IMG/VR virus record: IMGVR_UViG_3300031555_004294
Coordinates: 160,001-224,000 of that record
Origin: a virus
Taxonomy: Duplodnaviria > Caudoviricetes
Reading direction: 5' to 3' (one strand)
DNA length: 64,000 nt
Part shown: positions 1 to 64,000 of the stretch, in pieces
How positions within the stretch are numbered: position 1 is the stretch's first letter
How the letters are laid out: the number at the start of each line of letters is the position of its first letter
Made by a program: the position numbers and the translations under genes
The notes under the pieces: generated by a model
The model's input: the letters and a program-made list of their open reading frames with translations, nothing else
Databases searched by the model: none
What the model was told of the DNA's origin: nothing

Positions 1-1
1 A

Positions 2-424
2 GAAGAAGAAATAAAAACACTTCCTTACAAGAATAAGGTTCATCTTAGCTGTAATCTTCAAAAAGGCTATATGGATAACATAATGAGTGTAAAAACATAT
101 CTTGAACATGCTGCAGCAATGGGCATCGATGATGTAGGATTTGTTTCTCTAATGCCAGTAAATGATTACTGTAAGGAAAATTTTGTTGACTTTAAAGACA
201 TCGAATTTGATGCTATAGACAATCTTTTCATTTCTAAAGAGTGGAATAATAAAGACTCTTGCAGATGCAGAAATTATTTGTATCTACCTTCTAATACGAA
301 AGCAGAAGTCGATGTAGTAAAGGTCTACACAAGATACTATGTTGATCCTAGTTACTGTTCTGGTACTTTAGTATTTGATGGACAGAACTTAAGAATGGGA
401 TTCAACGGAGAAATTATAATTTAA
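2..424 (+). CDS. Probable radical SAM enzyme, C-terminal part (5' end outside window)
   Basis: Frame is open from base 2. HLSCNLQKGY...YLEHAAAMGIDDVGFVSLM resembles the late strands of a radical SAM barrel; the CxxxCxxC motif is not in the window. Confidence 0.5.
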   Translation, partial: EEEIKTLPYKNKVHLSCNLQKGYMDNIMSVKTYLEHAAAMGIDDVGFVSLMPVNDYCKENFVDFKDIEFDAIDNLFISKEWNNKDSCRCRNYLYLPSNTKAEVDVVKVYTRYYVDPSYCSGTLVFDGQNLRMGFNGEIII

Positions 425-442
425 AAACGGAGGTAAAATAAA

Positions 443-577
443 ATGACTGAACAGATTAAGAAACAGCTTGAAGAAAATGGTTATGACTATGCAGTTGCTA
501 TTGCAACTAAGGCTGAAATCGAAGCAGGTGCAGCTTGTGGTCAGCTGAGTATCATTGTTGAGAATCAGGAAAAATAA
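443..577 (+). CDS. 44-aa peptide with RlmN/Cfr-type C-terminal AACGQL motif (not in ORF track)
   Basis: GGAGGT RBS at 429-434. Translates MTEQIKKQLEENGYDYAVAIATKAEIEAGAACGQLSIIVENQEK. Confidence 0.75.
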   Translation: MTEQIKKQLEENGYDYAVAIATKAEIEAGAACGQLSIIVENQEK

Positions 578-578
578 G

Positions 579-971
579 ATGACAGCAGACTATCTTAAAT
601 TTCCACCTTTATCAAAGCAACAAATTTTTGATTTAGCATTGACTGCTTCTGAATTCTTTAATCACATTTGTTTACCAGAAGATCTTCTTGTTTCTAATTG
701 GTTAGAAGGTCTCAGAGATGATTACTGGTACGACGGAAAATTTTGGTTTAGAGTAGTTTGTGTTTTCTATTCATGTGATGAAGGAAAAGTTAAACGTTTT
801 CTTTATCCTCCTGTAGAAAATAGCTGTTTAGAGTTTGAAAAGAAATATAAAACTCAAATAGACTGGGTGATAAAACTTTACAAACTTTGTGTAAGCCCTG
901 AAGATGAAACTTATGATGAGTTCTACGATACACTTGATATGATAATTCAAGAAAGTATAACCGAAAACTAA
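579..971 (+). CDS. Hypothetical protein with LSKQQIFDL N-terminal tag
   Basis: ATG at 579 directly after the upstream stop; tag nearly identical to LTKQQIFDL of 18237-18554. Confidence 0.7.
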   Translation: MTADYLKFPPLSKQQIFDLALTASEFFNHICLPEDLLVSNWLEGLRDDYWYDGKFWFRVVCVFYSCDEGKVKRFLYPPVENSCLEFEKKYKTQIDWVIKLYKLCVSPEDETYDEFYDTLDMIIQESITEN

Positions 972-976
972 AATTT

Positions 977-1022
977 ATACTCACATATCTCTACAATGGG
1001 ATATGTGAGTATTTTTTTTTTT
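977..1022 (+). terminator. Intrinsic terminator
   Basis: ATACTCACATATC/GATATGTGAGTAT stem followed by a long T run. Confidence 0.85.
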
Positions 1023-1043
1023 GTGTTAAATTGTTATGCCTTC

Positions 1044-1055
1044 AACACTTTATTA
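1044..1055 (+). promoter_or_regulatory. AACA-N6-TA late-type promoter
   Basis: AACActttatTA about 26 nt before ATG 1082. Confidence 0.6.
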
Positions 1056-1081
1056 TAAAAATTGTGATAAGGAGATTAAAA

Positions 1082-1996
1082 ATGTCAGAAATATTTCTAG
1101 AAACATTACTAGAAACACTGAAAATTTTACCTTTTTTATACGTAACCTATCTTCTGATGCATTTTTTAATAAATGCTCACCTTTTTAAAAATATAGATAA
1201 GATACACAAAACAGAAAAGTTTGGACCATTACTTAGTGGTTTACTTGGTGCAGTTCCTCAATGTGGATTTACTGCAGTAGTAACAGAACTATTTTCTAAT
1301 AGGTTAGTTACAATAGGAACACTTATTGCATTATACCTTTCAACTTCAGATGAAATGCTTGTAATACTCATTTCAAAACAAGTTCCTCTTTTAAAAATTT
1401 TTTTAATTTTATGTCTTAAAGTAGTAATTGGAATTGTAGTTGGATTTATTTGTGACTGGTTAGTCTTTAGAAAACCAAAGCAAATTAAGAAAGAACATGA
1501 ACATTCAGATTGCAATTGTAAACACCATCAGCATGTTGAAAAAGAAGAAGATTGCAAACATTGCAGTTGTTGTACTATTAATGACAAAAATGGAAAACCA
1601 TTACATCCACTTATTGCATCTTTAATACACTCCCTACGTATCTTCATTTATGTATTTATAGTATCTTTCATAGTCCATATGCTAATACATTATATTGGAG
1701 AAGCTACTATGAAGGGATTACTGTTGTCAGTACCTCTACTCAGTTATGTTATATCTGCAATAGTAGGTCTTATACCTAACTGCGCAATTTCAGTAATTAT
1801 TACTGAACTGTGGATAGACGGTATGCTTTCTCTTGGTGGCATGATTGCAGGTTTGTTAACATGCTCAGGTGTGGGATTAGTAATTCTGTTCCACAATAAC
1901 AAGAACTTAAAGGAAAACTTTAAGATTATTGCAATTTTATTAATTACTGGTATTTTTAGTGGAATACTTATAGACTTCATAGCAAGCCTAATATAA
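1082..1996 (+). CDS. Putative multi-TM metal transporter (ArsP_2/DUF2899, putative manganese transporter-like)
   Basis: Many TM helices; duplicated GAVPQCGF / GLIPNCA motifs; STSDEM; His/Cys-rich central loop. AGGAG RBS favours start 1082. Confidence 0.75.
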   Translation: MSEIFLETLLETLKILPFLYVTYLLMHFLINAHLFKNIDKIHKTEKFGPLLSGLLGAVPQCGFTAVVTELFSNRLVTIGTLIALYLSTSDEMLVILISKQVPLLKIFLILCLKVVIGIVVGFICDWLVFRKPKQIKKEHEHSDCNCKHHQHVEKEEDCKHCSCCTINDKNGKPLHPLIASLIHSLRIFIYVFIVSFIVHMLIHYIGEATMKGLLLSVPLLSYVISAIVGLIPNCAISVIITELWIDGMLSLGGMIAGLLTCSGVGLVILFHNNKNLKENFKIIAILLITGIFSGILIDFIASLI

Positions 1997-2013
1997 GAAA
2001 GGATGTGACTTTT

Positions 2014-2838
2014 ATGGGATTACTAAATTTTCCTATCTTTAATAACAGAACTATTGTTACTCTAGATCAATTTCTTTCCAATCCTACAGGAAAAGGTACA
2101 TCAATGATGGCTAAACGTGAAAACATCAAGAAAGATTTAGAATCAAGATACTATAAATTGCTTAAAAACTCAACAAAGAATGGAAATTTTACCTACAAAG
2201 TCTATATAGACAAAGACTCATATTTCTTTTGGTTTAAAATCCCTTCAGAAACCTATAAAGAAATTTACTACGATGTAGTACTAGAATTCTTACCAGAGGA
2301 TAAAAAACAAGAAAAATTTACTACCATAAACGACTATTCTATGAACTTCTTTAGTAATTCTCCTCACATGATGTTCACCTATACATATGTACTCAATGAA
2401 GAACATCTTCTAGTTGAAATGTTAAAATCAACTAAATATTCTAAAGAAGCTTTAAAACATCGTCCTAAAGTTACTAATCCTTATGAAATGTTTGGATTTG
2501 AAAAAAGCTGTTATTATGCAGCAATGTACATTAAGGAAAAGAAGTTGTACAACAAAACAGACATAGCAAGAAACGCAACTGAAATTACTAAAACTACTAG
2601 ACTTGAGTTGTTGAATTCTATTATGTCACAAGAAAGTAAATTTTTACAGTATGAGACTGTTAAGAAAAAGTATGCAGATGCAAAAAGAAAAGAAAGAGAA
2701 GCTAAGGCTAAAAAAGCTAATGCCGAACATAACAAAGCAATGGCTACTTATAAATCTAAGCGTCCTGTATCTTCTAGTAACAAAACTAATACAAAGAAAA
2801 CATCTGGATTTAAATCAGTTTTCAGCAAAAAGAAGTAA
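2014..2838 (+). CDS. Jumbo-phage hypothetical protein with basic tail
   Basis: Long ORF after an AAAGGATGTGA RBS; Lys-rich C-terminus. Confidence 0.7.
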   Translation: MGLLNFPIFNNRTIVTLDQFLSNPTGKGTSMMAKRENIKKDLESRYYKLLKNSTKNGNFTYKVYIDKDSYFFWFKIPSETYKEIYYDVVLEFLPEDKKQEKFTTINDYSMNFFSNSPHMMFTYTYVLNEEHLLVEMLKSTKYSKEALKHRPKVTNPYEMFGFEKSCYYAAMYIKEKKLYNKTDIARNATEITKTTRLELLNSIMSQESKFLQYETVKKKYADAKRKEREAKAKKANAEHNKAMATYKSKRPVSSSNKTNTKKTSGFKSVFSKKK

Positions 2839-2868
2839 GTATAGACATTTAAGTCTATACTTACTTTT
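2833..2868. terminator. Bidirectional terminator between convergent genes
   Basis: AAGTAAGTATAGAC/GTCTATACTTACTT inverted repeat. Confidence 0.75.
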
Positions 2869-2874
2869 AAATTT

Positions 2875-3831
2875 TTAAGCCTTTACAACCGTATAAGTGC
2901 CATCCTTATTAGTTACAGGTACATAACCTTCAGCACAGTATTCAGCAGCTACAGGATGTTGGAAGGTACCACCATAAACTTTTACATTACCAAGAATAAT
3001 AGTTTCGCCTTCAATACAATTGAAAGTACCACCATGAATTTCAACGGTTCCTTGGAAACCATTTACACAGCAATAGTTACCATTGAAGTTGCCACCATTG
3101 ATTATAGTTTCGCCCCAAGAACCGATTAAATAGTCACCAGATGTTTTAAAAGTACCACCCTTAATAGTTAATTTAGCAGTAGGTTGAACGCCAATGCCAT
3201 ACATACCAACAGCTACATTACCTTCGCCAGTAATAGTAAAGTCACCCTTAACTACCATGCCATAATTATTCTCAACTGTAGGGATAGTTAAATTATGTCC
3301 GTTTAAGTCGATATTAAGAGTTTTACCAGCTGGAATGGTAACCTTTTCTTCAAAGTCAATATCTTCAATAATAGCCAAAGTACTATTGTCAGCTACAGCA
3401 TCTAGAGCATCAGCAAATTTATTATAATATACACCATTAACACTAATTGTAGGGGCATCCTCTACAATTTCTATACCTTTAATTTTCTCAATAGGAATTA
3501 CAACAAGATTACAGTTGTACTGTGTCGAACAGTCTAGTACTAAAGCTAAAACTTTAATGTAATCTTCAAACTCAAATTTTTCATTTTGCATTGGCTTTCT
3601 AGGAGGTCTATGATGGTTACAATTATGAGGTACTAACTTAGTTGCAAATGTGATATCTTTTAGAATACCACTAACAGTTTTCAATTCAGAATTTTCGTCT
3701 AAATATGTTACATCTTTTAGTAACTTTCCTTCTCTTACAGCAACTTCTGTTATAGTATTATCATTGTTTGTAAGACTAATTACAACTTCTAATACTGGAG
3801 TTGCCATACAAGATTTTACAATATTTTCCAT
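2875..3831 (-). CDS. Protein with C-terminal pectin-lyase-like beta-helix (surface-protein type); possible virion protein
   Basis: IDLNGHNLTI, ITGEG and repeated I(K/N/H)GGTF turns; late motif upstream at 3885-3896. Confidence 0.6.
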   Translation of the reverse strand: MENIVKSCMATPVLEVVISLTNNDNTITEVAVREGKLLKDVTYLDENSELKTVSGILKDITFATKLVPHNCNHHRPPRKPMQNEKFEFEDYIKVLALVLDCSTQYNCNLVVIPIEKIKGIEIVEDAPTISVNGVYYNKFADALDAVADNSTLAIIEDIDFEEKVTIPAGKTLNIDLNGHNLTIPTVENNYGMVVKGDFTITGEGNVAVGMYGIGVQPTAKLTIKGGTFKTSGDYLIGSWGETIINGGNFNGNYCCVNGFQGTVEIHGGTFNCIEGETIILGNVKVYGGTFQHPVAAEYCAEGYVPVTNKDGTYTVVKA

Positions 3832-3884
3832 AAGTATATTTCCTTTCTATGTTTTTAAAAATTTATAGTTACGCAAGTCACATA

Positions 3885-3896
3885 TATTTATTTGTT
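3885..3896 (-). promoter_or_regulatory. AACA-N6-TA late-type promoter
   Basis: Minus strand AACAaataaaTA upstream of 3831. Confidence 0.6.
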
Positions 3897-3932
3897 TTGG
3901 AGTAGTACTTATAAGTTAAAGACGTTTTCATC

Positions 3933-3951
3933 TATATATTCTAAAACTGTA
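3933..3951 (+). promoter_or_regulatory. TATATATY early-type promoter
   Basis: TATATATTctaaaactgta about 43 nt before ATG 3983. Confidence 0.5.
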
Positions 3952-3982
3952 ACAAAAATTTTAAAGGAGGAAATATTTAAAA

Positions 3983-4216
3983 ATGACAATCAAAACATCT
4001 TATACTGTTAACTTAGATGGAAACAGTAAAGTTAATAAAATGATTAGTGCTGATGACATTAAACTTAACGACCTAATTGAAATTTTAAAAGAAATTTCTA
4101 AAGAAAATGGAAATGAGAATAAGATAATTTCTTGTTGTGGTATAACTCATTTCTTTATTCATACTTTTGATAAAAATGGCAAGTATATTGTTATTGATAC
4201 TGAAGAACATATCTAA
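3983..4216 (+). CDS. Hypothetical protein
   Basis: AAGGAGG RBS. Confidence 0.7.
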   Translation: MTIKTSYTVNLDGNSKVNKMISADDIKLNDLIEILKEISKENGNENKIISCCGITHFFIHTFDKNGKYIVIDTEEHI

Positions 4217-4270
4217 CAAAAAATTTTTAAAAGTTAAAGTTTTCTATAAAAATACATTAAGGGATAAACC

Positions 4271-4282
4271 AACAAAGTCTTA
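4271..4282 (+). promoter_or_regulatory. AACA-N6-TA late-type promoter
   Basis: AACAaagtctTA upstream of 4327. Confidence 0.5.
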
Positions 4283-4326
4283 TTTTTACAAAAGAAGAAT
4301 GGTAAGGAAGGATGAGGTGAATTCAA

Positions 4327-5823
4327 TTGGAAACAGAGATTAATCAAAACAACTATGACGACAACATTTATCAAAAAGAAGAAGGAAAATATGTAATCAT
4401 TGAATTCGATAAGATTTTGAATGAAGAAGGCATTTCTCATATGAATGAATTTTCTTTAAAGAAAAGATCTTATTACACTATCAACGATCTGATTACAGAT
4501 ACGATTAAACGTGTTTTTAATGATTGCGGTCATGAAGTTATTTTACCCTACTTACAAGTAGCTTATAAGATTAAAAATCTTGAAGAAGAATACTCGATAG
4601 AGGATATGATTAACGATGTGACTACAGTTGTAAATAACAAAGTTGTCAAAAAATCTATCAATGAATTTATAAACAATAACTATGTTGAAGAGTTAGACGA
4701 AAAGACAGAAGAAACTAAAAAAGCAAAACGCATTAACCAGGAATTGCAGTTTACTGATGAACATGTAAAGATTCTTTTAAAAGCAGCAGAAAGTATAAGA
4801 TTATCGATCCCACTAATTACTGAATTTTGCGAGAAAAGAAAACATGAAGTAAATAGTGTTCTGTATGATACATTTGAAAGAATTATAAAGCTGTATCAGG
4901 GTAAGATTGAGATTATGAATAAACTTCACCGTTTTACTTATTCTCGTACCGTTGCAACTCAATATTCTGATAAATCTATATGGAATCTTTTAGTTAATAA
5001 ATCTAAGGACGTTAATGTCATTACTGTGGAATTTTTGAAAGATATAATAATTGGTATCTTACCCAAGACTGTTACTGAGAAAAATATCATAAACTTATTC
5101 CATGTTGTCATTAAAAGAAAAATAGCTTTTGAATTTTCTAAGAACCATAAAATTACATTTAAACCTGTAAACCTCAATCAAGTTGATGGAGAAGGTCTCA
5201 CGATGTTTGATAAATGGGAATCGTCTATGAAAAAGCGAGATGAGTCTAAGATAATTATCAATCAGTTGTCCATCCAATATCAAATTGAAAACATTCAAAA
5301 GGAATTTAAAATTAAAATTACACCAGAAGAATTTAACTACTACAAAGAACACATTCACATCAATAAGTTCCAAACTAACTTCCTATTTTTATTCTTTGCA
5401 AAGTATATGGGAAGCTATTCCAATCTTTATAATTGCAATAGAGATGAATATGTCTATCTAGTCATCCTTCTTTATAAATGGTTGAAGCTTAATGGATATA
5501 CTTGTCTATCAGAATATCTAATTGCATTACCTGATAAGTTGAATGAAAAACGTATGACTACTAAAAACTCTAAGCTATTTGAACGTATTACTGAATCAAA
5601 AACTTACAAAGATTTAATCCGTAACAAGTATTCTTATATTAGTCAGAATATCATTCAGTCTAAGATTATCATCAAGCTAGTTGGAAATATGTCTGTGTCC
5701 AAATACAATTATCTAGTTGCATATGAAGATTACGATCCAAATGTAGAATCAGAACCTGAAGAAATTGTATGTAAGGTTGAAGATTTGGCTGATGAAGTAC
5801 TGAACTTTATAAAGTTGATCTAA
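4327..5823 (+). CDS. Possible promoter-specificity (sigma-like, AR9 gp226-type) subunit of the non-virion RNAP
   Basis: 498 aa, helical-looking; N-terminal GKYVIIEFDKI...KKRSY pattern is recalled from AR9-like proteins and not verified. Confidence 0.4.
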   Translation: METEINQNNYDDNIYQKEEGKYVIIEFDKILNEEGISHMNEFSLKKRSYYTINDLITDTIKRVFNDCGHEVILPYLQVAYKIKNLEEEYSIEDMINDVTTVVNNKVVKKSINEFINNNYVEELDEKTEETKKAKRINQELQFTDEHVKILLKAAESIRLSIPLITEFCEKRKHEVNSVLYDTFERIIKLYQGKIEIMNKLHRFTYSRTVATQYSDKSIWNLLVNKSKDVNVITVEFLKDIIIGILPKTVTEKNIINLFHVVIKRKIAFEFSKNHKITFKPVNLNQVDGEGLTMFDKWESSMKKRDESKIIINQLSIQYQIENIQKEFKIKITPEEFNYYKEHIHINKFQTNFLFLFFAKYMGSYSNLYNCNRDEYVYLVILLYKWLKLNGYTCLSEYLIALPDKLNEKRMTTKNSKLFERITESKTYKDLIRNKYSYISQNIIQSKIIIKLVGNMSVSKYNYLVAYEDYDPNVESEPEEIVCKVEDLADEVLNFIKLI

Positions 5824-5831
5824 AAAATTTT

Positions 5832-5873
5832 AAACTACTATAATTCTCAACAACAGAGAATTATAGTAGTTTT
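5832..5873 (+). terminator. Terminator hairpin overlapping an AACA-N6-TA motif (5852-5863)
   Basis: AACTACTATAATTCTC/GAGAATTATAGTAGTT stem plus T run. Confidence 0.7.
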
Positions 5874-5904
5874 TATTTTTTGTAAAGAAAGGAGGTAAAA
5901 TAGT

Positions 5905-6963
5905 GTGACTGAACAGAAATATTTAAGAGATAAACTAGTTGAAAGTATCAAAGCAAATGTTCATCCAGCTAACCTAAACAATTCAAAGGATGAACTAATG
6001 TTAAGATGTCCTTATTGTTTAGACTCTCAAAAATCAACACTTCATACCCATATGTACATTGGTTTAGATAATGAACTCTGTTTTCCTTATTACTGTCAGC
6101 GATGTACTACGTCTGGAATAGTTGATCGAAATTTTCTAAAAGATATAAACGTTCTGGATTATACTTTGATAGGTGAAATCGAGAAGTTTAACAAAAGCAA
6201 CTCTACAAAAAAGAAAAGCAAAAAAATTGTAGATGAAACTTACGATGTCAAATCACTTATAAAACGAGAAAGTTTAATTTTACCTTCCTTTAATGGAACT
6301 GATAGAGAAAACGCAAAACTAAAGTATATAAATAACCGCTATAGTTTTAATCTTGAACCAGAACAGTATATAAACGATTACAAGATTATATTTTCGTTCA
6401 AAAGTTTCATAGAACAGAATGAGATTGAAGATTTGTATTTGAACGACTATATGTTAAAGAACCTCATTAGAAATTACATAGGATTTTTAAGTTCCGATCA
6501 AAGTTACATCATTTTTAGAAATATAGATCCTAACTGTAAGAAAAATGAGCGTTATTACATGTACAATATTTTTAACAATCCTGCTGGAAAACGATTTTAT
6601 ACTTGTCAGTCTAAAATAAATGTTTTGACACCAAAAATAGAACTTGTTCTATCAGAAGGTACATTTGATATTTTAGGAATAAGAGAGTATTTTTATAAGG
6701 ACAATACAGAAAATAAAATATTTGCATCTGTCAATGGTAAAGGATATGGTTTAGTTATTAACCATTTTGCTAGATTGGGTTTTCTAAATATGGATATCTC
6801 CATCTATTCAGATGCAGATGTCAATATAGGAATGTATCATGGCTTAAAAAAAGCTTATCCAATTATAGCAAGTAACAGTACTAGAGTCTTCTACAATACA
6901 ATAGAAAAAGACTATGGGACCAAATTTGAAAAGATAAAACTAAAGTCCAATTTCATCAGATGA
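5905..6963 (+). CDS. DNA primase (Zn finger + TOPRIM)
   Basis: CPYC...H...CQRC zinc-binding domain; SEGTFD and YSDAD TOPRIM motifs. Confidence 0.85.
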   Translation: MTEQKYLRDKLVESIKANVHPANLNNSKDELMLRCPYCLDSQKSTLHTHMYIGLDNELCFPYYCQRCTTSGIVDRNFLKDINVLDYTLIGEIEKFNKSNSTKKKSKKIVDETYDVKSLIKRESLILPSFNGTDRENAKLKYINNRYSFNLEPEQYINDYKIIFSFKSFIEQNEIEDLYLNDYMLKNLIRNYIGFLSSDQSYIIFRNIDPNCKKNERYYMYNIFNNPAGKRFYTCQSKINVLTPKIELVLSEGTFDILGIREYFYKDNTENKIFASVNGKGYGLVINHFARLGFLNMDISIYSDADVNIGMYHGLKKAYPIIASNSTRVFYNTIEKDYGTKFEKIKLKSNFIR

Positions 6964-6965
6964 TT

Positions 6966-7001
6966 AAAAAGAGATATCACTTTCGTGATATCTCTTTTTT
7001 T
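6966..7001. terminator. Bidirectional terminator
   Basis: AAAAAGAGATATCAC-tttc-GTGATATCTCTTTTT. Confidence 0.85.
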
Positions 7002-8264
7002 TTAATCATTCTGTAAATTTTGTCTGCTCCATTCAAATAAAGTTGCCTGATTAGCATAACAGCCTATATGATAGCTGTAATTGAACAGAGGATTTAATAA
7101 AACAATTTCTTTTGTTTTCCAGTTAATATCAAAATCTTTTTTAAATTTCATTTCTTTTGCATCACGATACAAAACAAATGAAAAAGTTTCTTTTAGATAC
7201 TCATAATCTCTTTTTTGCAACTGTTCATCTATGAATTTTAAAAGATCATTTGAAAATAGGTCGTCTAAGGATAACGTATCTACAGTCTTATTTACTTCAG
7301 TAACTAGTTCCTGCCAAAGTATAAGAGTCTTTTCATTTATTGTCTCATTAGGACGTAATGTGAAAGCAGAACTGTAAAAATGAACTTTACTCTCATCTAA
7401 AGATGGGATATATTCACCAGCAGGTAGAGATTTACATTCAAACATATAGTTACTGGGAATCCATAATTCCATACCAAGTGTAAATTCTATGATTTCTTCA
7501 TCATTAGCCATGTTTACTTTATTTACAGCTTTAGTATCAGCATCAGGTGGATTTTCAACAGTAACCAGTACGTTAGCAGCATAGGTATGAACAAAAGCAT
7601 TATTTCCACTTGCAGTATACATAACAGGTTCAATATGACCTTGAGAGTGATTTCTTAAGTAGGCTAGGAAATCTTTTCTTTCATCAGGATCTTTGATATC
7701 TAAGTCTTTACATTTTGACAATGCTTGGATTATAGTATTTGGTATTTGTGCTCTTAACAGCTGGTTATTCCAATACATTCTGTCATTGTTATGAAATTTT
7801 TGTCTTAGCATATAGACGACATCTATTTTTTGTAAGTATGTTTCTACTTTGATTTTGTAGTCAAATGAAAACTTAATTCTATTTGGTATTGCAGAAACAA
7901 CTAAGTCATCTTCGCTGTTATAGAAAATTTTTTTGTAACCGTATCTGCTAGAATAATGGTTGAATGTTTGGAATATACCTCTTCTCCATGTTGGATAAGG
8001 ACCACCATATGTCTCATCAAAGTCTGGTACTAAAGATGGGTTTATAGATAGTTGAGGATACTGTTTGATTGGTAGTTCATCATCATTCTTTTCAGCTTGT
8101 TGTGAAGATGCTAACGCAGTAGTAATAAAGATATCTTTAAAATATTCCTCTGGAAAAAAATCTAAAACCAATTCTTTAGCAAAACCTGTCATAGAACTCA
8201 ATAATGAACAGATTGAATTTGAGACGTTACAGGTTATTACAGTATTTCTTGAATTCTCCATCAT
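7002..8264 (-). CDS. Jumbo-phage protein, probably virion structural
   Basis: About 420 aa in a late-motif operon; RBS AAAGGATGTGA favours start 8264. Confidence 0.5.
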   Translation of the reverse strand: MMENSRNTVITCNVSNSICSLLSSMTGFAKELVLDFFPEEYFKDIFITTALASSQQAEKNDDELPIKQYPQLSINPSLVPDFDETYGGPYPTWRRGIFQTFNHYSSRYGYKKIFYNSEDDLVVSAIPNRIKFSFDYKIKVETYLQKIDVVYMLRQKFHNNDRMYWNNQLLRAQIPNTIIQALSKCKDLDIKDPDERKDFLAYLRNHSQGHIEPVMYTASGNNAFVHTYAANVLVTVENPPDADTKAVNKVNMANDEEIIEFTLGMELWIPSNYMFECKSLPAGEYIPSLDESKVHFYSSAFTLRPNETINEKTLILWQELVTEVNKTVDTLSLDDLFSNDLLKFIDEQLQKRDYEYLKETFSFVLYRDAKEMKFKKDFDINWKTKEIVLLNPLFNYSYHIGCYANQATLFEWSRQNLQND

Positions 8265-9423
8265 GTTTATTATCACATCCTTTATCTTCTGGAATTATGT
8301 TCTTGATATAAACATTTTTATGATTCTTTGAAAGATCTATAGTTGTTCCATCATTCAACTGTATAATTGGAAGAAGTGGATCTTCTGTATGTTGACAAAC
8401 TCTACCAATTTTTCCATTAGATAACTGAATTTTTTCACCAATAGTAAAGTACGAAATATGTTTAACTAGTAGATTAGAAACCTCTTTACTAAAAATATGG
8501 TCAGATTGTTTGAGGAAAAACTTGTTAATTTCCTTGTTACTTCCTATTGATGGGAAAACATGCTTAAAATGTATCATGAACATATCATAATAGTTAGCTG
8601 CTTGAACTATGTTAACAGCTATATCTTTTTGTTCTTTAGAGATTTTTTTGTTTTCATAAAATAGTGGATGTGACATATGCATCTTTTTAGATTCATCATA
8701 TGAACTATCAAAATCTTCCCAAACATTCTGTAAAAGTATAATTTTTTTGCTGACTAATGGTATCAATTTATTATTGAGAACTTCATTAAATCCGAGTACA
8801 GGTACCATTTCAATCAAGTGGTACTCCTCTCGATTATAAATATGTCCTTCAGTTGCCAATATTGGGAACTCAATGAATAACTTATTTCTTCCAATTTCAT
8901 GTAAAACTCCACCAATAGCTATTCCATGAATCAGATCTTTATTTAAATTTGCCTTTATAGCTAGGATTAAAGAAACGATTGTGACTCTAATAGAATGTGC
9001 AAATAACTTAGGACTCATAATCAATAAGTTTTCTAGGTAGTTTTTAAAATATTTTTCTTCTAGAATATCGTTCATAAAAATATCTACTATTTTTCTTACT
9101 AGCTCTTTATCATTTTCATCATCTACAATATGATTTTCATTTTTTCCAGAAGAATAGCGATGAAATATCAATTCTGTTTCACATTTTATCGATTCTAATA
9201 TTTCATCGCTAATAATAGACGCAATATTGTCTTTTAGCTCATTATCGTTTGTATATACAAATACATAGTAGATTGAATTTTTTAATTCATTTGACAGTCT
9301 ATTGATTGTAGTTCTATCAATAATCGAATTACTCTGAAAGAGTAATTGACCATTGTAAAAGACGTCTCTAGCTAGTATTTTACCTTCGTAATCGGCTAGA
9401 TCGCTAACGTTTATCTTTTTCAT
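8227..9423 (-). CDS. Degenerate HD-GYP domain protein (likely catalytically dead)
   Basis: GKILARDVF N-domain, HSIRV, LHEIG (HD to HE), QNV in place of HHE, SHP for GYP, AANYYD, C-terminal IGEKIQLSNGKIGRV..P..P domain. Confidence 0.8.
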   Translation of the reverse strand: MKKINVSDLADYEGKILARDVFYNGQLLFQSNSIIDRTTINRLSNELKNSIYYVFVYTNDNELKDNIASIISDEILESIKCETELIFHRYSSGKNENHIVDDENDKELVRKIVDIFMNDILEEKYFKNYLENLLIMSPKLFAHSIRVTIVSLILAIKANLNKDLIHGIAIGGVLHEIGRNKLFIEFPILATEGHIYNREEYHLIEMVPVLGFNEVLNNKLIPLVSKKIILLQNVWEDFDSSYDESKKMHMSHPLFYENKKISKEQKDIAVNIVQAANYYDMFMIHFKHVFPSIGSNKEINKFFLKQSDHIFSKEVSNLLVKHISYFTIGEKIQLSNGKIGRVCQHTEDPLLPIIQLNDGTTIDLSKNHKNVYIKNIIPEDKGCDNKHDGEFKKYCNNL

Positions 9424-10220
9424 TTCGCATTACTCTCTCCTTTCTTTTGATTAGCCTCATACTCCTTTATATAAAGTAACACTTCTTCTTTAGTTACTAA
9501 ACGGTTATTATACTTTATGAGGTTTAATGTAGCTTTAGCTTCTTTTAGTTCCTCTTCATTTAAAACATACATATCAAGTAATTTCATTACTTGTTCGTCA
9601 GTAGTCTCAAATAAAGACTGGTAGAGCATTTTATGTTTTTGGTTAGCGGAGATATAGCCGTACATTTCTAAAACCATAACGAGATTAAGTTCTTGGAGAC
9701 CAATGCCGTCTGGTAATTTTACATTCTTCGGATCATAGAAATCTGGTAGAAGTTTGCTAATTTTGTCTTTAACATTTTCCTCCAGATTATTATTTACTAC
9801 AACGTTTACATTGTTTGTATTGTTATTTACATTGCTATTGTTATTAGTTGTTGTCTCTTTATCATCATTAGCATCTTCTTTACTATTATCTTCACCTTGA
9901 TCTTTAGATGATAACTTTAGCTTGCTAATTGTAAACAGACCAGAAAGTGTACCTAGTAGACAAGAAATTATAGTATTACCAACTACAAATAAACTACATA
10001 AGGTTATTAACCAAGAAGCTATAGTTTCTATTATGAAACTTAAGACCTTAGTTTTAATATTCTTTTTTAATTTTCTCTTTTTGGTTAGTACAAATTCCTT
10101 AAATGCAAAAAAAGCTAAGCATATAACTAAAGAAAGTATGTAACTTCCAATGGGTAAATCTTTTCCACCACTAATTTCCCCAACAAGAGCATTAAAAAAA
10201 GAAGTAAAATCAAAGTTCAT
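9420..10220 (-). CDS. Membrane protein (2-3 TM) with Asn-rich linker and MshEN-like C-terminal helices
   Basis: Hydrophobic N-terminal segments; LVMVLEMYGYISANQKHKML / KLLDMYVLNEEELKEA. Confidence 0.55.
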   Translation of the reverse strand: MNFDFTSFFNALVGEISGGKDLPIGSYILSLVICLAFFAFKEFVLTKKRKLKKNIKTKVLSFIIETIASWLITLCSLFVVGNTIISCLLGTLSGLFTISKLKLSSKDQGEDNSKEDANDDKETTTNNNSNVNNNTNNVNVVVNNNLEENVKDKISKLLPDFYDPKNVKLPDGIGLQELNLVMVLEMYGYISANQKHKMLYQSLFETTDEQVMKLLDMYVLNEEELKEAKATLNLIKYNNRLVTKEEVLLYIKEYEANQKKGESNAK

Positions 10221-10258
10221 ATCAATTACCTACTTTCTTTAAAACGTTAAAAATTTAT

Positions 10259-10270
10259 TAATTTATTGTT
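10259..10270 (-). promoter_or_regulatory. AACA-N6-TA late-type promoter
   Basis: Minus strand AACAataaatTA upstream of 10220. Confidence 0.6.
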
Positions 10271-10341
10271 GTTAAGAAACGAACAATGCTAGGTTTTCCA
10301 GTTTATAGACAGTTTGTATAATAAACATTCTTTTCTAAAAA

Positions 10342-10378
10342 AAAAGAGCATATTCCAAGTGAATGGAATATGCTCTTT
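10342..10378 (-). terminator. Intrinsic terminator after vWA gene
   Basis: AAAGAGCATATTCCA/TGGAATATGCTCTTT with an A run on the + strand. Confidence 0.85.
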
Positions 10379-10389
10379 AACTTTAGTTT

Positions 10390-12681
10390 TTAGTTGAAGA
10401 ATACCTTATCGTATCCAGTCTTGATTACCAAAGTACTATCACCATTGGAAGATGTGTAGGTATATTTGTCACCATCAATAGTGAGACCTTCCCACCAAGA
10501 ACTTGTTAATACCTTAGCCATCTTAATAGCACTCAAGGTATTACGATTAGCATTTAGTTTAGCCTTAGTAGTCTTCAAGCACTTATCAAGGAACTCTCTT
10601 TCTTCTTTAGTTCCTTTATTAATTCCAAGTGACTGAATTCCATCATTAATTGCATCGATAGATCTTACAATACACTTGCTCATAAAGTTAGGTTCTTTAC
10701 CCTTACTAATTGCAGCATTATAAGTATCAATACCCTTTTCAATTGCAGGAATTGAAGAACAACCTTTAAGCATGAACTCAAGTTCTCTTGCTTCATAGTA
10801 GTCATCTTCATTCTTTTCTGTTACTTTACGGTTTACACCAGCATAGGTAAGGAACTCATTCAAACCATGTTCTTTGAGTACTTCAACTTGTTCTGCATTG
10901 TAAACAGGGGGTCTGCCAAAGCTATCAGTCTTGTATTCCTTATAAGGATGGTTAGAAACCATCCAGTTAACAACTTTTTGGAATACTTCATCTTCGGTAA
11001 TTGCAACTATAGTTTCAAATACCTTATCAATGGTAGAATCATTCAAGTAGTTACGATTGATTACAGGAAGCTTTGTAAGATCAATTTCAAAAATGTCCTT
11101 GTCATCCTGACTGCTACAAGTTAAGAAATAAGAACTACTATCGAGAACATCAATCTGGAGTCTCATTAACTTTAAACCTGTTTCAGTAGAAAGCTTGACT
11201 TTAATCTTTTCCATATTAAGATGTCCATCCTTAATAATGGTATGAGTCTGGAACTGTCTGGAATCAATAGACTCAGGTAGACCAACTTGCTTAGCTCTCT
11301 TAGGATTGATCGCTACTACACCATCTCTAGTGAACTTGATAGAGATGTTAAGCTTGTTCTTATTGTAGACGATGTTATCATTGAAAGGAGCAAAGATATC
11401 ATAGTCTCTCTTAGGAGTAAACAAGTTGAAAGTGTCTTCTACCTGAAGACCAATTCTCTTGTAGGAAGACATGTCGGGAATATAGTAGTTACCTTCCTCA
11501 CAGAGAATTCCAAGAAGATCCATGATACAGAAAGCATCATTTGCAGGTAAATAGTTGACAGGAGCCTTACCAGACTGATATCTTGTAGAGTTGCTAAAGA
11601 TACACTTATTGAGTTCCTTAAGGAATTTACTTGACTCATCAATTGTAAACGCATTAAGCTGTGCGTCAATAAGGTGCTTATCTCTCAAATCCTTAAGAAT
11701 ATCAAGGCATACTTCTCTGTTACCCTTATAGTAGTTCTCATAAGCAAGTGCATACAGAAGGTTAGCAGTAGTAGTATCAGGAAGCTTACCAAACTTAATC
11801 TTGTTAAGATCAATAAGTTCATCATTAATTTTAACAACTGAGTAGTCAATACCGTTTATACCATCTTCAGGATAGATAATTGCAAACTGATTCTTTCTCT
11901 TTTCAATAGAAGATAGATTCATAATATTATTGGCGAGCTTAGTAGATTTGCTATTGAGATAGAGAATTTCACAATCGGGAGCAGAAATCTCAACCTTTTC
12001 AGCTACCATATCTCTAACGCGTTCATAGTTGTGCTTAAAGATTTCAGAGTATTCCTTAACATTGGAGGAATGGAGATACTTACCGAAATCAGTAATTTCA
12101 GCAATCTTGGTTAAAAATTCCTTGTCATAGTAATAACCATAACCAAGAGTATTCAATGCCATAATTTCATTCTTGAAGCTACTTACAACATCATACGACA
12201 TCTTATAGTCTTCGCTAGAAGATACATTGCAACAAGAACAACCATCAGTAAACAGAGTTACATTGTAATAGGGACAAAGAGGTTTCATTTCCTCAATGAT
12301 TGACTTAACGAGTTCAAGAGGTTCATGGAAACAAGTACAACCAACACAATGCTTAATGGAATCAATAAGGTTATCAACACCTGCAAAGTCATCATCAGTC
12401 TTCTTGTATCCCTTGATAACAACTCCATTCTGTCCTTCAGATGAGAACCATACTACAGAAATATAGTCACCAACAGGAATTGCTCTAAATGTCTTCTTAA
12501 CATCTTCCATCAATGCTACGATACTGCCAGACATTGAGTATGATCTATCAAGAATATGGATGTGATGCATTCTATCAACTGTCTTGGATTCAGTTGTAGT
12601 ATCGTCATTCTTGTAGTTTACAAGTAGAATTGTACGGAGCTTACCTGCAATAGTAATTTGAGCTTTCTTAAAGGTTGACAT
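10390..12681 (-). CDS. vWA (MIDAS) domain protein
   Basis: ILDRSYSMSG (DxSxS), LFTDG and NTLGYG motifs. Confidence 0.85.
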   Translation of the reverse strand: MSTFKKAQITIAGKLRTILLVNYKNDDTTTESKTVDRMHHIHILDRSYSMSGSIVALMEDVKKTFRAIPVGDYISVVWFSSEGQNGVVIKGYKKTDDDFAGVDNLIDSIKHCVGCTCFHEPLELVKSIIEEMKPLCPYYNVTLFTDGCSCCNVSSSEDYKMSYDVVSSFKNEIMALNTLGYGYYYDKEFLTKIAEITDFGKYLHSSNVKEYSEIFKHNYERVRDMVAEKVEISAPDCEILYLNSKSTKLANNIMNLSSIEKRKNQFAIIYPEDGINGIDYSVVKINDELIDLNKIKFGKLPDTTTANLLYALAYENYYKGNREVCLDILKDLRDKHLIDAQLNAFTIDESSKFLKELNKCIFSNSTRYQSGKAPVNYLPANDAFCIMDLLGILCEEGNYYIPDMSSYKRIGLQVEDTFNLFTPKRDYDIFAPFNDNIVYNKNKLNISIKFTRDGVVAINPKRAKQVGLPESIDSRQFQTHTIIKDGHLNMEKIKVKLSTETGLKLMRLQIDVLDSSSYFLTCSSQDDKDIFEIDLTKLPVINRNYLNDSTIDKVFETIVAITEDEVFQKVVNWMVSNHPYKEYKTDSFGRPPVYNAEQVEVLKEHGLNEFLTYAGVNRKVTEKNEDDYYEARELEFMLKGCSSIPAIEKGIDTYNAAISKGKEPNFMSKCIVRSIDAINDGIQSLGINKGTKEEREFLDKCLKTTKAKLNANRNTLSAIKMAKVLTSSWWEGLTIDGDKYTYTSSNGDSTLVIKTGYDKVFFN

Positions 12682-12731
12682 AATAAATTTTTCCTTTCTT
12701 TATGATTGTATTTTTTAGTTCTTTCTGAGTT

Positions 12732-13196
12732 TTATCTGCCAAAATATAAAAGCCATTTTTTCATAGCTATATCGATTTTTTCAGTTTTAAGGTCAATTAT
12801 CTTTTCTCTGTTTGACATATAAATATCAATTTGCTGTTGTACTAGTTCATCAGATTTTAATTCAGGATACAAATTAACAAGTGTAATTGAACTTTCTGAC
12901 TTTAGATCTTTGTATGTATCAGATTCAAAATCCATATACTCTAATACTATGGCATCAATTTCACTTTCAATTAGTGTATTCTGTTCTTCGTACATTTCAA
13001 TTTTCTGGTCAATTATATTTTCAGTTGCAATATCTGTTGAGTAACCAATCAGAACAGCAACTATAATAACAAAACCAATACCCATAGCGATTTCAAGTAT
13101 TTCGGGCCAACAGTCTTCCCATAGGTCATACTTTGTTGCTAAGATAGCAAGAACAACTATCCCTACGATTAAAATAACCGCGACTAAACTTAACAT
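12732..13196 (-). CDS. Membrane protein, 2 TM plus coiled coil
   Basis: Two hydrophobic helices; YPELKS motif. Confidence 0.7.
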   Translation of the reverse strand: MLSLVAVILIVGIVVLAILATKYDLWEDCWPEILEIAMGIGFVIIVAVLIGYSTDIATENIIDQKIEMYEEQNTLIESEIDAIVLEYMDFESDTYKDLKSESSITLVNLYPELKSDELVQQQIDIYMSNREKIIDLKTEKIDIAMKKWLLYFGR

Positions 13197-13215
13197 TTTC
13201 TTTTCTCCTCTGTAA

Positions 13216-13569
13216 TTATAAAAATCCTTGTATTTCTTCTACTTCATATAGATAATCTGGAAATGGATTAATTGTAGATTGGTCTTTCGAATTGGTTATC
13301 CTACAGAAGTAGTAATACTTTTTATCTAACTGTATGGAAATATGAGAATAAATATTTTTAGCAGTGGCACTAAAATTCCATTGGTAACCTAACTTTTGTA
13401 AAAAGTTCACTAACAATAATGCTTCTTTTTTAGATAACACTCTAAAAATGCAAACTGTAGATGAAATACACGCTGGGAAATCACCTATGCTGTAATCTTC
13501 ATCTACAACTTTTATAATTCCAGATTCCATTTCAAAGTTCATTCTTTTTTTAGCTTCATCTATTGTCAT
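13216..13569 (-). CDS. Hypothetical protein with tag-like N-terminus (KKRMNFEM)
   Basis: ORF in operon; weak match to the KKLKFDLEM tag. Confidence 0.6.
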   Translation of the reverse strand: MTIDEAKKRMNFEMESGIIKVVDEDYSIGDFPACISSTVCIFRVLSKKEALLLVNFLQKLGYQWNFSATAKNIYSHISIQLDKKYYYFCRITNSKDQSTINPFPDYLYEVEEIQGFL

Positions 13570-13578
13570 TTTTGTTCC

Positions 13579-13860
13579 TCATTTGGTAATTCCAACAAGT
13601 TCTTCAAATTGTTGTCTATATTTGAGAACTAGTTGTTTTTTACCTTCAGCTAATTCTTCTCTAAAATCATTTAGTGAAGTCTTATATTTGGGGTCGTAAG
13701 GTATAATTTTTATAGGTTCAAAAGCCATACCTTGAAAACCTGCAACTTTAATACGTCCATCTTTTAGAAATTCCTCAATTTCTCCACAAAGATATCCAAT
13801 ATCATCATCATACTTCCAAATACCAAGTAAGCGTTGTTCCATTTTAATTATCTCCTTCAA
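13579..13860 (-). CDS. Hypothetical protein
   Basis: ORF coupled to neighbours; start may be the internal MEQR. Confidence 0.65.
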   Translation of the reverse strand: MKEIIKMEQRLLGIWKYDDDIGYLCGEIEEFLKDGRIKVAGFQGMAFEPIKIIPYDPKYKTSLNDFREELAEGKKQLVLKYRQQFEELVGITK

Positions 13861-14729
13861 TCATCCATCAATTTATAAAGCTCACTTGCTCTATCATTTT
13901 GATCTGCGTTAATGTAATAATCGAACATAAATTCTCTTTGTGCTTTGGTCAGTCTTCTTATAGTATCTGAAGTTAAAACTGGTATACCTTGAGAAGGAGA
14001 ATGAACTAACACCCAACCTTTATCTACTAAGAAGTCAGCAGCAGCATTAACTACAGGTCTTTTTCTAGCTTTACACCAAGCTTCAAATTCATCTTTGTAG
14101 TGACTTAAATCTGCAGCAGCAACCTCATCATAACGTCCTCGTTCTAAGATAGAATTGTAAGGCCAAATCTGATGACCACCAAAATCAACTTCATAGAACT
14201 TAGCTTCTGGACTTAGCCAACCATATTCAACACCTTTTACTCTAGCGTCAATATAGTCTTGAACTAATCTAGAAGTTCCTTTGATTGGGGAATACTCTAC
14301 TGTATTAAGTCTGTATCTACTATATCTGTCATATTCTCCATTTTCAATCTTTTCTACAAGCTCACAGTATTTGTCATTCATTTCGCTTAGTTCTTCTCTA
14401 GTTTCCTTATACTTCTTAGCTAGCTTACTATAAGCAGTGAAAATATTAGTCTCGTTTAATGTTTCTTCGCTATCTAAGAATGCTAGACAAAATGTTCCAT
14501 CTCCACTGTTACCTCTTAACTCCGCTCTACCTAAAAGTATATCTTGTGCATACTTTTGTAAAGTTGCTTTAGTCTCATCTGTACCACACATGCAAGATAA
14601 AAGTAATTCTTCAACTTGACTGTATGGTTTAAACTCATCAAAGAACCATTCTTTAGCCAACTTAGTTATAAACTCACCCTGTACTGAAAAGCCTAGTGTT
14701 CCAATTACTTCTTCTTTTTCGTTTTCCAT
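13857..14729 (-). CDS. Hypothetical phage protein
   Basis: 290 aa, GGAGG RBS; YGWLSP...H and GWVLVH motifs. Confidence 0.7.
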   Translation of the reverse strand: MENEKEEVIGTLGFSVQGEFITKLAKEWFFDEFKPYSQVEELLLSCMCGTDETKATLQKYAQDILLGRAELRGNSGDGTFCLAFLDSEETLNETNIFTAYSKLAKKYKETREELSEMNDKYCELVEKIENGEYDRYSRYRLNTVEYSPIKGTSRLVQDYIDARVKGVEYGWLSPEAKFYEVDFGGHQIWPYNSILERGRYDEVAAADLSHYKDEFEAWCKARKRPVVNAAADFLVDKGWVLVHSPSQGIPVLTSDTIRRLTKAQREFMFDYYINADQNDRASELYKLMDD

Positions 14730-15100
14730 TTTAATCGAACAACCTCCCCTTTTTTAGAATATGCTAATCCAAGATAACATGACCAATCAAATTTGTTTTT
14801 AGCTAAGTAAACTTCCTCACCAAATGTTAAGTCTTTCGTGTAGAATACCATAAGATCATCATTGTATATAGAATGAACACAGTCAATAATAAACTCTAGT
14901 CCAGTTACTTCACTGATTTTATTGACAAACTTAATCACATCTTCTTTACAAGTTGCCATTTCATTACATCTAACCGACCAATCTGTTTGCACTTCTAAAT
15001 TGTAATCAAACCCAAAAGTATAACCAGCATCTTCTACAATATTTCTTAGAAGCTGTTCAGGACTTAACATTTCCAAATCAAATTTAAGCTTCTTGTTCAT
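14705..15100 (-). CDS. Array A paralog (MNKKLKFDLEM)
   Basis: Shares N-terminus, AGY and the YSK C-terminal motif with neighbours. Confidence 0.8.
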   Translation of the reverse strand: MNKKLKFDLEMLSPEQLLRNIVEDAGYTFGFDYNLEVQTDWSVRCNEMATCKEDVIKFVNKISEVTGLEFIIDCVHSIYNDDLMVFYTKDLTFGEEVYLAKNKFDWSCYLGLAYSKKGEVVRLKWKTKKKK

Positions 15101-15471
15101 AATTTTCCTGAGAGTCCTTCTTTAGAATATACTAGTTCAAAATGTTTACTTAGTCTAGCATTTCCATCTGGAACAATAATTCCACCAAGTTTATAATCAT
15201 CTGAGTGGTAAGTATATATGACAGGAAGTCCTTCTATACGATCATCTTTAATGATGGTAAAGTCCTTTCCAGTTACATTAGATACTGCATCAATAAAGGC
15301 ATCAATATCGTCCTCACAGTTTGCAGTTTCTTTAGTAGATACACCAAAGTCGCCGTAACATGAAAAGGATGGTTCAGCATATGTATAACCAGCCTCTTCT
15401 ATAATGTCAATCAATACTTGACAGTCTTCTATGATTGACATTTCCAAATCAAATTTAAGCTTCTTGTTCAA
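15097..15471 (-). CDS. Array A paralog (MNKKLKFDLEM)
   Basis: 33 bp identical to the start of 14705-15100 (15438-15470 vs 15067-15099). Confidence 0.8.
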   Translation of the reverse strand: MNKKLKFDLEMSIIEDCQVLIDIIEEAGYTYAEPSFSCYGDFGVSTKETANCEDDIDAFIDAVSNVTGKDFTIIKDDRIEGLPVIYTYHSDDYKLGGIIVPDGNARLSKHFELVYSKEGLSGKL

Positions 15472-15812
15472 AACATTTTACCATCCTTAGAATACATAAA
15501 ACTTAGATACTTACTGGTATCTTTACAGTTAATCGTTCCAAAAATTTTGTTATTGCTAGTCCTAAATGTTATAACACTACCATCAGGTGACATCGTCATG
15601 ATCATATACCCACCAATTACTTTTCTAAGTGAATCTAGGAATTTATAGCCATCATTAATTGAACGTGGTACCTGTGTGCTCAAAACCCAATATTTAGTAT
15701 TGTTAGGATAACTAATTGTTTCCTTATGACAATACCCAGCTTTTTCTAAAATACCTTTCAAAACTTCTTTTGTATCTGACATTTCAAGGTCAAATTCAAG
15801 TTTTCTATCCAT
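15468..15812 (-). CDS. Array A paralog (MDRKLEFDLEM)
   Basis: Shared tag, AGY, YSKDG. Confidence 0.8.
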   Translation of the reverse strand: MDRKLEFDLEMSDTKEVLKGILEKAGYCHKETISYPNNTKYWVLSTQVPRSINDGYKFLDSLRKVIGGYMIMTMSPDGSVITFRTSNNKIFGTINCKDTSKYLSFMYSKDGKMF

Positions 15813-15823
15813 CTTCTATTCCT

Positions 15824-16336
15824 CTACTTTATTCTTACTAGATTTCCTCTACTATCACCCACATAAATATTATTGGTGCTTGTATCTACTATTATCTCAC
15901 CAGGAGTAGGTTTAAAAGAAGCAATATTCCAATTACTTACTCCAGAACTTAATTTAATTCTTGGCCCATTATAAGAAGATGTGTTAATTATCTGAATGAA
16001 CGCTGTATCTCTCAAACCTAGTTCTAGTTTTTTATTTGTATCTGAACGTATTTCAACTACAAATCTATTAGCAATTTTACTGGTAGTATATCTTTTTAAA
16101 TCTTTATCCCATTTAAACTTTACTCCAGTTACTTTGCTAATTCTTCTTTTAAACATCCATGTTGAAAGTTTAGAAGCTTTTAGCTTTCTGATCTGTATCC
16201 AGTAATATTTTCCGTCATCTTCTTTATAGATACTTGCATGATGATATTTTGTAGTGTTAACTATGTTTTCTAGTGCTTGTTCAGGAGTTAAGAATTGTAG
16301 GTCAAACTCAAGTTTCTTTCGTTTTTTATTATCCAT
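15824..16336 (-). CDS. Array A paralog with C-terminal Mtd_N/hyaluronidase-N-like motif
   Basis: KKLEFDLQF tag; C-terminal WNIASFKPTPGEIIVDTSTNNIYVGD; start re-called to 16336. Confidence 0.7.
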   Translation of the reverse strand: MDNKKRKKLEFDLQFLTPEQALENIVNTTKYHHASIYKEDDGKYYWIQIRKLKASKLSTWMFKRRISKVTGVKFKWDKDLKRYTTSKIANRFVVEIRSDTNKKLELGLRDTAFIQIINTSSYNGPRIKLSSGVSNWNIASFKPTPGEIIVDTSTNNIYVGDSRGNLVRIK

Positions 16337-16664
16337 CGGTAAATAACTCCCCATGCTCATCATAAACTAATTCAAAATTACATCCTATGCAAAGATTTCC
16401 GCCAAATTTATGGTCTTCCGACCAATAATAAAATAAACCATCTTGAAAATCTATATTACACTCTTTACCAAGTGCATAAGCAATACGTTGAATAAAAACA
16501 TCAATTTGCTCTTTACAAGTTGCAAGTTCTTGGGTGTGTAAACCACAAGTAATATCTCCAACATAAACATCACAACGATATGTATAACCAGCTTCTTGTA
16601 TAGTGTTGATTAAGGTTTGTTTTGGTCCAAGCATCTTTAGGTCAAATTCAAGTTTCTTGTTCAT
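16329..16664 (-). CDS. Array A paralog (MNKKLEFDLKM)
   Basis: Shared tag, AGYTY, ATCKE. Confidence 0.8.
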   Translation of the reverse strand: MNKKLEFDLKMLGPKQTLINTIQEAGYTYRCDVYVGDITCGLHTQELATCKEQIDVFIQRIAYALGKECNIDFQDGLFYYWSEDHKFGGNLCIGCNFELVYDEHGELFTDG

Positions 16665-16700
16665 TATCTTATTTTTTCCATTCCGTAAAATTAAAAAAGT

Positions 16701-16736
16701 AAAAGGAAATACTCTAATGAAAGAGTATTTCCTTTT
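16701..16736 (-). terminator. Intrinsic terminator
   Basis: AAAAGGAAATACTCT/AGAGTATTTCCTTTT. Confidence 0.75.
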
Positions 16737-16763
16737 TTATTTGTAACTAGCATTTTAAATTTT

Positions 16764-17168
16764 TTAAATTTGCTTGGAAGAAGTAGTCTTAGTAGAACTT
16801 GCTTTCTTTTTTGCAATTGGAATCTTCTTGCTTTCAGGTTTCTTAAACTTTACTTCGATGTTAAGAATACCATTTTCAGCAGTCCATTCAATACGATCAA
16901 TCTGCTCTTCATAAATTCTAAAACGAGAATTTACAGAATAGTTGTTTCCATACTTTTCATCATTGTAGCTGCCCTGAATTACTAAGTAGGCAACATTATT
17001 TTCGTACTGAATTGAAATATCAATATTTTCACTTGGAATACCAACACAGTTATGAATGATTACAACACTATCTTCAGTTCTGTGCTGCTGATAAGGTTTG
17101 TTGTCTAAAACACTACGATTAAAACGATAAGCTGGTGTATCAAAATCCAGCATCCAATTAAGACTCAT
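16764..17168 (-). CDS. Small heat-shock protein (Hsp20/alpha-crystallin)
   Basis: GIPSENIDI...LVIQG...WTAENGILNIEV...KKIPI (IxI) pattern. Confidence 0.8.
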   Translation of the reverse strand: MSLNWMLDFDTPAYRFNRSVLDNKPYQQHRTEDSVVIIHNCVGIPSENIDISIQYENNVAYLVIQGSYNDEKYGNNYSVNSRFRIYEEQIDRIEWTAENGILNIEVKFKKPESKKIPIAKKKASSTKTTSSKQI

Positions 17169-17299
17169 GATAAAATACCTCCGTGGAATGAAATAAAATA
17201 AAATTTTTGAAAAAATAAAATTAAAAGAGACTATTTAGCTAGTATCATAGTTGTCTTACAAATTATTTGTTAGCAGTACTTTTAAGATTTTAAAATCTT

Positions 17300-18244
17300 T
17301 TATGCCCATGGAATTTGTGATTTTCTATAATAAGCCGATTGTTTACTGCTAGAAATTTTAAAGTCGTCATATGCTTCTCTTGCGTCTTTAGGTAGTGAAG
17401 CATAGTTATCTTTAAAAAAGTTTTTGTCAAAAACCAAGTTCTTAGACTTGTCTAAAACACATAAACCTTTAGAATCTAAACCTTTTTCTATTGTTTCAAT
17501 CAGCTTGTAGTTGTAGATTCTAAAGAAATCACACCAATTTATATTTTCGTCCTTGTATTTTTCTAAGAAATATTTTGAGATGATGAAATTATGTTTTCCA
17601 TCAGTTCTATAGTTGTAACTTGTAAATTCGTAAATGTCAATTCTATCTTTATATGTTTCAAAATTCTTAGGATTACAAAGGCAGATTGCATATTTTGAAA
17701 GGGATTTCCAATCTAACTTATCCTTGTACATTTCTACCTTTTTAAGAGAAATGTCAGTCTGACAGGATAATGCATGAAAGTCCATAGTACTACTTTTATC
17801 ATCAGTTAAGTATTTTAGACTTTCTTTTGGTAAGCCTTTTTTAGTTAAAAGCATAGGGATAAGACTATTTTCATTGAGTTCTTTATCGAATTCGTTTATG
17901 AATTCAATTGTAAATCGATTTCCATTACTTCTATAAACAAAATCTCGCCAGTCTATATAGTCTCGATTTACTTTTAAAAATTCCATGTTTATATTAACAT
18001 TTACACAGAGTTTTCCAAGATAAGGTTTTAAGTACTCGTAGAACTCATCTATGAATTCATCAGTAAGAGTATTACGAGTAGCAATTTGGTACCAAGAAAT
18101 ATTACTTTTATATTTCCTGATAATCTCTACATCTTCTGGTTTTGTTATTTTTAGTTTCTTTGTAAATTCGTATGGTTTATCAATAATTCCACTTAATACC
18201 AAATCGAATTCTTTTTGTTTTGCTGTTTTCTTTGTGTTAGCCAT
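17300..18244 (-). CDS. Tryptophan-repeat protein (degenerate repeats) with KQKEFDL tag
   Basis: ISW/IDW/LDW/INW repeats and LTDEFIDEF. Confidence 0.75.
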   Translation of the reverse strand: MANTKKTAKQKEFDLVLSGIIDKPYEFTKKLKITKPEDVEIIRKYKSNISWYQIATRNTLTDEFIDEFYEYLKPYLGKLCVNVNINMEFLKVNRDYIDWRDFVYRSNGNRFTIEFINEFDKELNENSLIPMLLTKKGLPKESLKYLTDDKSSTMDFHALSCQTDISLKKVEMYKDKLDWKSLSKYAICLCNPKNFETYKDRIDIYEFTSYNYRTDGKHNFIISKYFLEKYKDENINWCDFFRIYNYKLIETIEKGLDSKGLCVLDKSKNLVFDKNFFKDNYASLPKDAREAYDDFKISSSKQSAYYRKSQIPWA

Positions 18245-18554
18245 TTGTTATATAACCTTCCTTTTTCATTTCTTCTACGAGATCTTTTGATAAGTATTGA
18301 GAGTAGCAAATAATTTGCCAATCAATTTTATTTTTGAATTCCCTAATAAAATCTTCGGATAAATGTTGGTAGCGAGAAATCTTTTGCCAATCAAGTATAT
18401 CTTGGAATTCTCTTATAAAATCTTCTGGTAAATTTTGACTACATTGACAAGTAAACCAAAATCTTTCAGAATTATATTTTTCCTTATAGCGTTTCCATAA
18501 GTCTCTATATTTGACTTCCAGATCAAATATCTGTTGCTTGGTTAGTTTTATCAT
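18237..18554 (-). CDS. Tryptophan-repeat protein (2 full repeats) with KQQIFDLE tag
   Basis: L(P/S)EDFIREF...DW x2; ends KKEGYITNG. Confidence 0.85.
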   Translation of the reverse strand: MIKLTKQQIFDLEVKYRDLWKRYKEKYNSERFWFTCQCSQNLPEDFIREFQDILDWQKISRYQHLSEDFIREFKNKIDWQIICYSQYLSKDLVEEMKKEGYITNG

Positions 18555-19159
18555 TAAATATAACCTTCCTTTTTTATCCTATCGATAAATTCTTTAGACA
18601 AGTGTTTATGTCGTCCAAGTATCACTATATTCTTCCAATTTAATCTATCTTTAAATTCTTCCATAAAGTTTTCAGTAAAATTTTTATGACAGTTTGCTGA
18701 TAGTACAGCCCAATCTATCTTATTCTGAAATTCTCGTATAAAGTCTTCTGATAGATTACTATTTATCATCGAAATAACTACCCAATCAACATGATCTTGA
18801 AATTCTCGTATAAAGTCTTCTGATAATTTTTGAGCGTAAGAAATACCTTTCCAAATAACTTTATCTTTAAACTCTCTTATAAAATCTTCAGATAATTTTT
18901 GATAATAGGAAATATTCTCCCAGTCTACTTTATCTTTAAACTCTCGTATAAAGTCTTCTGATAAAGTTGAGTGACAAGAAATATGTTTCCAATTTAAATT
19001 ATCCTGAAATTTTCTTATAAAGTCTTCAGATAGTTGTTTTGTCACTATATGACTCCAAAATCCTTTGTTATTATATTTCCCTTTATAAGAATAATCATTC
19101 CAAAGATGTCTATAAACAAATTCCAAATCAAACTTTTGTTTTTTAGTTAGTTTAGTCAT
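18554..19159 (-). CDS. Tryptophan-repeat protein (about 6 repeats) with KKQKFDLE tag
   Basis: LSEDFIREFxDxxxW repeats of about 23 aa (69 bp); ends KKEGYI. Confidence 0.85.
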   Translation of the reverse strand: MTKLTKKQKFDLEFVYRHLWNDYSYKGKYNNKGFWSHIVTKQLSEDFIRKFQDNLNWKHISCHSTLSEDFIREFKDKVDWENISYYQKLSEDFIREFKDKVIWKGISYAQKLSEDFIREFQDHVDWVVISMINSNLSEDFIREFQNKIDWAVLSANCHKNFTENFMEEFKDRLNWKNIVILGRHKHLSKEFIDRIKKEGYI

Positions 19160-19184
19160 AGTAAATTTCTTCCTTTTTATTTTT

Positions 19185-19202
19185 CTACAACTAGAATATA
19201 TA
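19185..19202 (-). promoter_or_regulatory. TATATATY early-type promoter
   Basis: Minus strand TATATATTctagttgtag about 36 nt before 19159. Confidence 0.5.
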
Positions 19203-19245
19203 TTTCAAACAGTTTTTACTTTTTTAAGTAATTTTCCTATACAAA

Positions 19246-19257
19246 AACAATCCATTA
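19246..19257 (+). promoter_or_regulatory. AACA-N6-TA late-type promoter
   Basis: AACAatccatTA upstream of the RNAP gene. Confidence 0.6.
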
Positions 19258-19300
19258 TAAAGTTTTACAACAAATACAGGAAAGGATGGTGAACTTAGTT

Positions 19301-20952
19301 TTGTCTAGAACTGTTAATGAAACAGAAAAGAAATATCTGCTATCTTTAAAACGATCAGATATTACTACAGAACTTTTAAAAGAGCTATTTGCAGTTAGTA
19401 AAAACAATCCAAAATCAAAGTTTGAGCCAACTGATATTTTACAGCTAAATGCTAAAGAATACTATAATGAGAAACTAGTTACAACTACTGTTGGTCGCTT
19501 CATAGTAAATAAATGTCTTCTAGAACCTAAAATTATTGAGTTGATTGGTTACCAAGATATCGTAATTACCAAAAAAACTATGAAAAAATTAGACCAAAAA
19601 ATCATAGACGAATGCTTATTAACTGAGAAAATTACTATGACTGAAATGCATGACTATTTCGACCAATGTAACTGGTTGGCATATAGTTGTACTTATTTTA
19701 TAGTACCTTCATTGGATACTAAGATGTTCAAAGTTGATAAAGACATTTTAGGCATGAAAGAAAAATTGATTGAGGAAAATAAAGAAGCAGTTCAAAATAA
19801 TGATGTTGGCGTTATTTATAACATTGAACAACAACTGTTAACAGCTTCTAAAGAAAAAGTAAAGGACATTCCTGGCTATCAAATCTATGCATCTGGTGCT
19901 AGAGGTAGTTTTGATAACAATTATAAGAACAGTTGCCTTTTAAGGGGTAGTGTAATGAACTTTACTAATCCTTCAGAATTCCAATCCTCAATGGCTTCAC
20001 TGGTAGAAGGAATTCCTAAAGAAGATTTCCACATCTATGCAAATATCTTAACTGCAGGTACTTATGCACGTGCTAAACTAGTGATTCTTGGCACGTAAAT
20101 TCTTTAATTGCTGGAAGAGTAGAAAATACTTAATCAGCATCTCATAAAAATTTTTATGAGTTCAACGACTATATAGAACTTAAATGAGTTCGAAATGAGA
20201 ATTACTAGTTTTTAGTAAAGATATAGTCTTATCTTTAGAGAGATCTAAAGTTATAAAGGATAGGCTTAATGAACCTATACAAAAATTTTATGAAGAACAC
20301 TGAGGTTGGTGGTTACTTAGTTAAGCAATCTCGTTCAGGCTATCAACATCTAATGTTAGATGAAAAGGATAGTGATTGTGGTACTACAAAGTATTTAGAG
20401 ATAGTTTTAACAGACAATAACAAAGGTCTGTTTATGCTAAGATGGATTAAAGGAGACGATGGTAAATTAGTTCTTCTTGATGCTGATAATGTTAATCAGT
20501 ATGTAGGAAAGAAAGTAAAATTACGTTCTCCTTTGTATTGTACAAGTGATAAGATTTGCAGTAAATGTGCTGGAGAACTCTATTACAGGCTCAACATGAA
20601 TAATGTTGGTCTAGTTGCTGACCGTATCGCAAGTACCATCATGCAGAAATCTATGAAACAGTTAAAATCGTATAGCTGTTTACAAATTCTTAAGAATTGC
20701 TGGAAGAGTCATAATGACAAATCAGCAGCCTAATTAAGTTAGGTTCAACGACTAACATACTACAGGAATCTGTAGTTTGTATAAGAACATCTACTTTAAA
20801 GCGAGAAAAAGTAGTAAAGATATAGTCTGAACTTCTATGAAAATAGAAGAAAATGTTGTGTCTAATAAACACACTTAAACATAATTGTCCACGATAGTAC
20901 TATTAAAACTACAAAGCTTGATTTTGAATCTCATCTTGAGAGAATCGATTAA
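19301..20952 (+). CDS. Multisubunit RNA polymerase beta-prime C-terminal subunit, 3 exons (19301-20074, 20293-20662, 20888-20952)
   Basis: TTVGR, SGARGS; splicing gives bridge helix YARA|KNTEVGGYLVKQ, DCGT, LRSPLYC..ICSKC and trigger loop MQKSMKQ(F)HDST. TTG start at 19301 fits the RBS (ATG 19286 is the alternative). Confidence 0.9.
20075..20292 (+). mobile_element. Group I intron 1 (218 nt, no ORF)
   Basis: P1 ACGTGCT/GGCACGT with U-G at the splice site; P AATTGCTGGAA, Q AATCAGCA, R GTTCAACGACTA, S AAGATATAGTCT; terminal G; P10 GTGATTCTT/AAGAACAC. Confidence 0.92.
20663..20887 (+). mobile_element. Group I intron 2 (225 nt, no ORF)
   Basis: P1 AAACAGT/GCTGTTT with U-G; same P/Q/R/S cores; terminal G; P10 ATCGT/ACGAT; splicing creates a TTC Phe codon. 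Confidence 0.92.
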
Positions 20953-20956
20953 AAAA

Positions 20957-20995
20957 AAAGAATCCCTAATACTGTTTTAGTATTAGGGATTTTCT
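20957..20995. terminator. Bidirectional terminator
   Basis: AATCCCTAATACT/AGTATTAGGGATT between convergent genes. Confidence 0.8.
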
Positions 20996-21274
20996 TTATA
21001 GTTTCTTTAAACAATCTTTACTGTCCACATAAAATTTAGTAGCTTTATCATACAAAAACATACCAGGATCACCGACTTCAATAATTCTATCAAAATCATC
21101 ACGTAAGTATTCATAACAACTAACGCAAACATCTGATGGGAGTAATATTCTGCCAATCTCAACATAGTAATAGAAACAATCTTTTTCAGAACAGTATATT
21201 ACCAGTTTTTCTGATTCTTCTTTGTTAAGAAGAAAGTTGAACAATATTTCTTTTAAAGTATAAGTCTTTTCCAT
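20996..21274 (-). CDS. Array C paralog (YTLKEILFNF)
   Basis: Start re-called to MEKTYTLKE; shares IYC.EKD with the next gene. Confidence 0.7.
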   Translation of the reverse strand: MEKTYTLKEILFNFLLNKEESEKLVIYCSEKDCFYYYVEIGRILLPSDVCVSCYEYLRDDFDRIIEVGDPGMFLYDKATKFYVDSKDCLKKL

Positions 21275-21284
21275 ATAACTTTTG

Positions 21285-21557
21285 TCAATACTTTCTAAAT
21301 AAGTTTTCGCTAATCTGATAAAATCTAGCATCAGCATTTTTAATAATAAAACCATCATAGATCATAATAAGGTATGGTGTTCTTGTATAAAAAGTTCCAG
21401 TTAGATTGGTATTAAAGTTAGCTGGAGTATTATTTTTAACAAAATTGTAAGATTCTTCAATATCTTTTTCAAAACAATAAATCGCTATCTTTTTTACTTT
21501 TTCATGATCCATGTTAAAATTAAACATGATTTCTTTTAAAGTACAAATTTCATTCAT
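21285..21557 (-). CDS. Array C paralog (CTLKEIMFNF)
   Basis: Shared tag. Confidence 0.7.
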   Translation of the reverse strand: MNEICTLKEIMFNFNMDHEKVKKIAIYCFEKDIEESYNFVKNNTPANFNTNLTGTFYTRTPYLIMIYDGFIIKNADARFYQISENLFRKY

Positions 21558-21837
21558 ATTTTGGCAACCTCATAAACTTATCTTTATCAAACTGACCAAA
21601 AATTTCAAATTCTGATGGTTTTACTTTTCTATTTAACCATACCTCTACAGTTTTTAATCGATCATCTATTGCACTAGCATTAGTTGTATATGTGCGAAAA
21701 CCATTTTCATGTAGTTGATAGAGTATGTTTACCTTAGTTTGTTCATCACAGTCTAATCTAAGGTAGCACTTCCATAAACTATCATAGTTCATACAAAGAT
21801 AAAAGATTAGTTGCTTAAGAGTATAATACTCCATCAT
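21550..21837 (-). CDS. Array C paralog (YTLKQLIFYLC)
   Basis: Shared tag, L.EN, and F.Q.D.DKF C-terminus. Confidence 0.8.
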   Translation of the reverse strand: MMEYYTLKQLIFYLCMNYDSLWKCYLRLDCDEQTKVNILYQLHENGFRTYTTNASAIDDRLKTVEVWLNRKVKPSEFEIFGQFDKDKFMRLPKYE

Positions 21838-21839
21838 TT

Positions 21840-22133
21840 TTACCTACTTTCCCTAAATTTAGGTAATCTTACAAAAGTATCATCATCTACCTGACCAAAT
21901 ATTTCAACTTCATCAACTAGTCTGGTATTGCAGTAGACAGTAATGGTACGGTCTAATGGTTTATCAACAGAACAGTAACCAACAAAATATCTGTCAAATT
22001 TGTTTTCAATAAGTTTGGTAAGGATATTGTTTTTTACATTGTCCTCACAGTGTAGTTGAATGTGTGCAGTACTAATGTTATCTCGGTTTAAACACAGGAA
22101 GAAAAGTAACTGTTTAAAAGTATATTTTTCCAT
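21840..22133 (-). CDS. Array C paralog (YTFKQLLFFLC)
   Basis: Start re-called to MEKYTF. Confidence 0.8.
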   Translation of the reverse strand: MEKYTFKQLLFFLCLNRDNISTAHIQLHCEDNVKNNILTKLIENKFDRYFVGYCSVDKPLDRTITVYCNTRLVDEVEIFGQVDDDTFVRLPKFRESR

Positions 22134-22401
22134 AATTTTTCTTCTCCATTTTTGTAAATTTATCAGCATCAAATTGCTCAAACTTAATTATTGGACATGA
22201 TATATCTTTACAAATGTCTATTATTAAGCGACAATGTTTATAGTCTCCACGAATTACACGTATGACAAAAATATTGTTTTCACGTAATTGGTTTTCTATA
22301 TTTTCAATGTTCCCGTTAAGAGCATCAATATAACACTGACTAAACTTTTTCCTATTCATACAGAGATAAAAAATTAGTTGTTTAAGAGTATAAATTTCCA
22401 T
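22114..22401 (-). CDS. Array C paralog (YTLKQLIFYLC)
   Basis: Shared tag and C-terminus. Confidence 0.8.
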   Translation of the reverse strand: MEIYTLKQLIFYLCMNRKKFSQCYIDALNGNIENIENQLRENNIFVIRVIRGDYKHCRLIIDICKDISCPIIKFEQFDADKFTKMEKKNYGKIYF

Positions 22402-22403
22402 TA

Positions 22404-22703
22404 TTAAACAAATTCCTCCACTTTTAAAAACCTATCATCGTCAATCTCTTCAAATATAATTTTTCCATTTGCATTCCTATTAACAAGTACTGCTAAAGAA
22501 GAGTATAAATTGTTTTTTCTTGTACTTTCTTTATAGTATTGAGATTCACTAGTTACAATAAGCTTATTCTCTTCCAATTTCGTAATTACATCACGAACAT
22601 CTATATCTCTTATATCGCCAATATAACACACATAAAATTTCTCTCTGTTTAAACAAAGATAGAAGATCAGCTGCTTAAGACTATAAGTATTCATAGCTTT
22701 CAA
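22404..22703 (-). CDS. Array C paralog (YSLKQLIFYLC)
   Basis: Shared tag; start may be 22694. Confidence 0.8.
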   Translation of the reverse strand: MKAMNTYSLKQLIFYLCLNREKFYVCYIGDIRDIDVRDVITKLEENKLIVTSESQYYKESTRKNNLYSSLAVLVNRNANGKIIFEEIDDDRFLKVEEFV

Positions 22704-22983
22704 TTTCCTCTGTTTTTATAAATTTATCACTGTCTAACTGTTTAAACTCAATAGAGCTATTTAGTGCTTTTTTGTTAAGTCGTAGTGTTAAGCTGCAATG
22801 TGTACGGATATCAAAGTGTGAGTCTACAATGTCAAACTTATTTTCAATTAACTGTTCCCATATCTTATCAACATCCTTTGGGTTTATGTTATAGATAAAA
22901 CATATTCTAAACTGTTTGTCCTTAATCATACACAAATAGAAGATCAACTGCTTAAGGTTATAAACTTCTTGTTCCATCTTCAT
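22681..22983 (-). CDS. Array C paralog (YNLKQLIFYLC)
   Basis: Shared tag; AAGGAG RBS. Confidence 0.8.
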   Translation of the reverse strand: MKMEQEVYNLKQLIFYLCMIKDKQFRICFIYNINPKDVDKIWEQLIENKFDIVDSHFDIRTHCSLTLRLNKKALNSSIEFKQLDSDKFIKTEEIESYEYL

Positions 22984-22992
22984 ATAACTCCT

Positions 22993-23547
22993 TCAAATAT
23001 CAAACTCAATGTTATTAAAATTGATAAACTTTACTCTATCATTGTACAAAGCTGCATAAGTATTAAGACGTTCTTCATTGTCATAAATTATACTTAGCGT
23101 TAAGCCACCATTATCCATATAAAGTTCAAACCACAAAGGACTCATCCAAATACTCTCTGTTATAGTTGGCTTGAAAATGTACTCATTTTCATCACCAAAT
23201 CGTTTACCTTCTAAAAGGTCAAACATATTAGTTGATGGCTTTTGTGGAATGACTATATTGTTGTAAGAATATTCTACTTGGGTAGTTGCTACCTCAATTT
23301 CTGGAGCATTGTAGTCAATATTTATTGACTGGTGGATACAGTGAGCGACAAAATTTTGTATAGCTTCTTCTGTTGGTAGTGAACTTTTGTCAAAGAAAAT
23401 AAAGTAGACATTATTATCAAAAGCTGCATTAAAGATAAGCTTCTTTAATGATACCTTTTCTGGTGTATAACATTCCCATTTTGCAATAATCCTAATGACA
23501 TTATTTGCACCACAGAACCAATTATCATGAGTCGAAATATCAAACAT
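22993..23547 (-). CDS. Hypothetical protein with near-N-terminal SLKKLIFN tag
   Basis: First gene of array C; tag at about residue 33. Confidence 0.65.
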   Translation of the reverse strand: MFDISTHDNWFCGANNVIRIIAKWECYTPEKVSLKKLIFNAAFDNNVYFIFFDKSSLPTEEAIQNFVAHCIHQSINIDYNAPEIEVATTQVEYSYNNIVIPQKPSTNMFDLLEGKRFGDENEYIFKPTITESIWMSPLWFELYMDNGGLTLSIIYDNEERLNTYAALYNDRVKFINFNNIEFDI

Positions 23548-23581
23548 AAAAATTGCCTTTCTTTTAAAAATTTATAAGTTT

Positions 23582-23593
23582 AACAATTCAATA
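23582..23593 (+). promoter_or_regulatory. AACA-N6-TA late-type promoter
   Basis: AACAattcaaTA upstream of 23637. Confidence 0.6.
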
Positions 23594-23636
23594 AAGAATT
23601 CGTAATTTTCATTCACTAAGGGAGGGTAAATAAATC

Positions 23637-23936
23637 ATGACTGTATCACAGTTTAATGCTATTATGGACGGAAAGTCCTTTAAAGATGATGTTGTATTTA
23701 TTCTAGCATCAGAGAATACTAAGATCAACTCTACTAGATTTGAAAAAGTAGAGATTGATGAAGGTAATAATCTTTTAAAAGCTTACATTTTACATCCTAA
23801 GTCTACTGCAGAAAATCCAATATATGTTGAGAGTTTTGTAATTGATTTGGATCACATTATAGCTTTCCAGTTTAAGAATGGTTTTGGTAATGATTTACTA
23901 AATGGCTTACAAAATGTCATGTTGACCGATTACTAA
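23637..23936 (+). CDS. Hypothetical protein (late)
   Basis: GGGAGGG RBS; own promoter and terminator. Confidence 0.75.
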   Translation: MTVSQFNAIMDGKSFKDDVVFILASENTKINSTRFEKVEIDEGNNLLKAYILHPKSTAENPIYVESFVIDLDHIIAFQFKNGFGNDLLNGLQNVMLTDY

Positions 23937-23942
23937 TTTTGA

Positions 23943-23990
23943 AAAAATTTTTCTCTTATATCTCTAAAATGGGATATAAGAGAAAAATTT
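23943..23990. terminator. Bidirectional terminator
   Basis: AAATTTTTCTCTTATATC/GATATAAGAGAAAAATTT. Confidence 0.75.
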
Positions 23991-24448
23991 CATTTAGATA
24001 GGAACTTTGATGGAACTTTACATTTACTTGCAATTTGTGCTTGAATGTAAGACACCATATCATCTGGTCCCATCATTCTTCGAATACAAAAAGTATACAC
24101 TCGTCTGTTAACAATTACCGTATATGGTTTTACTGTTTCTTCGTAAATTGAAATATCATACTTCTCAACTAGACTGTTAATAACTACTTCTCTTTCCCCA
24201 AATGGAACAAATAGTACTAGAGGGGTATGAATTCCAAATTGTGATTTACTAATTTCTTCTAGCCTATACTCATTATATTTTCTAGCAACACTATCGATTC
24301 CAAATAATTCATACAGTTCGTCTAAAATGGCTAGTATAACTTCTTTGTCCTCACACAAAGTTAGACCAAAGAAACTAATGGAATGGTCTCCATAAAGCAT
24401 GTCTCTTTCAAACACTACCTGTCGTATTGTTTTTCTTAATTCTTCCAT
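23990..24448 (-). CDS. Array D paralog (TIRQVVFERDM)
   Basis: Tag plus F.GL.L.ED...ILDELYE. Confidence 0.8.
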   Translation of the reverse strand: MEELRKTIRQVVFERDMLYGDHSISFFGLTLCEDKEVILAILDELYELFGIDSVARKYNEYRLEEISKSQFGIHTPLVLFVPFGEREVVINSLVEKYDISIYEETVKPYTVIVNRRVYTFCIRRMMGPDDMVSYIQAQIASKCKVPSKFLSK

Positions 24449-24464
24449 TTTGATCTCTCTTTCA

Positions 24465-24926
24465 TTAGTCTAGATTATCAAATGAGAAATTTTTGTAATC
24501 TACATACAATAAGTTAGCTTCTCCATTACAAAAAGGAGCATGATTTTTGTGTTCAATAATTGCCCACTCTTTGCAATCAGGTTTTTCAATACGATGTTCT
24601 ATGTTAACAAAAATATCTTTTGAGTTATTATAGAGTACAATGACTATAACCAGAGGAAGATCGTGAGTCCTACAAAATATTTCTGGATTTACTAAATTTT
24701 CTGGAGTTAGTTCACGTTTAATGAAATTAGAAAATATCACATAGTAACCAGGTTTTCCAAAATATTCTGCAATCTTTTCTCCATTTCTTTGTAGCTTCCA
24801 AATATTTTGTATGAAATTACAAAGATCCTTTTGAGTTTTAAAGTAATAATTACAAATTTCCACATAGTTACAGTCATTTGTAAATGCTGTAAATCCTAAT
24901 GATTTTAAATTATACGTATTTGCCAT
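24465..24926 (-). CDS. Divergent array member (YNLKSLGF)
   Basis: Start re-called to MANTYNLK with GGA RBS; tag resembles array C. Confidence 0.65.
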   Translation of the reverse strand: MANTYNLKSLGFTAFTNDCNYVEICNYYFKTQKDLCNFIQNIWKLQRNGEKIAEYFGKPGYYVIFSNFIKRELTPENLVNPEIFCRTHDLPLVIVIVLYNNSKDIFVNIEHRIEKPDCKEWAIIEHKNHAPFCNGEANLLYVDYKNFSFDNLD

Positions 24927-25350
24927 AATGTACATTCTCCAATTTTTTCCAACTGTAGTCTTCTGAAGAAATTTTTCCAATTATAATAGGACTAGATGCA
25001 TACTTAGGATCACTAATTGGTATAGTGTAAGTTTTTTCATCATCACCACAATGTAAATGCAAAATATAATTTATGTCAGTAGAAACAGCGAATATTATTT
25101 TTTTATCTGATCTTACTTCAATAAAAGCTTTACTTATAAAATGGTGTTCCATATTTAATTTCTTACGTATTCTTGTGATTTCCTGTTCATAACCCTCATA
25201 CTCATAGAACTCATATAGGAACTCTAAAAAATCTAATATAATAGCACGATCTGTAGGACACCTAAATTCTGTAAAGAAAACATCAGAATTTGGAAAGAAC
25301 ATATCTCTTTCAAATAGTATTTGTTTTATAGTTGTTTTTAAGTCTTCCAT
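24910..25350 (-). CDS. Array D paralog (TIKQILFERDM)
   Basis: Shared N-domain. Confidence 0.8.
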   Translation of the reverse strand: MEDLKTTIKQILFERDMFFPNSDVFFTEFRCPTDRAIILDFLEFLYEFYEYEGYEQEITRIRKKLNMEHHFISKAFIEVRSDKKIIFAVSTDINYILHLHCGDDEKTYTIPISDPKYASSPIIIGKISSEDYSWKKLENVHYGKYV

Positions 25351-25351
25351 A

Positions 25352-25753
25352 TTATCTTACCACCCATCTATTTAAACAACGAAAATATATCTTGACTTGT
25401 TTTTCTTTATCTCTTGTAGTAATTGGTAACATAACAACTTTAACAGTATCTTCAAGATAATTTCTTCTACAATAGTCTCCATACATGTTAAGTTCTACAT
25501 CAGTTTTATTACTACGAATAGCTAGTTCTATGGATCTACTTTTATATCGTTTGATAGCTTTTCTTATATACTGTTTGTTTTCTTTTTTCTTACTATCATC
25601 ACCATATATTTCATAGATGTCATCTAAGAACTTAAATAACATTCCTCTATCTTCAGGTAACTGAAAACCAGTAAAAGTAAGGGAATGGTCTTTGTAATTC
25701 ATTTCTCTATCAAATATAACTTGCTTTAAAGTTGATGCTCCTTCAATTTCCAC
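25352..25753 (-). CDS. Array D paralog (TLKQVIFDREM)
   Basis: Shared N-domain GFQLPED. Confidence 0.8.
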   Translation of the reverse strand: MEIEGASTLKQVIFDREMNYKDHSLTFTGFQLPEDRGMLFKFLDDIYEIYGDDSKKKENKQYIRKAIKRYKSRSIELAIRSNKTDVELNMYGDYCRRNYLEDTVKVVMLPITTRDKEKQVKIYFRCLNRWVVR

Positions 25754-26153
25754 TTTGATTATCTCCTTCCTGTTTAGATATTAGTAAACGACTCCTATGA
25801 ATATGTAAACCTTTTTTGTTATGTCTACCATTTACATAGTATAAACCTTGGTCTTCAGGATAGTAATCTTTTCCGCGTGCCAAGAGACAAACTTGATTAG
25901 TGGGTTTAAGACAATAAAGCCCAGGCAACCATATCTCTGTAAATTTTGTACCATGTAGTATGTAATAGTCTATCTCTTTTTCATTTAGTTCTTTTCTTCT
26001 ATCATCGTACTCTTTATATAGTTCATTAAGTACATTCAATAAGAGATCCTTATCTTTAGGAAGTTTAAAACCGTTAATATATAAAGATGAATCTTTATAA
26101 ACCATTTCTCTTTCAAACAGTACTTGTTTCAGAGTCCACATTTGTTGTTTCAT
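25743..26153 (-). CDS. Array D paralog (WTLKQVLFERE)
   Basis: Start re-called to MKQQMW; GFKLPKD, YP, GLHIH. Confidence 0.8.
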   Translation of the reverse strand: MKQQMWTLKQVLFEREMVYKDSSLYINGFKLPKDKDLLLNVLNELYKEYDDRRKELNEKEIDYYILHGTKFTEIWLPGLYCLKPTNQVCLLARGKDYYPEDQGLYYVNGRHNKKGLHIHRSRLLISKQEGDNQSGN

Positions 26154-26592
26154 CTTTACTCTCCTTTTTCTCTCTGAGTATACAAGACTTATGTAAATAA
26201 AGTCCTCTAGATGGATGGTATCTTTTGCCATTTTCAGCAGTATAGCTACCGCCTGACCTAAAAGTTAGCTCTTGTTCATATGGATAATAAGCTGGTCCGT
26301 AATCGGTTATTACTGGAACCCATTTGTATAATTTATCTGGATACTTAAGCATATTTTTACAAGTTATTTGTATCTCTACAAACCTAGTACCAAGTCTAAT
26401 ACTTCGTTCCAATATCACGTCATTGCCTTCTCTACACTTATCTCCATATATGCCATAAAGCTCCTCTAAAACTTCTAATAAAAAATCCTTTTCTTTTGGA
26501 AGTTTAAAGCCATTAAAAGATAGACACTCTTTTGGATGGTTAAACTCTCTTTCAAATACTGCTCGTTTGACAGTACATTTCTGTTGTTTCAT
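26113..26592 (-). CDS. Array D paralog (CTVKRAVFERE)
   Basis: GFKLPKE, GLYLHK; tail reads through into the next gene. Confidence 0.8.
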   Translation of the reverse strand: MKQQKCTVKRAVFEREFNHPKECLSFNGFKLPKEKDFLLEVLEELYGIYGDKCREGNDVILERSIRLGTRFVEIQITCKNMLKYPDKLYKWVPVITDYGPAYYPYEQELTFRSGGSYTAENGKRYHPSRGLYLHKSCILREKKESKDETTNVDSETSTV

Positions 26593-27010
26593 TTGTTTCT
26601 CCTATTTCTAGACAATCTTTATGTATGTGTAAACCACGATGGATGAAGCAATTTCTATATCTTCCACCTCTTTCAAGATATGTTTTATGACCGCCGTGTA
26701 AGAATAATAGATACTTTTGTTTTGGATAGCTATACTCATCTATAGATGTAACCAATATTTCATTCTGAGATAATATAATCGATACATAAAACTTACTTAA
26801 TTGAGAAAGTTTAATGTGTTTGTCTACTAATTCTTTAGGGAATTTCTGTTCAACTTTAGTAGAGTAATTTTCTAATATCTCGTCCAATGTTTTTATTAAA
26901 ACATCTTTGTCTTTAGGCATTTCAAAACCATTAAAATAAAGTGGCTCAGCACTACATTTTATTTCTTTTTCAAATAGTACCTGTTTGATAGTCCATTTCT
27001 GTTGTTCCAT
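26552..27010 (-). CDS. Array D paralog (WTIKQVLFEKE)
   Basis: GLHIHKDCLEIG followed by a read-through tail. Confidence 0.85.
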   Translation of the reverse strand: MEQQKWTIKQVLFEKEIKCSAEPLYFNGFEMPKDKDVLIKTLDEILENYSTKVEQKFPKELVDKHIKLSQLSKFYVSIILSQNEILVTSIDEYSYPKQKYLLFLHGGHKTYLERGGRYRNCFIHRGLHIHKDCLEIGETNETTEMYCQTSSI

Positions 27011-27011
27011 T

Positions 27012-27389
27012 TTAGTCTCCTATTTCTAGACAATCTTTATGGATATGTAAACCACGTTCTATAAAACAGTATTCAATAGTACAAGTGTCTGTAAACATAA
27101 GTTTTTTCCCTAATGGGCTACGATCATTAACAAACACACCATACTTCAATTTTATACCACCATTCAAAACTCGAATTGAAAGTTCAGAATTTGTATTAAG
27201 ATTGGTTATTTTATCCCTAACCGATCCCATATACTTACTAGGATATCTTTCAAACAATTCTTCAAGTACTTTTATTAAAAATTCTTTATCTCTTGGTAGT
27301 CTAAAACCATTGATATAAAGTGCTTCACTATCATAGTTTAACTCTTTTTCAAATAGTACTTGTTTAAGAGTCCATTTCTGTTGTTCCAT
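27012..27389 (-). CDS. Array D paralog (WTLKQVLFEKE)
   Basis: MEQQKW...GLHIHKDCLEIGD. Confidence 0.85.
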   Translation of the reverse strand: MEQQKWTLKQVLFEKELNYDSEALYINGFRLPRDKEFLIKVLEELFERYPSKYMGSVRDKITNLNTNSELSIRVLNGGIKLKYGVFVNDRSPLGKKLMFTDTCTIEYCFIERGLHIHKDCLEIGD

Positions 27390-27391
27390 TT

Positions 27392-27820
27392 TTAGTCTCC
27401 TATTTCTAGACAGTCTTTATGAATATGTAAGCCAAAAAATATGTTATGTGACTGATAGATTGTCCCACCAAGTCCTTCAATTTTATATGTTTTAGTTTCA
27501 CTTTTTGGGAAAAACATAAGTTCTTTCTCCATTGGATAGTTACGATAGCTTTGATAATCAATCTTTATCTTTTCTTTAAAAACTCTAATTGCACGAGGAC
27601 TACCAGCACAATATTTGTATAACTGTTCTATTTTATATTTAATTGATTCTTTAGATTCATCATTTGGGTATACTTCAAATATTTCATCTACTGCTTTTAG
27701 TAAAAGATCTTTATCCTGTGGTAGAGTAAAACCATTGATATAGAGTGGAAAAATCTTATACTTTTCGTTCATTTCTTTTTCAAACAGTACTTGTTTGATA
27801 GTCCATTTCTGTTGTTCCAT
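27392..27820 (-). CDS. Array D paralog (WTIKQVLFEKE)
   Basis: MEQQKW...GLHIHKDCLEIGD. Confidence 0.85.
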   Translation of the reverse strand: MEQQKWTIKQVLFEKEMNEKYKIFPLYINGFTLPQDKDLLLKAVDEIFEVYPNDESKESIKYKIEQLYKYCAGSPRAIRVFKEKIKIDYQSYRNYPMEKELMFFPKSETKTYKIEGLGGTIYQSHNIFFGLHIHKDCLEIGD

Positions 27821-27821
27821 T

Positions 27822-28253
27822 TTAATCTCCTATTTCTAGACAATCCTTGTGAATATGTAAACCACCAGCAATATGGTAGATACTTTTATTTCCATTACTC
27901 TTGGTGATAAAACTGTATCTTCCAGTATGTTCTATGTAAGTTAAACCTTTATCTTCTGGAAAATTATATGAACACATAGTTGAAAATCCCACATAATTAT
28001 TTCTGTTAACATACAAATGTATATAAAACGATGTGTTAGTAAGTTCATGTTCTAAATGCGATAATGCATTTGATGTCAAAAGTCTATTAGTGTCGGATAA
28101 TGGATAAACTTCATAAAGTTTTTGTAATACTTTAACTAAAAAGTCTGAATCTTTAGGTAATTTAAATCCATCAATATGTAAGTTCGGTCTATTTTCATAT
28201 GTCGTTTCTCTCTTAAAGATAATTTCTTTAAGAGTCCATTTTTGTTGTTCCAT
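27822..28253 (-). CDS. Array D paralog (WTLKEIIFKRE), first gene of the array
   Basis: Start re-called to MEQQKW; GLHIHKDCLEIGD. Confidence 0.85.
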   Translation of the reverse strand: MEQQKWTLKEIIFKRETTYENRPNLHIDGFKLPKDSDFLVKVLQKLYEVYPLSDTNRLLTSNALSHLEHELTNTSFYIHLYVNRNNYVGFSTMCSYNFPEDKGLTYIEHTGRYSFITKSNGNKSIYHIAGGLHIHKDCLEIGD

Positions 28254-28279
28254 AAATATCAATTCTCCAATCTATTTTT

Positions 28280-28297
28280 CCACAGCTATAATATATA
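28280..28297 (-). promoter_or_regulatory. TATATATY early-type promoter driving array D
   Basis: Minus strand TATATATTatagctgtgg about 37 nt before 28253. Confidence 0.5.
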
Positions 28298-28356
28298 AAC
28301 AAAACTTGCTTTAATACAATACAAAAATTTCATTTTTTCTTTTAAATATATATACT

Positions 28357-28368
28357 AACATTGCATTA
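28357..28368 (+). promoter_or_regulatory. AACA-N6-TA late-type promoter
   Basis: AACAttgcatTA upstream of 28396. Confidence 0.55.
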
Positions 28369-28395
28369 AGTTTATAAGAAAAAGGAGATTTTATT

Positions 28396-28680
28396 ATGGA
28401 CGAAGAAATGATTGAAAGATCACCAGAAGCTATGAACGATCCAGAAAATGTAGTATTTAAGCGAGAAAAAGAAGAAAAATTTGTAAGATCTTATGATGAA
28501 ATTAAAGCACAGTTAGATAAAATTAAAAAGGAAAGATCTTTTCAAGAAGATCTTATGTCAAAAGGTATATTGGGTAATCAACTATATATACTGAATGTTG
28601 TTGAGTATACCTTACTTTGGATGTTAAATAACAATAACGATGATGTTTTACCATTTGAACATGAAAAAGGAGAAGTATAA
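28396..28680 (+). CDS. Hypothetical protein
   Basis: AAGGAG RBS; coupled to the RNAP gene. Confidence 0.75.
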   Translation: MDEEMIERSPEAMNDPENVVFKREKEEKFVRSYDEIKAQLDKIKKERSFQEDLMSKGILGNQLYILNVVEYTLLWMLNNNNDDVLPFEHEKGEV

Positions 28681-28683
28681 GGA

Positions 28684-30066
28684 ATGAAAACAGAATTTGT
28701 AAACCTAGAAAAATTGTATGATCCGAGCAGAGTTATAAGCAATCCTCAACCATTAACTAAAGAGAAGACATTCTCAGATGATGGTCTATTCTCAGAAAAG
28801 TTATTTGGTAAGTCTAATAGTGACTCTGACATGCTTTCTTACTCTTGTGATTGTGGTAAGTACAAAGGTAAGTTCTTAAGAGGATACAAATGTGATGAAT
28901 GTAAAACTGAAGTACAATTTCAGGAACCAATGTTAGAGAAATTGGCATGGATTTCTCTTGGAAAATATCATATCATCAATCCAGTATTTTATTATGAAAT
29001 TGCAAAGTTCACTGGTGGTACTCAGAAGCTTAACAAAATCTTAGCTTATGATAAGAAGATTGACAAAGATGGTAACATCATAGATGAAGAAAAGGGTGAG
29101 TATGATAACATCGGTTTAGTGCATTTTAAAGAAAACTTCTTTGAAGGTGAGAAAATTATTGACTATCTTTATGAGAACTCTAAGTACAAGAATAAAGATG
29201 TCGTTTATAATCTCTTGATGGAACATCAGGATAAAGTATTTTTACAACACATTCCAGTTTATGATACACTGCTTAGACCTGCTAGTGTAACTTATAAGGA
29301 CAAACCTGTATTCAAGTTTGATGAGATCAATAACTCCTACAATTTTATCATCAAGTTAGCTAATATGATCAACAAGGAAAGTAAGGATTTTGACTTAATT
29401 GTATTACCTAATTTGTTCAACATTCAGAATAAAGTAATTTTGGTGTTTAACAAAATCATCGAGAACTTGGCTGGTAAGAGTGGATTTATAAGATCTTCAA
29501 TCTTGGGATCGAGACTGAACTATAGTGCAAGATGTGTTATCACTCCTATGGAAGCTGGTAGAGATGTTACTGAAATAGTGTTCCCTTATATAGCATTTGT
29601 AGAACTTTATAGTTTCCAACTGATTAACATGTTGAGCAAGTTAAAGAAAATTTCTATGTTAGAAGCACAGAGAATCATTTTTGAAGCTCAAGCTAATTTT
29701 AACCCTGAAGTTTATAACTTGTGTATGGAATTAGTTAGGAAAACCAAGCATGGATTATTAGTGATCGTGAATAGAAATCCTACAATAGCGAGAGGATCTA
29801 TACAGTTACTTCGAATTGCTGACGTTAAGAATGACATTTCAGACCTTACAGTTTCACTTCATAACTGTGTTCTAGAATTATTTGGAGCCGATTACGACGG
29901 TGACGTTTTAAACTTCTTCCCACTTATGGATAATGAATATAAACAAGAATTCTACAAAGTTTTCAGTCCTAACAAAATGTTCGTATCAAATAATACTGGC
30001 AACTTTAACAGCAAGTTATCTATAGACCGCGACCAAGTTATTGGCATCCATCAGTTCAATTTATAA
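28684..30066 (+). CDS. Multisubunit RNA polymerase beta-prime N-terminal/catalytic subunit
   Basis: DGLFSEKLFG, CDCG..CDEC Zn ribbon, LRP, GKSGFIRSSILGSRLNYSARCVI, NRNPTI and catalytic GADYDGD. Confidence 0.95.
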   Translation: MKTEFVNLEKLYDPSRVISNPQPLTKEKTFSDDGLFSEKLFGKSNSDSDMLSYSCDCGKYKGKFLRGYKCDECKTEVQFQEPMLEKLAWISLGKYHIINPVFYYEIAKFTGGTQKLNKILAYDKKIDKDGNIIDEEKGEYDNIGLVHFKENFFEGEKIIDYLYENSKYKNKDVVYNLLMEHQDKVFLQHIPVYDTLLRPASVTYKDKPVFKFDEINNSYNFIIKLANMINKESKDFDLIVLPNLFNIQNKVILVFNKIIENLAGKSGFIRSSILGSRLNYSARCVITPMEAGRDVTEIVFPYIAFVELYSFQLINMLSKLKKISMLEAQRIIFEAQANFNPEVYNLCMELVRKTKHGLLVIVNRNPTIARGSIQLLRIADVKNDISDLTVSLHNCVLELFGADYDGDVLNFFPLMDNEYKQEFYKVFSPNKMFVSNNTGNFNSKLSIDRDQVIGIHQFNL

Positions 30067-30076
30067 TGATAAGAAT

Positions 30077-30111
30077 AGCCTAGATGTTTCATAAAAGAGA
30101 CATCTAGGCTA
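30077..30111 (+). terminator. Hairpin after RNAP gene
   Basis: TAGCCTAGATGT/ACATCTAGGCTA. Confidence 0.65.
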
Positions 30112-30132
30112 ATTTTCAAAGGAGATTTACAT

Positions 30133-30525
30133 ATGAGAAAACCTTCAATCGAAAACAAATACAATCTTAAGCCTTCTGATATTCCAAAACTAAAAATTTT
30201 AGACAGATCTCAAATCAAAGAACCTTTATTTTGGAGAAACAAAGTAGTACAAGCATGGTGCATTTCAAGAGTAATCGGTAGTAAAACTGATGTAAGATGT
30301 TGCAATGAGCATTCTGTCTGGATTGGAATTTATGATGAAGATGCTAAGGCTTATAAAGGAAAGATCAGATATTCATGTGACTGTTATGGTGGAATGTGTG
30401 GTTATGAATTCTCTGAGTTCTTTAAGGAATCTGAAATTGAGTGTGAAAATGATTTACTTACACAGGAAACTTTACTCCGTATAGTAAATGACTTAATTGA
30501 CAGAGGAATTTTAGGAAAAGAATAA
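30133..30525 (+). CDS. Hypothetical phage protein
   Basis: AAGGAG RBS; FWRN..AWC, YGGMC motifs. Confidence 0.75.
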   Translation: MRKPSIENKYNLKPSDIPKLKILDRSQIKEPLFWRNKVVQAWCISRVIGSKTDVRCCNEHSVWIGIYDEDAKAYKGKIRYSCDCYGGMCGYEFSEFFKESEIECENDLLTQETLLRIVNDLIDRGILGKE

Positions 30526-30570
30526 GAAAATGAGATAAAGGACTTTCATCCTTTATCTCATTTTTTTTTT
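30526..30570. terminator. Bidirectional terminator
   Basis: AAAATGAGATAAAGGA/TCCTTTATCTCATTTT. Confidence 0.85.
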
Positions 30571-30574
30571 GAAA

Positions 30575-31336
30575 TTATGCGTAAACGTAATAGTAAATTG
30601 TTGCTTCTTTCAAGTTATTAAAGTATGGTTCACTCTCGAAGGTAAGCTTTGTAGCAATCTCAATATTGTCCATACGGTCAGCTGCTTCATTGTAATTAGC
30701 AATACATAAAGCAATCTCATTGATAAAAGTATCACGTTCCCACATTGGATTGTCATTTTCGTCATACTTAAGTACAGTTCTGAAGTCATCTTCAGTAATC
30801 TTTAAAGTTAGCTTAAGAGCAATTTCATCCATTTGACCATATTCATTGGTATTCTTAACCCATTCCATCTTGTCAAATGACTTAGCATAGTAGTAGGTAT
30901 AATTCTTACCACTTGCATCTACTACTTCACTTTGAACAGGATTGTAATAAACACCCTTAAACTCATCAGGCTTAGTACCATTTTCATGTACTCTAAAAGG
31001 AATCTCATCACCTAAAGCACGAGCATTAGGCTCTACCGCAAGAACATTAAAAGGTTCGCCAGAAACACATCCACCACGACCAACTTTCCATAAGCAAATC
31101 TTCTTATTTGCAAGGTTTGTTTTGTTATATCCGTCGATGTTATTATCAATTGCAAACATCTTTTCTAATGCAAATGTACGTCCACGTAAAACTACTAAGT
31201 TATCTTTTTCAAGAATAGTCTCGCCAGAAATGTCATCTACGACAACAACATGACCTTTAAAAAATGTAACAGGTTTATTACCTTCAATCTTGTCTGATAG
31301 ATTGAATGGTTTTTCAAATAAGTTCATTTCATTCAT
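30575..31336 (-). CDS. Probable baseplate/tail structural protein
   Basis: KDNLVVLRGR, VGRGG and INEIAL motifs recall tail-collar/baseplate proteins; late operon. Confidence 0.55.
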   Translation of the reverse strand: MNEMNLFEKPFNLSDKIEGNKPVTFFKGHVVVVDDISGETILEKDNLVVLRGRTFALEKMFAIDNNIDGYNKTNLANKKICLWKVGRGGCVSGEPFNVLAVEPNARALGDEIPFRVHENGTKPDEFKGVYYNPVQSEVVDASGKNYTYYYAKSFDKMEWVKNTNEYGQMDEIALKLTLKITEDDFRTVLKYDENDNPMWERDTFINEIALCIANYNEAADRMDNIEIATKLTFESEPYFNNLKEATIYYYVYA

Positions 31337-31355
31337 TTTATTTTACCTACTTTCT

Positions 31356-34300
31356 TTAAATTTTTATTTCAATTTTGGTATCCAAACCGTCATTCATAGT
31401 GATAATTGCGGTTATGGAATCATGTAAGTTACTAAATGTTAAGAGTCCTAAATCTTGGTTACTAGAAAGATTATCTCTTGTAGCTAGTAAGTCTGCTTTC
31501 TTAGTTCCATTTAGTATCTTTGAAATTAGCTCTTTCAAAGTTTCCAATGTATTTTTATCTAAAAGACTCAAATTATTGATTGCAGACATTTTATCTGCTA
31601 AGTCCTTTAGTATTGATAAATATGCCATAGAGTTATCTAGTTTATGATCATCTAAAAGTGATAAGAGTTCAGATTTGAAATCTGTATTTAAGAAACTCAT
31701 AAGATCTTCATCATTGATAAATTTATCATTTTGGTTATCAAACCTTAAAGCATTACGTACTTTTATTAAGTCTTGTAATACAGGAATTACATCTATGATT
31801 CCTTTAGAATTACATATCTTGACAAAATCTAATAGATTCTCTAAATCGGCAATATATTCTTCTTGTGAAATAGCTAATTGATCGAATGTGAAAATTGTAT
31901 TATGAAATTTTTCATCAAATACCAGTATCGTATTAAGATCCCTTAACTGTATCGTATAAGACTTAATGAAATCGACTAACTGATAGATAAGATCTTTGAT
32001 GTAATCATTAATTATAGTGTTTCCTTGGATTATGAATTCAAATTCTTCATCTTCCAAATAGCTTTCTATAGAGTTACATAATTCGAGGATATATTGGTTG
32101 AAAATTAACTCTCTATCGTTACTATTCTCATTAGCAGATGTTACACATTTGTTAATATAGTTAGCTAGATTTTCATCAGTTTCTTGTAGGTAGCTATAGA
32201 AAGTTTTATTATTTCCAAATATCTCATTTCTGTAATTACTAGTGCACAAACAATAATACAATGCTTGGTAATGTCTGAAAACTCTATAATCATTAGTTTT
32301 CATAATTTTTTCTTCCAAATCTTTTCTAAAGTCATTGTTAGTTTTAAAGATATCTACAAAGGTATGCTGACTCATATTTCTATCTAAGTTTATAGTTTTT
32401 AGATATGTGTCTTTTCTCCTTTGTAAAGTCTCATTTGTTAATGCAATAACTTCATCAGGTTTTTCAGAAATTCCAGTTCTGTGATTTTGAACGCTTCTTT
32501 GAATATAGAAATCATAACTAGGATTTGTGTCAAAATTAGTTAAAAATTCTTCTATAGCTTCTTTTGACAATATTTTTTTCTTGTTCCACAATCTATAATA
32601 TTCGACTTCGCTAAAAAATATTGACGATGTGAAATTATAGGTATCAATTAGTTCTTCATACCGTTTAATATTGTTTTCTACATTATTAGCATCAAATTCG
32701 TCATTTAAAAATTTATAGGTGATGTACTTAAAATATACATCTGAGAATACAAGATTCCTGTCTAATAAAAATTCTCTAAAATTAGATTCTGTACTATTAC
32801 CATCAAAGAATTCATCACATTTAAGAACGATTACTTGTTCTTCAATGCAATAGCTTTCTTTATACTCTTTTTCTTCACGATCATTTCTCACTGATGTTAA
32901 GTATACTGTTGTATAGTACAATGCTAGTACTTTTCTAAAATATAAATTTTCTGGTAGAGACGATTTAAATGCATCTAGCGTAATTTCACGATTTACAAAC
33001 TGTTTTGCTAATTCAGTATATTCTGTTTTTAGTTCAAAAGTCTTTATAAAATTATCAAATGACGTAAAAGATATACTACCACTGAAGAAGCTTTCAATAT
33101 GATTATGAACTGAATTTAAGTCAATGTACGACTTAAAATCATAAATTTCAGAAAGTCTACTATATGTGTCATGACTCATATGGTTATTTTTAAACTTTCT
33201 GTAATTGTCAATTAGATTTTCTATAGTAGATCGATTTGATAGATCCTCAAAAGCTTCTTTATTAGCTTCTTTGATTTCATTAAATTCGTCTTCTGTTATA
33301 TTTAGTCTAACATACTCCTGAATGTAGTGGTTTACTAGAACTAAGTCTTTATCAAGATTGTAGCGTTTCAAATACCCATAGAATTTATCTTCTTCTTGTG
33401 CTTGAACGGTACTAATAATATACTCTGTAACTGAAGAATAATTTCCACTTTCAATTAGCTTTGCTGCTATATCTTGTTTATGTTCTTGTAAGTAAGTTTC
33501 AAACGTATAAGTATCTTCAGTTATTGTATCATCTTCATTGGCAATATACTCATCGTAATAAGTGTTGTATATCTTCTCACGATCTACTTTTGAAAGATAG
33601 TTATAAAAATTGTAATTGTTGTCAATCTCTGGTACTATGAAATTATCGACATACTTTTTTAACGTATAGGTTTTTTCATTTAAACCATGTTTAGTTAAAT
33701 ATGAGTTGTAAACCTTTTTTAAATCATTTTGTTGACTAATTTCAAGACACTCAAATAAGTCAAATTTTTTAGAAAGAATATATTTACTTGTAAAATTGTA
33801 AACATCATCTAGCAAATCTTCATAATTAAAACCATAGACTCTAGCAATTGCAGATGGTGTCTTAACAATATTGTCAACATAATTGTATTTTTTCATGGTT
33901 AAACTGTACAATGCTAGTAACGCATTAAGCAAACTAACCTTATTAGGTGCGACAGTGTAATTGTAAAAATACAAGTTGTTAAGTCCAGATTTATTAGAAT
34001 TTCTATACTTGTCTTCAATATAGTACAGTAGACTTGAAAAATTTGAAAAATCAATACCAAATTTGGTGAGATTCATGAAACTATCTACCGAAATGTACTT
34101 AGAGTAGATAAAATTAAATGAGTCGTTTATAAGCTGCAAATACTCATTTGAATAGTTTCCGTTTTCATCCTTTTCACTAGAAACATACCAGTATTTGTCA
34201 TCCTTTATAAAGTCTTCGTAATCAAATTTAGTATGCTTTTCTGGATCTTTAATTGCCAATTCAATATTTGTTTCTTCAGCATCAACACCATAGAATGCAA

Positions 34301-35255
34301 GTTTAGCTTTGTCAACTAAAATATTACCAGTACTATCCTTCTCGTACTCCTTGCACATAAAGTATTTCATAACTCTAATGTTGTCAAAGCCAAAGATTTC
34401 TAGAACATTGATAATTGCTTTAGTTGTACCTTTATTTTTGATGAGGTAGTTTATATTCTTTAAAATACGTTTTTGGTACTTTAATGGAAAGTCAAAGAAA
34501 TAATCTAGACCATAAGATAAGAAAAGGTTTCTAATTGAATACTCATCAAAGAAATCTATGTCATCTATATTTTCCATATGCGAAGCTAAGAATCTTTGAA
34601 TTGCTAAGAAAATTATCATTAACTTGCACAAGTTATTATAATTTGGATTATCTAGTTTATATGCTTGATTATAACAAGTTTTGATAAAGTAATTTTGTGC
34701 AGAACTATAACATTCCTTAAATTTTTTTACTTCATATGCAGATAAAATACCTTCTTTGTAATGCAGAATTGAAAAATTCTGATACATACGTGCCGCTACA
34801 AAAAAAGGAAGATTTGTATTTTCCATAAAATCTTCTAAAGTATTTAGAATTGTTTCTTCATCTTTAATAAAAGTCTCGTAGATATTTTTGTAGTAGGGAT
34901 TCATTTCTCCCTTTCTCATGTATGCAGTATAAATTGAGAAACGTTTTTGTTCTAATAGTAGATTCTCTCGATTACCGCCATCAAGATTGTCTTTTCTTCT
35001 CAAATCTTGTATGGTACTACAAGAAGCATCTACAGAGCTAATGTCATTCACAGATATATTGTAATTTTCTACTCTATCTGATCTAAGCACAGCTCTAGTT
35101 AATTCATATGCTCTTGAAGAACTTTCCATAGTTTCAGTAAGTTCTGCTTTATCTTCATCCTTGATTATTAATTTCTCGCAAAAATCTATAATTCTACTAA
35201 ACTCTATCATTGAACGTTTATCAGTGAAATATGTTTTCATTTCCATATGGTACAA
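31356..35255 (-). CDS. Large virion/baseplate protein
   Basis: 1299 aa; YLIKNKGTTKAIINVLEIFG resembles the baseplate wedge KGT motif; late motif at 35293-35304. Confidence 0.6.
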   Translation of the reverse strand: MYHMEMKTYFTDKRSMIEFSRIIDFCEKLIIKDEDKAELTETMESSSRAYELTRAVLRSDRVENYNISVNDISSVDASCSTIQDLRRKDNLDGGNRENLLLEQKRFSIYTAYMRKGEMNPYYKNIYETFIKDEETILNTLEDFMENTNLPFFVAARMYQNFSILHYKEGILSAYEVKKFKECYSSAQNYFIKTCYNQAYKLDNPNYNNLCKLMIIFLAIQRFLASHMENIDDIDFFDEYSIRNLFLSYGLDYFFDFPLKYQKRILKNINYLIKNKGTTKAIINVLEIFGFDNIRVMKYFMCKEYEKDSTGNILVDKAKLAFYGVDAEETNIELAIKDPEKHTKFDYEDFIKDDKYWYVSSEKDENGNYSNEYLQLINDSFNFIYSKYISVDSFMNLTKFGIDFSNFSSLLYYIEDKYRNSNKSGLNNLYFYNYTVAPNKVSLLNALLALYSLTMKKYNYVDNIVKTPSAIARVYGFNYEDLLDDVYNFTSKYILSKKFDLFECLEISQQNDLKKVYNSYLTKHGLNEKTYTLKKYVDNFIVPEIDNNYNFYNYLSKVDREKIYNTYYDEYIANEDDTITEDTYTFETYLQEHKQDIAAKLIESGNYSSVTEYIISTVQAQEEDKFYGYLKRYNLDKDLVLVNHYIQEYVRLNITEDEFNEIKEANKEAFEDLSNRSTIENLIDNYRKFKNNHMSHDTYSRLSEIYDFKSYIDLNSVHNHIESFFSGSISFTSFDNFIKTFELKTEYTELAKQFVNREITLDAFKSSLPENLYFRKVLALYYTTVYLTSVRNDREEKEYKESYCIEEQVIVLKCDEFFDGNSTESNFREFLLDRNLVFSDVYFKYITYKFLNDEFDANNVENNIKRYEELIDTYNFTSSIFFSEVEYYRLWNKKKILSKEAIEEFLTNFDTNPSYDFYIQRSVQNHRTGISEKPDEVIALTNETLQRRKDTYLKTINLDRNMSQHTFVDIFKTNNDFRKDLEEKIMKTNDYRVFRHYQALYYCLCTSNYRNEIFGNNKTFYSYLQETDENLANYINKCVTSANENSNDRELIFNQYILELCNSIESYLEDEEFEFIIQGNTIINDYIKDLIYQLVDFIKSYTIQLRDLNTILVFDEKFHNTIFTFDQLAISQEEYIADLENLLDFVKICNSKGIIDVIPVLQDLIKVRNALRFDNQNDKFINDEDLMSFLNTDFKSELLSLLDDHKLDNSMAYLSILKDLADKMSAINNLSLLDKNTLETLKELISKILNGTKKADLLATRDNLSSNQDLGLLTFSNLHDSITAIITMNDGLDTKIEIKI

Positions 35256-35292
35256 ATCTACCTCCTTCCCTTATTTTTATATTTTTTTCGAT

Positions 35293-35304
35293 TATTGTAT
35301 TGTT
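35293..35304 (-). promoter_or_regulatory. AACA-N6-TA late-type promoter
   Basis: Minus strand AACAatacaaTA. Confidence 0.6.
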
Positions 35305-35400
35305 GAGAGAATGAAAATTTAAAGAACTAAGAATTAATCTCATGGAACATAGAAAAAAAGAAGTTAAGCTTATTTACTTAACCTCTTTTTCGAACTTCAT

Positions 35401-35757
35401 TTATTTCGTTAACTCTAAAAGTTGTTTTTCCAAAGCATTAAACTGGATCATTTTGTTTAGTAAATTGAAGTTGTCGATCTCATACTTCTCAAGTATCTCG
35501 TAGTTGTAATAATCGTCTATGTTTAGTAAATCATCATAGTATTGAACGATGTTTTCATCTTCAGTTAGATTAAGTAAAGAAACTCTATCCTTTAATGTAA
35601 GATCATCGTTATACGCATTTAAAAAGATAATGCATTTTCTGAAGCATATAATCTCTGCATCATTAAATCTTATTACTACTCCAACCTCATAATTCTTAGT
35701 TAATACTGCTGTAAATGGTTGTAAAACATGTTTACTTAAATTCTCCTTTTTATTCAT
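35401..35757 (-). CDS. Hypothetical protein (early motif at 35804-35811)
   Basis: AAGGAG RBS. Confidence 0.7.
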   Translation of the reverse strand: MNKKENLSKHVLQPFTAVLTKNYEVGVVIRFNDAEIICFRKCIIFLNAYNDDLTLKDRVSLLNLTEDENIVQYYDDLLNIDDYYNYEILEKYEIDNFNLLNKMIQFNALEKQLLELTK

Positions 35758-35837
35758 TATTTCTCTCCTTTAGTAAAAGACTAGTTAATGGTTACAGCTT
35801 AAAGATATATAGCCATAAACGTTTAAAATACGTTTTC

Positions 35838-35849
35838 AACAACTATATA
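35838..35849 (+). promoter_or_regulatory. AACA-N6-TA late-type promoter
   Basis: AACAactataTA upstream of 35882. Confidence 0.6.
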
Positions 35850-35881
35850 AAATAACAATAGAAAGGATGGTGTATGTATAA

Positions 35882-36571
35882 ATGATACTAGAAAATGATA
35901 AGATCATAGATATTTCATCCACAACAGATGAAAATGGAAATGTTTCAATACAATCACCTAAATCTTATTATAAGTTACCTTACTATGTAACTGCTTTTTA
36001 TGAAGATAGCGAATACACAAAGTTTATAAAAAATGTTGAAAAAGATATAAGACGTTCTGATGAATATTCAGCGTATTTATGGAGTCTGAGAAATTTAGGA
36101 ATGGAAAATTGTGCGTTTCTAGGAAATGTTAATGATGAAAACGCAACCATTGAATTTCACCACTATCCATTTACTTTATATGACATCGTAAGTACGGTAA
36201 TTGAAAAACGTCTGTACAATAAAGAGTACACTAGTACATTCTTAGTAGCTAGTGAAGTATTAAAACTACATTTTGATAATAAGATTGGCTTGATACCTCT
36301 ATCTAAAACTGTACATGAATTAGTTCATGCTGGAGAAGTTTTCATTAATCTAAATCAAGTCTTTGGCAATTATCAACAATTTGTAAACGAGTATGAAATG
36401 TTTATACCATTAGAAGCTAAAAATAACTACAACAAAGTGGTGGAAGCTAGTAAAAATGATGTTGCATATAGTAGCAATGACATTTTAAAATACAATGGGA
36501 ATAACAAATCAATAGTGGTTGAAGCTGATTTTGCTCCTTCAATTGCAAAAGAAGAAGAGGATACTGATTAA
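35882..36571 (+). CDS. HNH-like (His-Me) protein, paralog 1
   Basis: C..L, IEFHHYPF, IGLIPLSKTVHELVH. Confidence 0.6.
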   Translation: MILENDKIIDISSTTDENGNVSIQSPKSYYKLPYYVTAFYEDSEYTKFIKNVEKDIRRSDEYSAYLWSLRNLGMENCAFLGNVNDENATIEFHHYPFTLYDIVSTVIEKRLYNKEYTSTFLVASEVLKLHFDNKIGLIPLSKTVHELVHAGEVFINLNQVFGNYQQFVNEYEMFIPLEAKNNYNKVVEASKNDVAYSSNDILKYNGNNKSIVVEADFAPSIAKEEEDTD

Positions 36572-36593
36572 TTTCAGTATCCTCATTTCATGT

Positions 36594-36875
36594 TTAGTAT
36601 CTTACAAATTCTGAATAAAGTTCATCATATCTATAGGTTTCTTTATCAATTTGTCCTGCGTTTATAGCTATCTCTAAGGCTTCAACTCTATCAACAAATC
36701 TTTCTGTATTAGTTAAGAAACCTTGTTGCTCATTTTTAAGATCTCTCATTGAACGATATATATCTGCACAAGAAAACCAGTTAATGCAATATGCATGATT
36801 CGGTCCCCAAACAATATCAAATTCTTCTTGACCCTTAAGTCGATATTTGATTGCAGCTGCTTTAATTCTTTCCAT
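36594..36875 (-). CDS. Phage hypothetical protein
   Basis: QGFLTNTERFVDRVEALEIA...LYSE motif, recalled from other phage proteins. Confidence 0.7.
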   Translation of the reverse strand: MERIKAAAIKYRLKGQEEFDIVWGPNHAYCINWFSCADIYRSMRDLKNEQQGFLTNTERFVDRVEALEIAINAGQIDKETYRYDELYSEFVRY

Positions 36876-36896
36876 TTATAAATACCTTCTCTTCAT

Positions 36897-37193
36897 TTAA
36901 ATTGCAAATTTAGAAATCAAAGAGTAAATATCTCTATCGCATTCTACATAAACAGTATTCCAGTCTACTTCATGAGCATTATATTTTCGTTTTCTTTGTA
37001 AATTTGCTTTCATAACCAATGAACAGAGCAAAGACTTTGCACTTAGCATCCATTCACTATCATTTTCATCTTTTCCACGAACAATGACTTCATAAGGAAT
37101 TTTAGTGCAAATACTAACAAATTCCTCAATATCACTATCAGAATTCAGTGCAATATAAGTTCTGTATAGATGCTTTTCATTTGTGTTTTCCAT
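36897..37193 (-). CDS. HPr-like protein lacking the His15 motif
   Basis: IEEFVSIC..IPYEV...SAKSLL matches the HPr helix and the AKS (Ser46) loop. Confidence 0.55.
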   Translation of the reverse strand: MENTNEKHLYRTYIALNSDSDIEEFVSICTKIPYEVIVRGKDENDSEWMLSAKSLLCSLVMKANLQRKRKYNAHEVDWNTVYVECDRDIYSLISKFAI

Positions 37194-37236
37194 ATGTATT
37201 ATCCTCCTTTCTTTTATCCTCCAATATTTTTGTTAA

Positions 37237-37425
37237 TTATTTTTTTACAATCTTTTCATTAGCAACATCTATTGCATTGTCAATAGCATAGTACAAATTT
37301 GTAAGATAAGCTATTTCAGTTTTATCTCTACCTTCTTGTCTCAGAAGTATACAAACTTCTGAAAGAGAATTTTTAAGGTTTTCCTTAATATCTTGTAGAA
37401 GAGCGTTATTTTCTGTCAATTTCAT
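37237..37425 (-). CDS. Hypothetical protein
   Basis: AAAGGGA RBS. Confidence 0.55.
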   Translation of the reverse strand: MKLTENNALLQDIKENLKNSLSEVCILLRQEGRDKTEIAYLTNLYYAIDNAIDVANEKIVKK

Positions 37426-37497
37426 AAAACAAAATCCCTTTCTAAAAAAAAATGTCTATAGGCTCCATTGAAGGAACCTATAGACAATAAAATTTTA

Positions 37498-37929
37498 TTA
37501 CTTACTCATCTTAGCTGCAAGTTCAGCTTGTTCAGCTTCATACTTAGCCTTTTCACGTTTTGCATTTTCAGTAATAGCCATGAGAATCAGTTCATTGACG
37601 AGTGCAAAGTCATCACAACCCTGATAGTCATTTTCAGTAGTAAAATTCTTCTGACTATATTCTGTTACGTTAGGTTCAATCACAAAGAAACGTCCAGCTA
37701 CATTAGAATACGCAGGAACAATCTTAAAGAATCTGATTTTGGGAATATTTCTCTGTAATTGTGCCGCATAAATGATTGCTTCATCTTGACTTGGGAAGAT
37801 TAAATTTCTGCCATTTTCATCTACCAAATCAGTTACAGCTTTAGACAGATAATCATTTAACTCTTCATCAGTCATGTTAGTAATGCTTTTTGCATCTAAT
37901 TCGTTAAAGTTCATAATTTTGTCCTCCAT
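37498..37929 (-). CDS. Hypothetical protein
   Basis: ORF in operon. Confidence 0.7.
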   Translation of the reverse strand: MEDKIMNFNELDAKSITNMTDEELNDYLSKAVTDLVDENGRNLIFPSQDEAIIYAAQLQRNIPKIRFFKIVPAYSNVAGRFFVIEPNVTEYSQKNFTTENDYQGCDDFALVNELILMAITENAKREKAKYEAEQAELAAKMSK

Positions 37930-38123
37930 TATTTATAGTGTTTACAAGCACTCTTAGCTCTATCTTTGTATTTACTACAAAAACCATAATCATTATCTTC
38001 GCATTCATTGTTTCTACATTTGTTGAATTGGTTGCGTTTTATTCGCTTACCACCTTTTGAACGAACATTCAAATCATCATAGTTGTCATTAAACTTTGTC
38101 TTTCGTTTAAAATCGTCCTTCAT
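37929..38123 (-). CDS. Small basic Cys-containing protein
   Basis: GGAAAGG RBS; four Cys. Confidence 0.6.
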   Translation of the reverse strand: MKDDFKRKTKFNDNYDDLNVRSKGGKRIKRNQFNKCRNNECEDNDYGFCSKYKDRAKSACKHYK

Positions 38124-38145
38124 TTTGTGAAAAAACCTTTCCTTC

Positions 38146-38913
38146 TTAAATTAAAATTGAGATCAAAGGTACTATGAAGTTTATATAATTATAGGAAATG
38201 TCAATATTTTGTAAAAGCTCATCATTAGCATCGTCCAAATACAGAACATATTTTGTATATCGATCACTTAGTCTGTAACTGTTATTTGGATTAATTTCTC
38301 TATAAAACTCTATAGGTAATTTTCTCTCCAAATAATCTAGACGTAATTTTTGCAAATTCTTAAATATCAATTCCTTATTGTTAGCTTTTTCATTGAGTTT
38401 TATAATTGAGCAAATATGAGCTAACAATGGATGATCATTATCTACAGCTCCTTTGATGTCAAAATTGTTATTCCATACAGAATAGTAAAACTCAATTTTG
38501 TTCAGATAGCAATATGAACTATAACGATTTTTCATAGAAAATTCTATGTTATTACCTACTTTAAGATTTTTACATTGTTTTTTGATTACAAATATAGCAT
38601 CTTTTTTGATGGACAAAATATCAGCATTTTCCAACTCATTTTGATTACAAAATTCAACTCTTGCTTCTTTAAATGCATTCATCAGGTTTCTAGTAAAAAT
38701 ACTATTGTCGATTTGCAATTTTCCTATTTCTATAGTTCTTTCTTGTTTGGTAAAATTCTCTTCTAGATACTTAATTTTACTAGGCTTGAGTAATTCATAC
38801 TCTTTGATGAGATTGAAACCAGCTTCTTTCATATCATATTCTCGAATTACAGATTTTAGGAGACCTATATCGTGATTGATATAAAGATGCTGATTGGCTA
38901 AAGTTGCTGACAT
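38146..38913 (-). CDS. Small PolB-palm-like protein (putative DNA polymerase fragment)
   Basis: IREYDMKEAG (motif A-like) and ILSIKKDAIFV (motif C-like). Confidence 0.45.
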   Translation of the reverse strand: MSATLANQHLYINHDIGLLKSVIREYDMKEAGFNLIKEYELLKPSKIKYLEENFTKQERTIEIGKLQIDNSIFTRNLMNAFKEARVEFCNQNELENADILSIKKDAIFVIKKQCKNLKVGNNIEFSMKNRYSSYCYLNKIEFYYSVWNNNFDIKGAVDNDHPLLAHICSIIKLNEKANNKELIFKNLQKLRLDYLERKLPIEFYREINPNNSYRLSDRYTKYVLYLDDANDELLQNIDISYNYINFIVPLISILI

Positions 38914-38930
38914 AAAAATCGCTCTTTCCT

Positions 38931-39587
38931 CTAAATTTCTATAATATCTTCAACTTCTGCAAATCTACCATAGTCTTCATATTTGTAGATTGCTGAATAT
39001 ACGCATTGATCCTTATATTTGTTGTATACATTAATTAGTTCGTTTCTTTCTTTTTCTAAAAATTTAGAGTCTCTATTTTTACGTCTACCATCTTCTGAAA
39101 TATTTTCATTATCGATATCAAATAACAGTATCATTGGAATTACAGATAGTTTTTCTTCATTTATGAAATCAAATAGATCATTTATAGCATCATAACTAGC
39201 AATGACTGTATTAATTTTATTGTCTGCAAATAAAGGTAATGTTCCATACTGATTTTCATTAAACGATTTTAATCTTGCAATTAAAGAATCTTGCATGTAA
39301 TCATAAACGTCTTTGTTCACAAAGTAATATCCATTGTCATTGTCATTACGTTTTTCTCTAGTAGTAATTTGAGGTAGTTTATTAAAATAAATTGGGTGTG
39401 TCGCAATTAATTTCTCTTCAAATGTTGTTTTACCACTACCAGAGCAACCAGCAATAATTAATAACAGATTTGGGTTTTCATCAAACTTACAATGACAAAT
39501 TCTCTTTCTAAGATCATCATAATACGTTGTTTTATTGAAAAGACCAGATGATAGAAGTTGTTTAATATACAATCGTTGTTTTATCAT
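38931..39587 (-). CDS. Guanylate kinase-like protein
   Basis: GCSGSGKT P-loop, TTREKR, YYFV, NQYGT. Confidence 0.8.
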   Translation of the reverse strand: MIKQRLYIKQLLSSGLFNKTTYYDDLRKRICHCKFDENPNLLLIIAGCSGSGKTTFEEKLIATHPIYFNKLPQITTREKRNDNDNGYYFVNKDVYDYMQDSLIARLKSFNENQYGTLPLFADNKINTVIASYDAINDLFDFINEEKLSVIPMILLFDIDNENISEDGRRKNRDSKFLEKERNELINVYNKYKDQCVYSAIYKYEDYGRFAEVEDIIEI

Positions 39588-39591
39588 ATCT

Positions 39592-40434
39592 TTACCTTCT
39601 CTTTCTTTTTTGTTCTTTGTAATCGCTTAGATTCATTTCTTGTAGTTTTTCTTTAATCGCATTCTTACATAGTTTATCACAAATGTTATTCATTAATGTT
39701 GCTTTGCTACTATCAGTTTTAATAGGAGTGTGTCCCTTCACCCAACTTATATAAACATCCAAACAGTTTAGATAAAAATACAATTCATTAAGTAATTCTC
39801 GCATTATTTCAGAATAGTATGTTGAAACTTCTTCAGCCTTACATTTTTTGATAACAGATTTGATTACTTTTGGACGAATAATATAACTTTGTAGATTTTG
39901 GCTGTCACTACTAATTATGATTTTAGAATTTTTTAAATGTATTCTATTTTCAGTCTTATACAAATGTCTAAAAGCAACTAATACTGCTAATAATTCCGTA
40001 ATATTGTTATCTAAAAATTGCTCATAAACATTAGTAGTTCTAAAAATTTCCGTACCATCTTTGTAAACGATAACAGATAATGCAGATAATTTTATAGAGT
40101 CTTTGTCGTTACCATAATTATATACACCACCATCACAATAAATAGTATAGATTGTACCAGAAAATTCTTTATCTGAGTCTTTAACTAATTTGAAGACTTG
40201 TGAATTTTGGATTTTTATTTTGTTTGCTTGTGTTAATAGACAATGATATTTTAAATAACCTTTTTCAATTTCCTTATGTTTAATAATGAATCCATAATTT
40301 TCAAATCGAACATTATTGGTTACTTTTTCTATCTTCTTTATAACATCGCATTCATAGTAATTGGTAGCAATAAAAATCATCCTCCTTCTATAATCATTTT
40401 CTAATGGGCAGACCATTTTCTTGTAAAATTTCAT
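39592..40434 (-). CDS. Ribonuclease HI-like, paralog 2
   Basis: YCDGG, NNITEL, SDSQ, WVKGH, NNICDKL. Confidence 0.85.
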   Translation of the reverse strand: MKFYKKMVCPLENDYRRRMIFIATNYYECDVIKKIEKVTNNVRFENYGFIIKHKEIEKGYLKYHCLLTQANKIKIQNSQVFKLVKDSDKEFSGTIYTIYCDGGVYNYGNDKDSIKLSALSVIVYKDGTEIFRTTNVYEQFLDNNITELLAVLVAFRHLYKTENRIHLKNSKIIISSDSQNLQSYIIRPKVIKSVIKKCKAEEVSTYYSEIMRELLNELYFYLNCLDVYISWVKGHTPIKTDSSKATLMNNICDKLCKNAIKEKLQEMNLSDYKEQKRKRR

Positions 40435-41128
40435 TTATAGATTCATTGCACAATCTATCACATTTTACATTCATTTCGTTCCATATAGTGTCTCTATCGT
40501 CTTCATGTCCTCTAACCCAACAAGTTAAAATTTCAAACTCAGGATTATGTAAGTATCTGTTAAATGATTCTAACAATTCCTTATTTGCAACTGGTTTTCC
40601 TTCATTATTTCTCCAGTTTCTTTTAATATAACCAGTAAGCCATTCATTGATGGACTTTATAAAATATTGTGAGTCAGATACTAATATTACAAATTTCTTA
40701 GTATCATTGTAATTCTCATTTAAAAAATCTAATCCATCTAATCCAGCTCTTAACTCACAATAATTATTGGTAACGTCTTTTTCTGCTTTACTATTACAAA
40801 AAATTTCCTTACCATTTTTGGTTACAATAGTAGCCATACTACCAAAAACTGGTTTATTTGGATCTTTACCGCCATTGTTAAAAGAACCACCATCTGAAAA
40901 AATCATATAAACATCATCTTTAAATGTAATATCGTCACCTGAAATTATTCTTAAATTTTCTGGTAATTTATCGACCAAATCAATATTATCTTTGTAGAAA
41001 AAGCAATCCTTATAAGTAGTCTTTCTAGTTTGTTTACTATAAGTTTTTGATTTAAATGGGATATTGTGCTCTTCTAACCAGATATTTCGATAATCTGAAT
41101 TTTCCAATGTAAGTTTAAAAAATTTCAT
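40394..41128 (-). CDS. rnhA: Ribonuclease HI, paralog 1
   Basis: FSDGG, TNNYCEL, SDSQY, W...PVANKEL, WVRGH, NVKCDRL. Confidence 0.9.
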   Translation of the reverse strand: MKFFKLTLENSDYRNIWLEEHNIPFKSKTYSKQTRKTTYKDCFFYKDNIDLVDKLPENLRIISGDDITFKDDVYMIFSDGGSFNNGGKDPNKPVFGSMATIVTKNGKEIFCNSKAEKDVTNNYCELRAGLDGLDFLNENYNDTKKFVILVSDSQYFIKSINEWLTGYIKRNWRNNEGKPVANKELLESFNRYLHNPEFEILTCWVRGHEDDRDTIWNEMNVKCDRLCNESINEILQENGLPIRK

Positions 41129-41198
41129 AATTTTTCCTCCTCTATTATAGTTCTTTTATAATATATCTTTATATTTTCTTTTAAAAAAATAAAATTTC

Positions 41199-41235
41199 AA
41201 TTCCCTTAACTCCTATTTTAAGAGTTAAGGGAATT
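41199..41235 (-). terminator. Terminator hairpin
   Basis: AATTCCCTTAACTC/GAGTTAAGGGAATT. Confidence 0.7.
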
Positions 41236-41243
41236 TATATAAA

Positions 41244-41386
41244 ATAAAAATGAATATAAAAATTACAACAGGAGAAAATAGAAACAAAACAGATTAAACC
41301 ACAAAAAGAAGATGCAAACCATGATTAATAATTTTTTTTTTGGAGGTAAGGAAATTAATTCAATTCTATCTTATATTCATTTTTAT
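41244..41386 (-). repeat. Perfect 16-bp inverted repeat enclosing a 111-nt loop; candidate structured RNA
   Basis: ATAAAAATGAATATAA (41244-41259) / TTATATTCATTTTTAT (41371-41386). Confidence 0.6.
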
Positions 41387-41396
41387 GAACAAAAAG

Positions 41397-42104
41397 TTAT
41401 GCAAGTTTTAATTCGTCATTCTCAGAAACTATTGTCTGAGCTTCTAATTGATTCTCCATAACTATTTGCTGGAATTTTTTCTTTAATATATAATTGTTTG
41501 ATTGTAAAGCATCTTTACTTGACAAATTATTCAAAGTATCTAAAGCATCAAATAAGTCTTGAGAGATGTAGTCATTGTAATCTTCAATAAATTTTTTGAC
41601 ATTTCCATATACGAGCTTTAAATTAATGAAAACCTCACCATTATGTGCAAGTTCATGTACAGTCTTAGTTAATGGAACTAAACCAATCATATTTTCATAG
41701 TGTATTCTCATAACCTCATTTGCCACATCAAATGTATTAGTGGAATGACTATAAAAATCTGTTTGTTTTTTCAATACAGTATCTACAATTTCATATAAGT
41801 TGAAAGGGTAATGATGAAATTCTATAGAAACGCCTTTAATATCTTTGCCATCTATATTAGATAAAAACTTACAAGAAGTTAAATCTTGTTCTTCTTTCAA
41901 ATACTTGATATATGCACGATATTCAATAGAACTACGGACTATTGTCTCTATGGATTTTATATATTTTTTGAGTTTCTTTTCATCATCATACTCATAAAAC
42001 CTATAATTGAAAGGCTTAGGTTCACCAACATCTATTTTTACAATTTCTATGTCATTTTTATTTAGAGTTTCTTTAGTTGTTGCTAAGTTATTTGGCAATT
42101 TCAT
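41397..42104 (-). CDS. HNH-like (His-Me) protein, paralog 2
   Basis: IEFHHYPF, IGLVPLTKTVHELAH; late motif at 42145-42156. Confidence 0.6.
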   Translation of the reverse strand: MKLPNNLATTKETLNKNDIEIVKIDVGEPKPFNYRFYEYDDEKKLKKYIKSIETIVRSSIEYRAYIKYLKEEQDLTSCKFLSNIDGKDIKGVSIEFHHYPFNLYEIVDTVLKKQTDFYSHSTNTFDVANEVMRIHYENMIGLVPLTKTVHELAHNGEVFINLKLVYGNVKKFIEDYNDYISQDLFDALDTLNNLSSKDALQSNNYILKKKFQQIVMENQLEAQTIVSENDELKLA

Positions 42105-42164
42105 TTATTCTCACCAACTTTCTTTTTTATATAAAAAATTCTTTTATATATTTGTTGGCTATTT

Positions 42165-42674
42165 TTACTCTATATCTTTTTTCTTGAACATAAACTCGCC
42201 ATCTTTAACTGCGGATCTCACAAATTTTCTCATCTTTTCATTGTTTAATTGAGTGATAGTACTAGTAACTTGATTTAATACTAATTCAGCAATATATTCT
42301 TTTAAGGATTCAAGAGTAAAATATTTCATAAGTAGCTGTATATATTCGTCTGAAAGAGAATTTATAACAGACATAACAATTTCTTTAACAGCCTCTTCTT
42401 GCTCTGTACCTTTTAAAAGTTTAGTTTCACTAAGTTCTGTTGAAGGTGAAAGAATCAAATCAGTGTAAACTTTACATTTAAAACCAGCGATGTAAGAAAG
42501 GAATTTAATATCTTCCTCGAATCTATATGTTGATTGAAGTTTTAAATTCTGTAATTGAGTAGATAAACTAATCATATATGTTTTAGACTTTTTTAATTTA
42601 AATGCGAGAATAAAAATTGTTGTTAAAAAAGCTATAAAAATTACAACTAAGAATACGATATTTCTTATATCCAT
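42165..42674 (-). CDS. Membrane-anchored protein
   Basis: Single N-terminal TM helix. Confidence 0.7.
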   Translation of the reverse strand: MDIRNIVFLVVIFIAFLTTIFILAFKLKKSKTYMISLSTQLQNLKLQSTYRFEEDIKFLSYIAGFKCKVYTDLILSPSTELSETKLLKGTEQEEAVKEIVMSVINSLSDEYIQLLMKYFTLESLKEYIAELVLNQVTSTITQLNNEKMRKFVRSAVKDGEFMFKKKDIE

Positions 42675-42797
42675 TTTTTATTTCCTTTCTAGAATTGTTT
42701 AATAAATTTTTAAAATTTCTATTTTTTAATAAAAAATTTAAATTTATATTATCTTTGAGTACCTTAAAAATCTTATAAAGTGAAGGAGAAAAACTGT

Positions 42798-43427
42798 ATG
42801 GGTTATTGGTCGATTCATCCTATGTGTGGAGATAAACCAGAAGAATGTAAAAGTAGTGTAACATATATCGCAATGAGTTATCTTATCGGTGAAATACAAA
42901 CTACTATGATTCTTGAAGAATGTTCAATTCCAGAAACATTACTTAACTGGATTAAAGAATGCAAAACAACTAACTATGACGAAATACTTGAAAATTATTG
43001 GGAGATAGAAATCACTGAGAAAAGACCTTTCCCATATGCTGATTTGTATAATTACTACAAGTATGATATCATCAGTAATTTCCTAGATGAAGAAGATGCA
43101 TTTGTAGTTCCTTTTATGTTCATTGAAAACAACATAAAAGTTAAACCAGAATACGTTCAGTACTTAATTGATATGCTAGGTAATGGTGATGCATCCTATA
43201 GAGGATATGAAGAATGGACTGGAGAGAGAAACCATCCAATGTATTATGTGAACATAGTTGAAAAATACTCTGATTCCTTCTTTAATGAAGAAAATCATGA
43301 TCTTGAGGATGAAGTATTTATTGAAGCACATAAAACTGAACTTATGGAAATTGAGCCTAAAAATTTATTTGAAACTATGTTTGATACTTTAGAAGGTAAT
43401 AACTCTAGTTTAGTTAACACACGTTGA
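42798..43427 (+). CDS. Acidic hypothetical protein
   Basis: AAGGAG RBS favours the MGYW start; early-like motif at 42743-42750. Confidence 0.7.
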   Translation: MGYWSIHPMCGDKPEECKSSVTYIAMSYLIGEIQTTMILEECSIPETLLNWIKECKTTNYDEILENYWEIEITEKRPFPYADLYNYYKYDIISNFLDEEDAFVVPFMFIENNIKVKPEYVQYLIDMLGNGDASYRGYEEWTGERNHPMYYVNIVEKYSDSFFNEENHDLEDEVFIEAHKTELMEIEPKNLFETMFDTLEGNNSSLVNTR

Positions 43428-43433
43428 TAATTG

Positions 43434-43474
43434 AAAGAGATATAGGATTTTAATTTCCTATATCTCTTTTTTTT
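43434..43474 (+). terminator. Intrinsic terminator
   Basis: AAAGAGATATAGGA/TCCTATATCTCTTT plus T run. Confidence 0.85.
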
Positions 43475-43519
43475 TGCTATGAAAGTGATTTTTATTCCTA
43501 TACAAACTTGGTCTTTCCA

Positions 43520-43547
43520 AACAAAAAATTATAAGAACAAAAGTATA
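43520..43547 (+). promoter_or_regulatory. Tandem AACA-N6-TA late-type promoters
   Basis: Copies at 43520-43531 and 43536-43547. Confidence 0.6.
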
Positions 43548-43587
43548 AGTCTACGTTATATAAAATAAAATGGGAGGATGTGATATA

Positions 43588-46500
43588 ATGGGTTTAAGAA
43601 TGGAACAATTTAACATAGAAGATCTGCTTAAATATTTTGTAGGTCGTAATGAATTTAGACGTAAAGATCTAGTAAATGCATTAAAAGGCTTAACTGATGA
43701 AGAACGTTCTACAATGAATATTACGAACTATTCAGAGTTTTATAGTTATTACAAATTTTTATATAGACTTCTGAAGGAAGATTTACTCACTGGTGTAGTT
43801 TCTACACCTACAAATAGTAAAGAACTAATAGCTCGGTCTTTTTATGAAGAAGAATTTTTAAGACGTTATCCTTTTGAATATATCTTGACTAAAAGACTAA
43901 ATGCGGATATTACTAGAGAACACAAATTTGTTTATAATGAGTCTGAATCTGCATGGAATTATATTTTAGCTGACGGTAATGAGATTTTTGCAAATTTAGA
44001 AGACTTTGGTATTGATACTCCAGATAATACGGACGATATAATTATTGGTTTTACACCATATAATGAAGTTACCAAAGAAAATGCTAAAGTCGTTTTATCT
44101 AATAACAGTTTAGTTGTAGATGTAGAAAAATTTGATAAAAAGGTAAGAACTTTATCAGAATGTTATTTCGACAATACTACTGATAATGATGAGTTATTTG
44201 AGAAAATCCTTGAAAGTAATCCAGTAATTGATGGTGATGATCCTAGAGTAAACTACTATGAGATTCCTATCATGATCGATGACAAGTACGAAATAGCTCC
44301 AAATGCAGATAATAAGCATAAGTTAGATGATCTCTTTACTTTAGATGAAACCATCTATTATGCAGATGATGTATATGGCAACAAGGAATTTACTAAGAAA
44401 GCAATAATTCTTGCTGAGCTAAGAAAAATTTTAAAAGCTCGTTCCATTAGCTTTACTAAGGAACAGATTGTAACTCTTGATGAATATGGTGATTTGGTTG
44501 ATTTAAATGTTGAAGGAGCTTTAGCTTTAGTTGTTGGTAGTAATCCTTTAACTAATGAAGATTTACCTGAAAATGACAATGTTACATTTAGAACAGTCCA
44601 AAATGAGATTAACAATCTAAAGGCTTATGTAAATGAGTATGTCGTCAATGAGAACATTACTTATGACAGTAAAGTTTATGATGAGAAATATTTCATCAAA
44701 AGAGGAGTAGCTAATTATGCAGGTTATGGTAACTGTACAGTAATTCCCCATAATACTAATCTTCGTCCAATTACTACTATTGTAAATTTAATTAATCCTG
44801 AGAATGAAAAAGATGTTGGTGATATTTATATTCGTTCTGATAGAAAAAATATCTATGTTTACAATAGTGGTAGTAATCAGTCAGAATTTGAATTTACAAC
44901 TATCTTTGACAATGGAGATTTCATAGAATTTCCTATAGATAAGTCTTTTGATGATTTCGTCAAAATGATTATCAATAGCATTGACAAAATAAAGGTCCAA
45001 TCAACTAATATATCTCTTGACAATAATGGCAAGTTAATGGTTAATTTGGTGGATGACAATAATAATCCACTCTTTAGTGAATCTGAATTTTTAATCATAG
45101 CTGATGAAGATGGAGATGAAGAGTATTATAGAATTGGAGATAATGATCTATTTACATTTGATGAAGAAAATAATACTTTAGTTGCAATTTCAGATGAAAT
45201 CGAATATCGAGTTGGTAATAATGTCTATGTCACATCTATAAATATGGAAGAATCTCCTATGATGTGGTTATTTAACAATTTGATGACTGATCCTAGTTAT
45301 TATGTTGTCAATGTTTCTAATTTTGATGAAATTACTATTCATCCTGATGAAGAAGATTTTGAAAAATATAAAAATAACGACAATTCTGTAAGTGAAGATA
45401 CTATTGAAAATCTAAAAACAATGGATAATGTTCAATTCGTTGATCTATCCAATTACAATGTTGGTAAAGAAGATGTTTTCTTTATTAATAGTTTAGCATA
45501 TTCAATAGCTGACGAAGACTATTTTGTTTCAATTAGATACACTGATGAAGATGTTAAACATATTTTAGCGATAATTGGCTTAGATATTGACGAAAACGAT
45601 AGTATTCAGATAAGCCGTTATCTCAATGAAATTAATCCATTCTCTAATGTAAACTCTTATGACTTTGATAAGTACGTTTACCTTAGAAATAATTCTTCTT
45701 TTGGTCGTCAAAGATTCAAACAGGATGTTATTCTTCTTGAAGGAGGTCATGAATTAGACCCTGCAAAGAGAGCTGTCCTAAAACCATCTACTAAATTGTA
45801 TACTTACAACTCTCTATCCAATAAGCTAGAATATTACATGACTTATGGTGAATATGGTGCACTAAGAGTTCAAAGATATGATGCTAACGACACTGTAAGA
45901 ATTCAAAAACAGACTGGTGTTACAGTTATTTCTCATAAACTAGGTAAAGTTCCTAATTTTGTAAGCATAAATCCAGTTGCAGAAAGTAATGTTTATGAAA
46001 ATGCAAAAGTTGGAAATATTACTTGGACGGTTGATGAAGAAAATCTGTATGTTTACAATAGCGGAGAATCTACTTGTGAATTTGATTGGTGTGTAGTCTA
46101 TGATAACAACTGTAAAACAGAAGAACTAAGTTATACTACTAAAAATATTATTGATAAGGATAGTCTGTTGTTATATAATTTACATCATGAAGTAAATGTC
46201 AATGAATTATACTACGATGGTGTAGATTATATTAAGTACAATGAGAAGACTAGTGAATTTTCTGTCTTTAATACAAATATCGACAATCATATCGGTACTG
46301 TTAAACTTTCGTATATTACTAGTAAACAAAATGTTAAAAATCCTAGATTCTTAAAGTATGTAAGTGACTTCGATAATCCTGATCAGGATGGTTATTTTGA
46401 CAGAGATGTCAACTCTCAACCAACTGGTGCAAAGGTACTTAACTATTCTGGTGAATTTAGATCGACTAAAGCAACGTTCTATGGAAGTACTATTGCACAA

Positions 46501-46875
46501 GCACTACCTATTGAAACTTTAGATGATGGTATTTTTAAAAATGGTAGTATTGTTAGTTACGTTGATGGTGTTTGTAAACTCTCAACCAATAATACACTAA
46601 ATACTGTAATTGGTGTTGTTGTTCCTAAAGAAAATTGTGCTGTAACTATTGATTTTTATAGTAAAAATGCTTTAAGAATTCCAGTTGCTTTTGCTGGAGT
46701 ACAGAAAGCTAGAATTATTGGTAACATCAATGTTGGTGATACTTTATATTTGGATTCTGTAACTGAAGGTATTTTATCTGCAAAAAATAATAGCGATAGA
46801 CCAATTGCTAGAGCATTACAAGCTCATAATGGCGAATTTGAAGAAGGTATTATTGATGTGATTCTTTCAATTTAA
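43588..46875 (+). CDS. Large virion protein, tail fibre/appendage-like
   Basis: Duplicated VI.H...P...VG.I....D..N.YVYNSG domain; C-terminal IGVVV..IPVAFAG..GNINVGD..IARAL domain typical of fibre ends. Confidence 0.6.
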   Translation: MGLRMEQFNIEDLLKYFVGRNEFRRKDLVNALKGLTDEERSTMNITNYSEFYSYYKFLYRLLKEDLLTGVVSTPTNSKELIARSFYEEEFLRRYPFEYILTKRLNADITREHKFVYNESESAWNYILADGNEIFANLEDFGIDTPDNTDDIIIGFTPYNEVTKENAKVVLSNNSLVVDVEKFDKKVRTLSECYFDNTTDNDELFEKILESNPVIDGDDPRVNYYEIPIMIDDKYEIAPNADNKHKLDDLFTLDETIYYADDVYGNKEFTKKAIILAELRKILKARSISFTKEQIVTLDEYGDLVDLNVEGALALVVGSNPLTNEDLPENDNVTFRTVQNEINNLKAYVNEYVVNENITYDSKVYDEKYFIKRGVANYAGYGNCTVIPHNTNLRPITTIVNLINPENEKDVGDIYIRSDRKNIYVYNSGSNQSEFEFTTIFDNGDFIEFPIDKSFDDFVKMIINSIDKIKVQSTNISLDNNGKLMVNLVDDNNNPLFSESEFLIIADEDGDEEYYRIGDNDLFTFDEENNTLVAISDEIEYRVGNNVYVTSINMEESPMMWLFNNLMTDPSYYVVNVSNFDEITIHPDEEDFEKYKNNDNSVSEDTIENLKTMDNVQFVDLSNYNVGKEDVFFINSLAYSIADEDYFVSIRYTDEDVKHILAIIGLDIDENDSIQISRYLNEINPFSNVNSYDFDKYVYLRNNSSFGRQRFKQDVILLEGGHELDPAKRAVLKPSTKLYTYNSLSNKLEYYMTYGEYGALRVQRYDANDTVRIQKQTGVTVISHKLGKVPNFVSINPVAESNVYENAKVGNITWTVDEENLYVYNSGESTCEFDWCVVYDNNCKTEELSYTTKNIIDKDSLLLYNLHHEVNVNELYYDGVDYIKYNEKTSEFSVFNTNIDNHIGTVKLSYITSKQNVKNPRFLKYVSDFDNPDQDGYFDRDVNSQPTGAKVLNYSGEFRSTKATFYGSTIAQALPIETLDDGIFKNGSIVSYVDGVCKLSTNNTLNTVIGVVVPKENCAVTIDFYSKNALRIPVAFAGVQKARIIGNINVGDTLYLDSVTEGILSAKNNSDRPIARALQAHNGEFEEGIIDVILSI

Positions 46876-46878
46876 AAA

Positions 46879-46918
46879 TAAAATCCGTATAAGACTTTAT
46901 GTCTTATACGGATTTTTT
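46879..46918. terminator. Bidirectional terminator
   Basis: AAAATCCGTATAAGAC/GTCTTATACGGATTTT. Confidence 0.85.
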
Positions 46919-46919
46919 A

Positions 46920-48305
46920 TTATGCATTGTATGCATTTACTAAGTGTTGTTCTAACTGAGTTAAATCAAGATAAGGATTGTAAGATTTATTACTCATCAG
47001 TAATGCTCTTTCATTACCTGTTTTCTTTTCATCCCATCCATAGTACCAACGGTTTGTATCATAATTAACTGCAAGATTGGTAAGATTAGTCTTGTCAGAA
47101 ATTGCAATTACATTATCGTAACCACCTACTTCAAAACCAAAGAAAGAAACCCAAGTCTTATCATTGGTAGTAGTGCCATATACAGCGTTGCAGAAATCAT
47201 CAAAACTACTAATACTTGAATCACCTGCTATGAAAGTTCTAGCCATGGATGCATATGCGATCCAGTTCTTAGCACTTAAAACTAAAACCTTAGAATTTTC
47301 ATTAGCAGAAATCTCTATTCTAGTTCTACCAGTATCGTCATACTCAAATTTTCCAATAAGATTTTGATTGAGTAGAACAGACATGTTAGAATAGTTATAA
47401 GTATTTGTAAGTTCAGTTGATTGATAGGAAGTTCTACCAATACTAACGCCTACAGAATTCTTTAAAGAAATGTCATAAAGATCACGATATTTAGACTTAT
47501 GAGCAGGATCGATAGAAGTGTAACGAACTACAATCTTATCAGAATTATCCTCATTGATTTCATAATAGTCACCACTGTCAAATTCCTGTTTAGTAACATT
47601 TTCGTCTAGAGTATAAATACCATTAACTAAGGTGTAATACCTTCCAATAGGATTATAAGACTCTGCAGCTTTAAATTCAGACGCAATATTAAATGCATCA
47701 TCTGAATGTAGCCATTGGATGGTTTTATTCTCGTTACTAAACTTAAAGCAGTCATTGTCATAATGAACACCATTTATATAGACAGATACGGAACTTCTGC
47801 TTACTGGACGACAAGAAATTTCAAAGGTTTCACCAGTATATAATGAATCTTCATATGTGTACTTTTCTGCAACTTCAACTAAATTACCACCTATATTGTT
47901 CTTTAGTCTTTCTATTTCAGCTTCAGCTTCAGCTAATCTTGTTTCATTGTTATCAGTAGAATCCCAAATTTCTATTAATGCAGCAAAGAAATTCTTAACA
48001 TTACCCTCAATTCTACTTATCAGTCTGCTATAACTAGCTTGGTCACTTGAACCATCTAATCTATCACCTATGACATCGTGGAATTCAGTTAAAAAAGTCT
48101 GATTAGCCAATTTAACTGATGCAATTTCAGAAAAAATCTGATTAACTGCACCAATTACAGTTTTGTCATTAGTTTCTAATCCGCCACCAGCGTCAGTATC
48201 AGGCAGATATTCATTTCCAGCTAAAGAACTACCAATTATCTTAGCTTGTAACGCTTTTAAATCTTCTGTGGTTAACCCACTTAAAACGCTATTAATGTCA
48301 GCCAT
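46920..48305 (-). CDS. Probable virion/tail fibre protein
   Basis: LETNDKTVIGAVN fibre-like motif, coiled coil, VYINGV domain. Confidence 0.55.
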   Translation of the reverse strand: MADINSVLSGLTTEDLKALQAKIIGSSLAGNEYLPDTDAGGGLETNDKTVIGAVNQIFSEIASVKLANQTFLTEFHDVIGDRLDGSSDQASYSRLISRIEGNVKNFFAALIEIWDSTDNNETRLAEAEAEIERLKNNIGGNLVEVAEKYTYEDSLYTGETFEISCRPVSRSSVSVYINGVHYDNDCFKFSNENKTIQWLHSDDAFNIASEFKAAESYNPIGRYYTLVNGIYTLDENVTKQEFDSGDYYEINEDNSDKIVVRYTSIDPAHKSKYRDLYDISLKNSVGVSIGRTSYQSTELTNTYNYSNMSVLLNQNLIGKFEYDDTGRTRIEISANENSKVLVLSAKNWIAYASMARTFIAGDSSISSFDDFCNAVYGTTTNDKTWVSFFGFEVGGYDNVIAISDKTNLTNLAVNYDTNRWYYGWDEKKTGNERALLMSNKSYNPYLDLTQLEQHLVNAYNA

Positions 48306-48334
48306 AATTTATCATTCCTCCCATTGTATTTTTA

Positions 48335-49309
48335 TTAAAGATACTTTACTAACTTGAATACATATCTGGTTAGTGCTGTTTTTTCAAATCTAAAGTATCT
48401 ACCACCAGCACTGTACACAACATTACCACAAACAGGCTTTTCTCCAGACTCAGTATAATAAAGCTGGTTACCGTTCTCATCTTCACCAATTCTCAATTTC
48501 TTAGGTACATAAGTCATATCAAATTTGTTGCCTTCAAGTACATCAATTAATGCATTCTCATAGTTAGTCACATCAAAATAGTATAGCTGAGACTTATCAT
48601 TTTCAAAATTAGCCTCGTCATTCCAGAATATATAAACATCATCATCGTTTTTAGTATAATATCTGGTATTACTATTAAAAGTAGCGTCTCCACTAACTTT
48701 GACATAACCTTTTTCTAAAGGTAGATAAAATTGTGAAGGTTCGTCATAAATCCATAGTTCTACGTCGCTATCGTAGTTTCCATTTTTATAATCTTTTCCA
48801 GCCCACTCTGCAAAAGATAATGACTTAGCATTAGATGTAAGTGACTTATTCTTAACGTCATCGATATACGCCATATTGTATCCATACATTGTAAAATACA
48901 GAGACCAGCTAACAGTCTGCATATTGTTATCTTTGTCAGGCATTGACTCTTGGTTGCCAGACAGAAGTTTATAGATTTTTTCCTTTAAGTCATCATCAAG
49001 ATCTTGTAAAGACACTTTTCCTTTTTTAACATAAGTATCTTCAGAATAAACATTATGTTCATCAATACGGGACGAAAGAGACGAATATAATTCTTCAAAT
49101 CCGTTTAAGTCATCTTGAATTATACCTTGTAAAGCTTTATATTTCTGAATAAGATCGTTAATTTTCTTTTCAAGAGAAATCTTAATCTTATAACGTACTT
49201 CGTTATCTAATTTATCAAAATTTTTTAGTAATTCTTCAATTTTTTCTCCATCTCTTATCTGAGATAAATCTATTAAAGAACCTAGATTATTGTAATCTTT
49301 TTGTTTCAT
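48335..49309 (-). CDS. Probable virion protein
   Basis: Coiled coil and FNSNTRYYTK motif; late motif at 49359-49370. Confidence 0.55.
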   Translation of the reverse strand: MKQKDYNNLGSLIDLSQIRDGEKIEELLKNFDKLDNEVRYKIKISLEKKINDLIQKYKALQGIIQDDLNGFEELYSSLSSRIDEHNVYSEDTYVKKGKVSLQDLDDDLKEKIYKLLSGNQESMPDKDNNMQTVSWSLYFTMYGYNMAYIDDVKNKSLTSNAKSLSFAEWAGKDYKNGNYDSDVELWIYDEPSQFYLPLEKGYVKVSGDATFNSNTRYYTKNDDDVYIFWNDEANFENDKSQLYYFDVTNYENALIDVLEGNKFDMTYVPKKLRIGEDENGNQLYYTESGEKPVCGNVVYSAGGRYFRFEKTALTRYVFKLVKYL

Positions 49310-49425
49310 AATTCTTTATTTCTTAACCTCCCTCAACAAAAATTTTGGTATTAAAAAATAGAATGTTGTTAGAATGATAGCCAGTAAGGAATCTATCGTA
49401 CTAACAACATTCATTCATAAAGTTC

Positions 49426-51021
49426 TTAATTATTTGTTAACGTAAGATTAAAATTCTCATTCTCAGAATATAAAACGTCATAAACGGCAGTTATATCAAA
49501 ATCGTCTTTAATGTCAAATCCATTATCCATGTCTAGGTAATCCCATACAATTATATGCTTACCGTCTAGGAAGTGATAATAGAAATACGTATCAGATTTA
49601 TACATAACACCATTTATAAAGAGTTTAACGGTACCTTCAACAGGTTTATATTTCAGCTCGAAATAAGGATGTTCATCTCCTTCAAAGAAACCAGTTTTAA
49701 ATTCAGAAATAGTATCATTGAAGTTAGAATAAACTAACTTTGTACGTTTTTGTAACTTGTTAAGTTCTTTCTTAGCTTTGTTAGCTTCAGCTTTATACTT
49801 GTTAATGAGTTTATTAGCCATACTAGTTAGTTCATCATGAGGTAAAGTATAAACATTACCATCAATATCTCCAGTATAGAAGTTGATACAATAGATAAGT
49901 GAACCCTCGCAAATAGTTTTAAACAGATTATGATTCATTCCATAAACTTCATGTGGCATCATAAATCTCAAAGACTTATTGTCTGGATTTATTAAGTAAG
50001 TTTCATTGATACCATTATAGGTAATAATACCATCAGAAACAGAAGATGGGAAGTAAACACTAGCACTCTCTTTGTCGATTTGGAACAAACCAACCATTTT
50101 TTGCTGTTTTAGTTGTCCTTGATTCTCATCTTTATTGACAAATCTTACAACTTTGATGTTAGAGACATCAAACTTTGCAACATTTTCACTGTCAATACTA
50201 GTGATTTTTACCAGTTTATCATTGAGATTGTTAACCTCGTAAAAATACATAACAGAATTGTAGAACAATAAGCAACCACCATCAATAGCTTCAGGGAATT
50301 CAATCCAGTCACCATTTCTACGCTTAGCGAAAAATTCTTTTTCCTTAACAACATTTGCCCAAGAGTAAGGAATTACACTGTAATATTCTCTATTCTCTTT
50401 GGGATCAAATACTCTATAACTACCATCTTCATTTTCAAAATAACTTCCAAATGCATCAGACATCTTAGGGAAATCTACTCCATCTTCCTCATAATAAGTA
50501 ATGGAGATCTTGTCATCATTCAAATGGTAAGGATAGTATAAACCATTGAAAATTATAATCGAGTTAGAGACATCAGCTTTAAAGTTAACATACAAACGAT
50601 TTTTACGTTTTCCGTCAATTATATCATAACTGAGAACTAGATCAAAATTTCTAGGTTTAAGTAAAGTTTTTGGTTTTAAAGCTGATGGGCTATCTAAACC
50701 ATCTCTAGGACCAATAATATACTTGAAACCATATGCATCAGTATACTCACATTCTGGTAGGAAACTAAGTTCACTAGATGTTAACTTCTTAGCATTCATA
50801 ACTTTTGCAGTTCCATCTAAGTTAACACCAGTTAATATAGCTTTACGATAATCTATCCAACTACTTCTTGAAGAATTGCTTTTATAATAGATTTCTTTAA
50901 CACCTACTAAATGTCTGTTAATGATACTGTAATTCTCATTAAAATATGTTAGTTGATAAGCTTTGCAATAGGAATCTGTTTTAAAAAGGATAGTCTGACC
51001 ATCCATACACTCTTTATACAT
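49426..51021 (-). CDS. Probable virion protein
   Basis: Repeated I.(F/Y)NG domains; C-terminal VKLFINGV domain similar to 46920-48305. Confidence 0.55.
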   Translation of the reverse strand: MYKECMDGQTILFKTDSYCKAYQLTYFNENYSIINRHLVGVKEIYYKSNSSRSSWIDYRKAILTGVNLDGTAKVMNAKKLTSSELSFLPECEYTDAYGFKYIIGPRDGLDSPSALKPKTLLKPRNFDLVLSYDIIDGKRKNRLYVNFKADVSNSIIIFNGLYYPYHLNDDKISITYYEEDGVDFPKMSDAFGSYFENEDGSYRVFDPKENREYYSVIPYSWANVVKEKEFFAKRRNGDWIEFPEAIDGGCLLFYNSVMYFYEVNNLNDKLVKITSIDSENVAKFDVSNIKVVRFVNKDENQGQLKQQKMVGLFQIDKESASVYFPSSVSDGIITYNGINETYLINPDNKSLRFMMPHEVYGMNHNLFKTICEGSLIYCINFYTGDIDGNVYTLPHDELTSMANKLINKYKAEANKAKKELNKLQKRTKLVYSNFNDTISEFKTGFFEGDEHPYFELKYKPVEGTVKLFINGVMYKSDTYFYYHFLDGKHIIVWDYLDMDNGFDIKDDFDITAVYDVLYSENENFNLTLTNN

Positions 51022-51036
51022 CTTAGATCAGCCTCC

Positions 51037-51339
51037 TTATTTACTTAAAATTTTTACGTTTTCTATAGTTTTTACTACATTACTTTTCTTGCCACCGTAC
51101 AATTTTAAAGTTACAACCATGCCACCTCTATAAAATCCATAAATGTAGTCAGAATATCTTCCTAACTTACCATCTTTATAGATTTCTGCTAAAATTGAAG
51201 GGCCATTGAAGGCATCTTCAACAGCCCATTTAGTATAGCCCATACTTGCTTGTTTAGTTGTAAGCTTTGCTAAAGAAAGTTTAGTTCCTATGGCAGCATT
51301 TTCAATGTAAATGTCAAACTTTTCATCAATGTTTCCCAT
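51037..51339 (-). CDS. Hypothetical protein
   Basis: AAAGGATGG RBS. Confidence 0.65.
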   Translation of the reverse strand: MGNIDEKFDIYIENAAIGTKLSLAKLTTKQASMGYTKWAVEDAFNGPSILAEIYKDGKLGRYSDYIYGFYRGGMVVTLKLYGGKKSNVVKTIENVKILSK

Positions 51340-51361
51340 AATTAAACCATCCTTTCTTTAA

Positions 51362-54300
51362 TTATTCTTGTGCAATAAGTTTAATGGAGTCATCATTTAC
51401 GCTATCAACAATTGCAACATTGAAAGTATCATGTTTTGCAATATTGATGTCGATATAGAAGATTCTAGAATCATCTGCAATGTAGCAGTAACGGTTAATA
51501 CCACTTCTCAAAATATCTAAGATAGTTTCAAACTGTGAGCCACTGATAGAGGAATTTCTTAATTGAATCATAATATCAAATCCCTTATCAGAAATGTCAG
51601 TTACATAACTGGTATTAGGCCTAAGTTCAAGTACTTTGACAATATTGACATCTTCTGGAATTTCTGGTTCAATAACTAACCATTTTTCATCTTCATAAGT
51701 AGAACTGTCTACAGTAACATTCGCTATAGTTAACTTTTCCCAATTAAATGCTTCGATTTCCCACTTATCATACTGAGACTTTGGAACTTCAAGTTCAATG
51801 ATCTTCTTGATCTCAGGGATTTCAAAATATAGATCAAGATTTGTCTTACCAGCTTCAACAGCGTTTGTGATGTAATTATTAATCTTCATAACGTTACCAG
51901 ATTTAGTCTTGAAATTTGTAAAGTAAATGAAGATCTCATTAGTACTGTTTCTGGTTGTATTGTTGTTTACATTGATCATATTAACATCATACTCTACGAT
52001 CACATTATTGTTACCATCAATTAGTCTACTTCCAGTGAAGTCAATGTTGTCGTATTCTTCATTAAGAGATACCTTATCAATCTTAATCTCGTAACCATTT
52101 GCAATATCACCTATAAAAGTACCAGTTGCAGAAATTTGTGTACTAACTATATCTTTGACTACGAAGAGTAACTGGTCGGTTAATTCTTGCTTTTCCCTAT
52201 CAAAGAATTCCAGAATTACCATATCACTCAGACCTAAAGATGCAATTGTTAATACACCCTCATTATCATTCAGAATACCCTGACCAATTGTAAGATAAGT
52301 ATTATCTTCTAGGTTCTTGATAGTAAAGTAGTAGTGGGCATCATTATTGTATCTGGAAACAAAGTTGCTATCTACTTTAGCAGTAAAGTTATCATAGTAG
52401 ACGAGTTGATAATTGTTTCGAATTGGGTTATTTAGCAGCTTTACATTCACATCAGTATACTCACTGTCAGAAATAGTTCTGATGACAGCATTATCTGTTT
52501 CAATAACAATATCTTTAGTGTATAGAGAAATTCTGAATTTATAAGTAGTATCAAGTTTCAAATCTTGAATGGAATCACCATCAATTAACTTATCTTTACC
52601 AGATCCATCTTTTACTAAAGTGTCAAGTATTACATCATCATCAGTCATGTCGTACATGAAAATCTTAGCTGTAGAATTGTCTACCTTCTGAATGAGTCCA
52701 TTGCTAAATGTAGCATAAATTTCAAATGACGTATCAATGATGTAATTACTATCAACTTGCTTAATAACACTGTTGGGAACTACATCCAACTTCTTAATCA
52801 TCTTACTTTCAGGACTATCAATAACTACTAACTTTCTATCGTCTTTTTCTCTACAAGCAGCATATATGATATACGTACCAATTTCATCTACATACCCATC
52901 TGGATACATAGCACCATGTTCAGACATTAAAGTAACTTCAAGTCCGTCATTAGCTGCAGTAAGCACTTTTTGACTACCATTTTCATAACTACCGATAACA
53001 CGCACATTTTCTAAAATGTTATCATCAGTTGTCAAATAGCCATTGTTAGTCAAAATCTTAATATTTTCCAACTTTAATTCAACAACTGTAATACTAACAG
53101 GTTCAGGAATAGTAACCTTAATTTCTTCTTTTACGCCATTCTTTTCTTCGGTACCAATTACAAGTTCAGCAACAATTGTCTGATCGCCAGGTACTTCAGC
53201 TGTAAAGCCACCTTCAAACTTGTTACCATGATTGTCAAAGAAACTAAATGTGCAATGATCAGTTACATCAACAATGATTTCTTTATTTTCGTCATCATTG
53301 TAATAACCTAAAACTTTCATCTTATGTCCAGACTCACTAAATAGATCAGACAGTTTAGAATATTGTCTTACATTCTTTTGGTTGTCAATACTAAGTTCGA
53401 TTTTATTGATTTTAGCATAGAAAATTTCTGGAACATTAGTATTATCTATCTCATTGTATCCTACATCAGATACAAGCTCCATCCAGCTATTAACGACTGT
53501 AGCATTGTAATCTATGGCGTGTAGCTGACTGTAAACATTTTGAGCTACTTCATTTGAAGCTAACATATCGATGACAGTCTTAGCATAGTCCGTCCAGTTA
53601 ATCTCAGAGTAAAGCTCAATATTATCAAAAGTACTATGTTGTTTGTCAATCTTAAAATAACGGTTGATAATAGAACGCTTTTCAGATAAAGGTACTCTAC
53701 GTCTTCCTACATATGCTTCAATGTAGTTTTCACAAATTGGAATATTCTTATCACAGAGATCAATTATACCAGCTGAATATTTACTATCATCTTCAGTAAA
53801 TGTTACAAACTCTAAGATATCTTTAAATGCAGCATATTCTTCAACGTATCTAACATAAACAGCTCTCTTAAGAGAAACTAAACCTCTAACAGCAATCTGC
53901 TTATTAGCAATGAGTTCTTTAACCTTTTCATCAAACTCAATAAATTCAACATATTCGAATCTTCCTTCAACTAGTTCAGGAATAAATTTAACATACTGAT
54001 CGTTTTCAAAGGTTTCGATTTCATCTTCTTCTACAAAGAATGAATCCTCGTAAGGTAAGTAATTTTCACCATTGAAAGTTACAACCTTGTAAGGTTCAAA
54101 ATCAAAGGTATCTTCGTAATAGTAGTAACTTTCACCATTGATAGTCACGGGTTTGTATAACTCTAACTTTTCAACAAGTGCGTCAGTTTTCTTTAGCATC
54201 TTAACAATTTTGAAGTTACCTCTGTACTTTTTGTACTCATTCTTATAAGGAACTGCCATAAAGCCGTCCATAGAGAAGAAAACATCGATATCGGGAACAA

Positions 54301-55771
54301 TACTCTCAGTAGCAGCAAGTTCTACAAATTTATCATCAAAACGTACATAATTTGTGTCAATGTGCTGTAAAGAAACCTTATCATAGAAGTTATAAGATGT
54401 GTCAATGCATTTATTTCTGTAAGTAACTACAGAGTTAGGAGCTAAAACTCCATTGAAACGGATATACTGATTACCTTTTTCATTGTTAACGAAGAAGTAG
54501 TCAACATCGTTGATTGCTCTAAAGCCATTGATATATACTTCTACATCGTTACTAGATTTTACAGGTAGAGGTAAGTAACAATCATTAACCTTTACAGATT
54601 TATCAACCAATGGACAAGTCATAGATGCATCTGCAAAACCATATTCAAAATACTCGTCAAGAGTAAACTGAGTTTCATTAATAAATTCACACTCAATATG
54701 CTTTGTTCTGTTAATGATAAGATAAACATCCCCTTCTTTAATATCTACATCATCAGACAAATCTAAAATGAAAGATTTCTTCTGAATGTCAAAAGGAATT
54801 CTCCCCCAGTTATCATCAGTTGATTCTTCAGTTGTAGAAAGAGCAAATAAAATGTCACCAATCTTACATGTATATTTACCATAAGTACCATTGGACTTTA
54901 CTTCATATGCATCATTTCTCTGTACATTTGTTGGAAGCTTAACAATATCAGCAACGATACTAGATTTACCAATGGTTCCTTTAACATTGTTTACGTATGC
55001 AATATACTCATTCAAATGTGCACTATTACTAATCTGAAAGTACTTACTTTCAGACTCTAGTACAGACTTCTTAAAAATCATTAAGTTGTCTAAGCTAGTA
55101 ACATCGTTATCTTCAGTATCAATAACATCTCCATAACGTCCTACCAGTTCCTTATCAATGAAATAAGTTTTCTTATTAATATCAGATACCGTAAATGTAG
55201 TATAGAAAGAATTAAACTTAGGTTCTTTACGAATAACCACACTGACAGTATAAACTTTTCCATTCTTTAATTTCTGATCATCAAAAAGATCAGCATCAAT
55301 TAAGAAACGTCTTGCACCAGTTTTGAAATTATAATGTTTCGTACTAGGTAGTTCTAAGAAATTCTTTTTTCTTAGCTTTTTACCATCAATAAACACGTCA
55401 GAATAGAAATCATACTGGTCGGAAACTAGAGAACTGTCAATACAAGTAATGAGGACTTTGTCTCCATTACCAAAGTTTAAGTAAACAGAATCATTGTTAA
55501 AGGTATTTCTATACATTAACTTCTGTTTTGTTTCTCTATCAACATACACGTCTGTCTGGTACGCAATATTAGAAGTTGCCTTTAGATAACGTCTAGCATA
55601 GTCTGGATCTTCCTTAATGATTTCATTAAAAGTATCTCTAAGTTCTGGTCTATAACCATATGAACGAATTTGTTTATTTTTTTCGGTGTCTATCTTAGAA
55701 ATACTAGCTTTTCTATTTTTGATCATGTCTCTAATGATAGAGTCAAAATTAGACATTGTATTTTCCACCAT
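51362..55771 (-). CDS. Very large virion protein with Ig-like repeats
   Basis: 1469 aa; VFIDG/VYING domains; V.G.Y.(D/N)G-type bacterial Ig-like repeats. Confidence 0.6.
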   Translation of the reverse strand: MVENTMSNFDSIIRDMIKNRKASISKIDTEKNKQIRSYGYRPELRDTFNEIIKEDPDYARRYLKATSNIAYQTDVYVDRETKQKLMYRNTFNNDSVYLNFGNGDKVLITCIDSSLVSDQYDFYSDVFIDGKKLRKKNFLELPSTKHYNFKTGARRFLIDADLFDDQKLKNGKVYTVSVVIRKEPKFNSFYTTFTVSDINKKTYFIDKELVGRYGDVIDTEDNDVTSLDNLMIFKKSVLESESKYFQISNSAHLNEYIAYVNNVKGTIGKSSIVADIVKLPTNVQRNDAYEVKSNGTYGKYTCKIGDILFALSTTEESTDDNWGRIPFDIQKKSFILDLSDDVDIKEGDVYLIINRTKHIECEFINETQFTLDEYFEYGFADASMTCPLVDKSVKVNDCYLPLPVKSSNDVEVYINGFRAINDVDYFFVNNEKGNQYIRFNGVLAPNSVVTYRNKCIDTSYNFYDKVSLQHIDTNYVRFDDKFVELAATESIVPDIDVFFSMDGFMAVPYKNEYKKYRGNFKIVKMLKKTDALVEKLELYKPVTINGESYYYYEDTFDFEPYKVVTFNGENYLPYEDSFFVEEDEIETFENDQYVKFIPELVEGRFEYVEFIEFDEKVKELIANKQIAVRGLVSLKRAVYVRYVEEYAAFKDILEFVTFTEDDSKYSAGIIDLCDKNIPICENYIEAYVGRRRVPLSEKRSIINRYFKIDKQHSTFDNIELYSEINWTDYAKTVIDMLASNEVAQNVYSQLHAIDYNATVVNSWMELVSDVGYNEIDNTNVPEIFYAKINKIELSIDNQKNVRQYSKLSDLFSESGHKMKVLGYYNDDENKEIIVDVTDHCTFSFFDNHGNKFEGGFTAEVPGDQTIVAELVIGTEEKNGVKEEIKVTIPEPVSITVVELKLENIKILTNNGYLTTDDNILENVRVIGSYENGSQKVLTAANDGLEVTLMSEHGAMYPDGYVDEIGTYIIYAACREKDDRKLVVIDSPESKMIKKLDVVPNSVIKQVDSNYIIDTSFEIYATFSNGLIQKVDNSTAKIFMYDMTDDDVILDTLVKDGSGKDKLIDGDSIQDLKLDTTYKFRISLYTKDIVIETDNAVIRTISDSEYTDVNVKLLNNPIRNNYQLVYYDNFTAKVDSNFVSRYNNDAHYYFTIKNLEDNTYLTIGQGILNDNEGVLTIASLGLSDMVILEFFDREKQELTDQLLFVVKDIVSTQISATGTFIGDIANGYEIKIDKVSLNEEYDNIDFTGSRLIDGNNNVIVEYDVNMINVNNNTTRNSTNEIFIYFTNFKTKSGNVMKINNYITNAVEAGKTNLDLYFEIPEIKKIIELEVPKSQYDKWEIEAFNWEKLTIANVTVDSSTYEDEKWLVIEPEIPEDVNIVKVLELRPNTSYVTDISDKGFDIMIQLRNSSISGSQFETILDILRSGINRYCYIADDSRIFYIDINIAKHDTFNVAIVDSVNDDSIKLIAQE

Positions 55772-55786
55772 CCTTTACTTATATTT

Positions 55787-56740
55787 TTAACGACTTAATA
55801 CACGAGTGATTTCAGTATATAAATCAAGAGCATCTTTGTTAATAACACTGTCAACTAATTGGTCTTTATATCCACGGATATTAAAAATGGAAGAAGTAAT
55901 AATTACTTCTAATAATCTTTGATAATTTTCCATAGCAAATAGAGAATTTTCACCATAAAGGTTCATAAACTCCATAGTAAAGACACGTAAATCTAATTTC
56001 TTTAAGATATCAAAGTAATCAGAGAGTGCTTTAAAGAATTTTTCTAAAGATTCATAATTTTCTTTTGAAAAATCCAAATCAGTACTTAACATAACTTTTT
56101 TAGGAGTATTACCAGAAGTACAAGAATATGCTACGTCATTAGTAGATTCATTTTCAGGAAGTTCTAATACATACATCAAGAAAAATTTAGCAAGTAAGTA
56201 ACTAATTTTATCAGCCTTTTCTGGCATAAGATTAACTGCAAAAAGCTTATCTAAAACTTTTCTCATTAATTTTACATAGCACTGAGTTGACAGTCTTTTA
56301 ATTTTAGAATTGTAGAGAAACTTATTTTCAGATTTTTGTAGTTCTCTAGAAATATATGCACATTCTAAATAACCATATAACTTTTTGTTATCAATCTTTA
56401 TATCACCTTGTTTGCCCTTAATTCCACCGATAGTCTCTAGATTTAAAATAGCACTAATTTCATTAGGTAATACTAGATTTTTAACTAGGAAAATTGGAAC
56501 TAATGTTGTTAGTTTAGCATAGTCAGAAAAAAGTGTAGTTATTTCTTTTTTCTCATAAGATGCTAAAACCTGTGGCTTTAAAGTAAAAGAAAATCTACGC
56601 TTAATGATATCAATCTCGTTCTTAAAATAATCGGCATCAACAATATCATTTTTCCAATCTATCTTTTTAATATTTTCTCGAAAATTTCTTCCAACTTTTT
56701 CATCTTTTCGAAAAAGATAAGTATCGCTTAAACTTCTCAA
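55787..56740 (-). CDS. Jumbo-phage protein (late, probably virion)
   Basis: First gene of the late operon; motif at 56780-56791. Confidence 0.55.
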   Translation of the reverse strand: MRSLSDTYLFRKDEKVGRNFRENIKKIDWKNDIVDADYFKNEIDIIKRRFSFTLKPQVLASYEKKEITTLFSDYAKLTTLVPIFLVKNLVLPNEISAILNLETIGGIKGKQGDIKIDNKKLYGYLECAYISRELQKSENKFLYNSKIKRLSTQCYVKLMRKVLDKLFAVNLMPEKADKISYLLAKFFLMYVLELPENESTNDVAYSCTSGNTPKKVMLSTDLDFSKENYESLEKFFKALSDYFDILKKLDLRVFTMEFMNLYGENSLFAMENYQRLLEVIITSSIFNIRGYKDQLVDSVINKDALDLYTEITRVLSR

Positions 56741-56779
56741 TTATGAACACCTCTTTCTTTAGTTTTTTCATCATAGATT

Positions 56780-56791
56780 TATTAGTTTGTT
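56780..56791 (-). promoter_or_regulatory. AACA-N6-TA late-type promoter
   Basis: Minus strand AACAaactaaTA. Confidence 0.6.
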
Positions 56792-56831
56792 TGAAATCCG
56801 TGAATATTGTTAGTTTAAAAATGGTTATAAC

Positions 56832-56849
56832 TATATATCATAAAAGTAT
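56832..56849 (+). promoter_or_regulatory. TATATATY early-type promoter
   Basis: TATATATCataaaagta about 40 nt before 56879. Confidence 0.5.
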
Positions 56850-56878
56850 CAAAAATACTTGAAAGGGAGACTAGAACT

Positions 56879-57088
56879 ATGGCTAACTTTGTTGAAATCG
56901 ATGCGGAACTTATTAACTTAGACCAAGTAACCCATATTAAAACATCTTTAGAGAATGGAGATTATTGTTTAAATTTCTATCATGGAGATGATGTAATTTT
57001 GTCATTAAATTTTCATTGGCATGTGTCAGAATGTAATGATGAATATAGAAAATGGAAAGAAAAATTAATAAAAAATGAGGATAATTAA
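56879..57088 (+). CDS. Hypothetical protein
   Basis: GGGAG RBS; INLDQV motif. Confidence 0.7.
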   Translation: MANFVEIDAELINLDQVTHIKTSLENGDYCLNFYHGDDVILSLNFHWHVSECNDEYRKWKEKLIKNEDN

Positions 57089-57090
57089 AG

Positions 57091-57408
57091 ATGACTAATT
57101 GGGAAGATGTTGAAACTGAAGTAGAAAATCTTACTGACACAGACTATAGAAAACTGCAAAATAAAAAATGCCATTTTTGCTATAGTTTAAGAAACGAAAC
57201 TATTAAAAGTGCAAAAGTAGAAAAATACGATAAGCATGAAGAAATTAGAGATCCATTTTTTGGAAGAGATAGAATTGGTGAGAGATTTGTAAAAAGACAA
57301 CCAATGATTATCTTCAGAACAAATAGAATGACTATTAGAAAACAACTTCCAGTAAATTTTAAATTCTGTCCTGTTTGTGGTAGACTATTAATGGAGGATA
57401 AAAAATGA
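57091..57408 (+). CDS. Zn-ribbon protein
   Basis: CHFC...FCPVCGR. Confidence 0.75.
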   Translation: MTNWEDVETEVENLTDTDYRKLQNKKCHFCYSLRNETIKSAKVEKYDKHEEIRDPFFGRDRIGERFVKRQPMIIFRTNRMTIRKQLPVNFKFCPVCGRLLMEDKK

Positions 57409-58490
57409 AAGATACAGTAAAAATAGCAAACATAGCTGATATACATTGGGGATCTATCAATCCTAAAAAACTTTACAATGACTTGAAAACTGAATTCATA
57501 GACAAAATTAAAGATGAAGATTTAGATATGATTATGATACTCGGTGACTATTTTGATCATAAGATACCTCTTACAGATCAATCAAGTATCCTTGGTATAA
57601 AGTTTCTGAGCCAGTTATGCAGTTTTGCTAAAAAGCGAAACATTGAGATTAGAATACTTAGAGGAACTAAAACTCATGATTTCAACCAACTAGATAATTT
57701 TAAGTCATTAGAATCAACATATGAGAACTTCAGAATCATTAATACTGTTTCTGAAGAATTATTTAACGGATTGAAATTTTTGTATGTTCCAGAAGAGTAT
57801 ATGAATGATCAAGACGAATACTATCGAGAGTTCAAGGATAAAGAATGGGATTGTATTTATGGACATGGTACATGGGATGTATATGCTTTCCAGAACCAAA
57901 TTTCTGAATCTGAAAGACCCATCAAGGGTTCACCTGTTTTCATGTATAATGAATGGGCAGACAATGTTCATTACGATATCATATTCGGTCACATTCATGT
58001 GAGAAATACTCATAAAAGACTTCATTACCCTGGTTCTTTTGAAAGATGGTGTCATGGTGAAGAGACTCCTAAAGGATTTATCATTCAGGAGATTAATAAG
58101 GATGGATCCAATATTAGATTCATAAAGAATACTAAAGCTACTGAGTATACTACGGTTAATCTCTCTGAGTTAGTTAACGCTGGGGAAGATTTAAAAGACA
58201 CTATTTCTAAGATAGAACAGCTGAAGAAAGACAATAGTAACTTTAGAGTTAAAGTTGGTAGTAATATGTCTATGGATGATTTAGGTATTCTTAAAGAAAC
58301 TTTCTCTAATGAAAATTCTATTAGAATTGAACTTCAATCAGTTAAAGAACAACTTCAGGAAAAAGCATTAGAAGAACATGATTTCTTAGGAAATGATGTT
58401 TCTGAAAATATTCAAGCTTTTATTAAAGAAAAATTTGGCAAAGATATTTCTATTGAAGAAATAGACGAAATCTCCAAAGAAGACGATTAA
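57405..58490 (+). CDS. SbcD/Mre11-like DNA repair nuclease
   Basis: ADIHWG, LGDYFD, GTKTHD, GHG, GHIH, YPGS metallophosphoesterase motifs. Confidence 0.9.
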   Translation: MKDTVKIANIADIHWGSINPKKLYNDLKTEFIDKIKDEDLDMIMILGDYFDHKIPLTDQSSILGIKFLSQLCSFAKKRNIEIRILRGTKTHDFNQLDNFKSLESTYENFRIINTVSEELFNGLKFLYVPEEYMNDQDEYYREFKDKEWDCIYGHGTWDVYAFQNQISESERPIKGSPVFMYNEWADNVHYDIIFGHIHVRNTHKRLHYPGSFERWCHGEETPKGFIIQEINKDGSNIRFIKNTKATEYTTVNLSELVNAGEDLKDTISKIEQLKKDNSNFRVKVGSNMSMDDLGILKETFSNENSIRIELQSVKEQLQEKALEEHDFLGNDVSENIQAFIKEKFGKDISIEEIDEISKEDD

Positions 58491-58496
58491 AAAATT

Positions 58497-58534
58497 AAAT
58501 GACCCTAAGTACCATAGAGTACTTAGGGTCATTT
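58497..58534. terminator. Terminator hairpin
   Basis: AAATGACCCTAAGTAC/GTACTTAGGGTCATTT. Confidence 0.8.
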
Positions 58535-58765
58535 ATAAGGATTTAAGGAGGTAAAAAATGAAAAAGAAAAGACACATAGAGAAGGAAAAATTCGAACTCT
58601 ATAATTTTTTGTTTAAAAATTTTACAGAGATTTCGACAAAATAATTTTACTGTGGAAACAGTCAAATTTATATATAACGTTTTCTTAAAGTTTTAAAGTA
58701 AAAGTTGCTATAAAATAAAATATTACTAGTGAATTCAAAATTTAAGGTAGGTGACGATAATACAG

Positions 58766-59356
58766 ATGGACTACTTATATAACGTCAAAAAGATTGACGA
58801 AATAGAGATAGGAGACATTATTTTTATCGAGGTAGATGAAAATAATCGTCCTATTTTTGAATTTGTCGTCTTAGAAAATAAACCAGATAGTAAAATAAAG
58901 AATACATTTTGTCTAGAAGAAAAAGAAATAGTAGATTTAAACTTAACTGACCATGAATATGTATATTTTCTTGGAAATATGTGTCAGAAATTATCTAAAA
59001 AAGAACTTATGAAAGGAGTTCAAAAAAGATATGTATGGTTAGGTATCGAGTATGACTTAATCAAGGTACTTGTAAATCTTTTAGATGGAACTGTAGAAAA
59101 GTACAATTATGAAACAGAAGAATGGGAATTTTTAAGTGATGAAGTTGAAGACAATGGTTATTTAATGACTTTAACTTTTGATGTCATTAGATTTCGTATC
59201 AACCTTACTAATCTAAAAGTTCAAATTATGAATGGACGTACATTGAGATTTAGAAATTATAACAACTATCTTTTAGGTCTTGAAGGACAATATGTTTTCA
59301 ATGCTGAGAATGAGTTGGAGCTTTCTAACGATGATGATACTGAAGGAGGTAAGTAA
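58766..59356 (+). CDS. Hypothetical protein
   Basis: ORF coupled to the helicase; start re-called to MDYL. Confidence 0.7.
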   Translation: MDYLYNVKKIDEIEIGDIIFIEVDENNRPIFEFVVLENKPDSKIKNTFCLEEKEIVDLNLTDHEYVYFLGNMCQKLSKKELMKGVQKRYVWLGIEYDLIKVLVNLLDGTVEKYNYETEEWEFLSDEVEDNGYLMTLTFDVIRFRINLTNLKVQIMNGRTLRFRNYNNYLLGLEGQYVFNAENELELSNDDDTEGGK

Positions 59357-61047
59357 TGGCAAAATCTAGTGAAAAGATAACAATCCAAATACCTCTTTCT
59401 ATTAGACAGTTGGATTTAATGATTGGTACAGTAATGACATTTAACGATACTGTCAATAAGCAACTCATTAGAAAAATTAACGAGCTGATAAAGAATGTTG
59501 ATAAGAATGACTATGCTGATGATATTGAATTGGCATCAAGATTATGGATGCTGAAAGGTTTAATCAAGTATAGACTTAAGAGTGGTTTAAAGACTTCTGA
59601 TGAGTTACTTGATGCTATTAGAGTTGGTGGAAAATATGAAGATGAAATTGAAACTATAGTCGAATGTATTGGTGACATTTGGTATGACGATGAAAATGGT
59701 TTATGTAGAGAAGACATTCTCTATACAGACCAGTTAGTATCAGACATCTTACAGTATAGTTTCATTTTCAACTATCAAGACATAATTGATGATTTGAGTG
59801 TTAAACTTAGATCTGGAGATTATGGCGACAGTTTACATGATTTTTGTGATTCATATAGAACTACTATAACTGACTTGTATAGTTCTTTTAAGAAATCTGA
59901 AAGTATTTCTAAAGAAAGTGAAAATGATTTCAATAGTAATGACTTTACATTAGAAGGAACTATTAGACGTTCTATAAGGCAGTTAAATGCTCCTTCAAGT
60001 AAACTTAAAACTTCTATACGAATGAAGAATGAAATGTTGAATGGAGGTTTTGAGTCAGGACGCTTCTATCTCATACTTGGTTTGCAAGGCGGTGGTAAGA
60101 GTGTAGAACTAATACAATTGGCTCTAGATTTCAAGCATTACAACAAAGACATTACTTTTGAAGATGGTAGAAAACCAGTAATTCTTTTTATAACTCAGGA
60201 GAACTCCATTAGAGAAACTATGGAAAGATTCTGGAGTTTTTATATGGGAAATGACGATGACTTTAAATCTCACGATCCAGAAGAAGCAATACAGATTCTT
60301 AATGAAAAAGGTTTCAATAAAGGGCCAGAACTTTTAGTTAAATATCGTAGTTCTAAGTCAATTTCTACAACTGACGTTTCTGCCATGATTGATGAAATTG
60401 AAGAAGATGGTGAAAGAAAAGTAATCGCAGTTATCCATGACTACTTAAAGAGAATTCGTAGTTCTCAATATAGTAAGAATCTTAATCTCTATGAAGAAAT
60501 GGGTTACATTTCTGATGAATTTTGTAATATAGCAAAAGAACATGATATAGTTGTAGTAAGTGCAATGCAATTTAATCGAAATGCTTTACAAAAGATAGAA
60601 GAAGCAATAAAGCAACACAAGGAAGATCCATTAAAACAGCTTGGTACTTCTGATATCGGTGAATCTGTCAAGATACTTGATAACAGTGACGTCATCTATT
60701 CTATCCATAGAAAGCCAAATGCTCTTAATGGACAATCAGTGATTAGTTACAAGTTGATGAAATATAGAGGTAAGCGTAGTGTTGATGCTCCTGACTATTT
60801 TAGTCATCCATTTGCAGAAAATAACACTATGAAACTTGAACCTGATTTAAATTTGGCTAAGTCTCTTTCTATTAAGGAATTAGGTAATGGAACAGAAAAT
60901 TACGATCCTGTTGAACATCGTAAACAAATGGCAGAAAAGAAAACTGGTAAAATATCTGGTGGTAGAAAAGTCACTGTTGATAGAGAAAAAAGAGCAAATC
61001 TACTAAGAGATGATTCCGATGAGGAAGAAGAGTCTGAAGAAGAATAA
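59356..61047 (+). CDS. DnaB-like replicative helicase
   Basis: Walker A GLQGGGKS, FITQEN, Walker B IHDYL, SAMQFNR, KYR. Confidence 0.9.
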   Translation: MAKSSEKITIQIPLSIRQLDLMIGTVMTFNDTVNKQLIRKINELIKNVDKNDYADDIELASRLWMLKGLIKYRLKSGLKTSDELLDAIRVGGKYEDEIETIVECIGDIWYDDENGLCREDILYTDQLVSDILQYSFIFNYQDIIDDLSVKLRSGDYGDSLHDFCDSYRTTITDLYSSFKKSESISKESENDFNSNDFTLEGTIRRSIRQLNAPSSKLKTSIRMKNEMLNGGFESGRFYLILGLQGGGKSVELIQLALDFKHYNKDITFEDGRKPVILFITQENSIRETMERFWSFYMGNDDDFKSHDPEEAIQILNEKGFNKGPELLVKYRSSKSISTTDVSAMIDEIEEDGERKVIAVIHDYLKRIRSSQYSKNLNLYEEMGYISDEFCNIAKEHDIVVVSAMQFNRNALQKIEEAIKQHKEDPLKQLGTSDIGESVKILDNSDVIYSIHRKPNALNGQSVISYKLMKYRGKRSVDAPDYFSHPFAENNTMKLEPDLNLAKSLSIKELGNGTENYDPVEHRKQMAEKKTGKISGGRKVTVDREKRANLLRDDSDEEEESEEE

Positions 61048-61113
61048 AAATTTTATGGAGTAATACCAACTTTTAATGGTATTACTCCATATTAAAGAAA
61101 GAGGAAAATACTT

Positions 61114-61605
61114 ATGAAAAATGTAACTAAAGAACTTCTAAGTGCTCTTAAAACTGAAGAGATTGAAGAGGTTATTTCATATTTGAATATAAAGCTACAT
61201 GATGCAAAAGTTGGCAATTATAAGATAACCAAAGAACAATTTTTAAAGCATTTTGAACTAACAGAAGAACAGTTTGAAAAAATTAATGACATTTTTCTTG
61301 ATATTAGTTGCTGTTTAAACCTTGGTGATTTTTATATAACCATTGATATACCTGAAGAAAACTATACTGAACCGTATCTAGAAAAATGCTATTCTGAAGA
61401 TGCAAATAAATACGGTGGTTTAAACTATTTAGAGAGTTATTCTGACAATTTACAGGAACAATTTTTTGAAACTTTTGAAGCTAGATGTGTTTATTGGGGC
61501 AGAGTTAATACTGAAGAAATTACAACTTTCTTATTTGATAGTAAATTTTTAGAAGAAATATCTGATAGACTTCAAATTACAATTGAACCTAATTATGACA
61601 CCTAA
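61114..61605 (+). CDS. Hypothetical protein
   Basis: GAGG RBS. Confidence 0.7.
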   Translation: MKNVTKELLSALKTEEIEEVISYLNIKLHDAKVGNYKITKEQFLKHFELTEEQFEKINDIFLDISCCLNLGDFYITIDIPEENYTEPYLEKCYSEDANKYGGLNYLESYSDNLQEQFFETFEARCVYWGRVNTEEITTFLFDSKFLEEISDRLQITIEPNYDT

Positions 61606-61621
61606 AAAGGAGATCTCTAAA

Positions 61622-61933
61622 ATGAAAATAAGAATCTACCAAATAGATCCAGAAAAAGATAAAAATCAAGTTCTTTTTCTTGGTCTTAAAACATTGTCTT
61701 TGAAAAATTATCAAGTAGACAGGAAAATTTATGATGTAGTTTTTGAGAATGAAGTCAACGCTAATGACTTAGAAGATGTATATACAATTTTTAACATCAA
61801 TCATCCAGAAGGTTATATTGGAAGATCTTTATCTAAATCTGATGTTGTTGAAGTCATTGAAGGAAATGAAGAAACTCTTATTGGCTTTTACTTCTGCGAT
61901 AGAATCGGGTTTAAAAAGATAGACTTCAACTAA
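61622..61933 (+). CDS. YodL-domain protein
   Basis: IYQI...Y.VVF...LEDVYTIFNINHPEGYIGRSLSKSDVV...YFCDRIGF. Confidence 0.85.
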   Translation: MKIRIYQIDPEKDKNQVLFLGLKTLSLKNYQVDRKIYDVVFENEVNANDLEDVYTIFNINHPEGYIGRSLSKSDVVEVIEGNEETLIGFYFCDRIGFKKIDFN

Positions 61934-61941
61934 CACTTACA

Positions 61942-61981
61942 AAAGATACTCTGGAATTTTATTCAGAGTATCTTTTTTTTT
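61942..61981 (+). terminator. Intrinsic terminator
   Basis: AAAGATACTCTG/CAGAGTATCTTT plus T run. Confidence 0.85.
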
Positions 61982-61991
61982 GTAATTTCCA

Positions 61992-62003
61992 AACATAAAA
62001 TTA
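61992..62003 (+). promoter_or_regulatory. AACA-N6-TA late-type promoter
   Basis: AACAtaaaatTA upstream of the endolysin. Confidence 0.6.
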
Positions 62004-62052
62004 TCCCACTTTGTTAACTATAGTTTTCTTAAATGAGAAAGGATGATTTTTA

Positions 62053-62928
62053 GTGTCAACAATAGTAAACAGACTTATAGCTACTGCAAAAGATGAAATA
62101 GGGTATCTTGAGAAAGAAACTAACGAACAACTTGATGATAAAACGGCTAATGCTGGGGATAAAAATTTTACAAAATATGCAAGAGATTTGGATAAAATTT
62201 CTAATTTTTACAATGGACGTAAAAATGGTCATCCATGGTGTGATGCATTTGTAGATTGGTGCTTTGTAAAGACATTTGGTATTGAAAATGCTAGATACTT
62301 ACTTTGCCAACCAGAAAAATCATTAGGAGCTGGATGTAAGTATTCACTAATGTACTACAAAGAAAATGGTCAGTTTTATTACTCTTCTCCTAAAATTGGA
62401 GACCAAATTTTCTTTGAAAGTGAACTTGGAGAAGTTATTCATACTGGTTTGGTGTATAAAGTAACTTCTGCATATGTATACACTATTGAAGGTAATACAT
62501 CTTCTTTACCAGGTGTTGTAGCAAATGGTGGAATGGTTAGAGACAAAAAATATCCATTAGGAGCTAGTTATATTGCAGGTTATGGCAGACCAAACTATGC
62601 ACACATAAAATCTTCTTATCAACCAACCGTATTAGAATGGCAAGAAGCAGCTATTAAAGATAGTTTCAAATTTCCTAAATATGGTGCGGATGGTAAATGG
62701 GGAGATGAATGTAAAGAAGTAGCATGTAAAGCTATTGTTAAAAAACGAAAATTGAGATACAAATATAAAAACCTTACAAAACTAGTTCAACGAGTAATTA
62801 ATGTAACTGATGATGGAAAATGTGGTAAGGAGACTAAGAAAGCTATAATTGCATATCAGATAGCAAACAATCTTACTTCAGATGGCAAAGTTGGTCTTGA
62901 AACTTGGGAACATATGTTAAATGTATAA
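62053..62928 (+). CDS. Endolysin: CHAP domain plus PG_binding_1 domains
   Basis: PWCDAFV, HTGLV, TIEGN; DGKWG, DGKCG..T..AI..YQ..L..DGKVG..TW. Confidence 0.9.
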   Translation: MSTIVNRLIATAKDEIGYLEKETNEQLDDKTANAGDKNFTKYARDLDKISNFYNGRKNGHPWCDAFVDWCFVKTFGIENARYLLCQPEKSLGAGCKYSLMYYKENGQFYYSSPKIGDQIFFESELGEVIHTGLVYKVTSAYVYTIEGNTSSLPGVVANGGMVRDKKYPLGASYIAGYGRPNYAHIKSSYQPTVLEWQEAAIKDSFKFPKYGADGKWGDECKEVACKAIVKKRKLRYKYKNLTKLVQRVINVTDDGKCGKETKKAIIAYQIANNLTSDGKVGLETWEHMLNV

Positions 62929-63032
62929 AATGCAAAGGATATATCTAGTTTTCTAGATATATCCTCTTTAAATTTTAATTTTTTCTTTGTTTATATATTC
63001 TTATCCTGTACAAAATAAAAGGAGGTTTAAAA

Positions 63033-63305
63033 ATGTACGTAGAAAATCTAATCAACAGAAAACTTATGCATGTAAGAACTAAGAAGCTTTACAAGATTCG
63101 TCATCTACCTAAAAAATATGGGGATGATGCTATTAATGCAGGTCATTATTACATACCAATATTGAACTTAAAAAATAATGACCAAAATGTACTTCATCTT
63201 AACAAAAGAACTTACAAACAGTATATCATCTTAGATGAACTAACTAATTGTAAGGATGAAGAAGCAACTAAAATGTTACATGATTTAACTTGTACGCTCA
63301 ACTAA
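63033..63305 (+). CDS. Hypothetical protein (early motif at 62992-62999)
   Basis: AAGGAGG RBS. Confidence 0.7.
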   Translation: MYVENLINRKLMHVRTKKLYKIRHLPKKYGDDAINAGHYYIPILNLKNNDQNVLHLNKRTYKQYIILDELTNCKDEEATKMLHDLTCTLN

Positions 63306-63312
63306 AATTTAG

Positions 63313-63352
63313 AAAGAGAAATCTACCAATAGGTAGATTTCTCTTTTTTTTT
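63313..63352. terminator. Bidirectional terminator
   Basis: AAAGAGAAATCTACC/GGTAGATTTCTCTTT. Confidence 0.85.
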
Positions 63353-63831
63353 TAAATCAATCTCGTGTCTTTAACTCTAACTGGTGTTAAAGTATGTTTT
63401 TCAATAAATTCAGGTTTTGCTTTATTAAATCTAAGATCTTTGTTAGCAGAACTCAAAATACGATTGATATGTCCTATTTTATTTGGGTCAAAAATATTTA
63501 TAACAGGTAGATTAAATTCAGCTGCAGATGGAATTGGGTTGAACATAAGTACCAGATACCATAAATCAATACTACCGTAAATTAGTTTTGCAACCAATTC
63601 AGGATGATAGTATAAACTTTCTGGACATTTTGCTTTTATTACAAACTGTGAGAGATACCCTTTATACCTTTCCAATGCAGTATAATCGTAAGTATAAAAT
63701 TCGTTATTAAAATTTACTTTATGACTGATATTTGTAAGAGTTAGTGCATTATTTTCACTTTTTTCTATTTGTGTTTTTAAATTAGAAATACCTGCAGTAC
63801 TATCAAATCTAGATAAATCTATAGTTTCCAT
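63352..63831 (-). CDS. Baseplate wedge protein (T4 gp53/LysM-like)
   Basis: YHPELVAKLIYGSIDLWYLVLMFN motif. Confidence 0.7.
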   Translation of the reverse strand: METIDLSRFDSTAGISNLKTQIEKSENNALTLTNISHKVNFNNEFYTYDYTALERYKGYLSQFVIKAKCPESLYYHPELVAKLIYGSIDLWYLVLMFNPIPSAAEFNLPVINIFDPNKIGHINRILSSANKDLRFNKAKPEFIEKHTLTPVRVKDTRLI

Positions 63832-63850
63832 AAATTATATTCACCTTCCT

Positions 63851-64000
63851 TTACTTAGAAGTATTCGTATCTTCAGTTTTAGCAGAAATATTGTAACGCC
63901 TAGCTAGAAGCTTACCATTGATATAACTTGTACCATCAGTTCTAACTCTATCTCTAAATGTAACAAAACTATCAACGTCTAATCTATCATGTATATGAAC
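63851..64000 (-). CDS. C-terminal fragment of an upstream gene (possibly baseplate/spike)
   Basis: Open frame VHIHDRLDVDSFVTFRDRVRTDGTSYINGKLLARRYNISAKTEDTNTSK* running off the window edge. Confidence 0.55.
   Translation of the reverse strand, partial: VHIHDRLDVDSFVTFRDRVRTDGTSYINGKLLARRYNISAKTEDTNTSK

Follow-up and report, generated by a model that had tools for sequence, protein, structure and literature searches.

In jumbo phages, hundreds of small early genes have no assigned function, and no handle exists by which these genes could be studied as a group. Several described systems resemble the locus analysed here. In phage T4, the capsid-targeting sequence of the internal proteins IPI–III and of Alt is a short N-terminal address on otherwise unrelated proteins; a cleavage site follows it, and the genes are late. 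Prohead-protease sites read Leu/Ile-x-Glu in T4 and Ser/Ala/Gly-x-Glu in phiKZ. The poxvirus ankyrin-repeat/PRANC and giant-virus F-box proteins form large tandem multigene families in which a variable repeat or binder body is combined with a short constant element, the best-conserved part, the F-box being a C-terminal three-helix domain of ~40–50 residues that binds Skp1. Members of the tryptophan repeat gene family consist of tandem helical repeats of ~23–30 residues with a conserved Trp (…LSEDFIREFxDKxDW…) and occur in entomopoxviruses (MSV027, MSV205 and AMV029), Bacillus phage G (gp556–563) and phage BpSp (gp123–127). Furthermore, a zinc-ribbon family of ~35 copies in Bacillus phage G represents a lineage-specific jumbo-phage expansion (PMC7824862).

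Here, we analysed a window of 64,000 nucleotides from the 299-kb genome of an uncultivated gut jumbo phage, for which the original prediction had claimed that 28 small proteins, encoded in four tandem arrays and by two lone genes, share one N-terminal motif. The arrays and both lone genes are all present, with coordinates and N-termini as predicted, and all 28 proteins were positive. The genome-wide set is larger than had been claimed: this motif, hereafter called the head, occurs in 61 of 372 called genes (16%), as well as in ~39 of 383 and ~46 of 128 genes of two related phage contigs. The head shares with the T4 sequence its position in the first ~10–15 residues, its Phe being residue 7–14 in 53 of the 61 genes. 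As in the PRANC and F-box families, large tandem families combine a variable body with a short constant element that is conserved best. In contrast to these families, the constant element is a predicted N-terminal helix of 9–14 residues, the bacterial host has no SCF ligase, and docking is a proposal; a Pfam search with ten representatives gave no F-box or PRANC match. A large share of the genome is taken up by diverged copies of small proteins, as in phage G. However, the zinc-ribbon expansion is a single family, while at least five families without detectable body homology here share only their first ~13 residues.

With the Phe set as position 0, the common core of the head is K(-4), [RKQ](-3), F(0), [DE](+1) and a hydrophobic residue at +4, or in short Lys-x-x-x-Phe-Asp-Leu. 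K is present at -4 in 57 of 61 head genes and D/E at +1 in 49 of 61, and the element begins 3–8 residues from the N-terminus. The tag pattern proposed earlier, K(Q/E)xxF, described a shared N-terminal motif, but it does not fit array A. The regular expression K[QE]..F[DENY] gave 25 matches within residues 1–30 of the 372 proteins and 14 in the other 78,938 positions, a 12-fold higher rate at the N-terminus. A 13-residue profile yielded 63 N-terminal matches at ≥10 bits, whereas internal 46-residue windows gave none, reversed proteins two, C-terminal windows five and shuffled N-termini 2.35 on average. The enrichment over shuffled and internal controls (63 versus 0–5), a check that had been proposed together with the original prediction, was thus found.

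The four arrays in the window are encoded on the minus strand. Array A comprises five genes (14705–15100, 15097–15471, 15468–15812, 15824–16336 and 16329–16664) with starts of the form M(N/D)(K/R)KL(K/E)FDL(E/K/Q)(M/F) and the Phe at residue 7 or 11; a sixth family member lies at genome position 269489 and three more in the relatives. The W array consists of three genes at 17300–18244, 18237–18554 and 18554–19159, with the heads TAKQKEFDLVL, LTKQQIFDLEV and LTKKQKFDLEF. Array C (20996–23547) contains eight genes (20996–21331, 21285–21557, 21550–21834, 21840–22133, 22114–22401, 22404–22694, 22681–22977 and 22993–23547) with heads of the form Y(T/S/N)LK(Q/E)(L/I)(I/L/M)F(Y/N/F), while the syntenic arrays in the relatives read TF(K/E)(Q/K)ILFD(L/V)xLG. 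Array D (23990–28253) had been counted as ten genes. Nine of them hold (23990–24448, 24910–25350, 25352–25753, 25743–26153, 26113–26592, 26552–27010, 27012–27389, 27392–27820 and 27822–28253), with heads T(L/I/V)(K/R)(Q/E/R)(V/I/A)(L/I/V)F(E/D/K)(K/R)(E/D), whereas the gene at 24465–24926 inside this array is head-bearing (NLKSLGFTAFT) but does not belong to family D. Neither IMG/VR nor the two related phages yielded a relative of family D.

A fifth family, E, forms a 13-gene head-bearing array outside the window (MTNEEIRKRFEFDLKMG). The lone gene at 13216–13569 (minus strand, 117 aa) carries a weak head, as had been suspected, with AKKRMNFEMESGI at nt 13516–13554, and is a divergent member of this family (body-only hhalign 70.8%, E 3.8e-5, together with a body HMM match). 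The other lone gene (579–971, plus strand, 130 aa; head LSKQQIFDLALTA at nt 609–647) had been thought to join the head to a different body. Its body holds a single tryptophan-repeat-like unit, EFEKKYKTQIDW, and it is probably a degenerate tryptophan-repeat family member; no homologue was found in the two related phages.

The bodies encoded at 17300–19159 belong to the tryptophan repeat gene family, as indicated by a phrog_3532 match at 2e-44 and by BFVD Foldseek matches to named family members (E 1.6e-5, probability 1.0, 30–46% identity). Tandem repeats are visible in their translations, with W56 and W79 nearly invariant, and they resemble this family also in forming arrays expanded in jumbo phages. 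The head was absent from the tryptophan-repeat proteins that Bacillus phages BpSp and G and Listeria phage LPJP1 encode in arrays, as seen in the inspected members from BpSp and LPJP1, and this phage and its complete relative each encode six to seven head-less tryptophan-repeat proteins. Since tryptophan-repeat bodies occur elsewhere without it, the head is an addition to that body. Unlike the family elsewhere, this clade also carries the head on proteins without repeats.

Profiles built from one family recognised heads of the others, a match being defined as a score above the fifth best of ~77,000 internal positions. The W profile matched three heads in A, two in C, two in D and one in E; the E profile matched six in A; the A profile seven in W and six in E; the C profile five in D; and the D profile three in C and one in W. 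No unrelated gene was matched by the single-family profiles, and the chance expectation was ~0.45 matches. Between families, head identity is 0.22–0.39 against a background of 0.067; within families, it reaches 0.53–0.63 compared with 0.21–0.27 for the bodies. Strict invariance in families D, C and W is confined essentially to head residues: the only such columns are M1, T7 and F13 in family D and, in family C, the K and F of the head plus a single C-terminal F. Of 153 metagenomic family E representatives sharing <50% mutual identity, at least 148 retain the head, with the Phe at residue 12–13 in 128 of the 153.

The region just downstream of the start codon is A-rich, as expected if a translation-initiation or regulatory RNA/DNA site merely mimicked a peptide motif. 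However, synonymous codons at the conserved residues vary (TTT/TTC 51/10, GAT/GAC 30/9, AAA/AAG 36/21, and all six Leu codons used), and at K, F, D, L and Q of the head they are used as in the genome at large, which places selection on the peptide rather than on DNA or RNA. An Rfam search of 13000–29000 gave no match either, which leaves such a nucleotide-level element extremely improbable. The constancy of the N-terminal element across the arrays, as originally proposed, is thus maintained at the protein level, as shown by both codon usage and the excess of head over body identity.

The bodies, in turn, which had been called unrelated, show no detectable homology to one another, body-only hhalign giving ≤3.5% in every pairwise comparison of W, E, A, C and D. 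AlphaFold2 predicts that at least two different folds bear the head, which answers the question raised about folds: family E is modelled as an alpha/beta protein (pLDDT 85.9) without a counterpart in the fold libraries searched, and the W protein encoded at 18237–18554 as an all-alpha tryptophan-repeat solenoid (pLDDT 92.4) with the head helix at residues 6–14. In both models, the head is a helix that ends at +4 with a pLDDT of 88–97, which suggests that it is packed on its own body and does not hang free. The constant N-terminal element of the proposed docking peptide stands, while the models do not show it as a free, floppy tag. A ribbon-helix-helix protein (Arc/MetJ) was also considered because of the alternating FDLKFKW. 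This fold starts with a beta-strand followed by two helices; it was rejected in view of the helix predicted in E and W, the absence of a Pfam RHH match and the acidic residues at the would-be DNA-facing positions.

A confident helix would equally be expected if the head began as the N-terminal helix of a small ancient protein and was retained for nucleating or capping folding, each family having inherited it, including through a tryptophan-repeat fusion, with no common partner. In line with this, family E conserves a C-terminal helix (IPDYIKEY) able to pack on the head, and the head may be sandwiched with it in the model. In addition, weak traces of a common second helix (LxxIxEDAGY-like) connect E with A and D; therefore, some of the "unrelated" bodies may be one old family. 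For 132 of 135 proteins, moreover, the motif dialect and the body family go together. Since each family has its own dialect, shuffling between families is rare, and the sequences suggest that the head was mostly inherited together with the body and not repeatedly grafted. Of the proposal that a constant peptide is combined with variable bodies, the constancy and the differing bodies were thus supported, but free modularity was not, and vertical descent of an old, purely structural N-terminal element is also compatible with the dialects. On the other hand, the all-alpha solenoid and the alpha/beta fold carry the same K, F and D/E although their packing faces should differ, and the conserved charges at -4 and +1 would be unusual in a buried cap. 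Furthermore, heads remain recognisable even where neighbouring bodies in the same array are beyond phmmer detection. We regard a purely structural cap as rather unlikely. If the head does prove to be such a cap, it would still be a useful annotation signature for this gene class in gut jumbo phages.

The cross-family information is 4.17 bits at F0, 2.84 at K-4, 2.55 at -3, 2.54 at +4 and 2.26 at +1. On a helical wheel, these five most informative positions fall within a 140-degree arc, with the family-specific stripe (-6, -5 and -2) opposite, although with 13 positions this split falls short of statistical significance (p = 0.13 and 0.07). In the mechanism that we propose, the head would be an alpha-helix ending four residues past the invariant Phe and opening ~60 small proteins, mostly from operons with early-type promoters; its family-specific stripe would pack on the protein's own body, while the shared stripe, which we infer to be exposed and to bind a putative partner, would be a common handle plugging many fast-evolving bodies into one phage or host machine. 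Such a common docking handle for a putative single partner is our tentative choice, to which we give somewhat less than an even chance. Hydrophobic residues on two helix faces could instead let heads bind one another and form homo- or hetero-oligomers among the ~60 proteins, and K(-4) and D(+1) could conceivably make reciprocal salt bridges in an antiparallel arrangement. However, helices that mediate dimerisation seldom require the same residues in families that are unrelated, which makes pairing very unlikely.

If the heads do act as a docking handle, one 13-residue element that marks a sixth of the proteome, sits on different folds and outlasts the divergence of the bodies would offer access to them: a head-binding factor would be an entry point to ~60 genes per genome (~150 in the three phages), and their logic may follow. 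Should the partner turn out to be a protease, a chaperone or a polymerase, an adaptor-family architecture would have been described in a phage for the first time, and, if the adaptor reading is true, heads could serve as portable recruitment tags.

The timing of expression was assessed from promoters. The early consensus of phage AR9, recognised by its virion RNA polymerase, is AAATATATATTAT-(6N)-G (PMC5312081). As had been claimed, two arrays lie behind early-type promoters: W and D are preceded by AR9-type cores, AAATATATATTCT-N6-A at 19186–19205 and TATATATTAT-N6-G at 28281–28297, respectively, each on the minus strand. Genome-wide, 38 such cores lie 10–90 nt upstream of genes; one precedes the non-virion RNA polymerase operon at 28396, and predicted cores precede the operons of the W, D and E arrays and five other head-bearing genes or groups. 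Judged from these sequences, the head-bearing genes are probably early. This bears on the possibility that heads send proteins into the prohead for co-injection, in the manner of T4 internal proteins. The head is short and N-terminal, and like the T4 sequence it has a hydrophobic core that contains a Phe; in addition, a weak tail-fibre-type Mtd_N match (25.0 bits against a cut-off of 26.3) lies at the end of one family A protein. However, the cores fit the early AR9 consensus rather than the late one, which argues against late expression, and no Leu/Ile-x-Glu or Ser/Ala/Gly-x-Glu site is conserved after the head: most families have Asp at +1 and only family D reads L-F-E, -1 is variable in family E, and no conserved Glu follows the helix. 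The likeness to the T4 capsid-targeting sequence drawn in the original prediction therefore fits poorly, and since packaging of 60 different small proteins would also be unprecedented, we consider virion targeting to have a very slim chance.

Candidate partners of the head include a phage ClpP, a small heat-shock protein and a weak von Willebrand factor A (vWA) protein, the last with a Pfam match of 21.8 bits, below the cut-off of 27. The ClpP homologue is present in the phage and its complete relative (93 bits, with Ser and His kept) and absent from the head-less BpSp and LPJP1, and its gene is flanked by two tryptophan-repeat proteins without a head. Host proteins have been suggested as targets of ClpP in jumbo phages (PMC7824862). 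In the most concrete form of the docking model, ~60 early proteins would dock their diverse bodies to this one machine, and chosen host proteins would be degraded or sequestered; we consider this version improbable. Such a hub-adaptor system in a bacterial virus would, by analogy, correspond to the F-box/PRANC adaptor families found in viruses of eukaryotes. The same ClpP observations, the strictly N-terminal location and the early-type promoters before most arrays would also suit a turnover signal, by which the head hands its own protein to a Clp-type protease (phage ClpP or host ClpXP/ClpCP) and early proteins are cleared on schedule. However, a degron is usually an unstructured stretch lying exposed at the chain end itself, unlike a confidently modelled helix that starts some residues in, and the co-occurrence of ClpP with heads comes from a single clade, so that a turnover signal also seems quite improbable. 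The small heat-shock-like candidate is encoded between arrays A and W (16764–17168, minus strand) and has no head; its HSP20 match scores 20.2 bits against a cut-off of 20.8, and the gene occupies the same place in both relatives.

All genes named in the original prediction are present in the window translation with the N-termini as quoted there, and its regular expression, K(Q/E)xxF(D/E/N/Y), matches the first 30 residues of the called proteins at 12 times the rate seen in the remaining positions. A 13-residue profile of this short N-terminal helix (the head) retrieved 63 N-termini at ≥10 bits. Among the controls, it retrieved no internal window, 2 reversed proteins and 5 C-terminal windows; after shuffling of the N-termini, 2.35 were retrieved on average. 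Furthermore, in a leave-one-family-out test, single-family profiles detected the N-termini of other families above the fifth-best of ~77,000 internal positions, giving 5–14 matches per profile versus 0.45 expected and 0 genes outside the head set. The key claim of a motif common to different families thus survives this test. The ~28 genes first proposed are all real, but their number was too small, since the motif occurs on 61 of the 372 genes called genome-wide by a simple script using coding potential and a ribosome-binding site.

These genes comprise 19 tryptophan-repeat proteins in six scattered places (family W; window array 17300–19159 (−)), a 13-gene array (MTNEEIRKRFEFDLKMG) outside the window at genome 130.5–134.9 kb (family E), families A (6 genes, five of them in the window array 14705–16664 (−)), C (8; 20996–23547 (−)) and D (9; 23990–28253 (−)), and several singletons. 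Sequence comparison places gene 13216 as a divergent member of family E. Gene 579 had been regarded as a different body, but, with a single W-like repeat, it is probably a decayed member of family W.

The window occupies bases 160001–224000 of a single contig of 299,070 bp with 31% G+C. Its split RNA polymerase beta' fragment (28684–30066) shares 35–38% identity with its counterparts in Bacillus phages AR9, PBS1, Goe21 and BpSp and Yersinia phage phiR1-37, and no near DNA match was found among deposited phages; the source is therefore an uncultivated AR9-like jumbo phage. The stretch is contained in seven faecal metagenome DNA runs, and no RNA sequencing run containing it is listed. A phage-encoded homologue of the stage III sporulation protein SpoIIID (L005:5779–6036, 95 bits) suggests a spore-forming Firmicute host, with possible interference with sporulation control. 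The RNA polymerase fragments of two related IMG/VR contigs, one of them complete, are 86–88% identical to those of the source phage, and the head occurs on ~39 of 383 and ~46 of 128 of their genes. The resulting ~150 head proteins of the three phages fall into body clusters of 61 (E), 34 (W), 9 (D) and 8 (A) members and ~35 small groups or singletons.

When the 61 head genes are aligned on the phenylalanine (position 0), which lies at residue 7–14 in 53 of them, K is found at −4 in 57 and D or E at +1 in 49, with hydrophobic residues at +2 and +4. Within families, identity reaches 0.53–0.63 in the head versus 0.21–0.27 in the body, while heads of different families are 0.22–0.39 identical (background 0.067). 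Apart from the repeat tryptophans, head residues alone form invariant or near-invariant columns in families D, C and W. At the conserved K, F, D, L and Q of the head, synonymous codon choice follows that of the genome as a whole, and therefore the constraint is on the peptide; this codon usage makes a nucleotide-level element barely conceivable. Cross-family information peaks at F0 (4.17 bits), followed by K−4 (2.84), −3 (2.55), +4 (2.54) and +1 (2.26), and positions −6, −5 and −2 are conserved within families only. Plotted on a helical wheel with 100 degrees per residue, the shared positions occupy 320 to 100 degrees and those specific to a family 120 to 240 degrees, a separation onto two helix faces that is only suggestive with 13 positions (p = 0.13 and 0.07). 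Of 135 proteins, 132 have the head dialect typical of their body family, which indicates that grafting has been rare and that most heads were inherited with their bodies.

Profile–profile comparison of the bodies alone gave a probability of ≤3.5% for every pair of W, E, A, C and D, with both one-genome and three-genome alignments. AlphaFold2 models the E protein as alpha/beta (50-sequence alignment; pLDDT 85.9, pTM 0.77) and the W protein as all-alpha (27-sequence alignment; pLDDT 92.4, pTM 0.83), so at least two different folds are predicted to carry the head. The proposal that the bodies are unrelated stands insofar as the five families lack profile similarity and the predicted E and W folds differ, but it is qualified by an LxxIxEDAGY-type helix that, below significance, connects E with A and perhaps also with D. 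The head forms a helix ending at +4 in both models (residues 3–16 with pLDDT 97 and 92 in E; residues 6–14 with pLDDT 88 in W). A ribbon-helix-helix, considered for the alternating F-D-L-K-F-K-W pattern, was dropped as AlphaFold2 gives a helix. The E model had no convincing match in the PDB (Foldseek), VIA-align wide or ESM Atlas shape searches (best Z 2.9, TM ≤0.52). The W model had none in the PDB (Foldseek); it matches the tryptophan repeat gene family, named from members in entomopoxviruses and in Bacillus phage G. An ESM Atlas feature search with a family D protein returned only noise-level rows (≤0.85), and Pfam and PHROGs searches with ten representatives gave only phrog_3532, for family W, and Mtd_N, below threshold, at the C-terminal end of gene 15824.

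The same Lys, Phe and Asp/Glu are thus kept on two folds while neighbouring bodies diverge beyond detection, which favours a common interaction handle over a structural cap. We hold the handle only tentatively, at a little under an even chance. In such a handle, the family-specific helix face would pack against the body that bears it, whereas the other, shared face would serve a function common to the families. A cap inherited with the body appears rather unlikely, as it would not be expected to keep these identical residues on two folds while the bodies of one array drift beyond detection. Pairing of heads with each other is decidedly improbable. A homodimer prediction with two copies of a family E protein scored 0.20 versus a mark of 0.42 and speaks neither for nor against pairing.

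The tryptophan-repeat body is also expanded elsewhere, at 37 places in BpSp, 25 in LPJP1 and 18 in phage G. The members inspected in BpSp and LPJP1 lack the head, as do six to seven of the repeat proteins encoded by each complete genome (the source phage and the complete relative); the head is therefore an addition to this body in the present clade. The tryptophan-repeat protein gp123 of BpSp (L037:8372–8800) starts with LVKKYFDLTIE, resembling the head core (two basic residues, any residue, then F-D-L-x-I), and the other four repeat proteins of its array have no head-like start. This resemblance could be chance or a remnant.

An exhaustive profile (HMM) search among 1.84 billion proteins yielded 219 family E cluster representatives. 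In a set of 153, formed by the best 150 of these pooled with members from an earlier search, the head is kept in at least 148, with Phe at residue 12–13 in 128. In word-indexed protein searches, the E profile had only 18 matches, and the first 40 residues of the W-array gene 18237 retrieved only themselves. Against IMG/VR, a nine-sequence E alignment found only four contigs, and a family D pattern matched 18 stretches, of which 0 were confirmed. The contigs encoding two divergent E representatives are all <1.3 kb, too short to show neighbouring genes. Family E also has a second constant element at its other end, N-x-I-P-D-Y-I-K-E-Y (P96 invariant, Y98 ≥90%; array at L003:1053–5395 and 13216–13569), and a highly variable middle region. 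Families A, C and D have C-terminal motifs of their own (FELVYSKEG, FxQxDxDxF and GLHIHKDCLEIGD, respectively). The family A member at 15824–16336 (−) bears a C-terminal extension (…GEIIVDTSTNNIYVGDSRGNLVRIK, last 30 residues) resembling tail-fibre-type Mtd_N, at 25.0 versus the Pfam cut-off of 26.3 bits.

The virion RNA polymerase of AR9 recognises the early promoter AAATATATATTAT-(6N)-G (PMC5312081). In agreement with the two early-type promoters originally proposed, an AR9-type promoter is located 27 nt upstream of the W array (19186–19205, AAATATATATTCT-N6-A) and a core 28 nt before array D (28281–28297, TATATATTAT-N6-G). Such a core is likewise present before the array E operon, the non-virion RNA polymerase operon at 28396 and five other head genes or groups of them. 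Array A is preceded by a terminator-like hairpin, and no promoter is recognisable at array C. With a crude run definition, co-directional runs behind early promoters contain 24 of 61 head genes versus 184 of all 372, which is not significant; this count was superseded by direct inspection of operon starts. From these promoter sequences we infer that head genes would be expressed early. Such early-type promoters argue against a capsid-targeting sequence, and because the cleavage site of the T4-type sequence is missing here, the head is not of that type; a role in capsid targeting is accordingly highly improbable. The logic of the head families is similar to that of poxvirus ankyrin/PRANC and giant-virus F-box families, although the size, position and Pfam results of the head show that it is not an F-box. 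They fit a known kind, multigene families expanded within one lineage and sharing an unvarying element at one terminus. We found no paper on an N-terminal element common to several families in a phage, and nothing relevant on the function of the tryptophan-repeat family.

Three phage proteins are candidate partners of the heads. The first is a 182-aa ClpP homologue (genome 234262–234810; PF00574, 93 bits) that keeps the Ser and His, has Glu for the catalytic Asp and whose N-terminal 48 residues are unlike ClpP. Its cluster (L005:1201–4725, genome 232200–235724, outside the window) has an early-type promoter core upstream, and tryptophan-repeat proteins without the head (157, 365 and 298 aa) are encoded to either side of the gene. 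The cluster is also present in the complete relative (L038) and absent from BpSp and LPJP1; ClpP is patchy across jumbo phages, as expected of a host-directed peptidase (Iyer et al., PMC7824862). That the head is a turnover signal for Clp protease seems improbable. The second candidate is encoded between arrays A and W (16764–17168 (−)) and resembles small heat-shock (alpha-crystallin) proteins (HSP20 20.2 versus a cut-off of 20.8 bits). It is ~75% conserved at the corresponding position of both relatives, far above the surrounding array genes. The third, a 763-aa vWA-like protein (10390–12681) originally proposed as one candidate hub, has only a sub-threshold Pfam match.

Among the neighbouring genes, an RNA polymerase subunit gene appears as two ORFs (19286–20098 and 20269–20733 (+)) ~170 nt apart, with the gap inside a conserved stretch (…TAGTYARAKL / …NTEVGGYLVKQSRSGY…). 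The same gap measures ~450 nt in one relative (L009 4588–5038), and no intron model was found in Rfam at this split gene. Between arrays C and D, a 99-aa gene on the opposite strand (23637–23936 (+)) is ~55–60% conserved at the same place in both relatives.

Follow-up and report, generated by a model that had tools for sequence, protein, structure and literature searches.

The pre-mRNA encoding the middle piece of beta-prime in the virion RNA polymerase of this phage very probably contains two independent group I ribozymes without open reading frames. They are best regarded as selfish elements belonging to a family of at least nine members, with the first one (intron 1) being ancestral and the second one (intron 2) a later gain. 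This uncultured jumbo phage is AR9-like, comes from animal faeces, and is represented by an IMG/VR record of 299,070 bp that was 100% complete according to CheckV; the GC content is 31%. The “window” is the 64-kb stretch comprising bases 160001 to 224000 of this record, and the positions of the gene and its introns refer to it. Near-identical DNA was present in eight faecal metagenome runs, recorded as animal gut and faeces samples, and in no run recorded as RNA.

The plus-strand frame starting at position 19286 ended at a stop after 270 codons, restarted in another frame, and was broken a second time. The parts of the gene and its immediate surroundings are as follows:

19246 to 19257, plus strand: AACA-N6-TA motif AACAATCCATTA, 28 nt upstream of the start codon, which fits the AR9 late-promoter consensus
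19286 to 20074, plus strand: exon 1, 263 codons, whose end ...TAGTYARA falls into the N-terminal bridge-helix half; U20074, in the U·G splice pair, is its final base
20075 to 20292, plus strand: intron 1, ORF-less group I intron of 218 nt; RF00028 with 57.1 bits, E = 1.4e-13
20293 to 20662, plus strand: exon 2, 370 nt, from KNTEVGGYL (C-terminal half of the bridge helix) through a Cys-rich segment to ...IMQKSMKQ and the first base of a Phe codon
20663 to 20887, plus strand: intron 2, ORF-less group I intron of 225 nt; RF00028 with 56.3 bits, E = 2.5e-13
20888 to 20952, plus strand: exon 3, 65 nt including the TAA stop, which completes the Phe codon, continues with HDSTIKTTKLDFESHLERID, and holds the trigger-loop His
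about 20959 to 21003, both strands: terminator-like hairpin of 16 pairs followed by a T-rich tail, which closes the gene and a convergent minus-strand array

As judged by homology, the plus-strand gene from 19286 to 20952 is the orthologue of AR9 g264 and encodes the middle part of virion RNA polymerase beta-prime. Joining of the three exons (19286-20074, 20293-20662, and 20888-20952) gave 1224 nt encoding 407 aa, with the sequences YARA/KNTEVGGYL and SMKQ/F/HDST at the junctions (slashes mark the joints). This product was 45% identical to AR9 g264 (401 aa, annotated as a virion RNA polymerase subunit) with an E value of 1e-129, and the alignment had no gap at either junction: TYARA/KNTEVGGY was opposite SYSRAVGTREGGY at the first and SMKQ/FHDST opposite SLKAFHDMT (from ...SLKAFHDMTLK) at the second. 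Exon 1 alone was 45% identical to AR9 g264 and covered positions 30 to 294 of the phrog_2962 profile (E = 1.2e-39), and exon 2 was 47% identical and covered positions 296 to 414 (E = 2e-28), with the profile break between both at 294/296. Exon 2 also matched the non-virion beta-prime chains of AR9 and phiKZ (7s00_D and 7ogp_D). Comparison of the single exons with Pfam at an E value of up to 0.1, of exon 1 with PDB using phmmer, and of the whole gene with the GenBank phages using megablast gave no match. The virion beta-prime subunit of AR9-like phages is encoded by three genes for an N-terminal, a middle, and a C-terminal piece (Korn et al., bioRxiv 10.1101/2020.12.14.422802), and a role of the gene product as the middle piece explains why it ends about 20 residues past the FH motif.

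Assignment of the two interrupted motifs to catalytic elements came from a profile built from seven orthologues without introns (alignment A2) and searched against PDB. It matched bacterial beta-prime chains over a region spanning both motifs. In the bridge helix, “ysrA/vetrkgGY” of the profile was aligned with the bacterial “ADTA/LKTADSGY,” and in the trigger loop with the catalytic His, “smka/FH” was aligned with “TMRT/FH.” Intron 1 breaks the bridge helix at RA/KN, and intron 2 breaks the trigger loop at KQ/FH, one residue before the His. A preceding sequence-only reading of this DNA had placed the introns in these two elements, had predicted that splicing restores the two motifs, and had located the trigger-loop His in a third exon overlooked by ORF calling, all of which agrees with the alignments. 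The true product should be a 407-aa subunit made from three exons, of which ORF callers overlook the 65-nt last one with the trigger-loop His.

The motif upstream of the start codon corresponds to the consensus AACA-(6N)-TA/G of the AR9 late promoters (PMC5312081) and would suggest late expression of the polymerase gene, albeit weakly, given a short motif in AT-rich DNA. The flanking genes encode repeat proteins (phrog_3532) and small paralogues.

The identity of the inserts was established by a cmscan of positions 19900 to 21100 against Rfam. Both RF00028 (Intron_gpI) scores were above the gathering score of 50, in agreement with the earlier description of two minimal group I introns at these coordinates, and both matches were repeated in a search of the phage's own genome. 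Rfam found both introns only on the short stretch, and scans of the whole 64-kb window, at the gathering score as well as at an E value of up to 0.01, found neither of them. This is an artefact of the speed filters and means that routine annotation would miss introns 1 and 2. The helices were assigned as follows:

Intron 1: P3, 20098-20103/20198-20203; P4, 20109-20114/20134-20139; P5, 20117-20131; P6, 20141-20160
Intron 1, continued: P7, 20167-20171/20224-20228; P7.1, 20176-20191; P8, 20204-20216; P9, 20233-20250; P9.1, 20260-20278
Intron 2: P3, 20687-20692/20782-20787; P4, 20698-20703/20722-20727; P5, 20708-20718; P6, 20729-20743
Intron 2, continued: P7, 20750-20754/20823-20827; P7.1, 20760-20775; P8, 20791-20814; P9, 20832-20849; P9.1, 20858-20872

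The canonical P, Q, R, and S strings of both introns, AAUUGCUGGAAG, AAUCAGCA, GUUCAACGACUA, and AAGAUAUAGUCU, respectively, are nearly identical between them. Neither has a P2, and a single covarying hairpin, P7.1, is located between P7 and P3', with no second hairpin at this place. In the classification of Michel and Westhof, subgroup IA possesses one or more extra hairpins, P7.1/P7.2, between P7 and P3'; the layout of both introns, with no P2, one P7-P3' hairpin, and a P9.1, may be subgroup IA-like. Eight family members were aligned with plain MAFFT (alignment A3), and RNAalifold predicted P4, P6, P7, P7.1, P8, P9, and P9.1 from this alignment. Among these eight, 26 of the 40 predicted pairs stayed paired despite changes on both sides, for instance, a change from C-G to U-A in P7 of the intron near 28.7 kb of the same genome. 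The P3 pseudoknot cannot be drawn by RNAalifold; it was paired in 7 of the 8 sequences at the same columns, as AU, UA, or CG.

As also read from the sequence before, no endonuclease is encoded in either intron. The longest stop-free stretches were 35 aa in intron 1 and 65 aa in intron 2, and a 60-aa antisense ORF in intron 2 matched no family in Pfam or PHROG. Inteins were ruled out as an explanation of the inserts, which are non-coding and full of stops. A free-standing homing endonuclease next door, as with g265 in AR9, was likewise ruled out since the flanking genes gave no endonuclease match.

Each intron has its own guide that matches its flanking exons, as had been proposed, with a P1 of 7 bp and a P10 of 5 bp in both cases:

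20068 to 20074 with 20090 to 20096, plus strand: P1 of intron 1, exon ACGUGCU with guide GGCACGU, 7 bp, U20074·G20090 at the splice site
20293 to 20297 with 20085 to 20089, plus strand: P10 of intron 1, 3' exon AAGAA with UUCUU, 5 bp
20085 to 20096, plus strand: internal guide sequence of intron 1, UUCUU and GGCACGU
20292, plus strand: terminal G of intron 1, G20292
20656 to 20662 with 20675 to 20681, plus strand: P1 of intron 2, exon AAACAGU with guide GCUGUUU, 7 bp, U20662·G20675 at the splice site
20891 to 20895 with 20667 to 20671, plus strand: P10 of intron 2, 3' exon ACGAU with AUCGU, 5 bp
20667 to 20681, plus strand: internal guide sequence of intron 2, AUCGU (P10) and GCUGUUU (P1)
20887, plus strand: terminal G of intron 2, G20887
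20074/20293, plus strand: predicted ligated junction 1, ...GCACGTGCT/AAGAACACT...
20662/20888, plus strand: predicted ligated junction 2, ...GAAACAGT/TCCACGAT...

The P10 of intron 2 is set off from the splice site by a 2-nt mismatch. Structure and conservation suggest that both introns splice. The guide of each intron would pair with the last 7 bases of the exon into P1, with the U·G pair at the cut, and a free guanosine bound in P7 would attack the 5' splice site. The free guanosine would then be replaced by the terminal G, P10 would position the 3' exon, and ligation of the exons would follow. Two such splicing events would rebuild the bridge helix (RA/KN) and the trigger loop (KQ/FH) in the 407-aa protein, and because of the anatomy of the gene, a functional virion polymerase would require both. 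Both introns are small and have no P2, so their activity in vitro might need high Mg2+ or a protein helper.

To place the two introns in time, 12 IMG/VR loci were compared together with AR9. These loci represent 11 distinct orthologues, with L015 being exactly identical to L014, and two further loci, L021 and L022, were L010 and L019 again. The closest relatives, L010 (from a 319,626-bp phage, 83% amino acid identity) and L019 (81%), have an intron precisely at site 1, which is 212 nt long in L010 and 533 nt long in L019, the latter length including a 341-nt insert in the loop of P6. The Arg codon before site 1 is CGT in the window but the synonymous AGA in L010 and L019, and the P1 partners differ accordingly in sequence, with exon AGAGCU and guide GGCUCU in L010 and exon AAGAGCU and guide GGUUCUU in L019, compared to the guide GGCACGU in the window. 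The guide was altered in step with the Arg codon, which directly attests to selection on P1. Between the window and L010, intron 1 was 82.6% identical, beside 77 to 79% for the exons, and these values fit vertical co-inheritance of intron 1 with the gene. With the distant orthologues as outgroups, intron 1 would have been gained in a common ancestor of the window phage, L010, and L019 and then inherited with the gene.

Site 2 is empty in L010 and L019. The L010 DNA, ATGAAACAGT/TCCACGATAGTAC, is the predicted spliced junction 2, letter for letter. Nine loci further away (29 to 53% identity; 8 distinct orthologues, AR9 included) lacked both introns where the sites were covered; one of the intronless loci ends before site 2, and L017 was aligned as two overlapping pieces. 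Contigs of related strains in the faecal metagenomes X6 and X4 also have DNA that does not contain intron 2: the one in X6 joins 20662 to 20888, and the one in X4 joins 20660 to 20888 with two other letters in between. These contigs only corroborate the result from L010 and L019 because they are single contigs of low depth, with short flanks and 85% likeness. Metagenome contigs lacking intron 1 were not seen. The distribution indicates that intron 2 is probably a later, recent gain in the lineage of the window phage; gain is favoured over loss solely by outgroup parsimony with three close genomes. One gene offers a clean contrast between an old intron 1, with its covariation of exon and guide, and a seemingly recent intron 2, with an exact empty site in the relatives.

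The two introns belong to a larger family. At least nine introns with the same core are present in the genome, near 23.1, 24.6, 28.7, 67.9 to 73.2, 108.5, 180.1, 180.7, 292.2, and 292.5 kb, several of them with large inserts in the P6 loop, and the family is also carried by other genes of the genome, late as well as early. When the introns were compared using blastn, the highest-ranking matches of intron 1 were its orthologues in L010 and L019 (192 bits, 81%), followed by the 24.6-kb intron of the same genome (91 bits). Intron 2 ranked first with L024:2153-2346 (98 bits), an intron that the L010 phage carries in another gene, and then with the 28.7-kb intron of its own genome (75 bits). The orthologue of the L024 gene in the window genome (about 279.2 to 280.8 kb) contains none of the three introns that the L010 phage has there; therefore, the set of introns changes rapidly among phages of about 80% identity.

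A donor copy of intron 2 with more than about 71% identity was not found. The exact P7.1-P3' string of intron 2 gave 0 matches in IMG/VR, its P1 and P7'-P9 strings gave 0 matches each in the JGI metagenome contigs, and the P7'-P9 string occurred in IMG/VR in L024 only. Intron 2 may have arrived by recombination in co-infected cells, through the trans action of a homing endonuclease, or by reverse splicing. A more specific scenario, which is rather unlikely, would be that intron 2 is a recent ectopic insertion that needed no endonuclease, for instance by reverse splicing with a changed guide, and that came from an ORF-less family actively spreading among the genes of gut jumbo phages with a preference for catalytic motifs. 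If true, the exact empty site in co-occurring relatives would represent a natural system for endonuclease-independent mobility of group I introns.

The sequence-only reading had instead regarded the two introns as siblings, one of which had spread locally by retargeting of its guide. Such a local duplication within the gene would agree with the identical P, Q, R, and S strings, the same architecture, and the distance of only 370 nt between both introns in one gene. The strings had been noticed correctly, but they are nearly identical in every other intron of the genome too, so they are common to all of the at least nine family members instead of distinguishing this pair. The match between introns 1 and 2 (41 bits, 64% identity) was the weakest among the blastn matches listed, compared to the 98, 91, and 75 bits with other introns, and the P9 stem and the P8-loop motif AAAGCGAGAAA of intron 2 are shared with the 28.7-kb intron but not with intron 1. 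Moreover, relatives exist with intron 1 but not intron 2, and a copy made after the split from these relatives should be far more than 64% identical to its template. A sibling relationship is thus very unlikely. Retargeting of guides somewhere in the history of the family is trivially true because its members occupy many different sites.

The second proposal was a timing checkpoint. A double interruption put to use as a regulator, with slow or conditional splicing that would delay or gate the virion RNA polymerase, derives from the anatomy only, namely the requirement for both splicing events in combination with the late-promoter-like motif. Insertion at conserved active-site codons is, however, expected of selfish introns (PMC12908238), and the same intron family resides in late and early genes of the genome alike. 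Close relatives do not possess intron 2, and the distant ones (AR9 and L011 to L018) have neither intron, so that such a function would be dispensable. This makes a checkpoint highly improbable. Finally, it is hardly credible that both introns are decayed relics that no longer splice, leaving a broken gene or one made as three polypeptides: although they are unusually small and have no P2, their core helices are all intact and backed by compensatory changes, the guide of intron 1 followed the synonymous change of the Arg codon, pointing to selection acting on P1, exon 3 encodes the conserved FHD motif in frame despite lacking its own start codon and ribosome-binding site, and the genome is complete by CheckV while the enzyme is presumably essential because the virion RNA polymerase transcribes the early genes in AR9 and phiKZ. 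The main reading of two group I introns in the beta-prime gene is confirmed, and the inferences of sibling introns and of a checkpoint are not supported.

Comparison with known systems shows features in common with several of them. Group I introns with an endonuclease gene are represented by those of T4 td, encoding I-TevI, and the SPO1 DNA polymerase, and a competition using such endonucleases takes place between nucleus-forming jumbo phages (PMC12908238). The T4 td/SPO1 type shares with the window introns an insertion site in an essential gene, at codons that are catalytic and conserved, as well as intact empty sites in relatives but differs by the endonuclease gene in the intron, which is neither present in the window introns nor adjoining their host gene. 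In Staphylococcus phage Twort, two small group I introns in nrdE are described in the passage of PMC12908238 that refers to Landthaler et al. 2002. Twort, with introns of subgroup IA type, likewise has several ORF-less or small introns in one essential gene of a phage with a low-GC Gram-positive host, and its genes are expressed through self-splicing; the host gene is different, and splicing was proven there by experiment, whereas here it is deduced. Another Twort gene, orf142, contains three group I introns.

Closest to the window phage are the AR9-like phages themselves. As the sequence-only reading had stated, group I introns in their RNA polymerase genes have already been published (bioRxiv 10.1101/2020.12.14.422802; PMC12350094), so that the intron kind is known from AR9-like phages and knowledge of the element type is unchanged. 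Examples are AR9/PBS1 and the Staphylococcus phages MarsHill, Madawaska, and Machias (Korn et al., bioRxiv 10.1101/2020.12.14.422802, with reference to Lavysh et al. 2016; PMC12350094). These phages belong to the same group, the enzyme is the same, and presence of the introns varies between close relatives, as in the window phage. No intron interrupts AR9 g264. Machias does have insertions in the same gene, for the middle piece of the virion beta-prime subunit (CPT_Machias_171, annotated as joined exons), but those in the bridge helix are located 2 and 7 codons downstream of the site of intron 1. No close match to the window intron sequences was found among the GenBank phages; introns of Machias-like Staphylococcus phages were 77 to 82% identical to them over about 60 to 75 nt of the P3-P7 core only.

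At the trigger-loop site, no group I intron was present among the GenBank jumbo phages listed, all of which read through except Listeria phage LPJP1. The mobile catalytic elements of the virion RNA polymerase have been invaded repeatedly in AR9-like phages, at different codons and by introns of different classes: RA/KN and KQ/FH in the window phage, two other bridge-helix codons in Machias, and SM/KAFH in LPJP1. Such a pattern is in line with the persistence of selfish introns at conserved codons of active sites, as described before (PMC12908238). The orthologous trigger loop of LPJP1 is cut two codons upstream of the position of intron 2 (SMKQ/FH) by an intron of about 690 nt from a different ribozyme class, group II (RF00029, 66.4 bits; RF02004, 43.2 bits), and the LPJP1 genome was reported to contain four introns of group II, of which three have no ORF (PMC12350094).

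In CPT_Machias_171, the orthologous polymerase gene of the Staphylococcus phage Machias (MW349128.1), the one annotated gap seems to consist of a tandem pair of very small group I-like introns, which together with a mini-exon occupy positions 2653 to 2995 of the Machias locus (L002).

L002:2653-2829, first candidate intron, 177 nt
L002:2846-2995, second candidate intron, 150 nt
mini-exon between the candidate introns, 16 nt, ACTCAAGAAGGTGGGT

When the intronless AR9 protein was aligned with the product of this three-exon model of the Machias gene, no gap was required through the bridge helix (RALG|TQEGG|YQAKK). The candidate introns reached only 24 to 25 bits with Rfam, P1 of the first one is weak (3 bp), and the second one, with its 150 nt, would be unusually short among group I introns.

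In Listeria phage LPJP1, the orthologue is also split in its trigger loop, at SM|KAFHDM, by an intron of another group:

L039:2356-3047 (LPJP1 locus, MZ422438.1), ORF-less group II intron after CDS FPHOBKDP_00077; RF00029, 66.4 bits; RF02004, 43.2 bits

The GenBank CDS FPHOBKDP_00077 ends at this intron, and the last exon (KAFHDMSIKLKEINIDDYIS) carries no annotation. Three ORF-less introns have been reported for LPJP1 (PMC12350094), and the trigger-loop intron is probably one of these.

Closely spaced introns were also found in another gene, that of the related 319-kb phage (L024:1001-2617), which contains three group I introns separated by exons of 112 and 66 nt; the orthologue in the genome to which the window belongs (positions 279245-280808 of the complete record, minus strand) is uninterrupted at 3/3 of these intron sites.

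A cmscan of the full window, positions 1-64000, recovered neither intron 1 nor intron 2 of the polymerase gene, whether run at the gathering score or at an E value of ≤0.01; in a 1.2-kb cmscan, both exceeded the gathering score. In phages of this kind, annotation is likely to miss group I introns that are small and AT-rich.

In the relative L019, the P6 loop of the intron 1 orthologue is enlarged by an insert of 341 nt (L019:3845-4185), which contains a small antisense ORF, preceded on the antisense strand by GGAG and followed by a hairpin. The window's genome has further introns with this “backward cargo” layout. In that genome, the intron near 23.1 kb (23040-23400 of the complete record, minus strand, outside the window) contains an ORF whose end (…IKDEWAIENNMNFIRISYKEMSDIEKLLDDFFNNCAESII, followed by the stop) immediately precedes P3, and this ORF may be an intron-encoded endonuclease located upstream of the core.

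Two groups of related genes flank the polymerase gene in the window:

20996-22983, minus, array of seven small paralogues of 90-120 aa, overlapping or abutting
17300-19159, minus, three adjacent repeat-protein genes

The products of the array have in common an N-terminal Y(T/S/N)LK(Q/E)(L/I)(I/L/M)F and a C-terminal F.Q.D.D.F motif. No PHROG match was obtained for two representative members, nor for a member of the second group of small ORFs in this region. The repeat-protein genes matched phrog_3532, a family without assigned function, and their products are composed of repeat units of about 25 aa (LSEDFIREFxDKxxW).
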